A DNA stretch of 64,000 nt from a virus. The notes under the pieces are model-generated. The model did no database searches. It was not told the origin of the DNA and worked only from the letters and a program-made list of their open reading frames with translations. The first letter of the stretch is position 1. Each line of letters begins with the position of its first letter. Below are positions 1 to 64,000 of this stretch, piece by piece. The stretch lies in the IMG/VR virus record IMGVR_UViG_3300023180_006024. The stretch is one strand, 5' to 3'. A program made the translations under genes and the position numbers.

Positions 1-64
1 CTTTGAAACCCATATCAATGCTTGGAATAAGTTCTTTGAATAAGTCTAGTTCTTTGTTTGCCAC
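1..64 (-). CDS. Partial CDS (N-terminus MANKELDLFKELIPSIDMGFK...), runs off the left edge; function unknown
   Basis: GTG at 64-62 overlaps the end of kdsB; frame is open to position 1; not in the ORF track. Confidence 0.5.
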   Translation of the reverse strand, partial: MANKELDLFKELIPSIDMGFK

Positions 65-711
65 TTTTCTAAATCCTCTGGCGTGTTAATTTCAATACCG
101 TCAAACTCAACTTCTACTACGCCAATCTTTTGTCCGTTTTGTATCCAACGTAGTTGTTCTAGTTTTTCAATATCTTCCTCTGCGTACTTGGTGCTAGTAG
201 TATATACAATCTTTGCTTCTCTGTTATAGCCATACACACCCAAGTGATGATCACCGTATGTGAGACTTGCACGTAAGAACCAATGCGCTCTACCTCTGCT
301 GTGTATCATTTTAACACTGTTTGGATCATTTCGCAAGTTAAAATCCATTGGTGTATATGCAGTTGCTACGTCACTAAACTGTAATGCACCTTCTACAGCA
401 CGTATAATATCTTCTGTGATGTCTGGCATATCGCCTTGTACATTTATATATCTATCATATTGTAACACTTCGTCAATAACTTGCATACAGCGTTCTGTGC
501 CATTTTCTGCCTCACGTGTCATGAGACATCTATTGGCACCCATATAGTTGTAAATGTCTTGATGATCAGTTAGCACATAAGTATCAAGGCCTGTAGCAGC
601 ACACTTGTTGTAAACGTGTTCCACCAATGGCACACCTTTTAGTATTGTCATCATCTTACCAGGAAAACGTGTGCTTGCATATCGTGCAGGTATTAGTATT
701 GCCGTTGTCAT
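46..711 (-). CDS. kdsB: CMP-Kdo synthetase (3-deoxy-manno-octulosonate cytidylyltransferase)
   Basis: IPARYASTRFPGK, NGTER, INVQGD, HLGVYGY, EKLEQLR and INTPEDL motifs of KdsB. Confidence 0.93.
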   Translation of the reverse strand: MTTAILIPARYASTRFPGKMMTILKGVPLVEHVYNKCAATGLDTYVLTDHQDIYNYMGANRCLMTREAENGTERCMQVIDEVLQYDRYINVQGDMPDITEDIIRAVEGALQFSDVATAYTPMDFNLRNDPNSVKMIHSRGRAHWFLRASLTYGDHHLGVYGYNREAKIVYTTSTKYAEEDIEKLEQLRWIQNGQKIGVVEVEFDGIEINTPEDLEKWQTKN

Positions 712-722
712 TTGTTGCCTTT

Positions 723-1373
723 CTATAATCTACCAAATGCCCATTTTCTTTCTTCGCACCACCAACAGTTATCACAATGAGATTCAAATGTTGTTGTTGG
801 TGTAGTACAACTTCTTGTTTTATCAAATAAATCTTCTATGCCTAGAATACGGTATGCGGTTGCAACATCACGTTTATCATGATTTTTCATAGGTGAAAAA
901 TGTTTACCATTTATTACGTGTGAATGTTTTTTGCTCCTATCGTCATCTAATTTGTCGTATTTTTTTGCAAGTTTGTTAAAACTATGATCTTGAGGTTTTG
1001 CAGTTATTGCTGTTATAAATCCTTCAATACCTTCTTGGTAATGTCTACGTTTTTGTTTTTTCATAAAATCAAGTTTTTCAAAACCTGTTCCTGAAAAGTT
1101 ATGTACTAAGTGTTTTCCTAACTTTATCGGATATCTTGCTATTGTATACTGTATTATATTTTTTGAAAATATTTCTTGAAAAGGTGCCTCAGATTCTAAT
1201 ATAGTGAATGGAAAGATTGTTTGATTAATACTATTTTCAAAAATATATTTTGCTGTATAATAAAACAATAACGCAGAATCTGCACCACCACTTATACTAA
1301 ATGCCAAGTTTTTTTTATTTCTTGGATAGTGTTCATTATAAATATCATCTAAAAATAGTACACCTGGTATCAA
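723..1373 (-). CDS. QueC-like PP-loop ATP pyrophosphatase with Zn-binding C-terminus
   Basis: SISGGADS PP-loop; TRSC...HCDNCWWCEER cysteine cluster. Confidence 0.75.
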   Translation of the reverse strand: MIPGVLFLDDIYNEHYPRNKKNLAFSISGGADSALLFYYTAKYIFENSINQTIFPFTILESEAPFQEIFSKNIIQYTIARYPIKLGKHLVHNFSGTGFEKLDFMKKQKRRHYQEGIEGFITAITAKPQDHSFNKLAKKYDKLDDDRSKKHSHVINGKHFSPMKNHDKRDVATAYRILGIEDLFDKTRSCTTPTTTFESHCDNCWWCEERKWAFGRL

Positions 1374-2167
1374 CGAAAACTCCGTACAGTTTGATTGATG
1401 TGATATAGTTGACGCACTGTTTCTGCAAAGTCTTCCAAGCGTAGCATATTAGGCCCATCACTTGGTGCATTATCTGGATCAGGATGTACTTCTAAGAAGA
1501 AGTTATCAACACCCATGCCAGCGGCAGCATTAGCAAGAGCTGGAACATAAGCCCTATTACCACCACTGCTGTCACCTTGGCCTCCTGGCTTCTGGACTGA
1601 GTGTGTGACGTCAAATACCACAGGAACAGGAAAGTTGTCACGCATATACTGGATGCCAGTAAAATCAGTGACCAAAGTATTATATCCAAAACTAGTACCT
1701 CTTTCTGTTATCCAAACTTCTTTTGCACCATAGTGTGCTGTTTTACTTAGTATTCCTTTGACATCCCAAGGTGCTAGGAACTGTCCTTTTTTAACATTTA
1801 TAATACAGCCACTATCACAAGCTGCTTTGATTAGATCAGTTTGTCTGCACAAAAACGCAGGTATTTGCAGCACATCAACACTGCTGGTCATTCTATTCCA
1901 GTCTTTGATTTGATACACTTGTGACACATCATGCACATCAGTTAGTGTTTTTATTTCTAAACTTTTTTTGATTATATCAAAATGTTTTAGTGTATCTTCT
2001 AAACCAATGCCACGTTTGCCTGTTATGCTTGTGCGATTGGCTTTGTCAAAACTTGCTTTAAAGATATATTCAATATCAAATAAATCACATACACGTTTGC
2101 ATTCTTTAGCAATATCAAAACTATGTGATAAACTTTCGTGCTGACACGGTCCGGCAATAATTCTCAT
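1370..2167 (-). CDS. kdsA: Kdo-8-phosphate synthase
   Basis: IAGPC, FKASFDKANRTS, QIPAFLCRQTDL, KKGQFLAP, ERGTSFGY, FDVTHSVQKPGG, SDGPN. Confidence 0.96.
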   Translation of the reverse strand: MRIIAGPCQHESLSHSFDIAKECKRVCDLFDIEYIFKASFDKANRTSITGKRGIGLEDTLKHFDIIKKSLEIKTLTDVHDVSQVYQIKDWNRMTSSVDVLQIPAFLCRQTDLIKAACDSGCIINVKKGQFLAPWDVKGILSKTAHYGAKEVWITERGTSFGYNTLVTDFTGIQYMRDNFPVPVVFDVTHSVQKPGGQGDSSGGNRAYVPALANAAAGMGVDNFFLEVHPDPDNAPSDGPNMLRLEDFAETVRQLYHINQTVRSFR

Positions 2168-2168
2168 G

Positions 2169-2447
2169 TTAGTCTCCGTCTCTTATAATATAATAGAGAT
2201 CCAGTGTTTTGTCAAGTTGTTTCCGCAGTGTAGGATGTGTATCTGCCAATGCAAATAGTTCTCGCCAACTGTCGTATCCTAAATATCCTTGTGCTTTTGC
2301 TACGCCCTCTGCATCTCCACCTATGATCCATCTTCCTGGATAAATGCTTTTTTTAGGCTCATCTCTAAACCGTGCATAAACTACACCTTGAGCTCTCTCA
2401 TATATAAGAGCTTCGCCTGCTAGGTCTTCATTTTTTGGTCTAAGCAT
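2169..2447 (-). CDS. Hypothetical protein (about 92 aa)
   Basis: ATG at 2447 overlaps the end of the upstream gene and is more plausible than 2504. Confidence 0.65.
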   Translation of the reverse strand: MLRPKNEDLAGEALIYERAQGVVYARFRDEPKKSIYPGRWIIGGDAEGVAKAQGYLGYDSWRELFALADTHPTLRKQLDKTLDLYYIIRDGD

Positions 2448-3234
2448 CACGCATTCCGTTAAACACTGTTTTTGTAAACTGTTGATTATCGTTATCAATA
2501 TCACCGATTAAGTTGTATGGTAAATCCAAGTTTTTCAACAGTGTGTTAAAAGCCTTTACATCTTTGGGCAAACACATGCCACTGTATCCACGCAACTGTT
2601 TATTAACATCTAAATACAAATCGTTAGTCTTACCTGTTGTTACATATGCATCTTTTATTTTACTGTAATCACATTCAAACTGCTCTGCAACTTCGTAAAA
2701 AATATTTGCAAAAACAATACGCAATGCAGCATACGTGTTGTTATAATATTTAAGTATTTCAGCTTCTGTAGGTGATAGTTGTTTTGTATTTTTTGGCAAG
2801 TGTCCATGTGCTTCAACAATCTTTTTGTATACATACGGATCGTTTGTGCCCACAGCCAATAGTTCGTGATTGTTAATAAAGTCGTCGGCTGCACAGCGTT
2901 CACGTAAAAACTCTGGAGCAAAACAGATACGCAAATCTGCATATCTTGCAATCATAGATTCTGTAAATCCAACACTAACTGTGCTGCGAATGCAAACAAT
3001 TCCTTTATAATCAAGACTGCTTAAATCGTCAACTACTTGTTCTACAATTTCTGTGTCACAATCATTTTCTAGATTTGGTGTTGGTACACAAACAAAAACT
3101 ATTTCTGTATCTAATACATCTTTGATTTCTGTATCAAACTTAATATCGTGCGTGATAACTTGATGTTGTAGTAACGTAAAACCAGCACTGTTTGCACTGC
3201 CCACAACACCCATTCCTATGATTCCTAGTTTCAT
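2440..3234 (-). CDS. UDP-glucose/GDP-mannose dehydrogenase family protein (lacks C-terminal domain)
   Basis: GMGVVG Rossmann motif, VCVPTP, RSTV, PEFLRE, GYSGMCLPKD catalytic Cys. Confidence 0.9.
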   Translation of the reverse strand: MKLGIIGMGVVGSANSAGFTLLQHQVITHDIKFDTEIKDVLDTEIVFVCVPTPNLENDCDTEIVEQVVDDLSSLDYKGIVCIRSTVSVGFTESMIARYADLRICFAPEFLRERCAADDFINNHELLAVGTNDPYVYKKIVEAHGHLPKNTKQLSPTEAEILKYYNNTYAALRIVFANIFYEVAEQFECDYSKIKDAYVTTGKTNDLYLDVNKQLRGYSGMCLPKDVKAFNTLLKNLDLPYNLIGDIDNDNQQFTKTVFNGMRDA

Positions 3235-4094
3235 AATAAACTTTCCACTGTTTTCTTTAATCCTTCTTCCAAAGGCGTATAATCTGTAAATCCTGTTAGT
3301 GTTTGAACAAGAGTAGTATCAGGACATCTACGAGTAGCACTACCTTTAAGTCCAGGCAAGATTTCTAATCTATCTGGGTTAATGCCCATGTAACCCATTA
3401 TCATTTTTGCAACTACTGAAATACTTATTTCATTGTCGTTACCGACATTTACGGTTTTGTTACTGACATTATTTACAAGCATGTCTGTCATAGTAACAGC
3501 ATCATTTACATAACAAAAACTGCGTGTGTCATTGCCGTTGATATAGTACAATCCGTTTTTGCATCTTTCAATAAACTCGTTTACAAAATGATCAGTTTGT
3601 CCTGGACCGTACACATTAAAGTAACGAATAATCAAATAGTCAAGTCCACTGTTTGCAACTAGATTCTCTCCTAGTGCTTTTGGAATACTGTAACTCCAAC
3701 GAGGATTGGTAATATCGTTGTACATAATAGGCACTGCTTCATCTGTAGGCACATGATAGTATCCGTTGTCAATAGTGCTGTTGAATATTTCACAAGTACT
3801 AGCAAACACAAACTTTGTGTTGGTATTTCTGTAGCGTTCAATAAGATTTACAGTGGGCAATGTGTTGTTGATTAACACATCTGTAGGATGATCGTAAAAC
3901 AACCGTGTGCCATTAGTTGCAGCTAGATGCACTATTACATCAGTATCGGGCATGAGTTTTGTTGTATTTGAATCAGCTAAGTCTTCGCCTCTAATCTTTT
4001 TATCATATGGAACAACATGTCTTTGCTGTTCTTGCAAAAACTTATAGTAATGACTGCCTATAAAACCATGCGATCCTGTAAGTAACATTTTCAT
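3231..4094 (-). CDS. NAD-dependent epimerase/dehydratase (extended SDR)
   Basis: TGSHGFIG, HLAA, YSIPK (YxxxK), RYFNVYGPG, TRSFCYVND. Confidence 0.9.
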   Translation of the reverse strand: MKMLLTGSHGFIGSHYYKFLQEQQRHVVPYDKKIRGEDLADSNTTKLMPDTDVIVHLAATNGTRLFYDHPTDVLINNTLPTVNLIERYRNTNTKFVFASTCEIFNSTIDNGYYHVPTDEAVPIMYNDITNPRWSYSIPKALGENLVANSGLDYLIIRYFNVYGPGQTDHFVNEFIERCKNGLYYINGNDTRSFCYVNDAVTMTDMLVNNVSNKTVNVGNDNEISISVVAKMIMGYMGINPDRLEILPGLKGSATRRCPDTTLVQTLTGFTDYTPLEEGLKKTVESLL

Positions 4095-4834
4095 TTTCTA
4101 TTGTACCATTTCTTTTTTTCAGGGCCTTTGTCGTGTGTAAAATAGTAGTTAAGTGGACAATGATTTAGCGGAGTGTGAGTATCTACATTTTTGTATTTCA
4201 TGCTAGACAGATTGAAAACATATTTTTCAAAATGACTTGCTGCTAACATACACACCTGTCCATCATACCATCTTTGTATTTGTTTTGGCTTACTATTCAT
4301 TGTATAATACATTTCGTATTTGTCAACAAAGTTGTTGTATTCCGGATGCTTTTTGTTGAATACTACATAGCCACTTTCTGCACTATAGCCAGTATCACCT
4401 AAATAACTGTGATCAAATAATCCAACAAGTTTTTCTTTTTTCAAAGTATTGTCAATGATGCTGCCATCAAACTTGTTATGAAATATTATGTCACTGTCTA
4501 TCCAAATCAACCTATCTGCGATAATATGTTTCAGTGCATATAAAAAAGCAAAACCTTTTTTAGCAAACTTTTGTTCTTTACTGTTGTTGGTTTTAGTGCA
4601 AAAGTTTTGCCAATCGGGTTTACAAATATAGTTCCAATCATAAACTTTTATTCTGCTATCAAAGTTTGATTCAACATTTTCTGCAATAACACAAAGTTCA
4701 AAACTTGAATCAGCATATTGATAAAAAGTATCCATCATTCGTTTACCACATAAATCATAATAATCTTGATTCATTGTGGTAACGAATGTGTACTTGCGTT
4801 TCTTGGTGCCTAGTGTTTTATACTTCCGTGCCAA
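4091..4834 (-). CDS. GT-A glycosyltransferase
   Basis: FVTT, WIDSD (DxD), ESG, WYD; paralogous to 9746..10567. Confidence 0.75.
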   Translation of the reverse strand: MARKYKTLGTKKRKYTFVTTMNQDYYDLCGKRMMDTFYQYADSSFELCVIAENVESNFDSRIKVYDWNYICKPDWQNFCTKTNNSKEQKFAKKGFAFLYALKHIIADRLIWIDSDIIFHNKFDGSIIDNTLKKEKLVGLFDHSYLGDTGYSAESGYVVFNKKHPEYNNFVDKYEMYYTMNSKPKQIQRWYDGQVCMLAASHFEKYVFNLSSMKYKNVDTHTPLNHCPLNYYFTHDKGPEKKKWYNRK

Positions 4835-5162
4835 CCGATCGTCTTACAATATCGTTATGATTAAACTCTGCCCAGTATAGTTCAAACGCTACACCATCTT
4901 CAAGTCCTTCAAACTGATGAATAACACCTGGCTTGACTTGTGTAAAATCGCCTGGACCTAAAATAGTTTCATCAACTAAATCATAATCTTTCTGCCAAAC
5001 ACGCACAAGCATTTTACCCGACTCTACAAAGAAGCCATTCCATTTGAACCTATGTTCGTGTTCGCTACATTTATAACCTGCTTTATATTCAATACGATGA
5101 AACTCTAGTACACCGTTAGCGTGGATAAGTTCAGTCTGTCCCCAAATCTTTCCTGCTTTCAT
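4818..5162 (-). CDS. Cupin-domain protein (sugar isomerase-like)
   Basis: CSEHEH...F-VESG and PGVIHQF cupin motifs. Confidence 0.8.
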   Translation of the reverse strand: MKAGKIWGQTELIHANGVLEFHRIEYKAGYKCSEHEHRFKWNGFFVESGKMLVRVWQKDYDLVDETILGPGDFTQVKPGVIHQFEGLEDGVAFELYWAEFNHNDIVRRSVGTEV

Positions 5163-5731
5163 TATTCTTCTCCTTCAAAAAAATCAGCAAACAATCTTAA
5201 GCCTGTTTCCCAACTAATAGGCTTATTACCTATTTGTGGTTTAAAACATATTGTCCATCTACCTGGAGCATCTTCTGGATTGTATGTATCGTGCCAAACA
5301 CCAGTGTTTACTAGTGTAGGTTTATTAGTATTTGCCTCTCCAATTTTTACACAATCTTCAATATTTGCGTACTCAACTAAACCATCATACATACGCTGAT
5401 CGTCTGAAATATGAGGCTGTTCTTTAAAACTTTTAGTTGCATCATACCATCTAATAACACCACCGTCAACTCCGTAGCTAATGTTGATTTTACATAATCT
5501 ATCACCGTCGTGATGAATAGGAATACTTTGACCTGGCGATGTATAAAATGCTTCAACCTCGTCTAATCCAGCACCGCACATTGCGACAAACTCCTCCATT
5601 TGTTCATCGAAATATCCATACTTTTCTGTGATATTTTCTTCATTAAAAGGATGTGAATACGTTACTTCTAGTAGTGCATCAGGTCGTTTTATTTCAAACG
5701 GTAATTTTAAATATCTGTATAGGTTATTCAT
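5162..5731 (-). CDS. Double-stranded beta-helix protein, possible 2OG-Fe(II) oxygenase
   Basis: IHHDG...WHDTYN...RWTICF resembles the HxD...H...R pattern. Confidence 0.5.
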   Translation of the reverse strand: MNNLYRYLKLPFEIKRPDALLEVTYSHPFNEENITEKYGYFDEQMEEFVAMCGAGLDEVEAFYTSPGQSIPIHHDGDRLCKINISYGVDGGVIRWYDATKSFKEQPHISDDQRMYDGLVEYANIEDCVKIGEANTNKPTLVNTGVWHDTYNPEDAPGRWTICFKPQIGNKPISWETGLRLFADFFEGEE

Positions 5732-6234
5732 AGTAGCTTTCCAAAATCAATTATTTCGCTTTGTCTATTTACATCTTTCACAAAAAATGCACACAAACTA
5801 TTTTCTTTTTCTTCTATAGGAATACTTAGTAAATGTCCATTTCGCATTTTAGGAAAAAACCATTTTACATCGTTGTAAAAGTTTGTTATTTCAACTGTGC
5901 CAAACTTAGGATGGGTACTAGTTAAGGGATTAAATAAAAACGCTTCAAATCCTCTTTCGTTTAAACTAGTTAAAGGTAAAACTTCTAAATCACTACCTGC
6001 TTGACTACATCCAACAGCTAAACACCAATCTAACGGCATTGTTATTTCATTACCGTTTATTTCTAAAACTACAGCAGGCGAGTTAAAGGACTCTAAAAAG
6101 ATTAAAGGATTAAAAAAGAAATCTGGTTCTTTAGGATTACTGTTATCTAATATAGAAAATCTTATTTCGTCGTCTATTGTTTCGGGTATTTTATTCAAAG
6201 AAAACGATGTGTTTTCAAGTGTTAATATTCTCAT
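5728..6234 (-). CDS. Hypothetical beta-rich protein directly downstream of uvsW
   Basis: Abuts the uvsW stop; beta-strand-rich composition. Confidence 0.65.
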   Translation of the reverse strand: MRILTLENTSFSLNKIPETIDDEIRFSILDNSNPKEPDFFFNPLIFLESFNSPAVVLEINGNEITMPLDWCLAVGCSQAGSDLEVLPLTSLNERGFEAFLFNPLTSTHPKFGTVEITNFYNDVKWFFPKMRNGHLLSIPIEEKENSLCAFFVKDVNRQSEIIDFGKLL

Positions 6235-7698
6235 TTATTTCCAATCCACTTTTTCTATAGTGAATGGGTACTGCGCCTCTTTGTAAAACTTTTTACGTTG
6301 AGTAAGGTGCCGCTTCGCAAACTTACAAGTGCTTGTAAGATCCCATATTTGCACGAAGTCTTTGTCCTTTGCCTTTCTAACGCCTCTACCTATAGATTGA
6401 ATAACTCTAACAAAACTTTTTCCAGGTTCAATAAGTACAAGGTTAAAAATACGAGGGATATTAATACCAACAGCAGCGACACCATAAGTGGCAATAACCA
6501 CTTGATTATCTGCCGTGTTGATTTCGTCATACGCATCTTTTCTATCCTTTAGTTTTACATCGCCTTTTACGAATGTTGATCCTGGTATAAGTTCTTGTAG
6601 CATCTCGCCTGCACTAATCCTATCTACAAGTATTAGAGTATTGCCTGATTGTTTTACACTGTTTAATAGTTTGCCTATATATTCGATTCTTGCTTGATTT
6701 GTTGTTAAATATTTTAATTCTTCTTGATAGTTTGTATGTGCTACTGTGTCAATAAGTTGCACAATATTAACATGACATGCTGAAAGCACTCCTTTGTCTT
6801 GTAGTTCTTTTGCAGTAATCTCGCCAATGACTGGACCTAAACTTGCGTGTATACTTTCAAACTCAAACTTTTCTTTAGGTACAGTGCCTGTTAGTCCCCA
6901 ACGTATCGGAGCATTACGCAAGTTACGTGTTAACAAGTTTTTAAGAACTTCTGCTTTTGCTTGGTGTACTTCGTCCACAATAACTGTGCTTACACCTTCT
7001 AAAAACTCTGCAAGACTTAAAACTGCTTCGCCATCCTTGTGTCTTTTGTCTAAAATGTTTAAACTTTGCCATGTACAAATAGTATGTGTTTTGTTTAACA
7101 TCTTTCTATCGCCAAAATACACACCTACATCTAGTCCACAGTTAATATAGTCTTCTTCAGTTTGTTCAACTAGACTTTTGTTAGGAACAATAACAAGACT
7201 ACGACCGTACTTTTCACTCATGTGTGACAGTGTAGCAGTTGTAATAGTTTTACCTGCACCTGTTGCAATCTGTTGCAGGCTTTGTGGATTGTTTGCAAAG
7301 TTGTTGATTGCTTCGACTTGATAGTCACGCAGAATGATTTCTTCACCTTCTGCAGGATGTCCTTTAGGCCAGCATACACCTTGGTCAGCCCAATAGCGTT
7401 CTGTTACTGGTGCAAAGCTCAAGTCGATTGGATGACGTCTGTCTTCAATATCAACTATTTGAACATTGTTTTTAGCAAGTACTTCAGTAACAATATCCAA
7501 GTGATTAACATAGCCAGTACCGCCAATACCAAAAAAAGCAACTTTGCCGTCCCACCTGCCAAGTTTATACTGTGGCATATATCGTGCGTATGGCACATCA
7601 AACTTGAGAGCATTTGATAACTTTCGCCGTACATCTACATCTAATCCTTCTAGTTTGATGTTTACTTCATCTTCTATGATAAGTTTACATGTTGCCAT
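6235..7698 (-). CDS. uvsW: UvsW-like SF2 DNA helicase
   Basis: LRDYQ, ATGAGKT, VDEVH, GLTGT, GINIPRI, QSIGRGVR. Confidence 0.92.
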   Translation of the reverse strand: MATCKLIIEDEVNIKLEGLDVDVRRKLSNALKFDVPYARYMPQYKLGRWDGKVAFFGIGGTGYVNHLDIVTEVLAKNNVQIVDIEDRRHPIDLSFAPVTERYWADQGVCWPKGHPAEGEEIILRDYQVEAINNFANNPQSLQQIATGAGKTITTATLSHMSEKYGRSLVIVPNKSLVEQTEEDYINCGLDVGVYFGDRKMLNKTHTICTWQSLNILDKRHKDGEAVLSLAEFLEGVSTVIVDEVHQAKAEVLKNLLTRNLRNAPIRWGLTGTVPKEKFEFESIHASLGPVIGEITAKELQDKGVLSACHVNIVQLIDTVAHTNYQEELKYLTTNQARIEYIGKLLNSVKQSGNTLILVDRISAGEMLQELIPGSTFVKGDVKLKDRKDAYDEINTADNQVVIATYGVAAVGINIPRIFNLVLIEPGKSFVRVIQSIGRGVRKAKDKDFVQIWDLTSTCKFAKRHLTQRKKFYKEAQYPFTIEKVDWK

Positions 7699-8864
7699 CT
7701 AGCATATCTTTCAGTTAGTGGAATCTCTTCGTCATAATATATAAATAGATCACTATTTACTATATACTTTTTTACATGTTTAGTTGTTGGTATACTACTC
7801 AAACTTAACACACACATTGGCATCCACTTTGTTCTCAATAATAACTTTGGTAGTTTATTCTTTTTAATATACACTATTTCAGTGGTGTTGTCAACCCAGT
7901 TGTTTAATCTATTGTCTTTTACAAAGGTATTAATATTTTCAGAATCGTCTTTGTTATCAGTTCTAAACAAAACACTTTGTTTTTCATCACTTATAAAGTA
8001 TTTAAATGCATTATATACATTATATACTTGATTGTATTCTTCGTTATCGTCTATTAAAACTAGTATAGGAAATCTATTAAGATGTAATATAGATTCTGCT
8101 AGATTTTGAATCGTATACTGACTTGGTTTTACTAGACATTTAATATCTTCTCTTGATGCAATAACAGCAGGCAATGATGAACTAATATTATACTCTACAA
8201 AGTCTAATCCGTATCTTCTTTTCCTATCTAGTAAATGTAATCCTGTGTACTCTTTTCCAAGTTCTTTTTCGATCAAACTTTTACTATCGTCTTTGATATT
8301 TGAAAAAAGTTGATTATTATAGCAGGTTTTGTACTCAAATTCGTTTGACAGTACATAACAGATTTGGTTGTAATAATCTAATAGTTCTTGATCTATTTCA
8401 AACGATGTGTCTTTGAACAGTTTTATAACTTGAAAAATCATATCTTCATTTAGTCTATAAAAATGCTCATGCGATCCTTTTCTATGCACATATTCTTTAT
8501 GCTTGAACTGTATGCTGTTTATCTTCATTATATCTTTTTTGCTAAAAGGAAATCTTACTTTAATCCATTTCCAGTCAGATTTTGAAGATTCGTATACCAT
8601 ATTAGAATATACATCTTCTGTATCTACTATTTTAATATATTTAGAACGATCAATAGTACGCAAAGGTTGTTTGGATAAAATATCAGTAGGCATTTCTGGA
8701 AACACACTAGACAGAATGGTTTTGCACAAGTTGTATTGCCTATCTGTAAGTGCTGTTCCTTTTGCACATTGGCGTTCTATGCTTTCTAATATTTGCTTGT
8801 TTTTATCTTCAACACCAATGTCTCTTACATAGTGAGTGAGATATTGTTCTATATATTCAAACAT
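7674..8864 (-). CDS. Hypothetical protein upstream of uvsW
   Basis: 396-aa ORF overlapping both neighbours; no motif recognised. Confidence 0.7.
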   Translation of the reverse strand: MFEYIEQYLTHYVRDIGVEDKNKQILESIERQCAKGTALTDRQYNLCKTILSSVFPEMPTDILSKQPLRTIDRSKYIKIVDTEDVYSNMVYESSKSDWKWIKVRFPFSKKDIMKINSIQFKHKEYVHRKGSHEHFYRLNEDMIFQVIKLFKDTSFEIDQELLDYYNQICYVLSNEFEYKTCYNNQLFSNIKDDSKSLIEKELGKEYTGLHLLDRKRRYGLDFVEYNISSSLPAVIASREDIKCLVKPSQYTIQNLAESILHLNRFPILVLIDDNEEYNQVYNVYNAFKYFISDEKQSVLFRTDNKDDSENINTFVKDNRLNNWVDNTTEIVYIKKNKLPKLLLRTKWMPMCVLSLSSIPTTKHVKKYIVNSDLFIYYDEEIPLTERYARWQHVNLS

Positions 8865-9711
8865 TTATTTGTCCTAAAAGTCTATCTAAAGGTAATCCTG
8901 CTGATATTTCTTCAACCGTATACTCTGTCCAAGCATAATCATTTAACCATTGTTGTCTATCAGGATAAGGAATATTTTGTAACTGTCTTACATTATTCAT
9001 AGCAACTGGATATGCAAGACTGCTTGGTCCTACAAGAGCAGGAACTCCATTTATTACGCTATGTATACCAGGGTTACTGCTATAACTTACAGTAGCGTGT
9101 ATTCTTTCAAAGTTCAAATCGAAATCATCATATGTATTGTCAATATGTCTAGGTTCTTGTCTGATAACATTTTTATATTGATGTTCTATTGCTTCTAATC
9201 TGCAACGAGGGTGCGGACGAAATATAATAGGCAAATCAGAAACAGTTTGGAGTGCCCATATTGTATCCATTACCCATTTGCTCATTCGAGGCATGTCTCT
9301 CCACTGAAGACTCTTTTCGTGTTGTCCGCAGATTAGTAAGTATTCGCCTTGTTTACGCCAGGGTCTTAAAAATAACCCCTGACTTTCAGCTCTACTATTA
9401 TCCATACCAGTAGGACCGAAATAAGCATCACGATTAATTCCATTTAATCCTACCTTCCAAGTTGTGCCACGTTTTATGCCACCTACTTCTAAAACAATCA
9501 CAGGCTTATCGTGTTTTTGACATGCATCCCATACTTCTTTGTTTCTTAACATACGTCCGTGAAATAACACACTCCATATTACATGTACATCAGCATCTTC
9601 TATTCCACCTTTAATAGATGTAAATCCTTTGTTTAAAAGACTTTTTTCAAATGCATCAAATATAGGCTTGCTATTTAAAGCACCGTATTCTCTCCACAAT
9701 CTAAACTTCAT
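8857..9711 (-). CDS. KpsC/KpsS-like (capsule-synthesis family) GT-B glycosyltransferase
   Basis: LICGQ, FRPHP, YSSNPGIHSVINGVP resemble the Q...HP...S.G.EAL..G.P motifs of KpsC/KpsS. Confidence 0.6.
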   Translation of the reverse strand: MKFRLWREYGALNSKPIFDAFEKSLLNKGFTSIKGGIEDADVHVIWSVLFHGRMLRNKEVWDACQKHDKPVIVLEVGGIKRGTTWKVGLNGINRDAYFGPTGMDNSRAESQGLFLRPWRKQGEYLLICGQHEKSLQWRDMPRMSKWVMDTIWALQTVSDLPIIFRPHPRCRLEAIEHQYKNVIRQEPRHIDNTYDDFDLNFERIHATVSYSSNPGIHSVINGVPALVGPSSLAYPVAMNNVRQLQNIPYPDRQQWLNDYAWTEYTVEEISAGLPLDRLLGQINV

Positions 9712-9714
9712 GAG

Positions 9715-9720
9715 TAAATA
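9715..9720 (+). promoter_or_regulatory. Late-type promoter TAAATA for the + strand GT gene
   Basis: TAAATA followed by AGGAA SD and ATG 9746. Confidence 0.55.
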
Positions 9721-9746
9721 ATAACATATTTTAAAAGGAACGTCAA
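9718..9746 (-). promoter_or_regulatory. Sigma70-type promoter TTGACG-N17-TATTAT, 6 nt before ATG 9711 (leaderless)
   Basis: -35 at 9746-9741, -10 at 9723-9718, extended TGn. Confidence 0.6.
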
Positions 9747-10567
9747 TGTCAATTACAGTAGTATCAACATTTCATAAACCGGTTTTAGATTTATATGGAC
9801 AAAGATTTGTTGACAGTTTTAGCCAAAACATAGATAAAAATATTAAACTACTGTTGTATGCGGAAGATTGTGTTCCTGGGAGTAATGATTCTCGTATTAC
9901 CATATTAGACCAAAAAACTAGTTTACCAAAACTTTTAGCATTTAAACAGCGTTGGAAAGATGTGCCAAAAGCAAACGGCAAATGTCCTCCAGAAATCAAA
10001 GCTCGTCGTCCAAGAGATTGGCACAAAGAGTTTAAATGGGATGCTATAAGATTTGCTAATAAAGTATATGCAGTATTTGATGCTGCCGAACGCTGTGATA
10101 CAGATTGGATTGTGTGGATGGATGCAGATACATTTGTACACTCAGCTTGGTCATATGAAAACTTTAAATATTTCTTACCTGAAAAAACTTGGCTTGCTTA
10201 TATGGGCAGGGGTAAAAAATGGCCAGAATGCGGTTTCTATGGTATCAACTTAAAAACAAAAGTTGGAAAAGAGTTTTTAAAAGAGTTTGAACATGTATAC
10301 GAACATGCTGAATATGGAATATTCAGAATGGAAGAATGGCATGACAGTTATGTTTTTGATGAAGTTTTAAAAAAGATTAAAAACAAATATCCAAATGAAC
10401 TGATTAATAATATAAGTGGAAACTTGATAAACGGCGAAGGACACCCTATCATTAATAGTGATTTAGGAAAATACATTGATCACTTAAAAGGCGATAGAAA
10501 AGAAATAGGCAAGAGTAATAAACCAAAAGATCTTATTGTAAAACGCAAAGAAGCCTATTGGCAATAG
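9746..10567 (+). CDS. GT-A glycosyltransferase
   Basis: VVSTF, RFANKV, WMDAD (DxD), ECGF, WHDS, HLKG; only + strand gene in the glycan cluster. Confidence 0.8.
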   Translation: MSITVVSTFHKPVLDLYGQRFVDSFSQNIDKNIKLLLYAEDCVPGSNDSRITILDQKTSLPKLLAFKQRWKDVPKANGKCPPEIKARRPRDWHKEFKWDAIRFANKVYAVFDAAERCDTDWIVWMDADTFVHSAWSYENFKYFLPEKTWLAYMGRGKKWPECGFYGINLKTKVGKEFLKEFEHVYEHAEYGIFRMEEWHDSYVFDEVLKKIKNKYPNELINNISGNLINGEGHPIINSDLGKYIDHLKGDRKEIGKSNKPKDLIVKRKEAYWQ

Positions 10568-11484
10568 TTTCTCATATGTTTCCAGCAAGAGCCGTTTGCA
10601 AGTTCCTCGAAGTTCCAATGGAACATACTAATACGTTGTAACCAACGTTCTCTATCATACAAGTTTGGATTTTCAATCAATCTAAAATCAGTATTACTTA
10701 CTTCTCTATTTTGGCTGCTTTCAGGATCTGTTACAAACGAATGATAACCTTGTATAATAGGTCCAACTGCTGCGCTGCTATTATGATTTACAACTGCCCA
10801 TGCTTTTGAAAGTTCTTCTTCTAAAGATTTTCCTTGTAAACTTATTTTGACATTAGGTAGATTTTTAAGTCTAGTTTTGTTTACGTTTAGATATATTGGT
10901 GCTTTTTTATCTCCAGGATGTGGTCTAACTAAAATAGGTCTATCGCTGTGTTGTCTAATCTTGCTTATTGTATCTAGTGCCCATTGTTCGACGTCATATC
11001 CTTTCATGCTCCAGCCGCCTTGACGCTGAAGCATTAATATAATCCATTTACCTTGTTGTTTTGTATCTTCTATTTTTATGCCAAGATGCTTGCTTATTTG
11101 TCTCCAACGTTTTGGATTAATATTATCATCGCAGTACAATCCTGTTTGTGGAAATACACCATTAAAACTATACCTTAAATAACCAAAAGGATTTGTTTTA
11201 TCTTTATAGTTAAACAAACTTGCATCTGCACAAGCAACAAATTTTTGTTTTTGTATTTGTGTATCTATTACAGTTTTACGTAATCTTAAATGAGGAGAGC
11301 TAATGTTGTCGTATACCCATCCTTGTATAACTCCTACATCGCAATCTTCTATAGTATTTCCTGTGTGCAGTATGCCTTGATCTCCTGCGGCATTTACTCC
11401 TTGTGCAAACTTAATAAGCAGCTCTGTTTTTTGTTTATTACTATTTCGAGCTGGAACACTATTATAATAACTAACTACTTTCAT
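10555..11484 (-). CDS. KpsC/KpsS-like GT-B glycosyltransferase
   Basis: LMLQR, VRPHPG, NHNSSAAV...IQG; paralogous to 8857..9711. Confidence 0.6.
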   Translation of the reverse strand: MKVVSYYNSVPARNSNKQKTELLIKFAQGVNAAGDQGILHTGNTIEDCDVGVIQGWVYDNISSPHLRLRKTVIDTQIQKQKFVACADASLFNYKDKTNPFGYLRYSFNGVFPQTGLYCDDNINPKRWRQISKHLGIKIEDTKQQGKWIILMLQRQGGWSMKGYDVEQWALDTISKIRQHSDRPILVRPHPGDKKAPIYLNVNKTRLKNLPNVKISLQGKSLEEELSKAWAVVNHNSSAAVGPIIQGYHSFVTDPESSQNREVSNTDFRLIENPNLYDRERWLQRISMFHWNFEELANGSCWKHMRNYCQ

Positions 11485-12283
11485 TTACTATATTCCATGC
11501 ATAACCACTTACCATTTCCGCTGCGGTAAACTGACAATAGGAAAGATGTTTTGCAAATGCTAGTACTTCTCCTTTTGTAGGAATATGTAAACTTCTAACA
11601 TCGGATATATGTGTGTTACATAAAACTGTTGCTGCATTTGGTGCTAATGCAATAGCAGGTTTGCTCATTAATAATGCCTCTGTTGCAGCAATACTATTAA
11701 ATGTTACTAAACAAACAGCATCTTCTAATGCTTGCCATATTGTATCATTATTAACTCTGTCTTCTCTACTAGGTTTTAGCCTTACCTTAATGGGTATATT
11801 TGTATAAGTTTTAATCTGGTCGAGTGTTTCTTCCATCCATTGATTTAAATCTCTACCATAAAACTTCATTACCTTTTCACTAGGAGGACAAACCAATATA
11901 TAACTACCCCCTGTTGGTTTTGTATAACTCCAATTTAGTTTACGTAATCTGTCCATTGATCTATCTTTTATTGGACCTAGATTTTGTAATGCATTTTTTG
12001 TAATGCGATGATATTCTTTTTTCTTGCCAGGTTGAATATAACCTGTATCTATCGCATAAAATGTTCTGCCTATTGACATACATTGTTTTAGAGCTTTTTG
12101 ACTAGTGCCTCCTAAGCCTCTTATAACTAAGTCGTTATCGGTATTTTCTTCGGTTTTCCAATCACTAATGATTCCGCCAGCACCTAAAATAAAATCTCTA
12201 CAATACGGATCGTAAATGTCGCCTTTTTTATCGTAGTTAAAATCACCTGGATCAGGTATAATGCTTGCAACTTTTACACCCAT
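11471..12283 (-). CDS. KpsC/KpsS-like GT-B protein; also the C-terminal part of a putative frameshift fusion
   Basis: IDTGY, TFNSIAATEALLMSKP; own SD GAGGT, but frame is open upstream to the A9 run at 12432-12440. Confidence 0.6.
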   Translation of the reverse strand: MGVKVASIIPDPGDFNYDKKGDIYDPYCRDFILGAGGIISDWKTEENTDNDLVIRGLGGTSQKALKQCMSIGRTFYAIDTGYIQPGKKKEYHRITKNALQNLGPIKDRSMDRLRKLNWSYTKPTGGSYILVCPPSEKVMKFYGRDLNQWMEETLDQIKTYTNIPIKVRLKPSREDRVNNDTIWQALEDAVCLVTFNSIAATEALLMSKPAIALAPNAATVLCNTHISDVRSLHIPTKGEVLAFAKHLSYCQFTAAEMVSGYAWNIVNESS

Positions 12284-12420
12284 GTTTTTTACCTCTATTT
12301 TATCTTCACTTGTAAACCATTTTTCTTGTGGATCAATCTTATCATATAAACTTGCATTTAGATTTGCTTTTATAACATCAGAGTAAGTAGTATTATTAAT
12401 ATACCTAGGACGTTCTTTCT

Positions 12421-13161
12421 CTAGTCTGACCTTTTTTTTTGATCTTCTAGTTCCTTGGTGAGATACAAGCGTTCTGCTTTGTAATACTCATTTGCATATT
12501 CGCAGTCTTGATAATCTTCAAACCAAGGACCACCTTCTGTGTAATGTAGTGCTTTTGGTTTACCATCGTCTGGCTCTTTGTACCAGCCAACTAGCCAGTT
12601 CCACTCGTGACTGATTGCTCCAATCTTGTCATCGTCTAACCAACTAAATCTATGAAACCATGCACCAGTTTTGTGTTCATCATTTACACACTCGGGTGTA
12701 AGAATATTATTGTCAGGATGGCCTGCGTTAAACAAAACTGCACTACTCCAGTTTTTTCTTGGATAAATGTGCTGATCTTTTCCATCCATCTTTGTGCCAG
12801 CTTTTGGAGTGTAATCGTGTTGCGCACACATGACTGCAAACTTGTCATTTGTTTTGGCAAACAACTTTGCAACATCATCTAGGAAAATAAAATCACAATC
12901 GATAAACAAAGCCCATCCCTCAAAGTTTGCAAGTCTAGGAACTAAGAATCTTGTAAAAGTAAATTCTGTGCTTGCAAGTGTATCTACTGCACGAGTATAC
13001 ATTCCATCTCTGCGTAAGTTATGTTGTTTTAATGGTATTACTTTTACAGGCACAGATGCATGTTTCAAAATACTTGCTTTACATGCTTGAAATGCAATAT
13101 CTTCTCTACTGTCCCATCCAACATATATTCTAAGTGGTTCAATCTCTTCGCTCAATATCAT
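12421..13161 (-). CDS. GT-A (GT8-like) glycosyltransferase
   Basis: YVGWDSRE, STEFTFTRF, FIDCD (DxD), YPRKNWSS, WNWLVG, HYTEGGPW. Confidence 0.85.
   Translation of the reverse strand: MILSEEIEPLRIYVGWDSREDIAFQACKASILKHASVPVKVIPLKQHNLRRDGMYTRAVDTLASTEFTFTRFLVPRLANFEGWALFIDCDFIFLDDVAKLFAKTNDKFAVMCAQHDYTPKAGTKMDGKDQHIYPRKNWSSAVLFNAGHPDNNILTPECVNDEHKTGAWFHRFSWLDDDKIGAISHEWNWLVGWYKEPDDGKPKALHYTEGGPWFEDYQDCEYANEYYKAERLYLTKELEDQKKRSD
12431..12441 (-). other. Putative -1 frameshift / transcriptional slippage site C-A9-G
   Basis: CAA AAA AAA AGG; the -1 frame reads 50 sense codons into ATG 12283. Confidence 0.6.
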
Positions 13162-13903
13162 TCTCCGTTAGTTCTTTTCCCATCCAAACTTCAACTACTT
13201 TAGCATCTTTGTTGTCAATGTTAACTGCCTTGTGCCACCAGCCAACAGGAATATCAATACTGTCTCCTGGTGTTAGTAGTGTGCTAGTTCTTCTGCCTAT
13301 TTTATCTTCAAGGAACATATTTATAACACCGTCAACTACATGCCAATGTTCACTGCGTTTGAAGTGGCGCTGATCGCTTAGTGCCTTTCCTTGATAAAAT
13401 GTAAGTTCTTTAACCTGCCATTCGCCGTTGCGATCTAATATTTTATATTCGCCCCAAGCACGTTTGGTTACAGGCTTTTCCCAGTTTTTTAATATCCAAC
13501 TCGAACTGTTCTTTTTATCTTCTCCGCCAACACCAAATACAAAATCTACGTCTTTGTGATCGCCATATATTTTTTGTTCAGGTATTTCTCCGTCAACTCT
13601 ATCTCCACCGTTAGCGACAATCAACTTACCCCTGTTTGTAGCCAGCAAATAGCCAATGGCTTGTGTTGTACCTCCGGTATCATCGTCTTTAACAAGTATA
13701 ACCTCGTCTACCATATCTAGATGCTTAACGATATTTGCTCTTTCAACAAGTGGCATAAATGGCTTGCCTTTTTTATTAACAAGCCATTCGTCACTGTTGA
13801 GTCCAACAACCAGTTTATCTCCTAGTTGCTTTGCTGCTTTGAAATATTCAATATGTCCGCTATGTAGTGGATCAAATCCGCCTGTAACTAATACTGTGGT
13901 CAT
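13139..13903 (-). CDS. Cytidylyltransferase (HIGH) fused to a mannose-6-phosphate isomerase-type cupin
   Basis: GGFDPLHSGH, ANGGDR, KKNSSS; then RAWG, LSDQRHFKRSEHW, WH; start re-called at ATG 13903. Confidence 0.85.
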   Translation of the reverse strand: MTTVLVTGGFDPLHSGHIEYFKAAKQLGDKLVVGLNSDEWLVNKKGKPFMPLVERANIVKHLDMVDEVILVKDDDTGGTTQAIGYLLATNRGKLIVANGGDRVDGEIPEQKIYGDHKDVDFVFGVGGEDKKNSSSWILKNWEKPVTKRAWGEYKILDRNGEWQVKELTFYQGKALSDQRHFKRSEHWHVVDGVINMFLEDKIGRRTSTLLTPGDSIDIPVGWWHKAVNIDNKDAKVVEVWMGKELTENDIERRD

Positions 13904-13907
13904 ACGG

Positions 13908-13913
13908 TATTTA
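13908..13913 (-). promoter_or_regulatory. Late-type promoter TAAATA, 4 nt before ATG
   Basis: TAAATA-CCGT-ATG, no SD. Confidence 0.6.
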
Positions 13914-14537
13914 CTACTTCCAACCGAATATGTAATCTTTTCTGACATTACCTAAGGACACTGCACCTAGTTCTCGCAAATAGTCTGCTGCTTGATATTT
14001 TGATTCAGGATGCTGTTCTACTATAACAATAGGTTTGTATTTTAGTATTGTATCTTTACCGCCTTTGACTACTTCTAGTTCGTGACCTTCACAGTCAATT
14101 TTTAACATTCCAAACTTAGGTAAATCTAAACTATCTAATGTCTTAATATCAATAGTGCCTTGTCCTACTTTGCTTACAAAACTACCGCCTGTGTTTTCAC
14201 TATCATAGGTCATAGTAACTTTGCTATTGGTAGATCCAAGTGCAAACTTATTAATCTCTACAGGTAAATCTTTACAGTTCATTTCTAAACAACTATAAAC
14301 TTGTTCAAGTGGTTCAAATGCAATAACTCGATTAAACTTTTCTACTAAATGTTTAGACCATAATCCAACGTTTGCACCCACATCAACTGCAATATCAAAG
14401 TCTTTTACATATTTGTATGCTTCTGCTCTAGTATCGTCTTGGTATTGTGGAGGCCCACCTTTTTTTATTCTTTTTGCTATAAGACGTTCAAAATGCTCAT
14501 CGGTATCGGGCATCCAATATTCAAAAACTTTTTTCAT
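13914..14537 (-). CDS. FkbM-family methyltransferase
   Basis: DVGANVG, AFEP, LKIDCEGHE. Confidence 0.88.
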   Translation of the reverse strand: MKKVFEYWMPDTDEHFERLIAKRIKKGGPPQYQDDTRAEAYKYVKDFDIAVDVGANVGLWSKHLVEKFNRVIAFEPLEQVYSCLEMNCKDLPVEINKFALGSTNSKVTMTYDSENTGGSFVSKVGQGTIDIKTLDSLDLPKFGMLKIDCEGHELEVVKGGKDTILKYKPIVIVEQHPESKYQAADYLRELGAVSLGNVRKDYIFGWK

Positions 14538-15088
14538 GATTTTTCCAATACAACAATATATTTTACAACATGTCTTGGAGGTCCTTTTTTAACTTTGGCA
14601 TATCTTTCAGTTATTTCTTCATGAATAATATTCCATCCATTTAATGATTCTATTTTTTTCTTCCACCATTTAGGATTTTCAATAATTAAATGGGCATTAC
14701 GACCGTCACTTAATGCTTTCTTTGCAGGATGACATGCTATTAAATGATATTGATATCTTGTAGATCTAGCACACAAATCATTAAGTGTTTCATCAATCAA
14801 ATCAGGCTCAACATGTTCTAAAACATCACTGCTATAAGTTAACTCAACTTCCTTAGGTAAAGGATTAGGAAATGTAGCAGGATCGAATGTATGTAAATCT
14901 ATTTCAGGATATGTTTGAGATATAGTAGCACTGGTATGTCCTTTACCTGCGCCAAAATCTAAAAAACTTTTTATATTATTTTCTTTAATAATCTTATGAA
15001 CTATTTCGGGAATATTTCTATTTAACCCAAATGTTTTTTTATTGTGTAGAGTTTTTAACTCTTCTAAATACTCTTTTGAATATGACAT
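14534..15088 (-). CDS. Class I SAM-dependent methyltransferase
   Basis: LDFGAGKG, SDVLEHVEP. Confidence 0.85.
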   Translation of the reverse strand: MSYSKEYLEELKTLHNKKTFGLNRNIPEIVHKIIKENNIKSFLDFGAGKGHTSATISQTYPEIDLHTFDPATFPNPLPKEVELTYSSDVLEHVEPDLIDETLNDLCARSTRYQYHLIACHPAKKALSDGRNAHLIIENPKWWKKKIESLNGWNIIHEEITERYAKVKKGPPRHVVKYIVVLEKS

Positions 15089-15096
15089 TTAACTTC

Positions 15097-15552
15097 CTAA
15101 AGTGTTGCATCTTCCATGCCTGCTACTCTTAACTTTACTATATTAGTTATCTGCCATTGCTTTTGATCTAGAGCTTTTAGAACACCTAACCATTTATTAC
15201 GCATTAATGCAAACTCGTTTATAATTTTTTCATAGTCGCAAACATCTTTTTCTCCATCGACATATTTTTCTACATCGCGACTGCTTAATGCACGTTGATA
15301 GTTTTCAAGATATTTTTTAAAATATGAGCTGCGTAGTTTTCGCAGCTCAATATTCATATATTCAAGGATTGCTTCTATCTCTTGAAGCTGATTAAAACGA
15401 TGTTCAACAATACCTGGCATTTCAGATGCTGCTTTTTCAACATTGCCTTTTAACTTTACCTCAGTTTTTGCTGTTGCTAGTTCAGTTTCAAAATGTTGTA
15501 TTGCTGCAGGTATTAAACTAATATCTCTGCTAACACGGCTATACCAACCCAT
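15097..15552 (-). CDS. uvsY: UvsY recombination mediator
   Basis: Helical 151 aa, RDVEKYVDGE...QWQITNIVKLR; located two genes downstream of uvsX. Confidence 0.8.
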   Translation of the reverse strand: MGWYSRVSRDISLIPAAIQHFETELATAKTEVKLKGNVEKAASEMPGIVEHRFNQLQEIEAILEYMNIELRKLRSSYFKKYLENYQRALSSRDVEKYVDGEKDVCDYEKIINEFALMRNKWLGVLKALDQKQWQITNIVKLRVAGMEDATL

Positions 15553-15553
15553 A

Positions 15554-15775
15554 TTAATCCCAGTCGTCTTCGTCGTAATCGTCGTCTACATCTAAGTAAT
15601 ATTGAATAGCATTATCTAAATCTTTATCATTACCTAGCGATTCTTTTAGTACGATATCATCAACTCCATAGTCTGCAAGTAGATCAACAAACTTTTCTGC
15701 TGTTATTTCTACTTGTTTTTTATCTAAGTTTGGCTTAAACAAGTTCCAGATATCAACAATCTGTTCTTCATTCAT
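15554..15775 (-). CDS. Small acidic hypothetical protein
   Basis: GAGGAG SD; lies between uvsX and uvsY. Confidence 0.7.
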   Translation of the reverse strand: MNEEQIVDIWNLFKPNLDKKQVEITAEKFVDLLADYGVDDIVLKESLGNDKDLDNAIQYYLDVDDDYDEDDWD

Positions 15776-16859
15776 TCTCGGCTAACTCCTCGTTATGATC
15801 AATCACTGCTTCTTCGTCAGCGTTAGCGATATTTACCATTTGTTCTTCTTTTGCCGGTAAATCGGCCATGATCATTTCGAGTTTGTCACCTGTCCAATTC
15901 TTACGATATTCTAGTGTTTCAACACCTGTACTATCAATGTATTTGTAACGATTACCTTGTTTCTCAAGTAAGCCTTTTGCTTCAAGCAAATCAAACATAC
16001 CTGAATATGGATCCATACCTGTTTCGTATGGAATCTTAACTTGTACACCTTCAAACGGTTTTGCGTAACGTGTTTTCATAACTTTACACGCTGCACGAAT
16101 ACCATTTACTGTGCTGGTTTTGTTACCATCTGCATCCTCTTTTAGTTTTAGTTTTTTCATTGCTACAACCATTGAGCTTGCATAGATAAAACCGCTACCG
16201 CCTGAGATCTTATCATCTGGATCAAACATATCTTGACTTGCGTATGTGTGGTTAGTAACAACCATACCTACGTTATATGAACCAAACATATTAACACAGT
16301 TAGTAACCAATGCTTTTAGTGCTTTGGCCTTACGACCCATATCACCTTTCATATCACCTGCTTCAAACTGATTAACTTCAGTTGGTGACATAAGCATACC
16401 CAAACTATCAACTACAAACAATACTTTAGGACGATCTGCTTCGTCCATTGCACGATAGTCATCCATAAATGTTGAAATAGTTTTGGCAACGTCATCAATC
16501 ATTGCCATATTGAGTTTTAGGATTTTGTCTTCTGTTGTTTCTACACCTAAGGCGTGTAGCCACTTTTCATCAAGAGCATTTTCACTGTCAATCAGTACAA
16601 CAAAAATACCTTGTTCTTGTGCTGACTTGACAATATTACCAGACACAATATACGATTTACCTGCACCACTTTCGCCTGCAAATACGCTTACTTTGCCTAG
16701 TGGAATACCTCTACGGAAATCACCACTGAGCAGATAGTTAAGTGCAAAGTTGCCTGTGCTGATCCAATCTTGTGGATCATTAAAGCCTGCACTCATACCT
16801 TTAATAGATTTTGTTAATGAGTTTCGAAACTTGGAAGGATCGAATGCTTTTGTAGCCAT
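15768..16859 (-). CDS. uvsX: UvsX RecA-like recombinase
   Basis: ISTG, GESGAGKS Walker A, IDSENA, VVDSLG, SGGSG. Confidence 0.93.
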   Translation of the reverse strand: MATKAFDPSKFRNSLTKSIKGMSAGFNDPQDWISTGNFALNYLLSGDFRRGIPLGKVSVFAGESGAGKSYIVSGNIVKSAQEQGIFVVLIDSENALDEKWLHALGVETTEDKILKLNMAMIDDVAKTISTFMDDYRAMDEADRPKVLFVVDSLGMLMSPTEVNQFEAGDMKGDMGRKAKALKALVTNCVNMFGSYNVGMVVTNHTYASQDMFDPDDKISGGSGFIYASSMVVAMKKLKLKEDADGNKTSTVNGIRAACKVMKTRYAKPFEGVQVKIPYETGMDPYSGMFDLLEAKGLLEKQGNRYKYIDSTGVETLEYRKNWTGDKLEMIMADLPAKEEQMVNIANADEEAVIDHNEELAENE

Positions 16860-16886
16860 ACGTATCTCCTATTCTAAAAAGCAAAG

Positions 16887-16906
16887 GAAAGGGCCGAAGC
16901 CCTTTC
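16887..16906 (-). terminator. Stem-loop with C(UUCG)G tetraloop between gp32 and uvsX
   Basis: GAAAGGGC-TTCG-GCCCTTTC followed by CTTTGCTTTTT. Confidence 0.75.
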
Positions 16907-16908
16907 TA

Positions 16909-17916
16909 TTATTGGTTCTGACGTGCTCTGATCATTGCAAGAATGTCTTGTGCGCCACCTGCATCACCTGCTGGTTCTGCCGCTGCTTCTGGTGCAGGTG
17001 CAGGCTCTGGTGTTGCTGCTGGTGCTGGATCTTGCCAACCAGTATCATTTACAGTTTCTTGTACTGGTGCTGCTGGTTGTGGAGCAGGTGTTGGTGCAGG
17101 TGTTGTGTTTGGATCACCTGTACGTGCTGCCATACCTGCTGGACGGAAGTATTGACTCCAACGATCTGGATCATATGCTTCGCCATCTACACTTGCTTCA
17201 AACATTTCAGTAAGAACTTTAAGTTCTACTTCGCCTGGCTTTTTAGGAAGGAAGTCGTTGAGATTAAACAATCCATGATTGTTAATCGCAGCCATTTCTG
17301 CATCACCTAGTGGACGCTCTCTACGTGCCCAATTACTTGCGCCGTAGTCTGCATAGCCACCTTTTGTACCCTTTGACAAACGGAAGTCTACACCAGCAGT
17401 GTAATCTGTTGGTAGTTCTTCCATATCTGGGTCCATTAGTGCTGCTTTGATTAGTTGGAAGATTTGTGGACCAATAATGAATCTACGAATAGGATTCTCT
17501 GGTTGCGCATCTTCTTTCAATGGATCATCTACAACAAAACCTTGGAAGATATATGAACGCTTCTTCCAATACTTACGACCCATATCCTCAAGACTTGGAT
17601 CTTTGAACCAACCACGTACCTCTTGTAGGATTGGGCATGATTCGCCATACATTTCCATACACGGAACTTGTACTTGTACTGGACGTGAATCAGTTTCACC
17701 TTTTACGCCAGCAAATGGAAGTTTGATCATCAAACGCTCTTTCCAAAAGAAAGTGTTTGAATCGTCGCCATCAGGCAAAAAGCGTAGCGTTGCTTGCTCG
17801 CCTTCTTTCATATTCCAAAATGGGTAAATTGCGTTATCGCCACCGCCGCTAGTGTTGCCGCTTGAACGATTTTCTTGTTCTTTGAGCTTTGCTCTAATTT
17901 CTGCTAATGATGCCAT
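16909..17916 (-). CDS. gp32: gp32-like single-stranded DNA-binding protein
   Basis: LRFLPD, C-x7-CPI, YWKKRSY, Y..SNW; directly upstream of uvsX. Confidence 0.88.
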   Translation of the reverse strand: MASLAEIRAKLKEQENRSSGNTSGGGDNAIYPFWNMKEGEQATLRFLPDGDDSNTFFWKERLMIKLPFAGVKGETDSRPVQVQVPCMEMYGESCPILQEVRGWFKDPSLEDMGRKYWKKRSYIFQGFVVDDPLKEDAQPENPIRRFIIGPQIFQLIKAALMDPDMEELPTDYTAGVDFRLSKGTKGGYADYGASNWARRERPLGDAEMAAINNHGLFNLNDFLPKKPGEVELKVLTEMFEASVDGEAYDPDRWSQYFRPAGMAARTGDPNTTPAPTPAPQPAAPVQETVNDTGWQDPAPAATPEPAPAPEAAAEPAGDAGGAQDILAMIRARQNQ

Positions 17917-17975
17917 AGTTATGCCTCCTTGTTTTGCCTATGTTCTATGTGCCTAATATGTGTAGCACAAGTCTT

Positions 17976-18004
17976 ATACTACACAAATGTATTTATCTTG
18001 TCAA
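17976..18004 (-). promoter_or_regulatory. Nested promoters for gp32: TTGACA-N17-TAGTAT with late ATAAATA (17996-17990) inside the spacer
   Basis: Read directly from the sequence. Confidence 0.7.
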
Positions 18005-18727
18005 CTAAAAAAATCTCCAATCTTGATCATTTTCGTTAAAAATCAAGAAAGGTTTTTTGTTTATTTTCAATAGTTTACGATTTTTATTGTAAGATATATT
18101 CCATAACTTTTTGTATTCAGATTGCTTAGGTCTATCTGTGACAAAGTTTAGACCAGGAGCTGTATGTGTGATTGTAACTGGTCCAAGTTTATCAAGGTTA
18201 ATCAGTTTTTCCCATTTGTCTTTGGATGTTTTAGAAAAGTAATGCATTTTAGTTAAAGTACAAAAAGTATTAAAAAGTTTCATATCATGCATACATCTGT
18301 TATAATCTATAATAAATGTTAACAAAGTATGATCTGGTTGATAATCTAGCATTGCCATTCTATACAATCCAGGATGCACATCTAACATTGGATGATTAGG
18401 TGCAATAGTTATTGGACAAAAATATTCATCAACTTGATTACTATAAAAATAATATAACTTTGTTAAATGCCACATAGGCTCATCATCATACCAGGCACCG
18501 GATCTATTATCAATGCTCACTTCATAGTAGGTATGATTTTGCATTTTTGATTCTACTTGTGCAACTAGAGCTTGTATTAAATCAAAACGATGTCTTTTTG
18601 GAGTCCAAGGATACGGTATGTTTTCTAAAAAAACGTTTTTTCTTATTTTGAATAATATAAGATCATTACGTTTTAATGCTTGTTTTAACGTATCATATGA
18701 ATAAGGAACTTTAGAACCTGCATACAT
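18005..18727 (-). CDS. Hypothetical protein
   Basis: 240-aa AT-rich ORF; no confident motif. Confidence 0.6.
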   Translation of the reverse strand: MYAGSKVPYSYDTLKQALKRNDLILFKIRKNVFLENIPYPWTPKRHRFDLIQALVAQVESKMQNHTYYEVSIDNRSGAWYDDEPMWHLTKLYYFYSNQVDEYFCPITIAPNHPMLDVHPGLYRMAMLDYQPDHTLLTFIIDYNRCMHDMKLFNTFCTLTKMHYFSKTSKDKWEKLINLDKLGPVTITHTAPGLNFVTDRPKQSEYKKLWNISYNKNRKLLKINKKPFLIFNENDQDWRFF

Positions 18728-18751
18728 TTAATAATGTGGGGCTTACCTATA

Positions 18752-20515
18752 TTATGATAAGCCCGCTAATGCCTTTACTCTTTCGGTTTCAGGATATCTG
18801 CTATCCATTGTTTTCTTTTTTCTGCGGCTTGCACACATTGCCTCTGCTTTTTGCATGAATCTAGCAGCCGGTTCAACATATTGCTCTCCGTAATCTTTTT
18901 CTACCATGGTCAATACTGCTGTTTCGCCTTTAGGAAATGTTCCGTTTTCTCTATCAAAGTAAGATAGAATGAACTCTCCGATTGGTGTTTTTTCTTTTTC
19001 TAGTGTGATATCGTCTTCGTCTGAATCTGGGTGATCTATCTTATCGCCTTTTTTCTTGCCATTCATTTTTGCTTGGCGCACTGCGTGTGCATATGCATTG
19101 CCTTCTTCTATGCCCATGTTAGCCAATAGTTCATCTACAAACTCTTCTGGTTCTGATTCAGCGTTGTTAAATGTTTTGCCTGCCTCAACTGCTAACTGTT
19201 CTAGTTCACTGTATAAGAAATCGCCTACTGGTCCGCCTTTGTTTACTAAATCCATTACCATTTGTGATGGATTATCAGCGTTGGCAATCATATCAATAAT
19301 TGCTTTTACATTGCTTTCGTTTGTGCTTTGTTCAGCAAACTGACCCATTAATCCTTCAAATGCTGCTTCTAGTTCTAGTTCTTCTTTTGTTTTTTCTGCC
19401 TTGCTATATTTGTCTTTTAAACGACCTAGTTCTTCTTGACTTGCGCCTTCACGACCTGCTTGTGCAGCCTTTTTCATATATTCTTTACCGTGCTTTTTTA
19501 CACCTGTGTAATACTGCAAGCCTGATTCGTCTAGGTCTTCTGGACCTAGTTCTTCTACCATAGATTCACCTACTAGATTGTAAATGTATGGAAACACATC
19601 TTTTAACTCTTCGTTAAACTGTTTTACTGTAAGTTGATCAATCCATGCTTCTTCTACATCAGTTGGTACTTGCTCCATTACTGGTGCTACAAAGTTTGCA
19701 AATGCTTCTGCATAATATGCAGGTTTTTGCAAGTTTGAGATTTCTTTTTTTACATTTTTTACTCTTGTGTTAACAATATCCATATACTCGCTAAGTGTTT
19801 CGGCCATAACACTTTTGCGACTCATGTATGTCTTGAACTTGCCTAACTTTGCTAACTCTTCGCTTAAACTTGTAATATATTGTCCAAAATCATCAAATGC
19901 ATGACCACCTTCGCTAACATGAACAGCCATTGCTCTTGCACCTTGCAAATGTTTTACAGGATATTTGAACTTTTCACCTTCTGGTGTTTCGATAAAAATA
20001 GATGAAATGTTTTTTAATCTACTTTCACCTTCGCCAATTGGTGCTGAATGTTTAATAGCAAGTCTTGCATTGCCTATTTTTTGAAAACTGGTTTTATTTG
20101 TACCATACATTTTAGATTCGGCCATAGGATTTTCCTCGTTACGATTTGTTGACAAGTAGTTGTAATCTTTTTTTGTTAAGTTTGCCTTATTAATATCTCT
20201 GACATCAAACTTCATCATTCTTTTTTTAGAAAACATTCTTAGTTCTTTTAAAAAGTTGTACCAACCGTCTTGTGTACTTTCTAACTGATTATCAACAAAA
20301 TCTCTAGAAACAATAACAGTCAATCCTTCAACTGGATCAATACTAACACTTACTTTTCCTAATGGAACATTTTCAGAAACATATTCAAAATCAAAATATC
20401 TCGCTTCTTCAGGCACGTTAGTAACTTGCCCATTCTTATCACCTATTGTGACGTTTTCAAAGCGTCCTCTAATTTTGTCAAAAAGATCTTTTGATATTGT
20501 GTCAAACTTATTCAT
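18752..20515 (-). CDS. Putative internal head/prohead-core protein with short modular inserts
   Basis: Follows the terminase; Glu-rich, with L/I-x-E sites and C-terminal KALAGL; start re-called at 20515 after TAAATA-N5. Confidence 0.5.
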   Translation of the reverse strand: MNKFDTISKDLFDKIRGRFENVTIGDKNGQVTNVPEEARYFDFEYVSENVPLGKVSVSIDPVEGLTVIVSRDFVDNQLESTQDGWYNFLKELRMFSKKRMMKFDVRDINKANLTKKDYNYLSTNRNEENPMAESKMYGTNKTSFQKIGNARLAIKHSAPIGEGESRLKNISSIFIETPEGEKFKYPVKHLQGARAMAVHVSEGGHAFDDFGQYITSLSEELAKLGKFKTYMSRKSVMAETLSEYMDIVNTRVKNVKKEISNLQKPAYYAEAFANFVAPVMEQVPTDVEEAWIDQLTVKQFNEELKDVFPYIYNLVGESMVEELGPEDLDESGLQYYTGVKKHGKEYMKKAAQAGREGASQEELGRLKDKYSKAEKTKEELELEAAFEGLMGQFAEQSTNESNVKAIIDMIANADNPSQMVMDLVNKGGPVGDFLYSELEQLAVEAGKTFNNAESEPEEFVDELLANMGIEEGNAYAHAVRQAKMNGKKKGDKIDHPDSDEDDITLEKEKTPIGEFILSYFDRENGTFPKGETAVLTMVEKDYGEQYVEPAARFMQKAEAMCASRRKKKTMDSRYPETERVKALAGLS

Positions 20516-20526
20516 ATAGTTATTTA

Positions 20527-22107
20527 TCATATATTGCTACTTATAAAGATAGGCATGGGCATTTCGTAATCGTCTTCAGCTTCGATTTGAACAAACGTAT
20601 TGTAAATCTTAGGATCCCAATCTTTCATGACTGCAATCATTCGCAAAGATAATAATAACGCACTAACTAAGTCGTCATTTGCTCCAGGTTTTGCTTGATA
20701 ACTACTACCTGTTGCAATATATGCCTTTAGTTCAGATACTAAAGGTTTGCTTTTTATAAGCATTTTATCGTTTTCAATCATAGTTTTTAATCTAGCACAT
20801 GCAGTCACTTTACTGCTATGTGTTGTGTTAAACCCCTTTCTAAACTTTCTAACATGTCCTTTACGTATAGGTTCACTTACAAACAATCCAGGTATATTTT
20901 CTTCGCCGAAATCTTGAATAACTAGCAAAGCTGCTTCTCCTAATCCGTTATTTTCTACACTCCAGTATATACCGTTATCACTGCCACGTTCGTCTCGCAA
21001 ATATTGGCATATATCTTTTAATACTCTTATTTGTCCAGGTATTCCTGTGGTATTATGTTGCCATTCTGCAACTTGCTCGTAAGTCGGTAACTCTATTACT
21101 TGTATTGCAGAATAATCGCCTCCTGTGCCCATACTAGGATCTAATGCAATAGCATAGTTGTATTTGCCGCTTGGTTTTTTGTACCAACGTGTTTGCCCAT
21201 GTCGTATTGTAGGTTCTGTACCTTCCATTACTGCAAGTTTTATACTATTAATAAGAGTTTCGTCAAATACTAAAAACTCACAACCATATTCTCTACGAAA
21301 CTTTTCTTCGCCAATACGACCGATTTCTTCTTTTTTCCACTGTTCGTCTCTATCAGGATGTTCCCACCAATCTGCACGGAAAGCATGGAACCCATTGCGA
21401 CCTACATCATTTTCATTTCCATATTCGTCAAACTTGTCTTCTGCTTGTTTCCAAATAGTAGCAAAAGTATCTTCGTCGCTGTTTGGTGTGCTGGTAAGAA
21501 TAGCACGACCACCTGTTGCTAGTGTAGGTGAAATACTAGTCCAAAACTCTTCCGCAATGTTAGGTTGCACAAACGCAAACTCGTCACAGTATAATAACGA
21601 AATAGACAAACCACGTCCTGTGTTGCCTGTTGTTGTTTGGCTGATTATTCTACTACCATTTTCAAACTCTATTGAACCTTTGTTGTAACTGGTTACACCT
21701 GCTCTAATATGATCAGGACAAGTTTCATATACATAACGTATACGCTGCATAATCTCTTGGGCACCTGTGTATTTGTGAGCAGCAATAAGAATAGTTTGAT
21801 CAGGATTAAACATAGCATACCATGCTAGATAGATACTAGCACAAGTGGTTTTGCCTGTTTGTCTAGGCATCATGTTTATGTTAAATCTGAACCTATGATA
21901 ACTATCCATTAGTCCTAACTGATATTCATACGGATCAAACAATAGTTTGCCTCTTACAGGATGCTGAATGTGAGAAAAGTTTTTTGCAAAATGCAAATAA
22001 CCTGTGTCAGGATCCATACAAGCTAATAAGTCTTCAACTTGTGCATTTGTATATGTTTCTTGTTTGTTGGCTTTTTTTACTAATACGCCATCTAATGATT
22101 TTGACAT
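20527..22107 (-). CDS. gp17: Large terminase subunit (T4 gp17-like)
   Basis: PRQTGKT, YCDEFAF, STPN, ALDP..G.G.DYSA, VENN, NDDLV. Confidence 0.95.
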   Translation of the reverse strand: MSKSLDGVLVKKANKQETYTNAQVEDLLACMDPDTGYLHFAKNFSHIQHPVRGKLLFDPYEYQLGLMDSYHRFRFNINMMPRQTGKTTCASIYLAWYAMFNPDQTILIAAHKYTGAQEIMQRIRYVYETCPDHIRAGVTSYNKGSIEFENGSRIISQTTTGNTGRGLSISLLYCDEFAFVQPNIAEEFWTSISPTLATGGRAILTSTPNSDEDTFATIWKQAEDKFDEYGNENDVGRNGFHAFRADWWEHPDRDEQWKKEEIGRIGEEKFRREYGCEFLVFDETLINSIKLAVMEGTEPTIRHGQTRWYKKPSGKYNYAIALDPSMGTGGDYSAIQVIELPTYEQVAEWQHNTTGIPGQIRVLKDICQYLRDERGSDNGIYWSVENNGLGEAALLVIQDFGEENIPGLFVSEPIRKGHVRKFRKGFNTTHSSKVTACARLKTMIENDKMLIKSKPLVSELKAYIATGSSYQAKPGANDDLVSALLLSLRMIAVMKDWDPKIYNTFVQIEAEDDYEMPMPIFISSNI

Positions 22108-22112
22108 AAAAA

Positions 22113-22118
22113 TATTTA
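22113..22118 (-). promoter_or_regulatory. Late-type promoter TAAATA, 5 nt before the terminase ATG
   Basis: CTAAATA-TTTTT-ATG, no SD. Confidence 0.65.
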
Positions 22119-22121
22119 GTC

Positions 22122-22148
22122 AAAAAAATAGCGCCCAAAGGCGCTATT
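22122..22148 (-). terminator. Rho-independent terminator
   Basis: AATAGCGCC-TTTG-GGCGCTATT followed by a T-run. Confidence 0.85.
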
Positions 22149-22164
22149 GAGTTCTGGGGGATAT

Positions 22165-22749
22165 TTACATTTTAACGCAGTTGTCTACGGTTTTACCGCC
22201 TTTTTTCTTAGTGCCCATGCGCTTGTAGCCTTTCCAGCATACTTTGCCGTCTACGCCTTTTTGTTTTTCTTCAGGCAGTGTAGTGTAGCTAGGCTTTCCA
22301 CACTCACTGCATGTTGACTTTTTTTCGGTTAATGCTGCCCATAAACGATCTTTAATAGATGCTGTTTCTACAGCAGGATCTTTTACTCTTATTGCTTTCA
22401 TGTCTTTTTGGCGATGTAAATCATCACCACTTGGAAGCATATCTACAGTGTCCATATATTCTTCTTCTGGCTCGTTGTCATAATCTTCCATTTCTACTTC
22501 TTCTGGTGCTGGCATCATTGAAGGTTCGTCTTGCACATCATTTACACTGCCGCTTGTAACTGCCTGTAGTGCCATTAAAACTTTTGCCATTTGTGCAGTG
22601 TCATCTAGTTTAATACTGATTTCACCGCCTGGTGCTGCCATGCCGTTGTCCATTCCCATTGGAGGACATTCTGCAATAGCCGATTCCTGCAATGTTTTCT
22701 TTTCAACATTGTCGAATCCTTTCAAAATGTTTAACATTGCATTATCCAT
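22165..22749 (-). CDS. Acidic putative head-internal protein with basic CWKGY...NCV terminal module
   Basis: LQE/LTE/LPEE sites; C-terminus KVCWKGYKRMGTKKKGGKTVDNCV. Confidence 0.55.
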   Translation of the reverse strand: MDNAMLNILKGFDNVEKKTLQESAIAECPPMGMDNGMAAPGGEISIKLDDTAQMAKVLMALQAVTSGSVNDVQDEPSMMPAPEEVEMEDYDNEPEEEYMDTVDMLPSGDDLHRQKDMKAIRVKDPAVETASIKDRLWAALTEKKSTCSECGKPSYTTLPEEKQKGVDGKVCWKGYKRMGTKKKGGKTVDNCVKM

Positions 22750-22758
22750 AATAATCTC

Positions 22759-23298
22759 CTAGCTTAATACAGCTTTATCATTCATTTTATCATCAGCAGG
22801 TGTTTCTGCTTTGTAATCTTTATCGCCATTTTCTTTTTTGGCTTTTTCTAGTTCTTTAAGCAAATCCATTACTCGTGTAGAGCCTACGTCTGCTTGACCA
22901 CTTTCGCCGCCCATGTCTTCCTGTGTTAACATTGGTTCATATTCTTTTTCGTCTTTTACTTCTTGATATTGTTCTTGTGGTTCGTCAGGATGTCTTACAA
23001 TAATGTGACTTGCTGGTACATCGCAACACATTGCAATGTATTCTTGAACAGATTCTCTTGTGCTCGGATAACGTACTTCTGCGTCCCAGTAATGCACGTC
23101 AATATTTTCAAGTTGCGGAAAATCAAGTGGACGTTCTTGAATAGGTGTTTTTTTGACTTTTGACCAACTTGCAACTGCCCATTTTTCCATACATGTTTTT
23201 ATTTGTTGTTCACAACCTTCAGGAAGATCGCCAGCAATGCCAATTTTCCAAGGATATGTTCTGTGACTTTCGTTTAATATTTCTTTGATACTGTTCAT
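22759..23298 (-). CDS. Hypothetical late protein
   Basis: Starts SIKEILNES; late promoter upstream. Confidence 0.65.
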   Translation of the reverse strand: MNSIKEILNESHRTYPWKIGIAGDLPEGCEQQIKTCMEKWAVASWSKVKKTPIQERPLDFPQLENIDVHYWDAEVRYPSTRESVQEYIAMCCDVPASHIIVRHPDEPQEQYQEVKDEKEYEPMLTQEDMGGESGQADVGSTRVMDLLKELEKAKKENGDKDYKAETPADDKMNDKAVLS

Positions 23299-23317
23299 TG
23301 TACTATCCCGTTATACA

Positions 23318-23800
23318 TTATTTATCACTTACACCCTTTAATCTTTCTAATAAACTGTTTCTATCAGTTACTACAAAACCCTCGCCGCTTGTAAATCCAT
23401 CTGTGTCTCCAGAATCTGCATCTAGTTTTTGTTTCTTAAGTTGTAGCTCAACCATTTTGAGTTTTTTATCTAGTTTAGCAACTTTTGCATCTAAGTTTGT
23501 TTTTAACATATTACCTGCAACTTCAAACACACGTCCACTATAACGACTTTCAACATTCATACCTAAGTCCATTAAATCGTCATATGCTTGCATTGCTTTA
23601 TCTGCTACTTCATTAAGTTCTTTATCAGCAAGTTCTCCTAAGCCTTTTACTTGTGGTAATGCAGCAGCAATCTTGTCAAGTTCTTCTATATCTCTTAATG
23701 TTTCTTCAGAAGCAGGAAGAGCTTGTGGAGCAACTTTTTCTTTTTCTATTATTTCTTTGTTTTCAGGCAAATCAAATAGATTTTCTAGTTTTTTTGTCAT
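23318..23800 (-). CDS. Small terminase subunit (gp16-like)
   Basis: Helical core GRVFEVAGNMLK resembles the gp16 R.YEV...L motif; lies near gp17. Confidence 0.65.
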   Translation of the reverse strand: MTKKLENLFDLPENKEIIEKEKVAPQALPASEETLRDIEELDKIAAALPQVKGLGELADKELNEVADKAMQAYDDLMDLGMNVESRYSGRVFEVAGNMLKTNLDAKVAKLDKKLKMVELQLKKQKLDADSGDTDGFTSGEGFVVTDRNSLLERLKGVSDK

Positions 23801-23828
23801 AGTATTATCCGTTATATACTAATATTAT

Positions 23829-24266
23829 TTATCCTCTACGACCTGTATGGAAAATATCTTGTTCTGTTACAACTCTAAATGTAATTTTGTTTTGTTTACA
23901 ATATGCTTGAGCAGCTGACCATTTAGCATGATTTAATAATACATGTGCTTGATTCTTTTTACTACGTCCAGCATTTTCCATTGTCATTTGATTACTAGGC
24001 TTTACTTCGATTAGTTCAGCTCTTTGTTCACCATTTGCATTTACATATGCAATAAAAAAATCAGGAACATATATTGTATGTTTACCTGTAAAAGGGTTTC
24101 TGTATGGAATCTTTATTGCTTCACTGGCCCATTTTGTTACACTAGGATGTTCGTCACAAAATTTCATAAAAGCAAACTCCCAACTACTTCTATATGTTGG
24201 AGTTCGCCCACCTATATATTTGTCAGGATTTTTTGGTGAAAACTTGCCTTGTGCATACTTTGCCAT
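23829..24266 (-). CDS. gp4: Head completion nuclease (T4 gp4/TnsA-like)
   Basis: PKNPDKY, YRSSWE, WASE..KIPY, YVPDF, IEVKP, AKW.AA. Confidence 0.9.
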   Translation of the reverse strand: MAKYAQGKFSPKNPDKYIGGRTPTYRSSWEFAFMKFCDEHPSVTKWASEAIKIPYRNPFTGKHTIYVPDFFIAYVNANGEQRAELIEVKPSNQMTMENAGRSKKNQAHVLLNHAKWSAAQAYCKQNKITFRVVTEQDIFHTGRRG

Positions 24267-24631
24267 TAATCAACGATATTCCTTTCTTCTAATGAAGTAT
24301 TAGAAGGTGTTTGTCTAAATCCAAGTATGCTGATTTTATTTCTATTTGTATTTAAAATAGCTGTAACAAGTTCGTTTAGTTTTACTTTATCTAGATTTTT
24401 TAATGTTTCTATGATTTCAAATACAGGTCTGCCTTCGGCTTTAGCTTGATTTAAAATCAAAGTCCCTGTACTTATAGCTGCTGATTTTTCAAATCCTTTT
24501 GATACAAAAAAAGAAACAACTGCATCTACATCATTACTTGCAAAGTTGATACTATCTTTTCCATAGTTTGTAAAAAAACTTTTAGTGGACTTTGCACTAT
24601 CATTATTTGTTAACGTAGTTTCGTAGCTCAT
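24266..24631 (-). CDS. Hypothetical virion protein
   Basis: Tightly packed in the tail operon. Confidence 0.65.
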   Translation of the reverse strand: MSYETTLTNNDSAKSTKSFFTNYGKDSINFASNDVDAVVSFFVSKGFEKSAAISTGTLILNQAKAEGRPVFEIIETLKNLDKVKLNELVTAILNTNRNKISILGFRQTPSNTSLEERNIVD

Positions 24632-25663
24632 TTATAAAAACCTTTTGATTACAGCTTGTGTAATGTTTTGTGCAGTTTGATTATTAGGAAAAACAATATC
24701 TGCTATAGTGCCGCTAACAACGTTTTCAACTGCATTTTCTATACTACCTGGATTTTGCAAAATATTTGCTGCATTTACAACAACATTAGAACCAAATAAG
24801 TTTGAGTTTGTTTGTAACTGCTGCGATCCTTTTAGAGGTGCATTTCTTCCACTTAATGGACTTGTTGTTGTTGCTTGTCCTAAAGGACTTGGAGTTTGGT
24901 CGTACTTAAAATCTCCAAAACCCGCAGGAATGTTGCCCGGGTCTGTTATGTTTGAATCCATTACTACAGCTTCATAGCTTAAACGCATTCTATTTGTTTT
25001 AAACTCTGATCCTTCGCTATTTACTTCGTCGTGATCCCAACTATCAATAAGTGGATTTATTAAAGTAAAACTTGTAGAAGTTGGTTGCAAAGTTTGAGTG
25101 TGTAGTTGGAATATTTGAATACTAGTAAAAAAGTTGTCTGTTTTTCCAGGTCTATCTAAACCAAACTTATACGCCATCACATCCCCATTACTATATCCAG
25201 TATTTAAACCTTGCGATGTTCTTAAATATGCTGGATCTGTAACAACAGGTGAAGTATCGTAGTTATGAGAAGCATCTGAATAATAATATTCAAAATATTT
25301 TTGCCACAAAAAGTTTGTAAGATTTGCACTATCGTCATGCCATGTCATATTAATAGGATCGTATTGTACACCTGTTTGTATAACTTTTTTTCTATTATAT
25401 TGGTTAAGTGTTTCTGTTCGCATTTGGTAACCTGGTAAGTCACACTGTTTAACCAAGAGATTGATTTCTCTTTTTGCAACATTATCAAGACCGTTTGTTG
25501 TAATAGTAATATTAGGATTTATGTTTAAAACTACATGATAAAGATGTTTTAGTTTTGGAGCCAAACGCATATTATTGTCAACAAACACTCTCGAAGCGTG
25601 TTGATAATCACGTAGTGTACTACCTGTTACGTTGTTTGCAAAAAGACCGTCGAATATTCCCAT
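24632..25663 (-). CDS. Tail tube-like baseplate/tube initiator protein (gp54/gp48-like)
   Basis: LPGY, YDPINMTWHDD, FTLINPLI; tube-fold pattern; adjacent to the tube gene. Confidence 0.65.
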   Translation of the reverse strand: MGIFDGLFANNVTGSTLRDYQHASRVFVDNNMRLAPKLKHLYHVVLNINPNITITTNGLDNVAKREINLLVKQCDLPGYQMRTETLNQYNRKKVIQTGVQYDPINMTWHDDSANLTNFLWQKYFEYYYSDASHNYDTSPVVTDPAYLRTSQGLNTGYSNGDVMAYKFGLDRPGKTDNFFTSIQIFQLHTQTLQPTSTSFTLINPLIDSWDHDEVNSEGSEFKTNRMRLSYEAVVMDSNITDPGNIPAGFGDFKYDQTPSPLGQATTTSPLSGRNAPLKGSQQLQTNSNLFGSNVVVNAANILQNPGSIENAVENVVSGTIADIVFPNNQTAQNITQAVIKRFL

Positions 25664-25700
25664 AATGTATTTATCTTATTAATAAAGTACCCATAAAATA

Positions 25701-25728
25701 AAAAAGCAAGGAAAAATCCTTGCTTTTT
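25701..25728. terminator. Bidirectional terminator downstream of the tail tube gene
   Basis: AAAAAGCAAGGA-AAAA-TCCTTGCTTTTT. Confidence 0.8.
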
Positions 25729-25753
25729 AAAATGCCAATAGTTTTGTAAAACT

Positions 25754-26362
25754 TTAGCCGCCTACCCCTGTCGTATTGTTTGTTAAAGGTCCGTCGATTG
25801 TTACATCTGCTGGATTTTGGATAGCGTTATCATACTGGATGTTAAGTGTGATAGATACTGGATCGTTGTTTGCGTATGCTAAAGTATTGTAGTTAACTTC
25901 TGTTACGTAGCAACCAAATAGTGCCCATGTATCTAGTGTTCTTTCTTCGATTGCACCATTGCCGCCATCTAGAATGTCAATGTCCATTCTAAACTTGTAG
26001 TCTTGTCCTGAAACTGGTGCAGCTTGTTCTGCAAAGTCAAACTGTTTCTGTATCTGTGCAGACACAGCAGCTTGCACATTGTTTGAAACATCATCTCTCA
26101 AGTTAAGTGTTACAGGGCTCCATGTGTGCTTACCTGCAAGGTTAACTTTTGAGTTGTATATTTCAATTGGCATGTTTTCAAATGTTAAGTTTGGCCTAGT
26201 TACATCGATAACTTGCTTTGTAAGTTCATAGTTAGGTGGTGTACCTGTACCAAAGTTAATGAGTCTAACACGGAAGCGATATTGTAGCTTTGGCATTAGT
26301 AAACCTTCGTTACTATTTGCTCCTGCATTAGGTACTGTGATTTTGTTTAAACCTATTGACAT
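25754..26362 (-). CDS. gp19: Tail tube protein
   Basis: PKLQYRFRV, AGKHTWSPVTL.LRDD, W.L.GC, I.YDNA; follows the sheath gene. Confidence 0.88.
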   Translation of the reverse strand: MSIGLNKITVPNAGANSNEGLLMPKLQYRFRVRLINFGTGTPPNYELTKQVIDVTRPNLTFENMPIEIYNSKVNLAGKHTWSPVTLNLRDDVSNNVQAAVSAQIQKQFDFAEQAAPVSGQDYKFRMDIDILDGGNGAIEERTLDTWALFGCYVTEVNYNTLAYANNDPVSITLNIQYDNAIQNPADVTIDGPLTNNTTGVGG

Positions 26363-26382
26363 ATTTTACTCCTATTCAAAAG

Positions 26383-26389
26383 TATTTAT
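26383..26389 (-). promoter_or_regulatory. Late promoter ATAAATA with SD-containing leader for the tube gene
   Basis: ATAAATA-CTTTTGAAT-AGGAG-TAAAAT-ATG; hairpin at 26395-26420 just upstream. Confidence 0.65.
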
Positions 26390-26430
26390 CATATTAGGGG
26401 GTTCTTTTATAAACCCCCTATTTAATGATA

Positions 26431-29400
26431 TTATAGTCCTGAAATCTCTCCTGTGTTTTTAAGGCGTAGCGGAATGTAAATAAACTCTACTGCCTTTGTT
26501 GGTTCGATTGCAATGTCTACATAAAGTTCGTTTCTATCAATTCTTGCTGGTGTGTTGTTTGTTGTATCACAAACTACCAAGAAGTCTTGTATAGCTCTTA
26601 AACTTTGTAGTTCTAACATTAGACTTTCTGCTGCTGCCTTAATCTCGTCTCTTGTAAACTTATCATTTGGTTCAAAGATGTAAGGTTTTGCAAGTTTCTT
26701 AAGTTGTCCACGTAAGTAAACAACCAATCTTGCTACGTTAACTCTGTCTAATGCACTTGCATTTCTTGCACGAGTTTTTTGTCCGTAAACTACTAAACCT
26801 GCGCCATTTAGGAAAGTGATAGGGTTAACATTGTTTTCATAAAGGATATTTCTTTGTCCTTCATTTAGTGCAATGCTTACAAACTCGCCTTCGCCATTAA
26901 TGTAACCTGTTGCAGTAGCGTTAGTTACGCCACCACGTCTTGTACCTGCTGGTGCAAACCATGGATAAGCAACTTGGTCATTAAGTGCAATAGTACGCAG
27001 TGCAATGTGCGATGCTGGAACAACAATATTATTACCTGCATTGTCACTTGTGAATCCACTTGGATAGTAAACACCCAAATATTCGTCACTAGTTACTAGG
27101 CCATTTTTATCATCTTCTGCCGAAAGATTTTTGTTTGTTGCCCACTCGCTTAGTGATGTTGTATCACTTGCTAGTCTCATTGGTGAGTCGCCTACAACAA
27201 ATGCCGTTAGTCCTCTATCAGTATTCAGTGTAATCATTTCACCGATTAGTTCTGGATAACCAGGCGATGCAATTAAGTTAAACACATTTCTTTCATCATC
27301 ACGGATATCGTCATTGTTGTTGACTGCTGCCTGTAGTGCTTGTACTACAACTTTACGTTGTGCATTACGTCCAAAACTACCTGAACCATCTAGGTTGTTT
27401 GCTGATTCAGTTACCCAACGATGTGGATGATATCCTGCCATGCTTTCATCACTCTGACGAGCATTTTCGCCATCTACATCAATGTAGTTACGCTCAAAGC
27501 GTTTGACATTAAATCCGCTTCTACGTAGATTCCAAAGAATCATGCCTTTTGGATATAGTGCTGGATCTGGAGCATCTGGATCTAAGTAATCGCTTGTAAG
27601 TAGATCTGCAATCGTACCTTCTTCGTCGCTATTTGCGCCTGCTGTATTGTAACGAGCATCATCAAATAGCACACCGTTTTCTGTAGTTTGATCTGTTTTA
27701 TCTAGCAGAACCCATTTGCTACTTGTTCCATTGTATCTATAGATCATTGGATAGTTTTCTAAATCGGCTGTGCTTACCCAGATATCTCCGTCAACTAATG
27801 CAGATTTATCTGATTGCTCAGTTGGCTCCGATGCAGAAACAATAGGACCATCTGGACTCATATCAGCATATTCGTTCTTATATCCTTTCCAGTTAGTTCC
27901 ATCGTGTACCATGATATCAACTTCATCAACAACACTGCTGTACCATAATGCGCCATCTGCTGGTGTAGTTGTTGGCTCACCGTCTTTTGCAGTGTATGTT
28001 AATACATCCCAGTTACTTGCAAGATACTCTAGCGGGCTAGAACTTGAATCAGTACCTGGTTTATAGAACAAGTTTTTAGTGCTTGCTGTGTTTGTTGCAA
28101 CATATGGTGTAAAGATTGTTCCAATAGAACCGTCTGTATCTGTGATACGGATATCACCACCTATATTGTGTGAAATTGTAACTCTATTATCTGAAGTTAC
28201 ACTTGCTCTTACATTTGTAAGTCCTGATGCGTTAATAGCTGATGCAAGTGCTTCTGCGTCGGCTGCTACACCTGTTGCTGTCCAAGATACAGTTGCGTTT
28301 GTTAATGCTGCACTATTTTTTCTTGTTTCTTGTAATGTAAACGAGTATGTTGCTCCACCAAAAGTACCTGTGCCAACAACTGCACTTGTGATTGTTGTTG
28401 CACCTGCATTTGCTCTTCTAAAGATTTTAAAGTTTGCTAATGCATCTGTTGCTTCTGATGTATTTGACATTACATATAATGCGCCAACTGCAAGATTTGC
28501 TCCGCCACCTGTGCTGTCAAGTTCTTTTAATGCAGTGTGGTTGTTTGCATAGATAGGAGCCTCTACTTCGCTCCACTCGTCTGCGGTTGCATTGTATGTT
28601 TTAACTAAGATATTTGCACCACTGTTTGGTGTAGTTGTTTTGAACCAAACACTACCTGTTGGTCTTGGTGTTGTATCAGTTGATTTCCATTCTGGTACTG
28701 CTGTGTGTGCAGCAATAGCTAGTTTTGGAAGTGCACGTTCTGCGCCATCTGCTGGTAATCCTAGTGCATCAAGTGTTGCGTCATCACCATATATTGCTAC
28801 AGTATCTGCTTGTGCACCTGTGTAGAAAATATGCAAGTAACCGTTTACAGCTTTTGCTGTTAAACCGCCAACGCCTGCACCGTTAATATCGCTTACAACG
28901 TCAGTAAGTGTTGTGCCTGACATTACAATATCTGTTTGTATACCAGTTGAGTCTGAACCTAAATCAACTGTAATGGTTTTACCTGCTGTTACAGTTGGGT
29001 TATTATTTACGCCTTTTAAGAACGGATGACTTGCTCTCCATTCAGTTGAACCTACTTCAACCCATACACCTGTGCTATTTTTGTACCATAGTTTATTTGT
29101 TGTTGTTACTGCAACAACTGCGTAATCTCCGTTGATACCAACAGAACCTTTTGGTGTATAATCTTCGCCTGTATAATCAACAACTTTTGTTGTATCTGTG
29201 ATTACAATAGGAGTGATTAGTGTAAATGCTTGACCGCCTGTAGTTGTTGCTGCCTCGCCATTCCATTCAAACATACCATAGTTTGAATCATTTGTATCAA
29301 ACCAATATGCACCGTCTGCTGATTTTCCTGCTGTTGCTGTTGCACTTGCTGTAACACCATCTAAGTCAAGATCTGCACGAACAATATATGCTCTGTTTGC

Positions 29401-29712
29401 TACACCTAAATATGAGTATGCAGCTTGTAGACCATATTCGTTTTGTTCGCCGCCGTGAATACTGTTGTTATTTTCGTCGGTATAAAATAGTGGATCACCA
29501 AAAGTCTCTGCAAGCTCTCTTTGTGAACTCATCACATAAACTTTACCTGCATTGGCTTTTGTTGTACCAGGCGCTATACCCGTACCGCCTGGATTTGATT
29601 TATTTTCCTTTGTTGCTACAAAGATAAGCGGTGTTGTGCCTGGTTCAGCCGGAGTGTAGAAACTCTCGTCTATTACTGAGACCTGAACACCTGGTGATGT
29701 CAATCCTGCCAT
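26431..29712 (-). CDS. gp18: Contractile tail sheath protein (enlarged, 1093 aa)
   Basis: LTSPGVQV, PWFAPAG.RRG, LYENNVNPI, GQKT, LDRVNVARL, FEPND, IEPTKAVEFIYI. Confidence 0.95.
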   Translation of the reverse strand: MAGLTSPGVQVSVIDESFYTPAEPGTTPLIFVATKENKSNPGGTGIAPGTTKANAGKVYVMSSQRELAETFGDPLFYTDENNNSIHGGEQNEYGLQAAYSYLGVANRAYIVRADLDLDGVTASATATAGKSADGAYWFDTNDSNYGMFEWNGEAATTTGGQAFTLITPIVITDTTKVVDYTGEDYTPKGSVGINGDYAVVAVTTTNKLWYKNSTGVWVEVGSTEWRASHPFLKGVNNNPTVTAGKTITVDLGSDSTGIQTDIVMSGTTLTDVVSDINGAGVGGLTAKAVNGYLHIFYTGAQADTVAIYGDDATLDALGLPADGAERALPKLAIAAHTAVPEWKSTDTTPRPTGSVWFKTTTPNSGANILVKTYNATADEWSEVEAPIYANNHTALKELDSTGGGANLAVGALYVMSNTSEATDALANFKIFRRANAGATTITSAVVGTGTFGGATYSFTLQETRKNSAALTNATVSWTATGVAADAEALASAINASGLTNVRASVTSDNRVTISHNIGGDIRITDTDGSIGTIFTPYVATNTASTKNLFYKPGTDSSSSPLEYLASNWDVLTYTAKDGEPTTTPADGALWYSSVVDEVDIMVHDGTNWKGYKNEYADMSPDGPIVSASEPTEQSDKSALVDGDIWVSTADLENYPMIYRYNGTSSKWVLLDKTDQTTENGVLFDDARYNTAGANSDEEGTIADLLTSDYLDPDAPDPALYPKGMILWNLRRSGFNVKRFERNYIDVDGENARQSDESMAGYHPHRWVTESANNLDGSGSFGRNAQRKVVVQALQAAVNNNDDIRDDERNVFNLIASPGYPELIGEMITLNTDRGLTAFVVGDSPMRLASDTTSLSEWATNKNLSAEDDKNGLVTSDEYLGVYYPSGFTSDNAGNNIVVPASHIALRTIALNDQVAYPWFAPAGTRRGGVTNATATGYINGEGEFVSIALNEGQRNILYENNVNPITFLNGAGLVVYGQKTRARNASALDRVNVARLVVYLRGQLKKLAKPYIFEPNDKFTRDEIKAAAESLMLELQSLRAIQDFLVVCDTTNNTPARIDRNELYVDIAIEPTKAVEFIYIPLRLKNTGEISGL

Positions 29713-29742
29713 TATTATTCTCCTTAAGGATGCTTATAGTAA

Positions 29743-29779
29743 TATTTAGCAGGTAATCCTAAAAACCACCGGTTTTTAG
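29743..29779 (-). promoter_or_regulatory. Hairpin (29759-29779) followed by late promoter CTAAATA and AAGGAG SD for the sheath gene
   Basis: CTAAAAACC-GGT-GGTTTTTAG, then CTAAATA. Confidence 0.6.
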
Positions 29780-29782
29780 CGG

Positions 29783-30292
29783 TTAAGTACGTCTATTATG
29801 TAAGAAAAATATTAAATCTGTTACCCAAAACTCTAGATCATCAACTGTTCCATTGTTGTCAATATGATAGTCTGCCATCCACGGTTCAATACTCATTGAG
29901 TCTTTTGATTCTGGTGGCAAATGATCACCTCGATCCACCCAGATAGCATAATCAAAAACACCAGTATTTTTCATTGCAAAAAATTCACGTTTATTACGCA
30001 AACCACAGTAAATATCGTGTGCTTTAAATATTTCTCTACCAAGTTTTGCAGCATCAGGATAGTTATAATCACAAATAGCATTATACCATTCTGCTCTATG
30101 ATTGTGTCTGTCTTTATAACATTCTTCTTCCGAAGTATAGTTATACTTCTTTTTTAACATATCATAGATGAACAGTTTAGAACAAAATGCACTACTACTT
30201 TCAAAACTATATCCGTGTTTATCTCTTAATATTTCGCAGACTGTATCTTTACCATGTCTACCGTGTCCGACAATCAATAACTTTTTTCGCAT
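29783..30292 (-). CDS. Deoxynucleoside monophosphate kinase-like protein
   Basis: GHGRHGKDT P-loop, GLRNKRE, DYHIDNNGT. Confidence 0.75.
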   Translation of the reverse strand: MRKKLLIVGHGRHGKDTVCEILRDKHGYSFESSSAFCSKLFIYDMLKKKYNYTSEEECYKDRHNHRAEWYNAICDYNYPDAAKLGREIFKAHDIYCGLRNKREFFAMKNTGVFDYAIWVDRGDHLPPESKDSMSIEPWMADYHIDNNGTVDDLEFWVTDLIFFLHNRRT

Positions 30293-30297
30293 AAGTT

Positions 30298-30326
30298 ATA
30301 TTACATTGATCGCATATATTTGTCAA
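30298..30326 (-). promoter_or_regulatory. Sigma70-type promoter TTGACA-N17-TAATAT, 5 nt before ATG (leaderless)
   Basis: Read directly from the sequence. Confidence 0.7.
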
Positions 30327-31087
30327 CCAATAGTAAATGCATATCCTGTGCCGCCTGCAACTGCTAAACTTGCTTCTGCTTCTAGTTTTTCCATTTCAGA
30401 CTGGGCTTCTGCTTTAAGACTCGCTCCATTAAGGCTAGTACCGCCTTGAGGACCTGCAATAGTAGCGAACTTTTCACGTGCTTCTCCTAACATGTATTTA
30501 CAAGCAGCTAGTGTATAATCTTTGATCCATTGTTTTGCAAGATAATCTTTGAGTATTTCGCTGTCTGGTCTATAGTTATAACACTCCATAAGAACTTCTT
30601 CACCTGCTCTTGGACGCTGTAAAATAGTTAGCTTTTTTGTTGTGGAGTTCCATGTAAACTCGATAAAACTACCAAACATACGTCCTACTAGTTCTTGTTG
30701 TTGTGCAAACAACTCGTATGTTGCTAAGCCGCCCATACCGCTTCCTGCAAGCAAATAGGTATTAGTGTAGGCAAGATTAAACGGTTCATACAATGTACCT
30801 CCGTCTCCGCCGCCGCTGCGTGAACCAACACTTCTACGAAAAATTTTATTTACTTCTGTGATTTCGTTTGGTAATGTATAATCGTTTTGATCTTCAACAA
30901 GTTTTAAACTTACATAACTTTCTTCTACACTATGATCGCTACGCATTCTATAACGTGTTAACGCTTTTGTTAAAGCAGTTTCATAATGTATTGGATCAAG
31001 TTCAACATCAACCATGCCTCCACCTAGAAAAGTGTGTGCATAATCGTATATTTCTTGTTTCTGAGTTACTAGGTTACTATCGGCCAT
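30323..31087 (-). CDS. gp13: Neck protein (gp13-like)
   Basis: LGGGMVDVELD, WIKDYTLA, KF..IAGPQGG.SLNG. Confidence 0.85.
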   Translation of the reverse strand: MADSNLVTQKQEIYDYAHTFLGGGMVDVELDPIHYETALTKALTRYRMRSDHSVEESYVSLKLVEDQNDYTLPNEITEVNKIFRRSVGSRSGGGDGGTLYEPFNLAYTNTYLLAGSGMGGLATYELFAQQQELVGRMFGSFIEFTWNSTTKKLTILQRPRAGEEVLMECYNYRPDSEILKDYLAKQWIKDYTLAACKYMLGEAREKFATIAGPQGGTSLNGASLKAEAQSEMEKLEAEASLAVAGGTGYAFTIG

Positions 31088-31103
31088 TTTTTATCTCCAA
31101 TAG

Positions 31104-31124
31104 TATTTATCGTATCGATAAATA
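31104..31124. promoter_or_regulatory. Palindromic back-to-back late promoters
   Basis: TATTTATCG-TAT-CGATAAATA, a perfect 9-bp inverted repeat. Confidence 0.75.
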
Positions 31125-31129
31125 TGTAT

Positions 31130-32284
31130 ATGCCAAGACTTAGCTTATATAGACCAAACAAAACAGCCGACTATGAGTTTTTAGATAAAGTTATCTACGA
31201 ACAGTTTAGTATTGGCGGAACTGACCTTTTTGTACACAAGTTTATAGGAACTGAAAATCCTACTGACGAAGATGCAACAGCAGACCAGCCACAGTATAGT
31301 ACTCAAAGTGAGAGAAATATTCAAGATATGTTATTCCTTGAAAATCGTGACAGAAAATATGATAAAGACATTTATACCATTAGGGGTATCTATAATGTTT
31401 CTGACACTGATTTTAATCTAAGTCAGTTTGGTTTATTTTTGCAAAATGACACATTGTTTATAACAATACATCAAAATGCTAGTGTTAAAACTTTAGGCAG
31501 AAAAATTATGAGTGGAGATGTTATAGAACTTCCCCATTTAGCTGATGAATATGCAGCAAACGATTACAGTGTTGCATTAAAAAGATTTTACGTTGTAGAA
31601 GATGTTAATCGTGCAGCAGAAGGTTTTTCACAAACTTGGTATCCGCATTTGTATAGATTAAAACTTAAACAAATGGTAGATAGTCAAGAGTTTAAAGACA
31701 TACTTGATCTTCCTGCAAATGACGATGCAGACAATACACTAAAAGACTTGTTAAGTACATTTGAAAAAGAAATGCAAATCAACAATGCAGTTGTTGCACA
31801 AGCAGAAGCAGATTCTGCTAAAAGTGGTGCCGATACTACACACTTGTATACTTTACAAGTTGACGAAAACGGAGTGCCCGAACTTAACACTGTCGATGTT
31901 ACAGACTTAGACGCATCTAGTAGTATAGAAGCTGATAGAATAAACAAAGCACCGGAAAGAACAGGATATACTGGTTACTTATTAGGCGACGGTATTCCTC
32001 CTAATGGCGAAGCATTTGGTAGTGGTATAACATTTCCTACAAATACGCATGTTGGCGATTATTTTTTACGCACTGACTTTTTGCCGAATAGACTATTTAG
32101 ATATGATGGAAGTAGATGGGTAAAAATGGAAGATGCAGTAAGACATACACTTTCTAACAGCGATACAAGAAATACACAGCGCACAGGATTTGTTAATAAC
32201 ACTAACGAAAGTAATATAGCAGGCGATACTGTAAAAGAAAGACAGAGCTTGAGTAAAGCACTCAAACCAAAGGCAGATAACTAA
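31130..32284 (+). CDS. Neck protein (gp14-like)
   Basis: LFLENRDRKY, LSQFGL, GDVIELP; start re-called at 31130. Confidence 0.7.
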   Translation: MPRLSLYRPNKTADYEFLDKVIYEQFSIGGTDLFVHKFIGTENPTDEDATADQPQYSTQSERNIQDMLFLENRDRKYDKDIYTIRGIYNVSDTDFNLSQFGLFLQNDTLFITIHQNASVKTLGRKIMSGDVIELPHLADEYAANDYSVALKRFYVVEDVNRAAEGFSQTWYPHLYRLKLKQMVDSQEFKDILDLPANDDADNTLKDLLSTFEKEMQINNAVVAQAEADSAKSGADTTHLYTLQVDENGVPELNTVDVTDLDASSSIEADRINKAPERTGYTGYLLGDGIPPNGEAFGSGITFPTNTHVGDYFLRTDFLPNRLFRYDGSRWVKMEDAVRHTLSNSDTRNTQRTGFVNNTNESNIAGDTVKERQSLSKALKPKADN

Positions 32285-33771
32285 TGCAACATTTTTATGA
32301 TGGACAGATTAGACGTTACATAACTCAAATTGTTAGATTGATGAGCGGATTTACCTATAAAACTAACGATGGAACTATATCAAGTATTCCTGTGATGTAC
32401 GGAGATATCACTAGACAAGTTGCCAACATCATAAGAGAAAATAGTGAAAATAAACTTCCATCGGTGCCACGCATAAGTGTTTATGTGACAAATTTAGAAA
32501 TGGACAGAAGTCGCTCAAGTGACGCAACATTTGTCAGTAAAATGAATATTAGAGAACGAGCATACGATAGTGATAATAATGAATATTTAAATACTCAAGG
32601 TAAAAACTATACTATTGAACGTCCTATGCCAAGTCCATATACACTAGGAGTAGCAGTTGATATATGGACAAGTAACACTGATCAAAAGTTACAAATATTA
32701 GAACAAATACTGATGTTATTTAATCCTAGTTTAGAAATACAAACAACAGATAACTATGTTGACTGGACTAGTTTAAGTGTAGTAAATCTAGATAGAGTAA
32801 ACTTTAGTAATAGAACTATACCAGTAGGTGTTGATAGCGAAATAGATGTAAGTTCGTTAGAGTTTAGTACACCTATATATATTAGCTTACCAGTAAAGGT
32901 AAAAAAGTTAGGCGTTGTAACAAATATTATTGCAAACATATTTAATGAAGCAACAGGAGATATTGACTTAGGCCAAAGTATGCCTGTACTTAGTGCATAT
33001 AGCGAAACTCCGCATCCTATTGAAAAAGTTGCAGATAGCAATCTTGATACAACAACAAGGGTAGACGATGTAACAAATAATAGAGTAACAACTTCAACAA
33101 CATTTAGAGATTATGGTGTTTATATTTTAGGAAATACTGCACAACTTGTTGATGGAAGAGATGTTGGCACTCATAACTGGAGAGAAGTCATTGAAGCATA
33201 TCCGGGGCAATATGTTGCAGATGTATCTAAAATAACATTACGTAAAGATAATACAGATAGTTTAATAGTTGGTACATTTACATTAAATGCAGTAAATGAG
33301 ACAAAACTTACTATAAACTGGGATTCAGATACTTTGCCAACAGGAGACGTAATAGAAGGACCTGCACGTAGTTCAAATAGTTTAACAAGCATAGATAAAA
33401 TAGTAGACCCATATAACTATAATCCAGCAACTGATAAAACTAGTGGATTTAGAGTATTGATATTAGATGATATAAATCCTAGCGATAATGTAGGACAGAA
33501 TGTAGGAGATACTCCATATAACTTTGCTTATGACGGGCCCGATGCATGGAAAAATGATGACGGTACAGATTTTGTTGCAGGAAAAAATGATATTATTGAA
33601 TGGGATGGTGCAAAATGGCACGTTGTATTTGATGCTAGTGCTACAACAACATTTACTAATACACAAAATCTTACAACTAATATTATCTACAAATGGACAG
33701 GCAGCGAATGGATACAAGCATATGAAGGCGAATATTCACATGGTAACTGGAATATCCAACTCGGTGGATAA
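32284..33771 (+). CDS. gp15: Tail terminator/sheath stabiliser (gp15-like)
   Basis: HFYDGQIRRY, IPVMYG, PSPY, QILEQILMLFNP. Confidence 0.8.
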   Translation: MQHFYDGQIRRYITQIVRLMSGFTYKTNDGTISSIPVMYGDITRQVANIIRENSENKLPSVPRISVYVTNLEMDRSRSSDATFVSKMNIRERAYDSDNNEYLNTQGKNYTIERPMPSPYTLGVAVDIWTSNTDQKLQILEQILMLFNPSLEIQTTDNYVDWTSLSVVNLDRVNFSNRTIPVGVDSEIDVSSLEFSTPIYISLPVKVKKLGVVTNIIANIFNEATGDIDLGQSMPVLSAYSETPHPIEKVADSNLDTTTRVDDVTNNRVTTSTTFRDYGVYILGNTAQLVDGRDVGTHNWREVIEAYPGQYVADVSKITLRKDNTDSLIVGTFTLNAVNETKLTINWDSDTLPTGDVIEGPARSSNSLTSIDKIVDPYNYNPATDKTSGFRVLILDDINPSDNVGQNVGDTPYNFAYDGPDAWKNDDGTDFVAGKNDIIEWDGAKWHVVFDASATTTFTNTQNLTTNIIYKWTGSEWIQAYEGEYSHGNWNIQLGG

Positions 33772-33779
33772 CTATTTGT

Positions 33780-34214
33780 ATGAAAAAGATAGTATGTAGT
33801 GGAGCTCTATTCTATACTCTCAACACTAGTAGATTTTTACTTTTACACAGAACTGCCAGTAAACATAATAATGTTTGGGGTTTAGTAGGCGGTACAAACG
33901 AAGAAAAAGAAACTCCATTTGAAGGTTTAACTAGAGAAATAGAAGAAGAAATAGGCTTCCTTCCTGAAATAAAAAAGACAATGCCTTTAGAAACATTTAT
34001 TAGTAAAGATGATCATTTTCATTTTCACACATATTTGTGCGTTGTAGAAAAAGAGTTTATTCCAAATCTAAATAATGAACATGATGGATATGCATGGGTA
34101 AGTTTTAGCAAATGGCCTAAACCATTACATCAAGGACTGACTAACACGCTTAGAAATAAAACGAATCAAAGAAAACTACAAACTGTTTTTGAAGTTGTCA
34201 AACTGTTGTCTTAA
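33780..34214 (+). CDS. Nudix hydrolase
   Basis: GG.NE.KETPFEGLTREIEEEIG Nudix box, LNNEHDGYAW. Confidence 0.9.
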   Translation: MKKIVCSGALFYTLNTSRFLLLHRTASKHNNVWGLVGGTNEEKETPFEGLTREIEEEIGFLPEIKKTMPLETFISKDDHFHFHTYLCVVEKEFIPNLNNEHDGYAWVSFSKWPKPLHQGLTNTLRNKTNQRKLQTVFEVVKLLS

Positions 34215-37200
34215 CCAATCAAAATCATTGATTTTGCGCAATGCTTCAAGATTGCCTCTATTATTTTCACCGTATTTTTTGCCGTGAATAGCACCACTAA
34301 TCGCTGCATCACCAAACAACTTATCTTTACCTCTTGTACACCAAGCATTTAATCTAAACTCGGTTTCATCGTCAAGTTGTCCGTCAATTGCTCTTGCACT
34401 TAATTTTACACATTCACGGAAGGCACTACGCCACGTACTAAACTCGTCTGTATTAAACTTGGTAATATTGGATACTCTATTAACAGTTTTAAACAACGGA
34501 CTAATGCTTGTAGTCATATCAGGCTTGCTTGTGTCCATGTTAATAGTAAGATCTCTTGGTAATAGTTTTACAGCACCATAACCATATATTAATCCATTAA
34601 TAGGATTTTGTGACTTCCACACATGCACAGTTTTTCTACTGTCAGGATCATATGCAGGTACATAGTAATCAAAGTTAAAGTTGTCAACAATTTGAGCATC
34701 TGCGTCTACAATCCAAATCATATCTGTTTCAGCTGTTTGTGCTGCCATAATATGAGCTTGGTGTATACCTTCAACTCCATGCACCCTATGTATAGTTCTT
34801 TCAGGAAACTTTTGTAATAAGTTTTCAAAGTTTTCATTTGCATGTTCTTCATCTTTACTAATAAACACAATATCATAAAGAGTTGGATAACTTGCAATAA
34901 CTTCGTGTTGTTTCTTATTTGTTAAGAAACGCATGTTTATTTCTCGCTCAGTAACCGGAACTTTTTTGCTTACAAGACTAATGCCGTCCCACGCATCGCC
35001 GTTTTTAAATACATGATTTGTATTTCTTTCAAACCATTGATTATGAGAAAAATACATATCAAAATCAAAGTTATCTGCAATATTTACTTCAGGCGGAATC
35101 ATCCAAAACATTTCTGTTTTTGATTTTTTGAGAGCATGTTCGTAATCACTGTAGGTGTTGATTATAAACTTTTCGTATTTAATTGGGCCACTAGCAACAA
35201 TATTCCATTCTTTTCTTTTAGCAACTAGTCTATGCTCAATCTCTTTTTGTGTTAAAGGTGAACGTTTTGTCAGCAAGAATAAGCCATTGTGTAAATCTTC
35301 GTTATTTACTTTGTGTACAAATGTATGATTAATACTTCTATCATAACTGTTATGATGACTAAAATACATAGTCAAATCAAAGTCGTTGTTTATTTTAATA
35401 TTAGGAGTAGTTGCCCAAAACATTTCGGTGCTCGAATCTTCTATAGCTTCAAGATAATCATCGTATGTTTCGATATTAAATATATCATACGGTTTAGGCT
35501 TACTTACTACTGTTTCCCATTTTTTACTATTTGCGTAAAATCTATTTTCTACTTCTTTCCTAGTAACAGGACTATGTTTTGTAAACAAAACAACACCGTC
35601 ATAATGTTCCCCATTTAAAAATACATGATTTGTTTCTCTGTCATACCTATTATCATGAGAAAAATAAATGTCAAAATCAAAGTCTAAAATATCTAGATCG
35701 CTTGGTACACCCCAGAACATTTCAGTTTTACATGTATCTAATGCAGTTAAATAATCATCATAACTATTGATAGTAAACTTGTTATACATTACGGATTTAC
35801 TTGCAACAGTATTCCATTCTTTGCCTGCGAGCAAGTGTCTATATTCAACTTCACGCTGTGTTACTGGTCTGTGCTTGCTAAACAAAAATAATCCATTACG
35901 TAGTTTTTTATCACCAACTTGATGAATAAAACTATGATTTTGTTTTCTGTCATAGTCATTATCGTGGCTGAAGTAAATGTTAAAGTCAAAATCGCTTGTA
36001 TCTATGTTATTACTGCATCCCCAAAACATCTCAGTATTAGACGATTCTAATGCATTAACATAATCCATGTAAGTTTCAATATTGAACTTATCGTACACAA
36101 CTTTTGTACTTGCTTCAATATCCCATTCTTTAGCGTTTACTATATGTCTATATAATATTTCTTTTTCAGTAACAGGTGTATGTTTACTGAGTAAAAACAA
36201 ACCATTATACATTTTTTTGCCATCTACATTATGAATAAATGCATGATTTGTTTTACGATCGTATTCATTATTCCAATCAAAAACTATACTAAAATCAAAG
36301 TTATCTGTATTAATGTTATGTGTTTTTGCCCAAAATAGTTCTGTTTTTGTGTTATCTACAGCAACTAGATAATCTTCATATGTATCAATATTGAATATAT
36401 CGTATTGTTTAGATTCACTTAAAATAATATCCCATTCTTTTCTTTTTACAATATGTTTATGTTCAACTTCTTTTTCTGTAACCGGAGAATGTTTACTGTA
36501 AAGTATTACTCCATTATAACTTGTTTGATTACCTTTGTGTAAGAACTGATGGTTAGTGTTTCTGTCATACTCGTTGTCATGAGTAAAATAAATATCTAAC
36601 GGTGCACATAACTTTGTATAACTCGATAAACCCCAGAACATTTCTGTTTGAGTTTTACTAAATGCTTCAACATAATCATCGTATGTATCAATAACAAAAC
36701 TATCGTATTGTTTTGCTTTTGTGCAAGGACTTTTCCATTGTTTCACATCTATGATATGTCTATATTCGATTTCTTTACTTGTAATAGGTTTGTTAATACT
36801 TAGAAGAAAAATACCATTATACTTGTCATCACAATGCAAAAAGGCATGATTCATATTTCGATCAAATACGTTGTCATGACTAAAATACAAACTATAATCA
36901 AAGTTAGAATCATCAACGTTTCTAGACGTAGCCCAAAACATTTCTGTTGTTGAGTTATCTAATGCTTCAAGATAATCGTCATAACTTTCAACAATAAACT
37001 TATCATAAGTTTTTGGTTTACTTGCTACAATATCCCAATACTTACATTCAGCAATGTGTCTATACTGGATTTCTTTTTCTGTTACAGGCTTGTTTATACT
37101 CATCAAAAACAAGCCATTGTATAGTTGTTCGTCTTTTACTTCATGTATAAATGCATGATTAATATTTCTATCATATTCGTTATCATGTGTAAAATAAATG

Positions 37201-40200
37201 TCAAAGTCAAAATCACTTGTATCGATATTTTTACTTGTCATCCAAAACATTTCAGTTTCGCATGTATCCATTGCAAACTTGTAATCTTGCCAGCTATCAA
37301 CTGTGTAAACTTCGTATTTTTTAGGTCCACTAGCAACAATATCCCATTCTTTTCGATTTACTAAAAACCTGTGTTCTACTTCTTTTTTACTAATAGGACA
37401 ATGTCTACTGATTAAAAATAAACCGTTATAATATTCTTTATCATCAACTACATGTTTAAATGCATGATTTATTTTTCTATCATACTGATTGTCATGACTA
37501 AAATAAACACTTGAAAAATCAAAATCACTAGTATCAATATTAGCACTACTCATCCAAAACATTTCTGGACCGTTATTATAAAATGCCATTTCGTAATCTT
37601 CAAAACTATCCACAATATACAAAGGATATGTGATAGGCTTACTTGCTATTGTTAGCCATTCTTTGACATTAATAATATGTCTATACTCTAACTCTTTAGG
37701 TGTAATAGGAGAATGCTTACTTAATAAGAATAATCCGTTGTAGAGAATATTACCATCTACGCCATGAGCAAATGCATGGTTGTGTGTTCTGTCATATGTA
37801 TTATCATGAGTAAAATAGATACTAGAAAAATCAAAACTACTTGTGTCTATATTTTCACTATCTGCCCAAAATAACTCCGTTGTGCTTTTTTCAAGTGCAA
37901 TTTTATAATCTTCATATGTTTCGATTATAAACTTGTCATATTGTTTTGCACCACTTGCAACAATATTCCAATGCTTTACATTTATTAAATGTCTGTACTC
38001 AATTTCTTTTTCAGTAACTATACAGTTCTTTGAAAATAAAAATATACCATTGTAAAAATCTTCATTGTCTACTCTGTGAATAAATGCATGATTAATATTT
38101 CTATCATATGTATTGTCATGAGAAAAGTATAAATCTTTTACCATGCCACTATAAAAGTCAACGTTGTTTGTTACACCCCAAAACATTTCTGTTTTTGTAT
38201 TTTCTAGTGCATTTAAATAATCTTGATATGTTTCTACAACAAACTCGTCGTATATCACAGGCTTACTTGCAATAATATTCCATTCTTTACGTTTTAGTAA
38301 GTGTTTGTGCTCAATCTCTTTTTGACTAACAGGATTGTGTATACTCATTAACCACAACCCATTATACAAGTCTTTGCCATTTACTTGATGTATAAATGCA
38401 TGATTTGTTTTACGATCATATTCGTTACTATGTTCAAAATACTGATTAAAATCAAAATCTATACTAATATTAGGAGATGTTGCATAAAACATTTCTGTTT
38501 TTGTATTATCTAAAGCATATAGATAATCTTCATATGTTTCAACATTAAAAATATCATAGGATACTGCGGTACTTAAAACAACATCCCATTCTTTACGTTT
38601 AGCAACAAATCTATGTTCGACTTCTTTTTTTGTAAGTTTTTTATTTTTGTTTATAAGATATAAACCTGTGCGGAAAGTATCATTATTTGCAGCATGTAAA
38701 AAACTATGATGTTGATTTCTATCTATTACACTGTGGTAGCTGATATAAAAGTTTTCAATAACATCATAATCTAGGATATTGAGATTTTTACTGCTCATCC
38801 AAAACAAGTCTGTTGTTGTATTTTCCACTGCATCTAAGTAATCTTGATAGTTGTCTACTTCAAAAATATCATAAGATTTTGGAAAACTTGCAACAATATT
38901 GTGCTCTTTCTTTTTTACAAAAAACCTATTGTTTATTTCTTTTTCGCTTAATGACACATTTTTACTAAGCAAGGCAATACCGTCATACATGTCATTGTTC
39001 AAAAATACATGCGTGATGTTTCTATCGTATTGATTGTGATAATTAAAGTATAAATCAAACTCAAAATCTGATTTAACAACAACATCATCAGGCACTGCCC
39101 AGAACATCTCTGTTGAACTACGCTCTAATGCTAGTTTGTAATCATCGTAGTTATTGACTACAAACTGATCAAACTTTTTTGGGCGGCTTGCTACCACCTC
39201 GTGCTCTTTTTTATGAGTGTAAAATCTATGTTCAAACTCTTTTTTAGAAACTTTAGCGTTTTTTGAAAACAGTGCAATACCGTCGTAACTTTGATCATTT
39301 AAAAAGACATGATTGATGTTGCGGTCAAACTTTACATGATGATCAAAGTATAAACCAAAATCAAAGTCGTCGTCTACTTCTACATCATTTGGAACATACC
39401 AAAACATTTCAGTTTTACTATTTTCTAATGCATGTAAATAATCATCATAACTGTTAATAATAGGTTTATCATAAGGTACAGGATTACTTGCAAGTATTTT
39501 TACTTCTTTTTTATTGATGTAAAATCTATGATCAACTTCTTTATCGGTTAGTTCATAAAATTTTGGTAAAAGAACAATACCATCTTGGCTGTCTCCGTTT
39601 CTAAACATATGAGCATATTTTTGACTCCAGTCGTCTGGCTGATATGAAAACTTGAAAATAGGAGTCACGTCAATATCATCTGGTACGATCCATAACATAT
39701 CAGTTTCACTCAATGCTTGTGCTGTATCAATAGCATCTACACATTGTGCATGTGGAAATCTATCAAGCAGTTTTTTATATTGTGTAGAGTTTTCATCTCC
39801 AATAAAAAACAAATCAAACTGCGATTTTCCTTGATAAACGTCATAAACTCCTGCAATATGATCGTGTTTTTCTCTAAGTTCAGTTGTAAATCTAGTAGGA
39901 CACAACTTACACCATTCATAGGTTTTTATTCTGTGACTAGATTTATAAACATAAGGAAATACTTGTACTTTTCCTTTTGCAGTTGGCCGAACATATAAAG
40001 GAAATGTGTCTAGTAAGTCTAAATCTTCATGTATAATCCATACCCACTCTGCTTGGTCTTTGTATTGTAATGCTTGAGTTTCGTCTTCTGGATTATCTGT
40101 CCTGTGAATAGGCCAGGTGTTTAAAAAATGATTTTTTAAAACGTCTTGACCATTATATACCTTTTTTCCAAATTTTTCAAACTTATCAAATGCTGTGCTC

Positions 40201-40202
40201 AT
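34176..40202 (-). CDS. Giant repeat protein with C-terminal GT-A glycosyltransferase-like domain
   Basis: 15 tandem ~102-aa repeats plus a terminal domain with WIVDAD and YGYGAVKL. Confidence 0.75.
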   Translation of the reverse strand: MSTAFDKFEKFGKKVYNGQDVLKNHFLNTWPIHRTDNPEDETQALQYKDQAEWVWIIHEDLDLLDTFPLYVRPTAKGKVQVFPYVYKSSHRIKTYEWCKLCPTRFTTELREKHDHIAGVYDVYQGKSQFDLFFIGDENSTQYKKLLDRFPHAQCVDAIDTAQALSETDMLWIVPDDIDVTPIFKFSYQPDDWSQKYAHMFRNGDSQDGIVLLPKFYELTDKEVDHRFYINKKEVKILASNPVPYDKPIINSYDDYLHALENSKTEMFWYVPNDVEVDDDFDFGLYFDHHVKFDRNINHVFLNDQSYDGIALFSKNAKVSKKEFEHRFYTHKKEHEVVASRPKKFDQFVVNNYDDYKLALERSSTEMFWAVPDDVVVKSDFEFDLYFNYHNQYDRNITHVFLNNDMYDGIALLSKNVSLSEKEINNRFFVKKKEHNIVASFPKSYDIFEVDNYQDYLDAVENTTTDLFWMSSKNLNILDYDVIENFYISYHSVIDRNQHHSFLHAANNDTFRTGLYLINKNKKLTKKEVEHRFVAKRKEWDVVLSTAVSYDIFNVETYEDYLYALDNTKTEMFYATSPNISIDFDFNQYFEHSNEYDRKTNHAFIHQVNGKDLYNGLWLMSIHNPVSQKEIEHKHLLKRKEWNIIASKPVIYDEFVVETYQDYLNALENTKTEMFWGVTNNVDFYSGMVKDLYFSHDNTYDRNINHAFIHRVDNEDFYNGIFLFSKNCIVTEKEIEYRHLINVKHWNIVASGAKQYDKFIIETYEDYKIALEKSTTELFWADSENIDTSSFDFSSIYFTHDNTYDRTHNHAFAHGVDGNILYNGLFLLSKHSPITPKELEYRHIINVKEWLTIASKPITYPLYIVDSFEDYEMAFYNNGPEMFWMSSANIDTSDFDFSSVYFSHDNQYDRKINHAFKHVVDDKEYYNGLFLISRHCPISKKEVEHRFLVNRKEWDIVASGPKKYEVYTVDSWQDYKFAMDTCETEMFWMTSKNIDTSDFDFDIYFTHDNEYDRNINHAFIHEVKDEQLYNGLFLMSINKPVTEKEIQYRHIAECKYWDIVASKPKTYDKFIVESYDDYLEALDNSTTEMFWATSRNVDDSNFDYSLYFSHDNVFDRNMNHAFLHCDDKYNGIFLLSINKPITSKEIEYRHIIDVKQWKSPCTKAKQYDSFVIDTYDDYVEAFSKTQTEMFWGLSSYTKLCAPLDIYFTHDNEYDRNTNHQFLHKGNQTSYNGVILYSKHSPVTEKEVEHKHIVKRKEWDIILSESKQYDIFNIDTYEDYLVAVDNTKTELFWAKTHNINTDNFDFSIVFDWNNEYDRKTNHAFIHNVDGKKMYNGLFLLSKHTPVTEKEILYRHIVNAKEWDIEASTKVVYDKFNIETYMDYVNALESSNTEMFWGCSNNIDTSDFDFNIYFSHDNDYDRKQNHSFIHQVGDKKLRNGLFLFSKHRPVTQREVEYRHLLAGKEWNTVASKSVMYNKFTINSYDDYLTALDTCKTEMFWGVPSDLDILDFDFDIYFSHDNRYDRETNHVFLNGEHYDGVVLFTKHSPVTRKEVENRFYANSKKWETVVSKPKPYDIFNIETYDDYLEAIEDSSTEMFWATTPNIKINNDFDLTMYFSHHNSYDRSINHTFVHKVNNEDLHNGLFLLTKRSPLTQKEIEHRLVAKRKEWNIVASGPIKYEKFIINTYSDYEHALKKSKTEMFWMIPPEVNIADNFDFDMYFSHNQWFERNTNHVFKNGDAWDGISLVSKKVPVTEREINMRFLTNKKQHEVIASYPTLYDIVFISKDEEHANENFENLLQKFPERTIHRVHGVEGIHQAHIMAAQTAETDMIWIVDADAQIVDNFNFDYYVPAYDPDSRKTVHVWKSQNPINGLIYGYGAVKLLPRDLTINMDTSKPDMTTSISPLFKTVNRVSNITKFNTDEFSTWRSAFRECVKLSARAIDGQLDDETEFRLNAWCTRGKDKLFGDAAISGAIHGKKYGENNRGNLEALRKINDFDWLRQQFDNFKNSL
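34878..39473 (-). repeat. 15 tandem ~306-bp (~102-aa) coding repeats
   Basis: Consensus YD.F.I.TY.DY..A....TEMFW......DFDF..YFSHDN.YDR..NHAF....YNG.FL.SK..P.T.KE.E.R.....KEW...AS; counted by eye. Confidence 0.9.
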
Positions 40203-40801
40203 TGTAAATCTTTTAACCTAAATGATTTTGTTCCGTAATGTGCTATTTCTTGACTTAGAGCTGCATCTACATAGATTTCAAATCCAGCGTCATTTGCGTT
40301 TTTACAGAAAAAAATATCTTCGCCGCTTAAATCTTTTGTATCTTCGTTGTACAAATACTGATGATACGGTTTAGAAATATATTTATATACATGTGTTTTT
40401 ACCAACATACAGCCCATAGCAACTGCCCAAATTTTATGTAAACCTTGGTGTGCATCTAATCTTACATTTAGATTGCTTGAATCGGGCCAAGCAGTGATAT
40501 TGTATGGCGGTACTCTTGTGCTGTATGCTGCTGCAACAATATCTTTATCATGCTCTAATAAAGTGTTTATTGTTGCAGAAGGTACATGCATGTCACTATC
40601 TAACCACATAATATGTGTAGCATCATACTCTAAGGCTTGATCTACTAATGTGTTTCTTTGCTGAGGTATAACCGAACCTAAGTTAATAAAGATTTTAAAA
40701 TCAATGTTATTTTTTGTCAACAAAGAAGAAATATTAGATAAACTTAGTGCAAATCCTGCATGAACATAGTCTCGTGCAGGCACACATATTGCTACTTTCA
40801 T
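40199..40801 (-). CDS. GT2-like glycosyltransferase
   Basis: ICVPAR, QRN, WLDSDM, GCMLV, GEDIFFC, H.G. Confidence 0.8.
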   Translation of the reverse strand: MKVAICVPARDYVHAGFALSLSNISSLLTKNNIDFKIFINLGSVIPQQRNTLVDQALEYDATHIMWLDSDMHVPSATINTLLEHDKDIVAAAYSTRVPPYNITAWPDSSNLNVRLDAHQGLHKIWAVAMGCMLVKTHVYKYISKPYHQYLYNEDTKDLSGEDIFFCKNANDAGFEIYVDAALSQEIAHYGTKSFRLKDLQ

Positions 40802-41208
40802 TAGACGATTTCTTCAGAAATAGTATCCAAGTTAAGTTGTTTTTCAGCACCAATAGTGCTTTCGTTTAGATCTCTTGCTTTGCCTACAGCAATCTTAACT
40901 GCTTCTTTAAAATCTTCACTAGGAAGAGAACTCATTACAACCATATTTTCAGGTTGAACTTTACCTAAAGTTAATAAGTCTGCTGCTGCTTTGTGTGCAA
41001 TGACGTTAATCCAATGAGTTCTGTCGTCTTGTTCTACACGATCAGGATGATTTACCTCAGCTTCTGATTCGCCACCTAAAATAGATTCTACAATCTCATT
41101 ATAAATGTCTTCATCTTCTAGGTTTAGTGAATCTAGTTTAAGTAGCTTTCTAGATTTGCTAAACTCCGTAGAAAGTTCAACATTGAGTATTTGGTATTTT
41201 GAATACAT
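40801..41208 (-). CDS. Hypothetical acidic protein (possible fibre chaperone)
   Basis: GGAG SD precedes ATG 41208. Confidence 0.6.
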   Translation of the reverse strand: MYSKYQILNVELSTEFSKSRKLLKLDSLNLEDEDIYNEIVESILGGESEAEVNHPDRVEQDDRTHWINVIAHKAAADLLTLGKVQPENMVVMSSLPSEDFKEAVKIAVGKARDLNESTIGAEKQLNLDTISEEIV

Positions 41209-41230
41209 GTATATCTCCATTATTTGTTAT

Positions 41231-41259
41231 AATATATATAACTAAGTTTGTTTTGTCAA
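41231..41259 (-). promoter_or_regulatory. Sigma70-type promoter TTGACA-N17-TATATT
   Basis: Read directly from the sequence. Confidence 0.6.
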
Positions 41260-41266
41260 GTGATTT

Positions 41267-43285
41267 TTATGGTATTTCATAACTATGAACATAACCAGCT
41301 TGATCTCTTAATATCATAGCCGTTCCTGTTGAATTTACATCCATTCCAGTTACAGCACTAATGTACCATGGAAGTGTAAATGTTCCGGTTATTGATGCAC
41401 TGTTACTACGAAACGGAGTTGGAAGTGAAATTTCGTAAATAATAGCTCTATCAACTAAACGTGTTTGAGTATACCTTGCGTTATAAGCCACCCAAACTTT
41501 ATCTCCTTCAGGAGACATAGCAAAACATCTTGCAAAGTATGACGCAGATGCCTTTCCTGTTATATTTGACAAGTTTAAAGAACTATAAAAACTTGCAGCA
41601 CTAGGACTACTGATTACGCTGCTTGTTCCTCTGCTGAATACTAGTGTTTGTGCAGTAGTGTTCCATTGTAAATATGCATGATAGATATATGGATACGTTG
41701 GTAGATACGTTGGGCTGTATGCTTGAAAATGTTGTACTTGAAAATCTGTAGTTACTGTGCTACCAATGGTTCTACTAGCATAACTATTACTTACACCATT
41801 AGCAATAGTTCCTGCTGAGTTTAACCTTCTATACATCAAAACATAGGTACCATTATAGTTAATAACTTGTGATATACCTATACTTGATTGCGGATGCATT
41901 TTCATGCTCATAACATTTTGAGGTGTACTTGAACTAAAATAAAAAGGCATTGCAGCAGTATGTGCCCAAGATCCAGAAGCTTGACTTGAGTTAATACTTG
42001 AAAAGTCGTAAGCAGTAGGCATGTCTTGTTCAATATATTCACGATTAATTATAGATAAAAAGGATGTTCCGTTTAGATTCCAACATACGCCACCTTCCAT
42101 AAGACCGTTATTGGTAGCATTAAGACCAGTATATTGCAACTCAGCTTGATCATCAAAATGCCACAAACTTAAATGTGCACCACTGTGTCTATTTGGTTTT
42201 GTGGTTTTAGTACTCCATGTTGACAAGTCCCATGCTGTGCTAAGTTCGTATGCAGTTATATATCCATTGTAGGTTCCAGGACCTCCGGCAACTAACTGTG
42301 TTCCATTTGGGGCAAATGCAACTGGTGCAATTCTTCCATATGTTGGAAGATCTGGGCCTCCAGTTTGTGTAGTAGTAGTACTGGGTTTCCAGTCAAACCA
42401 AGCTGTTCCACTATGAGTTTTCATGTCCATTGTTTTACCAGCAATGTAATATGCCCAAAAATGAAAACCATCGTCAGCAAAGCCACCTCTATAAAATGCT
42501 GTGCTTGTATTGTCAACTAATCCTACTAGATTTGGAAAACTTCCATCATATAATCCAGCAAATGTATAAGGTGTTCCCCCTGGCATTGTTCTATAGATTT
42601 CCCAGGAGCATTCTCCTGTAGATTTTTCACCCATGTAACAGAACATATAGCCACCATCTCTCCAAGCAATACCATTTCTTCCAGAATATCCTGAGTTTCG
42701 TTGTTGGTCTGTAAATGTTTCATCCGGTGTTGCACTAGCAGTACTAGTATCAAACGGTGTTGTACAAGTTCTAATAATAGCACCTTCGATGCCAAAGCCC
42801 AATGTGGTATTATGTTGTGTCAAAACTTTTGTACCGTCGGAGTTAAAGTCGATTTGATTTGCGCCTTTGTTAGTAGGTTCGTCTATATAAATGTCTGGAA
42901 CACCGTCACCTACTAAACTGGTTAAATCGTATGGATTTGGAATATTCCAAATAGCAGTCATTTCGCTACCAGAACTGCTTTGCCAAGCAACAGCAAGTTT
43001 TGATCCTCCATCTACCCACTGAGCATTGTAACTAGCACTTGTACCAGTGTACAGATAAGGAACTGGTTTGTTTGTTAATCCTCCACCCGGAACCAAAGAA
43101 GAAACAATCCAGTTATTACCACTAGTTGTAAGTCCGCCAAATGTTGCACTTAGAAATATAGTTGAACCAACTGAAATACCTAAATATGATCCTAAAACGC
43201 TCATTACAATAGGTGTACCGCTTGCACCAAAATAGTTGCGTACTTCTGTCATTGTTATTTGAGAGCCGGTAGGGGGTAATGCCAT
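41267..43285 (-). CDS. Putative fibre-tip adhesin with beta-propeller-like repeats
   Basis: Short MALP.TG..I.M...R..FG N-terminal module; repeats such as YELSTAWDLST, IPNPYDLTS, TTPFDTSTA, MPTAYDFSS; follows the fibre gene. Confidence 0.55.
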   Translation of the reverse strand: MALPPTGSQITMTEVRNYFGASGTPIVMSVLGSYLGISVGSTIFLSATFGGLTTSGNNWIVSSLVPGGGLTNKPVPYLYTGTSASYNAQWVDGGSKLAVAWQSSSGSEMTAIWNIPNPYDLTSLVGDGVPDIYIDEPTNKGANQIDFNSDGTKVLTQHNTTLGFGIEGAIIRTCTTPFDTSTASATPDETFTDQQRNSGYSGRNGIAWRDGGYMFCYMGEKSTGECSWEIYRTMPGGTPYTFAGLYDGSFPNLVGLVDNTSTAFYRGGFADDGFHFWAYYIAGKTMDMKTHSGTAWFDWKPSTTTTQTGGPDLPTYGRIAPVAFAPNGTQLVAGGPGTYNGYITAYELSTAWDLSTWSTKTTKPNRHSGAHLSLWHFDDQAELQYTGLNATNNGLMEGGVCWNLNGTSFLSIINREYIEQDMPTAYDFSSINSSQASGSWAHTAAMPFYFSSSTPQNVMSMKMHPQSSIGISQVINYNGTYVLMYRRLNSAGTIANGVSNSYASRTIGSTVTTDFQVQHFQAYSPTYLPTYPYIYHAYLQWNTTAQTLVFSRGTSSVISSPSAASFYSSLNLSNITGKASASYFARCFAMSPEGDKVWVAYNARYTQTRLVDRAIIYEISLPTPFRSNSASITGTFTLPWYISAVTGMDVNSTGTAMILRDQAGYVHSYEIP

Positions 43286-43308
43286 TTATAAATTGTCCTA
43301 TTTTACTT

Positions 43309-43337
43309 ATTTTAACAAAAAGAATCTAAGATGTCAA
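43309..43337 (-). promoter_or_regulatory. Sigma70-type promoter TTGACA-N17-TAAAAT (extended TGn)
   Basis: Read directly from the sequence. Confidence 0.65.
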
Positions 43338-43339
43338 CA

Positions 43340-43362
43340 AGTAAGGGCTTGATGCCCTTACT
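43340..43362 (-). terminator. Stem-loop after the giant fibre gene
   Basis: AGTAAGGGC-N5-GCCCTTACT followed by TGTT; weak U-tract. Confidence 0.6.
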
Positions 43363-46300
43363 CTATTTATCTATCAACTTCTTGACCATTTCTTTAAGTT
43401 GATCTATTTCTTCCTGTTGTTCTTTTATAGCTTCGATTAAAAGAGGAACCATCTTTTCATACTTAACTGTTAAGTAATCCTCTCCTGATTTACTTCCAAT
43501 GTCGTCACCAGTCTGTTCATCACGTAGTCTATCAAACGGTGCATAATCAACTGCTTGTGGTAATACTTTTTGAACTTGTTGTGCAAGTACACCTGCATCG
43601 TTGACTTTTATAGTTGGATTAAATCCTAGTTCTTCTACTTCATCAATCCAATCATAATGCACACCTTGTAGTTGCTTAACTTTATCAATTGCATTTTCAA
43701 TAGGACGAATATTTGTTTTCAATCTTTCATCTGATGAATATGCTGTTACTTCGCCTGTTGCTGTAAACGATGCCGAAACATCAACAGTAGTATTGTTACA
43801 AGTTAGTCGAGTACCACCATTGTAATACAATCTAAAGTAACTGTTTCTTACAGCTAAGAAGTGTGCCTCGTTATCAACATCGTTATATAGATATGTGCTT
43901 GAGCTACCATCGTGCATTAACACAATGCGTCCGTCAATGCTAAGACCTTCCCAGCCGTTTACGCCGGAACCACTTGTTTGTATAGTACCATACTGTCCTG
44001 TAACATCGGTAATACCTCTAGTGCTGTCAACCCTAATAATACCGTCTGCACGTAAGTTACCTGGTGTGTATATACCGTTTGTAAACTCACTAGCATTATT
44101 CATACGCAACCAACCGTCATCAAAATCTGCACTCAATGCTGTTCTACTGTTAAACGCAATACCTCTATTATCGCTTGTGCTATTACCAGTAAAATCAATG
44201 ATATCGTCGCTTGTGCTTGAATAATCATAAGTTCCGCTTGCAGTATCATTTGCATCACTGCGTATAAACGACCCACTATCAATACCATCTATAGTGTCAG
44301 CATCAAGTCCTGAACCTGATCCATCGTTGCCAGAGTGCCAAACAGTATGTGCTGTTGCAGTGCCATTGTCATAAAACTTAAGACCATTAATACCGCTGCC
44401 AATATCAAGTCTTTCGCCTGTAGCATCTGATGCTAATCTTAATGTGCCGCCGTTTACATATTGCATGTAAGCACGTCTTGTTGTACCTTGATACCATCCA
44501 ATATAAGGAGAGTTGTTTGTTGTAGGAGCAACAATCTTAAATACTTCTCCGTCTCTTTGGAAAGTTATCTGTCCAGTTGCAGTGTCATTTGCATCACTAC
44601 GTAAGAAACTAGCACCTTGAATACCATCAACAGTATCAGCATCAACGCTTGTAAGTCCACTACCATTACCAGTAAATGTGTTTGTACCAATATTAACATC
44701 GCCAAAGTTGCTGGTAATACTACCTGCATCTAATGCACCTGTACCAGTAATGCCTGTGTAACTTCCACTTATTCTTGCGTTAGGCACTGTACCTGATCCA
44801 AGATTATCTGCATTAAGAGATGTAATACCACTACCACTACCTGTTATACTTCCAGTAACACTTAGGTTATTAGAAACGGTAGTTGTAGTATTGTTTACTT
44901 CTAGTCTCTCTACACCTGCTGTAACAACACGCCATTGATCGGTTGCATGGAACTGAATATAGTTGTTGCTATCACCTGTGTGGTAGATTCTATCAGCAAG
45001 TGCAATATCTTCAACACCTGTAATCACATTGCCATTCAAGTTTGTAGCACCAAGACTTACACTACCGGTTGCAGTCAAGTTACTTGTACCTATATCAATA
45101 TTTCCAAATCCGCTTGTTATAGACCCGCTTCCAAGTGCACCAGTTCCTGTAATACTTGATTGGTGTTGTGTAATACTGGTAGCAGCAATTCTGCCATCTG
45201 GTACAGTACCGCTTGTAAGTTGGCTTGCATTAAGTGCAGTCAAGTTTGTACCAACACCACTAAAGCCTGTTGTGCCACTAAATGTAAATGTTGTGGTATT
45301 TACGCTCAAGTTTACACCAGGTACACTAAACAAATCGTTGCTTGCATTACCAATAATAATAGCATTACTTGTAGTATTTGCTGCTGTTTCAACGTTATAA
45401 CCAATAAGAACGTTATTACTACCAGTTGTTAATGTATCGCCTGTGAATGCACCAATAGCAACGTTATTATCTCCAGTTACAAGTTCAAGTGCTTCAATAC
45501 CAACACTAGTGTTATAATCACCAGCAGTACTGTTTGATTGCGAACTTTTACCTATTGCTGTGTTACCTGCACCTGCATTAGTTCTTTGCTCCATTGCATT
45601 TGCACCAACTGCTGTGTTGTTGCTCACAGTTGTTACAGCGTTTAATGCATTGTAGCCTAGTGCAGTATTTCTGTCACCTGTTAGTCCTCCTGCAAATGTA
45701 GCATCACCAATACCTGTGTTAAACTGTGCACCCGTACCAATGCTGCCGCCTTCACCAAACACCAAGTTTGTTGCTTCGCCTTGATTGCCTCTACCAATCC
45801 TATGACCATTTACAGTAATATCGCTTGTAAATGTTTTACCTGCTTGACTAGTTGGCAATCTAGCATCGTTTACAGTTCCACTTGACAAGTTAGTTGCATT
45901 AAGTGCTGTAATATTTGCACCATTACCGTAGAATCCTGATCCTGTGTAAATCTTTTTAGCAACACCTAAACCGCCGCCAACACGCACAGCACCACTAGTA
46001 CTATTGCTTGCATCACTAGTATCACTAAATGTTTTTACACCTGCCATTGTTTGGTTACCGCCTAGGCGTGTACCTTGTACAGTACCTGATGTTAGCTGAC
46101 TTGCATTTAAATCTGTAAGTCCGCTGCCATTACCAGTAAATGTGCTTGTACCGATGTTGATGTTTCCAAAACCAGTTGTGATACTACCGCTATTAAGTGC
46201 ACCAGTACCTGTAATACTTGCTTGGTGTTGAGTTACGTTACTAACAGCAATACGAGCATCAGCTAGTGTACCACTATCAATATTAGATGCTGCAATGCTA

Positions 46301-49300
46301 CCTGTAAAGCTGGCACCATGTACTGCACCACCTACACCTAGTCCGCCTGTTATGACAAGCGCACCTGTGCTTGTACTAGTAGCACTAGTGTTATTTGTAA
46401 CGGTTGTTAATCCACTTGCTGTAAGAGTTGTAAATGCACCAGTTGAAGGTGTTGTTCCTCCGATTGGAACATTGTCGATAGCAGGTATAGTTAATGTTCC
46501 TGAAATACCAACATTGCCTGCGACACTTATATCATCTGCAAAACTAACAGTGCTTGTTGCGGCGCCAACATTGATTGTAGCTGCGCCTCCTCCAAAGTTT
46601 ACTGTTGTAGCATTTGTGTTTAGTAAGTTAAATGATGTTTGGTTTGTTGTAATATCGCCACCGTCAACATTTAAATCGCCATCAACATCAAGATCGTTGT
46701 TAACACTTGTAGTACCTGTTGCAGCACCAATGTCAACTGCTGTAGCTGCACCAAATGCATTCACTGTAGTTGCATTTGTATTCAACAAGTTAAATGTTGT
46801 TTGGTTTGTTGTGATATCGCCACCGTCGACATTTAAATCAAGATCAACATCTAAGTTATTGTTAATACTTGTAGTGCCAGTTGATGCACCGATGTCTATA
46901 GCAGTTGCACTACCACCAAAGTTGATTGTAGTAGCTGTGTCATCAAACAATGCCATTGTGGTGCTTGCTGCCTCAATGCCAGTTGTAAACTCAGGAGATG
47001 TAGCAAAAACTGCTGCACCTGTTCCTGTTTCGTCACTTAACACGCTTGCAAGTTGCGCACTAGTTGTTGCAGCGAACTGATTCAATCCTGTTTCAGTTCT
47101 TGCTAATGTACCGCTTGTTGGAAGTGTTACACTTGTATTACCTGTTGTTGTAAGTCCAAGAGTGTGAGCACCAGTGTGTGTAAAGCTACCTCCTAGTGTG
47201 ATAGTTTTACTACCATTGTTTACACCTGTACCACCGTAAGTTGGATTAATGACTGTAGCTTGCCATGTACCTGTGTTAACAGTACCTAGTTGTTGTAAAC
47301 TACTATTTACAACATTAGTACCAAGTGTTGTTGACGTTAAAACATTATTGCCATTTATACGATATGCTTTTGCACTTGCAAGTTCAAAGTTTTCACTGCT
47401 TGTCCAACTATCAGTAGCATCTACCCAGTTAATAGTTTTATCAGTTGTTCCTTTTAAGGTAATACCACCACCGTCTGCTGTAACATCAGTTGGTGTTGCA
47501 ACATTGCCAAGTTCGATATTTTTATCTTCAACAATAAGTGTTGCACTATCAACTGTGGTTGTTGTACCATTAACTGTAAGATTTCCTGTTATTTCAACGT
47601 CACCTGCAATGTTTGTATTACCTGTAGTATACGCCATTGTTACTTTATTCAAGCCGTCGCCAAAGTTAAAGTTACCATCTTGATCAACTTGCATACGTCG
47701 AGTACCGGCTGTGTAGAAGTCTAAGTCGTCATTGTCAGTACCTGATGTTGTTTCGGCCACAATGTAAGTATCTTGGTCAACGTCGATTACACCGCCTAAA
47801 CCACTCCAGTTTGTTCCATCATATCCTTCAAATTGTCCGTCTGTTGAGTTGTAACGAACTTGACCTTGTGCTGCTGTAGGTCTTTCAGCAGTTGTACCAA
47901 CTGGAAGTTTTACAGCACTTGTATCACTAAAGTTTGTGTATCCAGTTACTGTAACATCGCCTTCGGTATCAATGGTCATTCTTGTTGTTGATGTTTGTAA
48001 TGTTTCTCCACTAGTACCTGTTTGACCAGTTTTGATTATAACACTACCTCCAGTTGCATTACCTGTGCTTAATCCGCCTTGTATAGTGATATCGCCGCCG
48101 GCAATGTTTGTTCCTAGACCGTTTTCGCCTCTAATAACTGCACTCGAAGTACTTGCACTAGCTTCTGCACTACCAAAGATAACATCTCTATTTCTAATAA
48201 CCATTGTATTATCTTTAGAAATAGTACCTTGCACTACTACATTGGCAGCAGTCACATTTGCAGCAGTTCTAACTGTAAATGATGTTGCATCAATAGTTGC
48301 GCCACTTACTGGCCATGTACCATCTAAGTTTGTGACATTACTTCCAGAAATAATAATAGAATCGCCTGCACGGACACCAAGTGTTTCAGGTGTATAAGTA
48401 AATGTTATTTCTGTTGATGTTAATACAGTACCTGTGGTTTCTGCACTCAAAAATACTTCAGTTTCGGTTACACCAGTAACAGTTGTGTTAGCAGGAATAC
48501 TTCCGCTTCCTGTTACTGTCATACCATATTTTACACCAGTAGTGTCTGTAAATACCAAAGTTTTTTCAGCATTAGCAGTTGCTTCACTAGTATCTAAAGC
48601 AATACTTGCTAGGTTTACAACAACGTCTTGAGATGCTGTTGCTTCATAATCTAGAGCAAAACTTGTAATATCTCTCGTGTCGCTAGACTTACCTATTTTT
48701 ACATTGTGTGCATCGCCTCCAAGTTCTAAAGTCGTAACATTAGTATTATAAACTTGACCTAGAGCATCGCTTGAAGAGCTAAGTTTAGCTGAACCAACGT
48801 CTAGTCCTTCAGCAAGGTCAAGTGCTGTACCCCACTCAGGTGTACTACCGTTTGACTTTAAGAAAGTATTTGCACGACCGATGTTCAAAGTATTTAATGT
48901 ACCTGACGATTGTGCATAAAGTATATCACCTTGTGCATAGGTTGTTATAGCTGTGCCACCTCTATCAACAGGAACTGCACTTGTTAAGTTAGCAGGGTTT
49001 AAGAAGTATGCACTATCAAGTCCGTCAAGTGTACCAGCATCAACAATACCATCTTTAATGAATACTTCACCACTACCGTTTGAGTTAACATCAAACTGTG
49101 TTTGCAAGAAACGACTTACACCTAGTGTACTAAATGTACCTCCAGCATCATAGTCGGCATTTGCAATACCAATATTTACTGGATCACCATAATACTCACC
49201 TGCTGTGTTTAAACCAGTAAGAGTAATAGGGTTATCTGTTGTATTAGCTTTTTTCAAGGTTTGAACAACAACCTTGTATTCACTGTTACCAAACAATGCT

Positions 49301-52300
49301 GTCTCAGTATTAGCAACCCCACTTGCACCAAGTCTACTTGGAGATATTGTTCCAGAAATAATATTTTCTGCGTCAATGTTTGTAACAGCAAGAGTGTTCC
49401 AGTTTGCAATCAATCTACTTGAGGTGTTAACAATAGCATTTACTTGAACATTATTTCTAATAACTCTTGCACTACCTACACCATTAGTGCCAATATCTCT
49501 AGCGTTTGTAACTAGTCCATTGATACTGCTTAGTGCGTCTGAACGTAGAGCATGAATAGTAAATGAGTTAAGTGTGACACTTCCTACAAAGAATCTTGCA
49601 CCACTTGCAATCTCTGTGCCATTCACAGTTGGCAATGCGTTGCTAGTTGAACCATCTTCCAGTGATACAAGTCTTATAGCATCACCTGTTGTAAATCCAT
49701 GACCTACTACGACAACACTGTTATCAGTTAAGTTTACAGTGTATCTAGTAAAGTTGTGGTTGTTGTTAGCAGGTGTACTTAAGAAAGTTATCTGAGTATT
49801 TAAACTAAAGTCGTCATATACCTCAAAGGTGTCATCATCAACAACTTTAATATAATAAACATTACCGTTTAACAATCCGCCGATTGCAACATTTCCTAAT
49901 GTATCATATGTTACTGGATCGCCATTTGAAAATCCGTGAGCTGTGACACTTACTCTACTATCTGTATAGTTTACTGCACCGCCGCCGCCTGTTGTACCAG
50001 CTAGGAAGTTATGACTAATAGTGTCATCAAAGTTAATATCATTAGAATTTTGCACTGCTGTATTATCTTCAACAAAGTCAATACTCGATGCACTAGCAAC
50101 AAATAGTTCGCCTCCTAAGATGTCTACATACGCTCTATCTTCAATAGCAGATATTTCAATCTGGAATCCACTTCCTGTGCCGCCAATGTCACTAGCATTT
50201 GCACCTAACAAATCACCTGCCACATATCCTGTACCACCTCTTGTTAAGTCAACATCGGTAACAGCACCAGCCTGCACTGTGATGTTGGCTTTTGCACCTG
50301 TACCAGATCCAGTAACGCTTGTCATACTTACATTTTCGTATATTACCGATCCAGTTGTAGGAGTGTACAAGCTACCAGTTGTAATGTTAGCGTTATCTAC
50401 ACTTGCTGCAATACCTTCACGTAACTCTGTAACAGCACCTTGGGCGTTACCATCAGCACTTGTTACAATAGTATTTGCAGTACCAGTTACTGATTTTGAA
50501 GCTTCGTCGTCGCCTGTGTTTGCAATAGTAAATGTTGTTGTAGTAGGAACACTTAAAACCAAACCGTTTTGGTTATAGGTAGAATCGCCATCAACTGCAA
50601 CTTTTACGTTGTTGTCCACATTAATATTATGTGCTCCGCTAGTTGTTATAGTCGCAATATTTCCACTTCTACTTACATCTGTAATAGTTGCAATAGTAAA
50701 TGTATAAGTATCGTCGCTATCAAGTATTAAATACTGGCTACTGTTACTGCTACGTAAGAAGTAGTTATCAATAATTTCACTACTTACACCTTTTGAAGTA
50801 ATATTTACTCCGCTGTCTACGCCATTTACATAGATATTTCCAGCACTTACTTCCCAAGGATCGCCAGTGCTATCATCTGTTTTATCCCATGCTTCTCCGA
50901 TTGTAGCAACAAGAATATTAGTACTGAGAGAAAAATCACCTTTAGCATAAGCAGTTGCACCAGTTACTCCTGGTTGTGTAATAGTATCGCCGTCGCTTGC
51001 TGTAATAGTTCCAGATAAGTTAAGTTCTACCTGTTCGTATTCTTCAGTACCAATGTCACCAGCTTTCAAGTCAACTGCCGGAATATCTTCAATTTGTTCT
51101 AATCTAGATCGATATCCTTTGGTATTTGTGTTTGTAAACTGTCTAGTAGCAGGAATCAAGTCTGCGTTAAGCTGACCGTTAACATTGAGCTGTACAATAG
51201 CACCCGGAACAGCAGCAGAACTAACTGTCTTGTCAATAAAACCACCTAGTCTGTTTGACAAGAAGCTTCTAACAGCAAGCTGAGTACTCAAACGATTGTT
51301 GCTTGCGCCGCCTATTTCGTCATCACCTAAGTTAACATCAGTTGATATTTCTTCAATAGCAACATCACTAACACTAAGTTTCAAAGCGTCAAGTTCATCA
51401 ACCTGCACTTTGTTTCTAAAGGTAATGTTACCAGTTCTGTTGAACGCTGTAATAAAGTCACCAACTTTAAAGTCACCAAGTTCGTTTGTACCCGATGAGT
51501 AGCAACGTCCTGGCAGTTCTTCAAACTGTTCGTATTCTTCTCTTGTATTACCGCCGTTTTGTGGTAGAGCGTTGTAGTCTGTACCCGAACCTGCATATTC
51601 CCAAGTGTGTGCAGAACTGTTAACAATACTAGGTCTGTGGAACCAAAGTTGCTTCTCTGGAAGGTTGATAGTGTTTGTAACACTACTACTTCCGTCTGTA
51701 GCAGTGATGCTAAATGTTGCTGTACTCAAACCACGTTTAGTGGAAACTTCGTTTACACCAATATTTGTGTTAGGTGTGCCACTATGGTCTTCTGTAATAG
51801 TGCTAGTTGCATCAAACTGAATACGTAATGTGCTTGAGCCGACTGTAACTTCTTCAATACTTACAACAAGTAAGCGATCTGCAGGAATCCAACTTGCTAC
51901 AATAGCACTGTTATTGTTAGCACCTGTTGAACCTGTGATTGCTCTTCCTGGCACAAAGTTATAACTTTCTGCACCAGATTCTAGTTCAAGAGTTTGGTAT
52001 GTTGTATGACTTGACAATACTTCTTCAACAAAAAACTCAATAATATTACTTTTGAATATATGGTTTCCTGTGTTACTAAAGTTACTAAAGATTGTTACTT
52101 CAAACTCGCCACCGTCGTCATATGCAAGTGTAAATTCATCTTCGTTAATAATATTCACATAGTAAGTTTGTTCATCATCTAAACCACCAATAATAGTATT
52201 GCCATTGGCACTATAAACAACTTTTTGTAGATTTGTAAATCCGTGTCCTACTATTGTAAATATACCTGTAGCAACATCTAAAGCTGTTGCTGCATCAAAT

Positions 52301-55182
52301 GATGTTTCTGTAGGTGTTGGAATATAGTCATTTGTTATGTCACCTTCACTACTTACATCAAATGGATCTGGAAGTGTATCTGGATCTCTAATAATATCTG
52401 TAACAATATTAAATCTACTTTGAACAAAATCCTCAACTTCTGTAGTAATCTGTCCATATCCTGAGATTTCTGTGTTTGCAAGTGTAGCAGCTTGTTGAAT
52501 AGCTTTGATTGTTTGCAGTTCTTGTCCTGAAATTTGACTTCTAGAACTGTCTGCAATGTTTGCAGTAAAGTAACTCAAACCTGCGTTTCTAGAATATCTG
52601 TTTCCTGTATCCCACGTATCTTTAGCAACTGCATTTACAATCAGTTTTGTATCTCTCAAACATTTTGATTGATCATATGTAAAGTTGTACCACAATCCAG
52701 CATCGATTTGTTCATTAATGTATTGTGTAACTCTTTGAGCAATGTTAGTTGCACCTTCTGTTCCTAATGCATTGTTAGAATCGGCAACAAGTGTTTGGTT
52801 CGGCCATGTTGTGTCTGGTTCGCTTCTAACGATTTCGCCACCGTCGTTGTCAAGGTGATCAACTACAATTTGTACAAGTGCTTGGGCTTGTGTGCTTGCT
52901 GCTGCACTACCTGCGGCTGCACTTGTATCCTGTGTTTCCACATTTCCACTTGAAACTGTAACAGTGTTTTCTAAAATAACATCACCAATAACATCTTTGA
53001 GTCTGCCGTATGCAGCGATTGTTTCTTCTTTTTCACCTGATCCATATTGTGCGGATGTTCCGACAAAGTATTGGAAAGCTGCATCTCTAGTAAGCAAGTT
53101 ACCACCGTATGTCAAGTCATAAACAAGTGCATCAATAATAAGTGCAGTGTCTCTTTCGCACTTTGTTGCGTTATAAGTAAAATCTGTTGCAAACGGAGGT
53201 GTTCCTGCTGCAACTTGATCGGCAATCCATGCTGTAACTTCTTTCTTGATAAATGTTTTGTTGTTTAATAGCTGTGTAACTGCATTTGCATAGCCACTGT
53301 CACTAGCATTTCCAGTTCCGCCTGTTGGAGTTGGATAGCTGTATGTGTCTGCAATCTCTCCAGGAACATCGTTACTACTACCATTGGTAATAATATCAAT
53401 AACTTCATCCCAAAGGGCATTTGCTCTGGTAACTGCTGTTGCATCATTTAATGCTGCTGCGGTATATGCTTTTGCTTGTGTAAATGCTTCTACAGTTTGA
53501 TCTCTTTGATCATTAATAACAGTGTCGCTTGTTCCGTTATAATATTTAATAGCACTACTAATAGTTCTGTAGTTACTGTTAAACATAATATCGTAACGTA
53601 TAGCATCTAACAAGAATCTTACATCTCTTCTACACTTTTCTTCATTGTATGTAAATCCAGCCCAAATATTTGCAGTAGCTGATGAAATCTGTGCATTAAT
53701 CCATGTGACAGTGTCATTAGCAATCTGGTCTTCTTTACTTTTAAGAACATCATATGCTTCTTTATATCCTGGTTCTCTGTATCTAAGAACAAATTCTTCA
53801 ACTGGTGCTGTTCTGTTTAGCCCCACCATTGTGATAGTTTGTTTGCCTTCACTTTGACCAGTTTGAGTAACAAACGCACGGTCAAACTCGAACGCTTTTG
53901 GAGAATAACCAGATGAACGCAGAGCATACAAACCAAAGTTAGTAGCAGAGTTGGTAATAGAACAATAACCACCAGATTGTGTGTAAACACCGTTTAGTAG
54001 GAAGATTTGGAAACAGCTAACGATCTGTGCATAAGCATCGTTAAGTAGACGCCAACCTGTACCACCAAATGAAAGCATGGTGTATGCGTTAGCAACCATT
54101 GATTTACCTTGTTCAGGTACAGCGCCAATGGCAGGGTTTTCAGCTTCAATAGCAAACTGAGGAACGTTAGGAGAGTTTACAAGTGCACCATCAATCTTTG
54201 CACCACTACCTCCTAAAAACGAAATAATAGAACAGTTCTGTGTATACGGTGAAGTTACAATGCTTGGTTTTGTATTAGGTAAGTTTGTATATTCCGCACG
54301 GTCTGTTATATCTGTTGCATCAGGGTCATCAAACGTTGTTGCATAATCCCATGTAATCAATGGAACAAAGTTATCGTCAACGCCATCTCTAAATGTAAAT
54401 TCACCAAAGTAACATGCGTTACGAACACGTAGCATGTCCAAGTTAGCATTTGCAGGACGAATAATACATCCACGCAAACCGTCACCTTTGATAACAACGT
54501 TATCTGGAACAATAACTGGGTTGTCTTCTGTGTAGTCACCAACCGCAACTTTTATGTTAACACGTTTGTTGGTTAAAGTTCCATCAGGATTGTAAACTAA
54601 AGCACTTGCAAGTTTACATGCACGTTTAAGAGTTTTAACTGGTGCTGTCTGACCATCATTTTCATCGTCACCTTTGTCTGCACTAACATAGATAACATTT
54701 CCGCCAAACAAGTCTGAATCAACAAATTCTAGTTGTCCTGTAGCATCTGTACGTAGCAACTGACCTTTTGTACCTGCTGTAAGAGGCAAAGTTAGATTAT
54801 AACTAGCAGGAAGTGTATCAGGTGCTTTAATTTTTACTCCATCTTCACCAGATGCAGTAAGTTCTCTAAATGTAATAGCAGTTGCATTTTCCATGTCAAG
54901 GGCTTCTTTGATGTTCAAACCCTCGTTGGTTATTGTCATCTTTTCAGAATCATTAACTGTAAATGAAATCTCTGCTGATGCACTATCTCCTGCATCATCT
55001 ACTTTTACTTCAGTATTGTTTTCAAATATTCTTTTGGTAATATCTTGAACTGTATTATCATCACGCAGTAGGAACACTTTACCGTCTGCTGTGTTAATAG
55101 CTAGTTCGCCTGATTCTAGTTGAGATACTAGCGGTTGCTTACCCGCGACCGCACTTCGCTTGTGTCTAATCTTTGTTGCCAT
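43363..55182 (-). CDS. Giant tail fibre protein with C-terminal intramolecular chaperone (peptidase S74)
   Basis: N-terminal IRHKRS...GELAINTADGK; G/T/S-rich fibre repeats; NTA.G autotransporter-head-like repeats; SDERLKTNI...LIEAIKEQ. Confidence 0.88.
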   Translation of the reverse strand: MATKIRHKRSAVAGKQPLVSQLESGELAINTADGKVFLLRDDNTVQDITKRIFENNTEVKVDDAGDSASAEISFTVNDSEKMTITNEGLNIKEALDMENATAITFRELTASGEDGVKIKAPDTLPASYNLTLPLTAGTKGQLLRTDATGQLEFVDSDLFGGNVIYVSADKGDDENDGQTAPVKTLKRACKLASALVYNPDGTLTNKRVNIKVAVGDYTEDNPVIVPDNVVIKGDGLRGCIIRPANANLDMLRVRNACYFGEFTFRDGVDDNFVPLITWDYATTFDDPDATDITDRAEYTNLPNTKPSIVTSPYTQNCSIISFLGGSGAKIDGALVNSPNVPQFAIEAENPAIGAVPEQGKSMVANAYTMLSFGGTGWRLLNDAYAQIVSCFQIFLLNGVYTQSGGYCSITNSATNFGLYALRSSGYSPKAFEFDRAFVTQTGQSEGKQTITMVGLNRTAPVEEFVLRYREPGYKEAYDVLKSKEDQIANDTVTWINAQISSATANIWAGFTYNEEKCRRDVRFLLDAIRYDIMFNSNYRTISSAIKYYNGTSDTVINDQRDQTVEAFTQAKAYTAAALNDATAVTRANALWDEVIDIITNGSSNDVPGEIADTYSYPTPTGGTGNASDSGYANAVTQLLNNKTFIKKEVTAWIADQVAAGTPPFATDFTYNATKCERDTALIIDALVYDLTYGGNLLTRDAAFQYFVGTSAQYGSGEKEETIAAYGRLKDVIGDVILENTVTVSSGNVETQDTSAAAGSAAASTQAQALVQIVVDHLDNDGGEIVRSEPDTTWPNQTLVADSNNALGTEGATNIAQRVTQYINEQIDAGLWYNFTYDQSKCLRDTKLIVNAVAKDTWDTGNRYSRNAGLSYFTANIADSSRSQISGQELQTIKAIQQAATLANTEISGYGQITTEVEDFVQSRFNIVTDIIRDPDTLPDPFDVSSEGDITNDYIPTPTETSFDAATALDVATGIFTIVGHGFTNLQKVVYSANGNTIIGGLDDEQTYYVNIINEDEFTLAYDDGGEFEVTIFSNFSNTGNHIFKSNIIEFFVEEVLSSHTTYQTLELESGAESYNFVPGRAITGSTGANNNSAIVASWIPADRLLVVSIEEVTVGSSTLRIQFDATSTITEDHSGTPNTNIGVNEVSTKRGLSTATFSITATDGSSSVTNTINLPEKQLWFHRPSIVNSSAHTWEYAGSGTDYNALPQNGGNTREEYEQFEELPGRCYSSGTNELGDFKVGDFITAFNRTGNITFRNKVQVDELDALKLSVSDVAIEEISTDVNLGDDEIGGASNNRLSTQLAVRSFLSNRLGGFIDKTVSSAAVPGAIVQLNVNGQLNADLIPATRQFTNTNTKGYRSRLEQIEDIPAVDLKAGDIGTEEYEQVELNLSGTITASDGDTITQPGVTGATAYAKGDFSLSTNILVATIGEAWDKTDDSTGDPWEVSAGNIYVNGVDSGVNITSKGVSSEIIDNYFLRSSNSSQYLILDSDDTYTFTIATITDVSRSGNIATITTSGAHNINVDNNVKVAVDGDSTYNQNGLVLSVPTTTTFTIANTGDDEASKSVTGTANTIVTSADGNAQGAVTELREGIAASVDNANITTGSLYTPTTGSVIYENVSMTSVTGSGTGAKANITVQAGAVTDVDLTRGGTGYVAGDLLGANASDIGGTGSGFQIEISAIEDRAYVDILGGELFVASASSIDFVEDNTAVQNSNDINFDDTISHNFLAGTTGGGGAVNYTDSRVSVTAHGFSNGDPVTYDTLGNVAIGGLLNGNVYYIKVVDDDTFEVYDDFSLNTQITFLSTPANNNHNFTRYTVNLTDNSVVVVGHGFTTGDAIRLVSLEDGSTSNALPTVNGTEIASGARFFVGSVTLNSFTIHALRSDALSSINGLVTNARDIGTNGVGSARVIRNNVQVNAIVNTSSRLIANWNTLAVTNIDAENIISGTISPSRLGASGVANTETALFGNSEYKVVVQTLKKANTTDNPITLTGLNTAGEYYGDPVNIGIANADYDAGGTFSTLGVSRFLQTQFDVNSNGSGEVFIKDGIVDAGTLDGLDSAYFLNPANLTSAVPVDRGGTAITTYAQGDILYAQSSGTLNTLNIGRANTFLKSNGSTPEWGTALDLAEGLDVGSAKLSSSSDALGQVYNTNVTTLELGGDAHNVKIGKSSDTRDITSFALDYEATASQDVVVNLASIALDTSEATANAEKTLVFTDTTGVKYGMTVTGSGSIPANTTVTGVTETEVFLSAETTGTVLTSTEITFTYTPETLGVRAGDSIIISGSNVTNLDGTWPVSGATIDATSFTVRTAANVTAANVVVQGTISKDNTMVIRNRDVIFGSAEASASTSSAVIRGENGLGTNIAGGDITIQGGLSTGNATGGSVIIKTGQTGTSGETLQTSTTRMTIDTEGDVTVTGYTNFSDTSAVKLPVGTTAERPTAAQGQVRYNSTDGQFEGYDGTNWSGLGGVIDVDQDTYIVAETTSGTDNDDLDFYTAGTRRMQVDQDGNFNFGDGLNKVTMAYTTGNTNIAGDVEITGNLTVNGTTTTVDSATLIVEDKNIELGNVATPTDVTADGGGITLKGTTDKTINWVDATDSWTSSENFELASAKAYRINGNNVLTSTTLGTNVVNSSLQQLGTVNTGTWQATVINPTYGGTGVNNGSKTITLGGSFTHTGAHTLGLTTTGNTSVTLPTSGTLARTETGLNQFAATTSAQLASVLSDETGTGAAVFATSPEFTTGIEAASTTMALFDDTATTINFGGSATAIDIGASTGTTSINNNLDVDLDLNVDGGDITTNQTTFNLLNTNATTVNAFGAATAVDIGAATGTTSVNNDLDVDGDLNVDGGDITTNQTSFNLLNTNATTVNFGGGAATINVGAATSTVSFADDISVAGNVGISGTLTIPAIDNVPIGGTTPSTGAFTTLTASGLTTVTNNTSATSTSTGALVITGGLGVGGAVHGASFTGSIAASNIDSGTLADARIAVSNVTQHQASITGTGALNSGSITTGFGNINIGTSTFTGNGSGLTDLNASQLTSGTVQGTRLGGNQTMAGVKTFSDTSDASNSTSGAVRVGGGLGVAKKIYTGSGFYGNGANITALNATNLSSGTVNDARLPTSQAGKTFTSDITVNGHRIGRGNQGEATNLVFGEGGSIGTGAQFNTGIGDATFAGGLTGDRNTALGYNALNAVTTVSNNTAVGANAMEQRTNAGAGNTAIGKSSQSNSTAGDYNTSVGIEALELVTGDNNVAIGAFTGDTLTTGSNNVLIGYNVETAANTTSNAIIIGNASNDLFSVPGVNLSVNTTTFTFSGTTGFSGVGTNLTALNASQLTSGTVPDGRIAATSITQHQSSITGTGALGSGSITSGFGNIDIGTSNLTATGSVSLGATNLNGNVITGVEDIALADRIYHTGDSNNYIQFHATDQWRVVTAGVERLEVNNTTTTVSNNLSVTGSITGSGSGITSLNADNLGSGTVPNARISGSYTGITGTGALDAGSITSNFGDVNIGTNTFTGNGSGLTSVDADTVDGIQGASFLRSDANDTATGQITFQRDGEVFKIVAPTTNNSPYIGWYQGTTRRAYMQYVNGGTLRLASDATGERLDIGSGINGLKFYDNGTATAHTVWHSGNDGSGSGLDADTIDGIDSGSFIRSDANDTASGTYDYSSTSDDIIDFTGNSTSDNRGIAFNSRTALSADFDDGWLRMNNASEFTNGIYTPGNLRADGIIRVDSTRGITDVTGQYGTIQTSGSGVNGWEGLSIDGRIVLMHDGSSSTYLYNDVDNEAHFLAVRNSYFRLYYNGGTRLTCNNTTVDVSASFTATGEVTAYSSDERLKTNIRPIENAIDKVKQLQGVHYDWIDEVEELGFNPTIKVNDAGVLAQQVQKVLPQAVDYAPFDRLRDEQTGDDIGSKSGEDYLTVKYEKMVPLLIEAIKEQQEEIDQLKEMVKKLIDK
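46600..46930 (-). repeat. Tandem duplication of a 54-aa (162-bp) fibre module
   Basis: Two copies of ...IGA.TGTTS.NN.LDVD.DLNVDGGDITTNQT.FNLLNTNAT. Confidence 0.8.
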
Positions 55183-55265
55183 TAAGGCTGCCTCCTATTT
55201 AGGTGTGGGTCAAGTCTATAAAGACGCCCGTACTACACGATAGAAATCGTTGTAATGTTATTTAT
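55183..55265 (-). promoter_or_regulatory. Late promoter ATAAATA plus structured ~75-nt leader of the fibre gene
   Basis: ATAAATA at 55265-55259; hairpins at 55232-55256 and 55207-55229; AGGAGG SD. Confidence 0.6.
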
Positions 55266-55289
55266 CATAGGAATAAAAGTGGCAGCTTT

Positions 55290-58200
55290 TTAGAAGCTAC
55301 CACCGTCGATTGTATCAGTCCAAACTGGTGTTGCATCCACATCGCTTGTTACAGTTAATATTTGGAAACTGTCTGTTGCATCAGCTGTGCCTGCTGCTGC
55401 TGTAACTTGAACTGGATCTGCTGCATTACCATAAAGTATACCATCTGTGGTAAATGTGCTTACACCAGTACCACCGTACTGTACTTCAAGATCAGTTGTA
55501 AGTGTTAGTGTTCCAACATCTGCATTTACTACTATTAATCTGTTGTTAATACTATCAATGATTTCTGTGCTGTCATCAGCAAATACACTTCCTCTAAACC
55601 CTGATGCGTCAAGTATACCAGTAACAAACAGGTCTTGATCTATTTGTAAGTCTGTTGTGATTGTTGTTGTATTTTCGCTTATTCTAAGTTTTTCAACTAG
55701 CGAACCTGCTATCATATTACTTACAACAAAGTCAAAATCTTCTTGTCCGCCGGTAACATCTTGAGCAATCACATCAAACTGTACACCTGTTTCAAAGTTG
55801 CTGTTTGTTGTTTCGAGCTCAAACTTCATACCAACACCAGAGCCTGCAACAGGTGTTCCACTTACGCTATGATGCGCTAGTGTAACTGGATAAACAATAT
55901 CATCTGCTGCGCTATCAGGAGCATTTGATACTATTTTAAAATCATCTGGTGTTTCAATAGTACCAGCTTTGATTAACAACTTATCAGTGTATAAATCTGT
56001 AAGTTGTAGTGTTCCAGTTGTATCACCGCCAATAAATCCTTGAACAAATAAGTTTTCTGCAACACCTAATCCACCTGCAATAGTAAGTGCACCAGTGTCA
56101 TATCTATAACTTGTGCTTGTGTTTGCAATATCAACTTGTATGCTAGAATCAATATCAAGATCGGTTTGTGTAAGAGTCAGTCTCTTTACACCATTAGTAA
56201 AGAACTCTAATGTATCTTCATCTGATCCTGGTGCTGTTTCTGGTCTAATAAATGTGTCTTGGTCAACGTCTTTTACGCCACCTAGCGAACCCCAAGCAGT
56301 ACCATCATAACCTTCAAACAAAGTATCATCTGTGTTAAATCTAATTTGACCTGTTACAGGTGATGTTCTTTGAGCAGTTGTACCAGCTGGAAGTTGGAGA
56401 CTTGCTGTACTATCAAATATAAAGTTTTCGTTGTTAAATGTAATAGTACCTGTTTCAGCACCAAATGTAATGCTTGTTGCATCTCCAAATGCATTTACTG
56501 TTGTAGCATTTGCATTTGCAAGATTAAATGTAGTTGCTGTTGTGGTAATATCTCCGCCGTTAACTGCAACATCTCCAGCTGCTTCAATATTTCTATCAAC
56601 AACAACATCAACACCTACAGTAAGGTTTTTCTCAATACCAACGCCGCCTTCGACAACTAATGCTCCAGTGTCTTTGTCAACACTATCAGTTACATTTTGT
56701 ATAACAATCTTTGGAGTTGCACCAAATGTAATATTTTCTGTAGTATTTTGAGTATCAACATTGATATAACTTGCAGATGCTTGTCTAACAGTGAATGCTT
56801 CTGCTGTGTTATCAGGAATGTTAAAGTCTGCATCACCAGCTACATTGATTGCATCTAATACTGCATCGTCACCAAATGTAAGCGAACCATCAACTTGCAT
56901 ATTGCCAGTAACAAATACATTACCGTTTATGCCCACGCCGCCTGATACTACTAATGCACCTGTATTTGAATCTGTTGCTTCTGTTGTGTTTTGGATTCTA
57001 ATAACTGGATTTACACCAAATAATACTTGTTCTGCACCATCTGTTGTGTTTACTTTGAAGTAACTGTTTGCACCTTCTAGTATTTCAAATGCACCTGTTG
57101 TAGCATCGTACACATTGTATGTTGCATTTGCATTAACTGTAAGATTGTCTACAACACTGTCGTTTGTACCAATAGTAACACTACCGTCTACATCAAGAGC
57201 ACCATTTAATACAGTGTTGTTATAAACTCTTAAATCACCTCTTACATTGAGATTTTTCTCAATGCCCATGCCACCTTCGATAACCAACAAACCACTGTCT
57301 GGACTGTCTGACTGGGTTGTTCCTTCAAATGTAATACTTGTTATTGTATCATCTAAACGGAATGATGTTGTGCTCAGATTCATTCTTTCCAAGCCATCTG
57401 TAACAAAACTCAGTTCGTTTTCATTTGATCCTGGCGAGCTTTCTGCTTCGATATATGTGTTACCATCTACATCTCTAACACCGCCTAGTGTGTTCCAAGC
57501 AATACCATCGTAGCCTTCAAAAATACCCAAGTCGGTGTTGAAACGAATATAACCTTCATCTGGGACAAGTCCTCTTTCACCTGTTGTACCTGTTGGTATT
57601 TTCATGTTATAAACACTGGTAAATCTAATGTAGTCGTTTTCTACTGTAAAGTTACCAGGAACAATACCTGCACTACCAATAGTGATTTCAGTAGCATCGC
57701 CAAACGCTTCAACTGTACCAGCTGTATCGTTGAATAAGCTCAAACTTGCGCTATCTGTACTAACAATAGTACCTTCGAAGAAAATATCGCCGCCAACATT
57801 TAAGTTTTTACCAATGCCTACGCCACCAGCAACTGTAAATGCACCGTCGGTTTTATTAGGACTTTCTTTATCGTTCAAAACACTAACAGTAGGAATAACA
57901 CCAAATGTAATGTTTTCAAGTGCATTTCTAGTATCAATACTAATATAATCTTCTGTACTCATGCTTACATTAAATGCTTGTTGAGTTTCATCAGGTAATG
58001 TTAGGTCAAAGTCACCAACAATAGTTGTATTGCCGCCTACATCAAGTGTACCAGTTACATCTAAATCATGTTTGATTTCTGTTAAACCAACTGTGTCAGC
58101 ACCTATTACAATACTAGTTGCACCACCTGCAAAGTTCACTGTGCTTGCGTTATCGTTGATCAAGTTAAACACAGTTGAAGTTGTACTTAAATCGCCACCG

Positions 58201-61200
58201 TCTACTGCAATATCAGTTTCAAACTGTACATCGCCTTCTACAACACCGCCAGTTAGTTTGTTTAGATATCTGTTTTCAACATACGTTACAACTGCAACTT
58301 GTGTAGGCACTGTATTAATATCAGCAACACCTGTGCTTGCAGTCATGTCTGCATTGTTACTTACTTCTTGTAGTTCAACACCAACAGGAATACCAAAACG
58401 TTTAAATGGACCAATACTTGCAATACCACTTAGATTGATTTCTTCAGCGTTTAATGTAATAGCACCTGTAAGTGCATTAACATTAAAGAAGTTACCAACT
58501 TTAAAGTTACCGATTTGGTCAACTGTACCACCTGCAAAAACCTTACCGTTATCTGTTTCAACAAACTCGTTTTCTGCAATAGGTGATCCGCCAAAGAATG
58601 GTAGAGCATTATAGGTAATACCTGCGCCAACATATTCAAATGCATGACCCGAAGTACTAACTGTGCTAACACGTTGCATACTTCCTTTTGTACCTTCAAG
58701 AACAGAAACAACACCTGGGAACAATGTTAGATTAGCTATACCACCATATTCGATGTTAAGTAGTCTAATCGCTTCATCTACAATATCGTCTAAATCATTT
58801 AAGATATCTTCACGCTGTTGTTTGACAAGAGAAGTTGGTCCTAAACTATCATAATGATGATCTTCCTCTGCAGGCAAATACGAAGTTCCTCCATATTCTA
58901 TAACATCTGCAATTTTATTGATCAATAAAGATGCATAGCCACCTGATGTAGAACTTCCGCCTATTGTTCCATAAGTTTGTGTTTCTGTAGTTCCAGATGT
59001 TGCTGTTACTTTCAAGTTTTGTGCAACTTTTTCAACTACGTCAGCAAGATGTCTATAGCTTAGTTCTGTAATAGATTCTTGTCCTGCAATAACTGCATTA
59101 CTATAATATGCTTCAGCTGCACGACGAGTTTGTTTATTGCCTCCAAACGTCATATCATAAACTGCTGCATCAACAATATAGGCAGTGTCTCTTTCACATT
59201 TTGCAACATCATAATCAAAAGATACAATGTTATCTGTAATATATGTAATAGTGCCTTCTTGTATTGTTGAGATATTATTCTCAACATTTATCATTGCTTC
59301 TGAAAGTCCAACTTCGATCCAGCTTACATCAGGGTTGCTGTTTTGCGGAGTTGTTGCAAGTCCGTCTGAATCAGATATAGCAGTAATAACAATATCAAAT
59401 AATTCACCAAGTTCTTCGCTTTCTGACGATGTTCCATATGTTCCAGATATACTTTGTGTTTCTGGATTACCAACCTCAGGAACAACAGCAGCACCTTGAA
59501 TGACTTGAATAGCTGTATCTCGCAAATGTTCTAATGCATCTTGTGTTTGAGATTCTTGTCCATAAACTTGTATTACACCGTCGTCAAAATAACTACGAGT
59601 AGCAATCAAAATACTTCTATTACCAAGATATAATAAGTCATGTGTAGCCGCATCAATAATACGTCCAGTATCTCTGCGACACTTGCTTTCATCATAACTA
59701 AATCCGTTTAGTACAGTATTAATATAGTTAATGTTATCGTCAAGTAACGCAGTTCTGTTTGTATTAATCAAATCCTTACTTGCAAGCAAGTTTGAAGAAC
59801 TCCAAGTATCATCCAGTGCTTCGTCTGCTGGCAATAACTCTAAAGTATTTGCTTTTACTACATCTCTAATAATATTAGCAAGTTCTGTTGATTTATTTGC
59901 TTCTTCACTTGATACAAGTCCAGCAGATGTATCTTGCCCTGAGTATGCTTCAAGTAAAACATCATATGTGATAAGACCAAGTTGTTCCATAGCGTTGCCT
60001 GTAGCAGTCCTTTGGTCTGCTGGAAGTTGACTTGTAGTACCAACAAAATATGCTTTAGCTGCTTCTTTTGTTGCAAGATTTGTGTTATAGTTTAAGTCAT
60101 GACTGATTGCATCAATAATGTAACCTAAATCTCTACGACATGTTGCTTCGTCATATACCAAAGATGGTTCGTTGTCTCTTATCCATAAAATAACTTCGTC
60201 TTCGATTAGTTTTCTATTATTTTGAAGCTGTATTCTTGCATTAGTGTGATCAACATTTACTCCAGTTGATGTCCATGTTAATGCATCTGCATTTGCTGTA
60301 CCATTAGTTAAAATATCAATCACTTCATCAAATGCTGCACTTACTGCTGAGATACTTGGAGCATCTGTAAGAACTGCTATTGTTTGTGTTTTTAATCTTG
60401 TGATTGCTGAGATAGTTTCGGTTAACTGATCGTTTATAACTTTTGCGGAGTTTGCTCTACGATAAGATAGACCATTCAACACAGCCCAATAGTTTGTTCC
60501 TAATGTTAAATCTTTTATAATACCATCTAATATTAATCCACTGTCTCTTCTACATTTTGTTGCATCATATATAAAATATTGATTGTTAATATGTAGAACA
60601 GTTTCTTCAATCAAGAAATCTCTATTATCTTGTAGCAATCTCGCTGAATCAATACGTTCTTGGCTAGCAGGAGTTGGTGATGGAAATGTTGTACCTTCAC
60701 TTGGTTCTACTTCGTATTGAACAATATTAAAGAAGTTTTCAAAGTTTTCTGTAATACGTGTTGTTGCAACTGAATCTGCTGCTGCATATGCTAATGCTTG
60801 TGTTTTAACATATCTTAGAGCCATTATAGTTGCAGGATTTTGATTTACATTAAAATACGTTGCTGTTGCACGTTGATATGCTTGAGCTGCAACTATTGTG
60901 TTGTGATTAGTTCCTAATCTTGTATCGCGAATGACTGCTTCTAAAACCAGTTGTACATCTCGTTTACATTTTGTTTGATCGTATGTAAAATCAGGATAGT
61001 TTTCTAAAACAAATGTTGTAGTTTCTTCTCCTAGATTATTTCTTTGTCCGTATGTTGTTAATGCTGCTGCTTCAACATCATCTGCTGCAAAACTAATATC
61101 AGGCAAAATTTGTTCTGGCAGATTGTTTAGATTACCCGCATCAATAACATCGATAATGATTTGCACTAGTTGTTGTAAAATAGTAGATTCTGTACCTGTT

Positions 61201-64000
61201 GCTGGCTCACCGCTTGTGTCTTGTGTAGTATCGTTACCGGTTGATCTACTTACAGCACCTTCTAAAACAACTTGACTTACAACTGTTTTTAATCTATCGT
61301 ATGCAGCAGTTGTTGCTTCTATTTCGTCTGAATCTGTTCCTAGCTGGTTTGCAGTACCAACAAAATATGCCTCTGCTGCAACTCTTGTTTGAGTATTACC
61401 GCCATATAAAACATCATACGCAAGTGCATCTACAATGTAACCAACATCTCTTTTACATTTTCTTTCATTGTAACCATTGCCGTTGTTATAAACGGATGGA
61501 TAAGTAATGTTTACCCATGCTGCTATCTCATCTTTTATAAACTCTTTGTTTGCAACCAGTTGTGCATTTGCATTTACTTTAGCATCATTTATACCAGTTG
61601 GTGCAGGGTAAGTAACTGTATCTGCATTTGTAATGTTTACATCTATTTCTTCTAAAACATCTACTTTGATAGCAGGCATATTATCTTGCCAGTTGTTGAA
61701 GGCAAATATCAAGTCTGCATCAGTGATATGTGAAATACTTGGCTCTGTAAGTGTTGGTAATACATTTGTATTTCCTGCTTCAATAACATCAATTACAACC
61801 TGTACAAGAGTACCAACTTCATCAACTTCTGTTGATGTTGCTGGATTAGTAGTTGTTTGTTGCCCCGAATAGGTTTCTAATATTATGTTTTGCATAATAT
61901 TAATCAGTTCGTTGTATGCAGCTATCGTGGCTGTTATCTCATCAGCACTTCCTAACTGACTTACTGTGCCTACTAGGTATGCATCAGCAGCTCTTCTTGT
62001 TGCAAAGTTGCCTCCATACTGAACGTCAAAACACACTGCGTCTGTGATAAATTTTACATCTCTTTCACATTTTACACTGTCGTATGTTAAACTTGGAAAG
62101 TTTGCAGCAATCCAAGTTGTAAGTTCAGTTGCAATATAGCCTCTGTTAAGTTGCAATAGTTCTCTTGCATATCTTTTGTTTACATCGACACCCGGATCTG
62201 TAAAAGTAATAGTATCTACAACATTTTCATCTTGACTACTATCAGCATTTTGTATGATATCGAGTATTTCGTCGAATGCTGCATCACTTCTTGTTACTGC
62301 TGTGCTACTAGATTCCATATAAGTTTCTGCACTAATGGTTTTCATGTATTCGTATGCACGTACAGTTTGTTGAGATTGGTTGCTCAACAAATATCCACTA
62401 TTAGCTCTTTGGTAACTCAATCCTGTTGTGACTGCATTGTAGTTTGTATTTAAAATAACATCCCATGCTACGCTATCAACAATGTAACCTATATCTCTTT
62501 CACACTTTTCTTTATTGAAGTTTAAACCTGTGAAAATATCTAAAAACTCTGTGAATAAGTTGTTAACTCTTGTTGTTGCTGTTGCACTTGCTGCAACATC
62601 TCCTAATGCAAGAATACTGTCCCTTGTATTTTCAAATGTTGCTTTTGAAACTGTAAACTGTACATCCGAAGATACAACACTTGCATTTGCTCTTGCATAA
62701 CTTACTGCTGCTGTTATTGTTCTAGAGTTACTGCCTGTTGCAATATCATAACCAATAGCTTCAACTAATAATCTAGTATCTCTTTCACATTTACTTTGAT
62801 TATAAGACAAGTTTGTAAACTGTGTACTAATATAGTTTGTAAGTTCGTCTACAATAAAGTCTTTGTTGGCTACAATATTATCTGCTGCTGCTCTTGTGCC
62901 TTCATCGATTGTAGTAATACTTCCTAAATCGATATCAGGAGCCGCAGTACTATCACCTTGATTTAAGTATGAAACTATTTCTGCAAAACGTTCAATAATA
63001 TAATATCTTGCATCTTCATTTGCAGGATCACTATCAGGAATACGAGCAAGCATTTCGTCTCTTGCTGCTTCAATACCGTAAATAGTTGGAGCAAGTTGTG
63101 CTGCAAGAACTTTATTTGCTCTTGCACGTAAATAACTTCTACCTGCTGCAATACTTTGATAGTTAGTTCCCATAACTAGATCACCAGCAACTGCATCTAC
63201 AATGCGTTGTGTGTCTCTACGACAGACAGCTTCGTCATATATAAACGGTTGTTGTGTAATATCATTTGCAGTTACATAATATGCATTTGAATCGCCAGGA
63301 AACTGTAATATACTACCAGTTTGTGGAATATCTCTCAAACCATTAACTTGAATGATTCTATTTGTAACAAGGTTAGCTGTAGCTGTTGCAATAACGTCAA
63401 ACCCGCCGCCAACAAATCTTACATCAGGTATTCTATCATAACCAGTACCGCCGTTTACTATTGTAACAGCAGAAATCTGTCCAGTTGTTGCATCAAGCGA
63501 TGCTGTACCAGTAGCCGTTATACCATTAGGATCTCCTAAAGGTGGATCAAACTCAACAGTAGGTACACTAGTATATCCTGCACCTGTACTATTTACTGTA
63601 ACACTACCTACACTTGAAAAATAATCCTGTGTTGGTCTAGCATTAGTAAATACTTTATCAAATAATCCGTCAGCAATGATAGCATAAGTTCCAAAGTCAC
63701 TAACACTGTTTGAAATACTTAGATATCCGCCTTTTGTTGCTTGGAAACCAACTCTTGTAAAAACAGAGAAGCAGCTAACAATCTGTGTATAACCTTCATT
63801 TGTAATGTGGAAACCAATACCACCTTGTGCAATCTGTGTAAATGCGTCAGCAACAAATGATTTAACCAAACTGTTTGGATCATATTGATTACCATCAACC
63901 AACATACCATTACCGCCGCCAGTTGTGTTAACACGTTTTGCTAGTGGAACTGTAGGATCATTCTCAATAGGCCTTGCACCTGGTGCAACACCTTCGATTT
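55290..64000 (-). CDS. Giant virion structural/fibre protein, 5'-truncated by the window edge
   Basis: Frame is open from the window end (IEGVAPGARP...) into the called ORF; beta-helix segment, ten CxRD helical repeats, fibre modules, C-terminal DGGSF. Confidence 0.85.
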   Translation of the reverse strand, partial: IEGVAPGARPIENDPTVPLAKRVNTTGGGNGMLVDGNQYDPNSLVKSFVADAFTQIAQGGIGFHITNEGYTQIVSCFSVFTRVGFQATKGGYLSISNSVSDFGTYAIIADGLFDKVFTNARPTQDYFSSVGSVTVNSTGAGYTSVPTVEFDPPLGDPNGITATGTASLDATTGQISAVTIVNGGTGYDRIPDVRFVGGGFDVIATATANLVTNRIIQVNGLRDIPQTGSILQFPGDSNAYYVTANDITQQPFIYDEAVCRRDTQRIVDAVAGDLVMGTNYQSIAAGRSYLRARANKVLAAQLAPTIYGIEAARDEMLARIPDSDPANEDARYYIIERFAEIVSYLNQGDSTAAPDIDLGSITTIDEGTRAAADNIVANKDFIVDELTNYISTQFTNLSYNQSKCERDTRLLVEAIGYDIATGSNSRTITAAVSYARANASVVSSDVQFTVSKATFENTRDSILALGDVAASATATTRVNNLFTEFLDIFTGLNFNKEKCERDIGYIVDSVAWDVILNTNYNAVTTGLSYQRANSGYLLSNQSQQTVRAYEYMKTISAETYMESSSTAVTRSDAAFDEILDIIQNADSSQDENVVDTITFTDPGVDVNKRYARELLQLNRGYIATELTTWIAANFPSLTYDSVKCERDVKFITDAVCFDVQYGGNFATRRAADAYLVGTVSQLGSADEITATIAAYNELINIMQNIILETYSGQQTTTNPATSTEVDEVGTLVQVVIDVIEAGNTNVLPTLTEPSISHITDADLIFAFNNWQDNMPAIKVDVLEEIDVNITNADTVTYPAPTGINDAKVNANAQLVANKEFIKDEIAAWVNITYPSVYNNGNGYNERKCKRDVGYIVDALAYDVLYGGNTQTRVAAEAYFVGTANQLGTDSDEIEATTAAYDRLKTVVSQVVLEGAVSRSTGNDTTQDTSGEPATGTESTILQQLVQIIIDVIDAGNLNNLPEQILPDISFAADDVEAAALTTYGQRNNLGEETTTFVLENYPDFTYDQTKCKRDVQLVLEAVIRDTRLGTNHNTIVAAQAYQRATATYFNVNQNPATIMALRYVKTQALAYAAADSVATTRITENFENFFNIVQYEVEPSEGTTFPSPTPASQERIDSARLLQDNRDFLIEETVLHINNQYFIYDATKCRRDSGLILDGIIKDLTLGTNYWAVLNGLSYRRANSAKVINDQLTETISAITRLKTQTIAVLTDAPSISAVSAAFDEVIDILTNGTANADALTWTSTGVNVDHTNARIQLQNNRKLIEDEVILWIRDNEPSLVYDEATCRRDLGYIIDAISHDLNYNTNLATKEAAKAYFVGTTSQLPADQRTATGNAMEQLGLITYDVLLEAYSGQDTSAGLVSSEEANKSTELANIIRDVVKANTLELLPADEALDDTWSSSNLLASKDLINTNRTALLDDNINYINTVLNGFSYDESKCRRDTGRIIDAATHDLLYLGNRSILIATRSYFDDGVIQVYGQESQTQDALEHLRDTAIQVIQGAAVVPEVGNPETQSISGTYGTSSESEELGELFDIVITAISDSDGLATTPQNSNPDVSWIEVGLSEAMINVENNISTIQEGTITYITDNIVSFDYDVAKCERDTAYIVDAAVYDMTFGGNKQTRRAAEAYYSNAVIAGQESITELSYRHLADVVEKVAQNLKVTATSGTTETQTYGTIGGSSTSGGYASLLINKIADVIEYGGTSYLPAEEDHHYDSLGPTSLVKQQREDILNDLDDIVDEAIRLLNIEYGGIANLTLFPGVVSVLEGTKGSMQRVSTVSTSGHAFEYVGAGITYNALPFFGGSPIAENEFVETDNGKVFAGGTVDQIGNFKVGNFFNVNALTGAITLNAEEINLSGIASIGPFKRFGIPVGVELQEVSNNADMTASTGVADINTVPTQVAVVTYVENRYLNKLTGGVVEGDVQFETDIAVDGGDLSTTSTVFNLINDNASTVNFAGGATSIVIGADTVGLTEIKHDLDVTGTLDVGGNTTIVGDFDLTLPDETQQAFNVSMSTEDYISIDTRNALENITFGVIPTVSVLNDKESPNKTDGAFTVAGGVGIGKNLNVGGDIFFEGTIVSTDSASLSLFNDTAGTVEAFGDATEITIGSAGIVPGNFTVENDYIRFTSVYNMKIPTGTTGERGLVPDEGYIRFNTDLGIFEGYDGIAWNTLGGVRDVDGNTYIEAESSPGSNENELSFVTDGLERMNLSTTSFRLDDTITSITFEGTTQSDSPDSGLLVIEGGMGIEKNLNVRGDLRVYNNTVLNGALDVDGSVTIGTNDSVVDNLTVNANATYNVYDATTGAFEILEGANSYFKVNTTDGAEQVLFGVNPVIRIQNTTEATDSNTGALVVSGGVGINGNVFVTGNMQVDGSLTFGDDAVLDAINVAGDADFNIPDNTAEAFTVRQASASYINVDTQNTTENITFGATPKIVIQNVTDSVDKDTGALVVEGGVGIEKNLTVGVDVVVDRNIEAAGDVAVNGGDITTTATTFNLANANATTVNAFGDATSITFGAETGTITFNNENFIFDSTASLQLPAGTTAQRTSPVTGQIRFNTDDTLFEGYDGTAWGSLGGVKDVDQDTFIRPETAPGSDEDTLEFFTNGVKRLTLTQTDLDIDSSIQVDIANTSTSYRYDTGALTIAGGLGVAENLFVQGFIGGDTTGTLQLTDLYTDKLLIKAGTIETPDDFKIVSNAPDSAADDIVYPVTLAHHSVSGTPVAGSGVGMKFELETTNSNFETGVQFDVIAQDVTGGQEDFDFVVSNMIAGSLVEKLRISENTTTITTDLQIDQDLFVTGILDASGFRGSVFADDSTEIIDSINNRLIVVNADVGTLTLTTDLEVQYGGTGVSTFTTDGILYGNAADPVQVTAAAGTADATDSFQILTVTSDVDATPVWTDTIDGGSF

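Follow-up and report, generated by a model that had tools for sequence, protein, structure and literature searches.

The window analysed here is a stretch of 64,000 nucleotides from an uncultured jumbo myovirus, a relative of the Rak2, Atu_ph07 and CBB phages, in which a block of glycan genes sits between uvsX and uvsY on one side and uvsW on the other. A first-pass annotation had described these glycan genes as interleaved with uvsW and uvsY, a layout that is borne out: UvsX, UvsY and UvsW were all confirmed, and nearly all of the listed genes were found where that annotation had placed them. The features of the region are as follows:

46-711, minus strand: KdsB-like CMP-Kdo synthetase, 221 aa (Pfam PF02348, CTP_transf_3, 9e-24)
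723-1373, minus strand: PP-loop ATPase-like open reading frame with a TTG start (weak QueC C-terminal match, E 2.6e-4; SGG motif near the N-terminus)
1370-2167, minus strand: KdsA, Kdo-8-phosphate synthase, 265 aa (NF003543, 350.6 bits, cut-off 242; TIGR01362, 335 bits, cut-off 314)
2169-2504, minus strand: small conserved protein with no function assigned, always just upstream of kdsA, including in relatives without the dehydrogenase
2440-3234, minus strand: accessory nucleotide-sugar dehydrogenase (TIGR03026, 6.6e-39, profile positions 54-304 of 413)
3231-4094, minus strand: accessory SDR nucleotide-sugar epimerase/dehydratase (Pfam Epimerase, 3.1e-34)
4091-4834, minus strand: accessory GT-A-like protein, paralogue of the 9746-10567 product (BLASTP 2e-9)
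4818-5162, minus strand: small cupin (Pfam Cupin_2, 3.1e-7; weak WbuC cupin match)
6235-7698, minus strand: UvsW helicase (Pfam ResIII and Helicase_C), a backbone gene outside the glycan kit and within its late unit
7674-8864, minus strand: conserved 396-aa protein (AF2 pLDDT 89.9; weak helicase/RecA-domain matches: Dna2, E 4.4e-4, TM 0.25)
8857-9711, minus strand: GT-B paralogue 1 (GT-B1) of a KpsC-like fold family, with RPHP, and QH(D/E)KS at the QxxxD place
9713-9720, plus strand: late-promoter box AGTAAATA within the divergent intergenic region 9712-9745
9746-10567, plus strand: GT-A-like transferase 2 (GT-A2), DAD motif (Pfam GT2, E 1.7e-3)
10555-11484, minus strand: GT-B paralogue 2 (GT-B2), the modelled one, with RPHP and NSS motifs, and QR(N/Q)GG at the QxxxD place
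11471-12283, with a linker to 12420, minus strand: GT-B paralogue 3 (GT-B3), with RLKP (Lys for His) and NSxxxxE
12421-13161, minus strand: GT8-like GT-A domain, DCD motif (Pfam GT8, 3.8e-5, 23.8 bits, cut-off 24.3)
13139-13948, minus strand: RfaE-II/TagD-like nucleotidyltransferase fused to a PMI-type cupin (Pfam CTP_transf_like, 2.9e-15; MannoseP_isomer, 5.8e-19; NCBIfam matches)
13908-13915, minus strand: late-promoter box AGTAAATA, 4 nt before ATG 13903 of the nucleotidyltransferase-cupin gene
13914-14537, minus strand: FkbM-family methyltransferase (TIGR01444, 86.7 bits, cut-off 37.7; Pfam 5.3e-14)
14534-15088, minus strand: candidate second SAM methyltransferase (weak Pfam methyltransferase matches, E 2e-3 to 9e-3)

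The presence of kdsA and kdsB, as originally proposed, holds: KdsA scores above both equivalog cut-offs, a firm identification at the level of sequence, and the 46-711 product, while falling under the NCBIfam KdsB cut-offs, is a well-supported KdsB-like candidate, with KdsB accounting for all 13 of its PDB sequence matches. It shares 32% identity with E. coli KpsU. KdsC and KdsD, previously reported as missing from the window, were likewise not found when the whole 87.7-kb record and five related fragments were searched. One subclade of relatives lacks KdsA and keeps both the KdsB-like gene and the GT-Bs, so KdsA may only boost supply. The open reading frame at 723-1373 has no homologue in 80 related loci and is specific to this phage; family searches with the 2169-2504 protein gave no match.

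The epimerase, cytidylyltransferase and cupins of the earlier description were all recovered, the cytidylyltransferase-like domain proving to be fused to the PMI cupin; comparison of start and length with relatives indicates that the true start of this fusion is probably ATG 13903. The small cupin is highly conserved (median 85% identity among relatives), and the SDR gene varies in presence and position. What had been called a UDP-sugar dehydrogenase is indeed a nucleotide-sugar dehydrogenase with Pfam N-terminal and central domains, but it is short, lacks the C-terminal UDP-binding domain and occurs in only part of the relatives. As to the two methyltransferases, the FkbM enzyme lies well above its cut-off, whereas the second is weakly matched and variable, occurring in 39 of 80 related loci. 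All three GT-A enzymes are present, but on weak matches: GT8 just under its cut-off, GT2 at E 1.7e-3, and the third (4091-4834), which had no family match of its own in profile searches, by paralogy. Alignments show D88, C89 and D90 to be invariant in the GT8-like domain, and D126 and D128 in GT-A2. In relatives, the GT8-like domain forms the N-terminal half of a bifunctional glycosyltransferase fused to GT-B3 (open reading frames of 560-600 aa), and in this phage the two are split by a frame change at an A9 run.

The three GT-Bs had been described as KpsC/KpsS-like. They are homologous to one another (BLASTP 5e-11 and 1e-4; hhalign to the GT-B2 family, 99.6% for GT-B1 and 99.1% for GT-B3), and the GT-B2 model (AF2, pLDDT 88.8) is closest to the retaining beta-Kdo transferases KpsC, WbbB and KrkA in two independent structure searches. 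Foldseek returned WbbB and KpsC as best matches at 1.5e-7; in a search of 48,161 representatives the best 4 were all beta-Kdo transferases, which also fill the best 15 rows of a second-look structure alignment. Z scores against KpsC, WbbB and KrkA run from 13.7 to 11.4 (VIA; rmsd 3.9-5.2 A over 235-255 residues) and those of generic GT-B folds reach at most 10.2, a margin of only about 3 that counts against reading these proteins as Kdo transferases; sequence identity to known beta-Kdo transferases is about 10-13%. The RPHP and NSS motifs line up with KxHP and NST of KpsS, and the CMP-binding (K/R)xHP motif, as defined for this class of enzymes (PMC12887879), is present in GT-B1 and GT-B2, GT-B3 lacking the His. 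The Gln of QxxxD is present in two of the three paralogues, and the Asp nucleophile is replaced in all of them (Gly, Ser, Val), with G157 of GT-B2 falling on it in hhalign comparison with a KpsS/KpsC profile.

The three GT-Bs are not members of the KpsC/KpsS family, nor of GT107/GT99: this Asp is missing, Pfam Capsule_synth (PF05159) gives no match, and no sequence model places them there. The comparison with GT107 and GT99 suggested by the first-pass annotation thus divides, the model lying nearest GT107/GT99/GT140 but the Capsule_synth profile finding nothing; what stands of the original claim is three homologous GT-Bs, two with the HP motif, that appear Kdo-transferase-like in modelled fold, outside GT107/GT99. 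The known double-displacement mechanism of retaining beta-Kdo transferases depends on the Asp nucleophile, so the phage enzymes would need either a different nucleophile or an inverting mechanism. Because of these substitutions, and the missing His of GT-B3, Kdo transfer is not assured, and our reading of donor and stereochemistry draws solely on fold and genomic neighbourhood.

The promoter boxes reported at 9715 and 13908 exist, and since TAAATA boxes in the window carry meaning only through comparison with relatives, it is their conserved position that matters: a T4-type late box (xxTAAATA) precedes two units at a constant distance in 66-69% of relatives. Upstream of the nucleotidyltransferase gene it occurs at -11 in 66% (a matching position in 27 of 41, many with the canonical TATAAATA), and upstream of GT-B1 at about -25 in 69%; the figure for GT-A2 is 44%, and the GT-B1/GT-A2 intergenic region of relatives bears two opposed boxes. 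Most other genes have TAAATA in 0-9% of relatives, and methyltransferase MT2 (21%) and GT-A1 (33%, 2 of 6) have it at no fixed position. The identical box type occurs upstream of the tail sheath, tail tube, adaptor and terminase genes in the window, and for the related phages CBB and GAP32 the motif ATAAATA has been put forward as the late promoter (PMC5259590). Counting against this, both glycan boxes (AGTAAATA) depart from the local GATAAATA consensus. Late expression of the block is a supported prediction.

In IMG/VR, the genes for Kdo making and activation and for the three Kdo-transferase-like enzymes recur on 300 or more related viral contigs, and the same block is in syntenic order in 80 related IMG/VR loci; it was not in the uvsX-uvsW region of the two cultured relatives examined, Atu_ph07 and Vibrio phage 2.275.O. 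UvsW is 52-56% identical to its Atu_ph07 and Phosso counterparts, and the 396-aa protein is probably tied to the same recombination backbone. On balance, we regard the block as a lineage-conserved glycan-assembly module inserted into the uvsX-uvsY-uvsW backbone.

Several known systems resemble parts of this module. GT-B2 shares the modified GT-B fold of KpsC/KpsS (GT107), WbbB (GT99) and KrkA (GT140) over its full length, with (K/R)xHP and Ser-Ser CMP-binding motifs equally spaced in the phage GT-Bs; three modules recall E. coli KpsS plus two KpsC modules, and the GT-B3 fusion in relatives recalls KrkA and WbbB. Unlike those enzymes, the phage GT-Bs lack the Asp nucleophile, one His and any PF05159 match, and are phage-encoded, apparently late-expressed and without capsule or O-antigen export genes nearby. 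The predicted Kdo clusters of CroV and Fadolivirus (PMC9614988) likewise place Kdo-8-P synthase and CMP-Kdo synthetase beside glycosyltransferases, with UDP-glucose dehydrogenase and sugar methyltransferases; these are, however, eukaryotic viruses encoding the isomerase and phosphatase steps, neither found in the phage, whose transferases are KpsC-like. In the tailed cyanomyovirus S-SCSM2R, kdsA adjoins kdsB amid many cell-wall-type genes (PMC12801897), and its KdsA is 40% identical to that described here; this single isolate, interpreted as modifying the host surface, came with no promoter or clade-level analysis (PMC12801897), and a search of the phage collection at E 1e-3 found no match to GT-B2 in it.

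Such host-envelope remodelling is an unlikely alternative here: the GT-Bs would use a host lipid or LPS/capsule intermediate as the base for a Kdo oligomer, which host exporters would bring to the surface, changing receptors or shielding the cell on the model of E. coli KpsS and the two KpsC modules. The nearest folds (KpsC, WbbB, KrkA) all use lipid-linked capsule or O-antigen acceptors, E. coli likewise has three such modules, and the same interpretation has been given to cyanophage cell-wall gene sets that include kdsA and kdsB (PMC12801897). Late-type promoters, however, would put expression shortly before lysis, and in this lineage the block behaves as a constant, syntenic component of the core region, not a variable island. 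It holds no initiating transferase, flippase, ABC exporter or membrane protein, and a transmembrane-grade hydrophobic stretch is absent from all 23 proteins examined; since KpsC and KpsS, although soluble, act on a lipid, the latter result is compatible with a lipid acceptor. Less probable again, the GT-Bs might use another donor or be non-catalytic, with KdsA and KdsB as auxiliary metabolic genes sustaining host Kdo supply. The Asp missing from all three, the His missing from GT-B3 and the lack of a PF05159 match fit this, as do distant homologues in Pelagibacter phage Mosig and a podovirus, where no CMP-sugar synthetase gene accompanies them, although any Gram-negative host would give CMP-Kdo to phages lacking KdsB. 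Against it, the HP and SS motifs for CMP binding persist, relatives that have lost KdsA still carry the KdsB-like gene along with the GT-Bs, and 40 orthologues share many invariant polar residues, arguing for what are predicted to be active enzymes.

DNA hypermodification, which has literature precedent and had not been considered in the first reading, is the least probable of these: Kdo-containing sugars would be put on modified phage DNA bases, evading host nucleases. A phage GT-B (GT94) reportedly attaches what is probably Kdo to 5hmC, and DNA glycans of one to three sugars are known (bioRxiv 10.1101/2023.12.21.572611); moreover, the block lies among recombination genes and its GT-Bs are basic (pI 8.4-9.3). 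Those DNA transferases, GT94 included, resemble T4 beta-glucosyltransferase, however; that enzyme was not among the best 50 structure matches of the GT-B2 model, an absence that weighs little either way. GT94 associates with 5mC oxidase or thymidylate-synthase genes, and neither association was seen here: five related fragments (22-44% complete) held no thymidylate-synthase-type hydroxymethylase, C5 DNA methylase or, in a search run without a positive control, TET/JBP. FkbM methylases and six transferases would also better suit a larger glycan.

We somewhat favour a late Kdo-glycan module whose most probable acceptor is a phage particle protein. Phage KdsA would condense host arabinose-5-phosphate and PEP into Kdo-8-P, a host phosphatase would free Kdo, and the KdsB-like enzyme would yield CMP-Kdo, from which the three soluble GT-Bs of KpsC/WbbB/KrkA fold may add Kdo or a closely related ulosonic acid to the lengthening glycan. 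Other sugars would come from the three GT-A-like transferases (one fused to a GT-B in relatives), a second activated sugar from the nucleotidyltransferase-isomerase fusion, and capping or modification from FkbM-type methyltransferases. The giant proteins neighbouring the block are 22-23% Ser plus Thr, and such Ser/Thr-enriched giant fibres would most probably exemplify the acceptor. Virion protein ranks as the most likely target, before host envelope and then DNA; the likely late timing, the absence of membrane and export genes and the lineage-wide conservation make virion decoration plausible. Cumulatively, genes for making and activating Kdo together with Kdo-transferase-like enzymes, all apparently late, suggest that this phage probably builds its own sugar coat.

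The glycan kit, a block at 46-15088 that joins Kdo genes to transferases and modifying genes, is framed by UvsW, UvsY and UvsX:

46-711, minus strand: KdsB-like CMP-Kdo synthetase (Pfam PF02348, 9e-24; 32% identity to E. coli KpsU)
1370-2167, minus strand: KdsA, Kdo-8-phosphate synthase (NF003543, 350.6 bits against a cut-off of 242; TIGR01362, 335 against 314)
2440-3234, minus strand: nucleotide-sugar dehydrogenase without the C-terminal domain
3231-4094, minus strand: SDR
4091-4834, minus strand: GT-A1, paralogue of GT-A2
4818-5162, minus strand: small cupin
6235-7698, minus strand: UvsW
7674-8864, minus strand: 396-aa protein
8857-9711, minus strand: GT-B1
9746-10567, plus strand: GT-A2, GT-A-like, with a DAD motif (weak Pfam match and an invariant DxD)
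10555-11484, minus strand: GT-B2
11471-12283, minus strand: GT-B3 (with a linker to 12420)
12421-13161, minus strand: GT8-like protein with a DCD motif (weak Pfam match and an invariant DxD)
13139-13948, minus strand: RfaE-II/TagD-like nucleotidyltransferase fused to a PMI-type cupin
13914-14537, minus strand: FkbM methyltransferase
14534-15088, minus strand: second, weaker methyltransferase (MT2)
15097-15552: UvsY
15768-16859: UvsX

KdsA lies above the curated equivalog cut-offs. The KdsB-like protein stays below the NCBIfam KdsB cut-offs (best model 160.8 bits against 193), and all 13 of its 13 PDB sequence matches are KdsB, with E values down to 1e-29. The GT8-like protein reaches 23.8 bits against a Pfam GT8 gathering score of 24.3, and its DCD motif is invariant in 21 orthologues; for its family, as for those of GT-A2 and the 396-aa protein, profile searches against the PDB gave nothing significant. 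The absence of kdsC and kdsD from the window, recorded in the first-pass annotation, extends to the rest of the 87.7-kb IMG/VR record and to five related fragments, all of them incomplete genomes. At 24% completeness (CheckV), this record implies a full genome of roughly 350 kb; its UvsW and UvsX share 52-68% identity with their counterparts in the jumbo myoviruses Atu_ph07, Phosso, Vibrio phage 2.275.O, CBB and GAP32, and a search of the phage collection gave no close DNA match. Between kdsA and kdsB lies a PP-loop ATPase-like ORF (723-1373, minus strand) that begins with TTG and has an SGG motif; none of 80 related loci has a homologue, and the ORF may encode an enzyme, specific to this strain, that amidates sugar acids. 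The 396-aa protein, whose gene is invariably found just upstream of uvsW, has a confident predicted fold (pLDDT 89.9); it was considered as acceptor or enzyme and set aside, its model matching RecA-type domains of helicases no more than weakly.

The three GT-B proteins are mutually related by BLASTP and profile comparison (99.6% and 99.1%), and GT-B2 was modelled with AlphaFold (pLDDT 88.8, pTM 0.84). Foldseek ranked WbbB and KpsC first for this model (E 1.5e-7); in VIA, a second-look aligner, KpsC, WbbB and KrkA fill the top 15 rows (Z 13.7-11.4), with generic GT-B enzymes beginning at Z 10.2 and at much worse rmsd; and in an independent search against 48,161 representatives, ranks 1-4 are the four beta-Kdo transferase clusters. 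The GT-B2 model has the modified GT-B fold of KpsC (GT107), WbbB (GT99) and KrkA (GT140), and GT-B1 and GT-B3 are its homologues. The first-pass annotation named a failure of the paralogues to model as GT107 or GT99 as refuting its reading; no such failure was seen, since KpsC, WbbB and KrkA are the best matches to the one that was modelled and the other two are homologous to it. Membership of these families is a separate matter: both a PF05159 match and the nucleophilic Asp are missing.

GT99, GT107 and GT140 have in common a QxxxD motif, whose Asp is the absolutely conserved covalent nucleophile, and a CMP-binding (K/R)xHP motif (PMC12887879, the KrkA paper). With E. coli KpsC and KpsS as references, we located these motifs and built a KpsS/KpsC profile. 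RPHP, which aligns with KHHP of KpsS, does not vary within either the GT-B1 or the GT-B2 family, giving two of the three paralogues the CMP-binding motif, and GT-B3 has RLKP, in which Lys replaces the His. The profile-profile alignment of GT-B2 with KpsS/KpsC (probability 68%) sets RPHP on KHHP, NSS on NST and the invariant Gly157 on the KpsS nucleophile Asp237; the same column holds Ser in GT-B1 and Val in GT-B3, and QxxxD is found in none of the paralogues. From this column to the HP motif there are 32-33 residues in the paralogues versus 34-38 in KpsC and KpsS. Compared with retaining beta-Kdo transferases, the phage proteins keep the fold and the CMP site but lack the nucleophile of that mechanism.

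Pfam Capsule_synth (PF05159) matches no paralogue even at E 10; among orthologues of the three families, sub-threshold matches occur in 0 of 40, 0 of 29 and 3 of 27 (best E 0.12), and an Atlas cluster in which 18% of the members carry PF05159 is a lead, no more. Neither the GT-B proteins nor the profiles of their families gave anything usable when searched against Pfam, NCBIfam, PHROGs and PDB sequences, and the signal came from structure comparison and profile-profile alignment only: hhalign against a single KpsC or KpsS sequence was weak, and the KpsS/KpsC profile lifted GT-B2 to 68%, with GT-B1 and GT-B3 remaining low. Because the Asp nucleophile and a PF05159 match are absent despite the KpsC fold, we infer from sequence and model that the paralogues resemble CMP-ulosonic-acid transferases of this fold, yet belong to none of the families described so far. 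That Asp is not available to them for the double-displacement mechanism known from such enzymes. Across 40 orthologues, dozens of polar positions do not vary, which argues that the paralogues are active enzymes.

Relatives of GT-B2 in metagenomes form about 2,000 sequence clusters, with a Pfam domain in 0 of the 120 best listed; among the matches listed, the few that have a source name include no named relative. Apparent 400-nt insertions in GT-B2 matches were considered as introns and proved to be joined hits to the adjacent paralogue. A fourth KpsC-like GT-B paralogue lies a few kb off in some relatives (loci L031, L038, L044 and L081). The GT-B family also has distant homologues in the cultured Pelagibacter phage Mosig (Mosig_00187; L088), among two methyltransferases, two glycosyltransferases and a sulfotransferase, and in the small podovirus MW202713 (L089), adjoining a TibC-like gene; both phages lack a CMP-sugar synthetase of their own.

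At least 306 IMG/VR contigs encode a relative, and gene order is uniform across the 80 loci fetched: uvsX, small ORF, uvsY, (MT2), FkbM, nucleotidyltransferase-cupin, GT8, GT-B3, GT-B2, GT-A2, GT-B1, 396-aa protein, uvsW, PHROG-11279 protein, cupin, (GT-A1, SDR, dehydrogenase), small ORF, kdsA, kdsB. Vibrio phage 2.275.O has a single gene between uvsY and uvsW, and the uvsX-uvsW region examined in this phage and in Atu_ph07 holds no glycan genes. From this absence, together with the synteny among relatives, we infer that the kit is a lineage-specific insertion that was afterwards fixed. One subclade keeps the KdsB-like protein and the transferases without KdsA, which is found nowhere on its IMG/VR fragments L054 (155 kb) and L047 (101 kb). 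In many relatives GT8 and GT-B3 form a single protein of 560-600 aa; the 137-nt gap between the two in the window (12284-12430, minus strand) is homologous to the linker of the fused proteins, and the frame changes at an A9 run, which points to an error in the homopolymer or else to a frameshift that is real or programmed.

The first-pass annotation had placed at least two units behind late TAAATA promoters (9715 and 13908). Boxes of the form AGTAAATA are indeed present at 9713 and 13908, and comparison bears the claim out: relatives have fixed-position boxes before the units, with TATAAATA, CATAAATA and similar at -11 (or -10) before the nucleotidyltransferase-cupin gene in 27 of 41 loci.

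TAAATA boxes upstream of kit genes in relatives (gene; share of loci; position)
Nucleotidyltransferase-cupin; 66% of 41; -11 or -10, often canonical TATAAATA
GT-B1; 69%; about -25
GT-A2; 44%; about -35
MT2; 21% of 24; scattered
GT-A1; 33% (2/6); scattered
Remaining 16 genes; 0-9%; no fixed position

In the related phages CBB and GAP32, ATAAATA has been put forward as the late promoter (PMC5259590), and GATAAATA-type boxes in the window precede the genes for tail sheath, tail tube, adaptor, a small-terminase-like protein and a virion protein. The kit units share with structural genes what marks a T4-type late unit, a TATAAATA-like box at a fixed upstream position. The window shows no enrichment of exact TATAAATA (4 observed against 8.8 expected), and sites resembling sigma-70 promoters or terminators occur in 1-17.5 kb about as often as chance predicts. 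The positional conservation of TAAATA supports two or three predicted late units spanning the whole kit, by comparison among relatives rather than from expression.

At 13901-13915 (minus strand; AGTAAATAccgtATG) the late box lies only 4 nt before an ATG, a spacing that recurs in 27 of 41 relatives and suggests that late mRNAs are nearly leaderless; for the nucleotidyltransferase gene, 13903 is a more probable start than 13948. A late box also lies 4 nt before the ATG of the tail-tube gene (25664-25675, minus strand; GATAAATAcattATG). In the divergent GT-B1/GT-A2 gap of several related loci (L044, L061, L014 and others), two opposed TAAATA boxes stand a few bases apart and are predicted to form a compact palindrome that serves as a late promoter in both directions; the window's own minus-strand box (9712-9745) is degenerate (TAAAATA).

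As to what receives the glycan, none of 23 proteins has a membrane-grade hydrophobic segment, the block contains no exporter or initiating transferase, and giant proteins nearby are 22-23% Ser+Thr. Together with the predicted late timing and the fixation in the lineage, these features favour a protein of the phage particle as acceptor; they do not prove it, because KpsC and KpsS, soluble themselves, act on lipid. DNA is a real rival as target: one GT-B enzyme of a phage reportedly attaches what is probably Kdo to 5hmC (bioRxiv 10.1101/2023.12.21.572611). Searches of the five related, incomplete fragments found no hydroxymethylase, C5 methylase or, in a search run without a positive control, TET/JBP. 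With the particle as acceptor, the boldest reading is that these uncultured jumbo phages, a large and widespread clade, coat their own particles with a methylated glycan that contains Kdo, the giant fibres enriched in Ser and Thr being the probable site. The transferases that build it would share the KpsC fold, work without the Asp nucleophile and form a new mechanistic class. We offer this reading tentatively, judging it rather likelier to fail than to hold in its entirety.

Kdo in bacteria is known chiefly as a component of the Gram-negative envelope, and to our knowledge a Kdo glycoconjugate on a phage particle would be the first shown. Kdo pathways have been predicted in the giant viruses CroV and Fadolivirus, where the use of the sugar is unknown (PMC9614988), and one cyanophage has kdsA and kdsB (PMC12801897). 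New here are the pairing of Kdo genes with three transferases that have the KpsC fold but no nucleophilic Asp, the clade-wide conservation of the kit and its putative late promoters. It would be new for phages to have a conserved pathway, expressed late, by which Kdo is made, activated and, it seems, transferred; the three transferases are of enzymological interest, and their large family (~2,000 sequence clusters) is a defined protein set to test. If the reading is true, it would provide a new catalytic solution for ulosonic-acid transfer, and abundant environmental giant phages would build their own acidic glycan, which could bear on recognition of the host, on the stability of the particles and on how these are themselves recognised.
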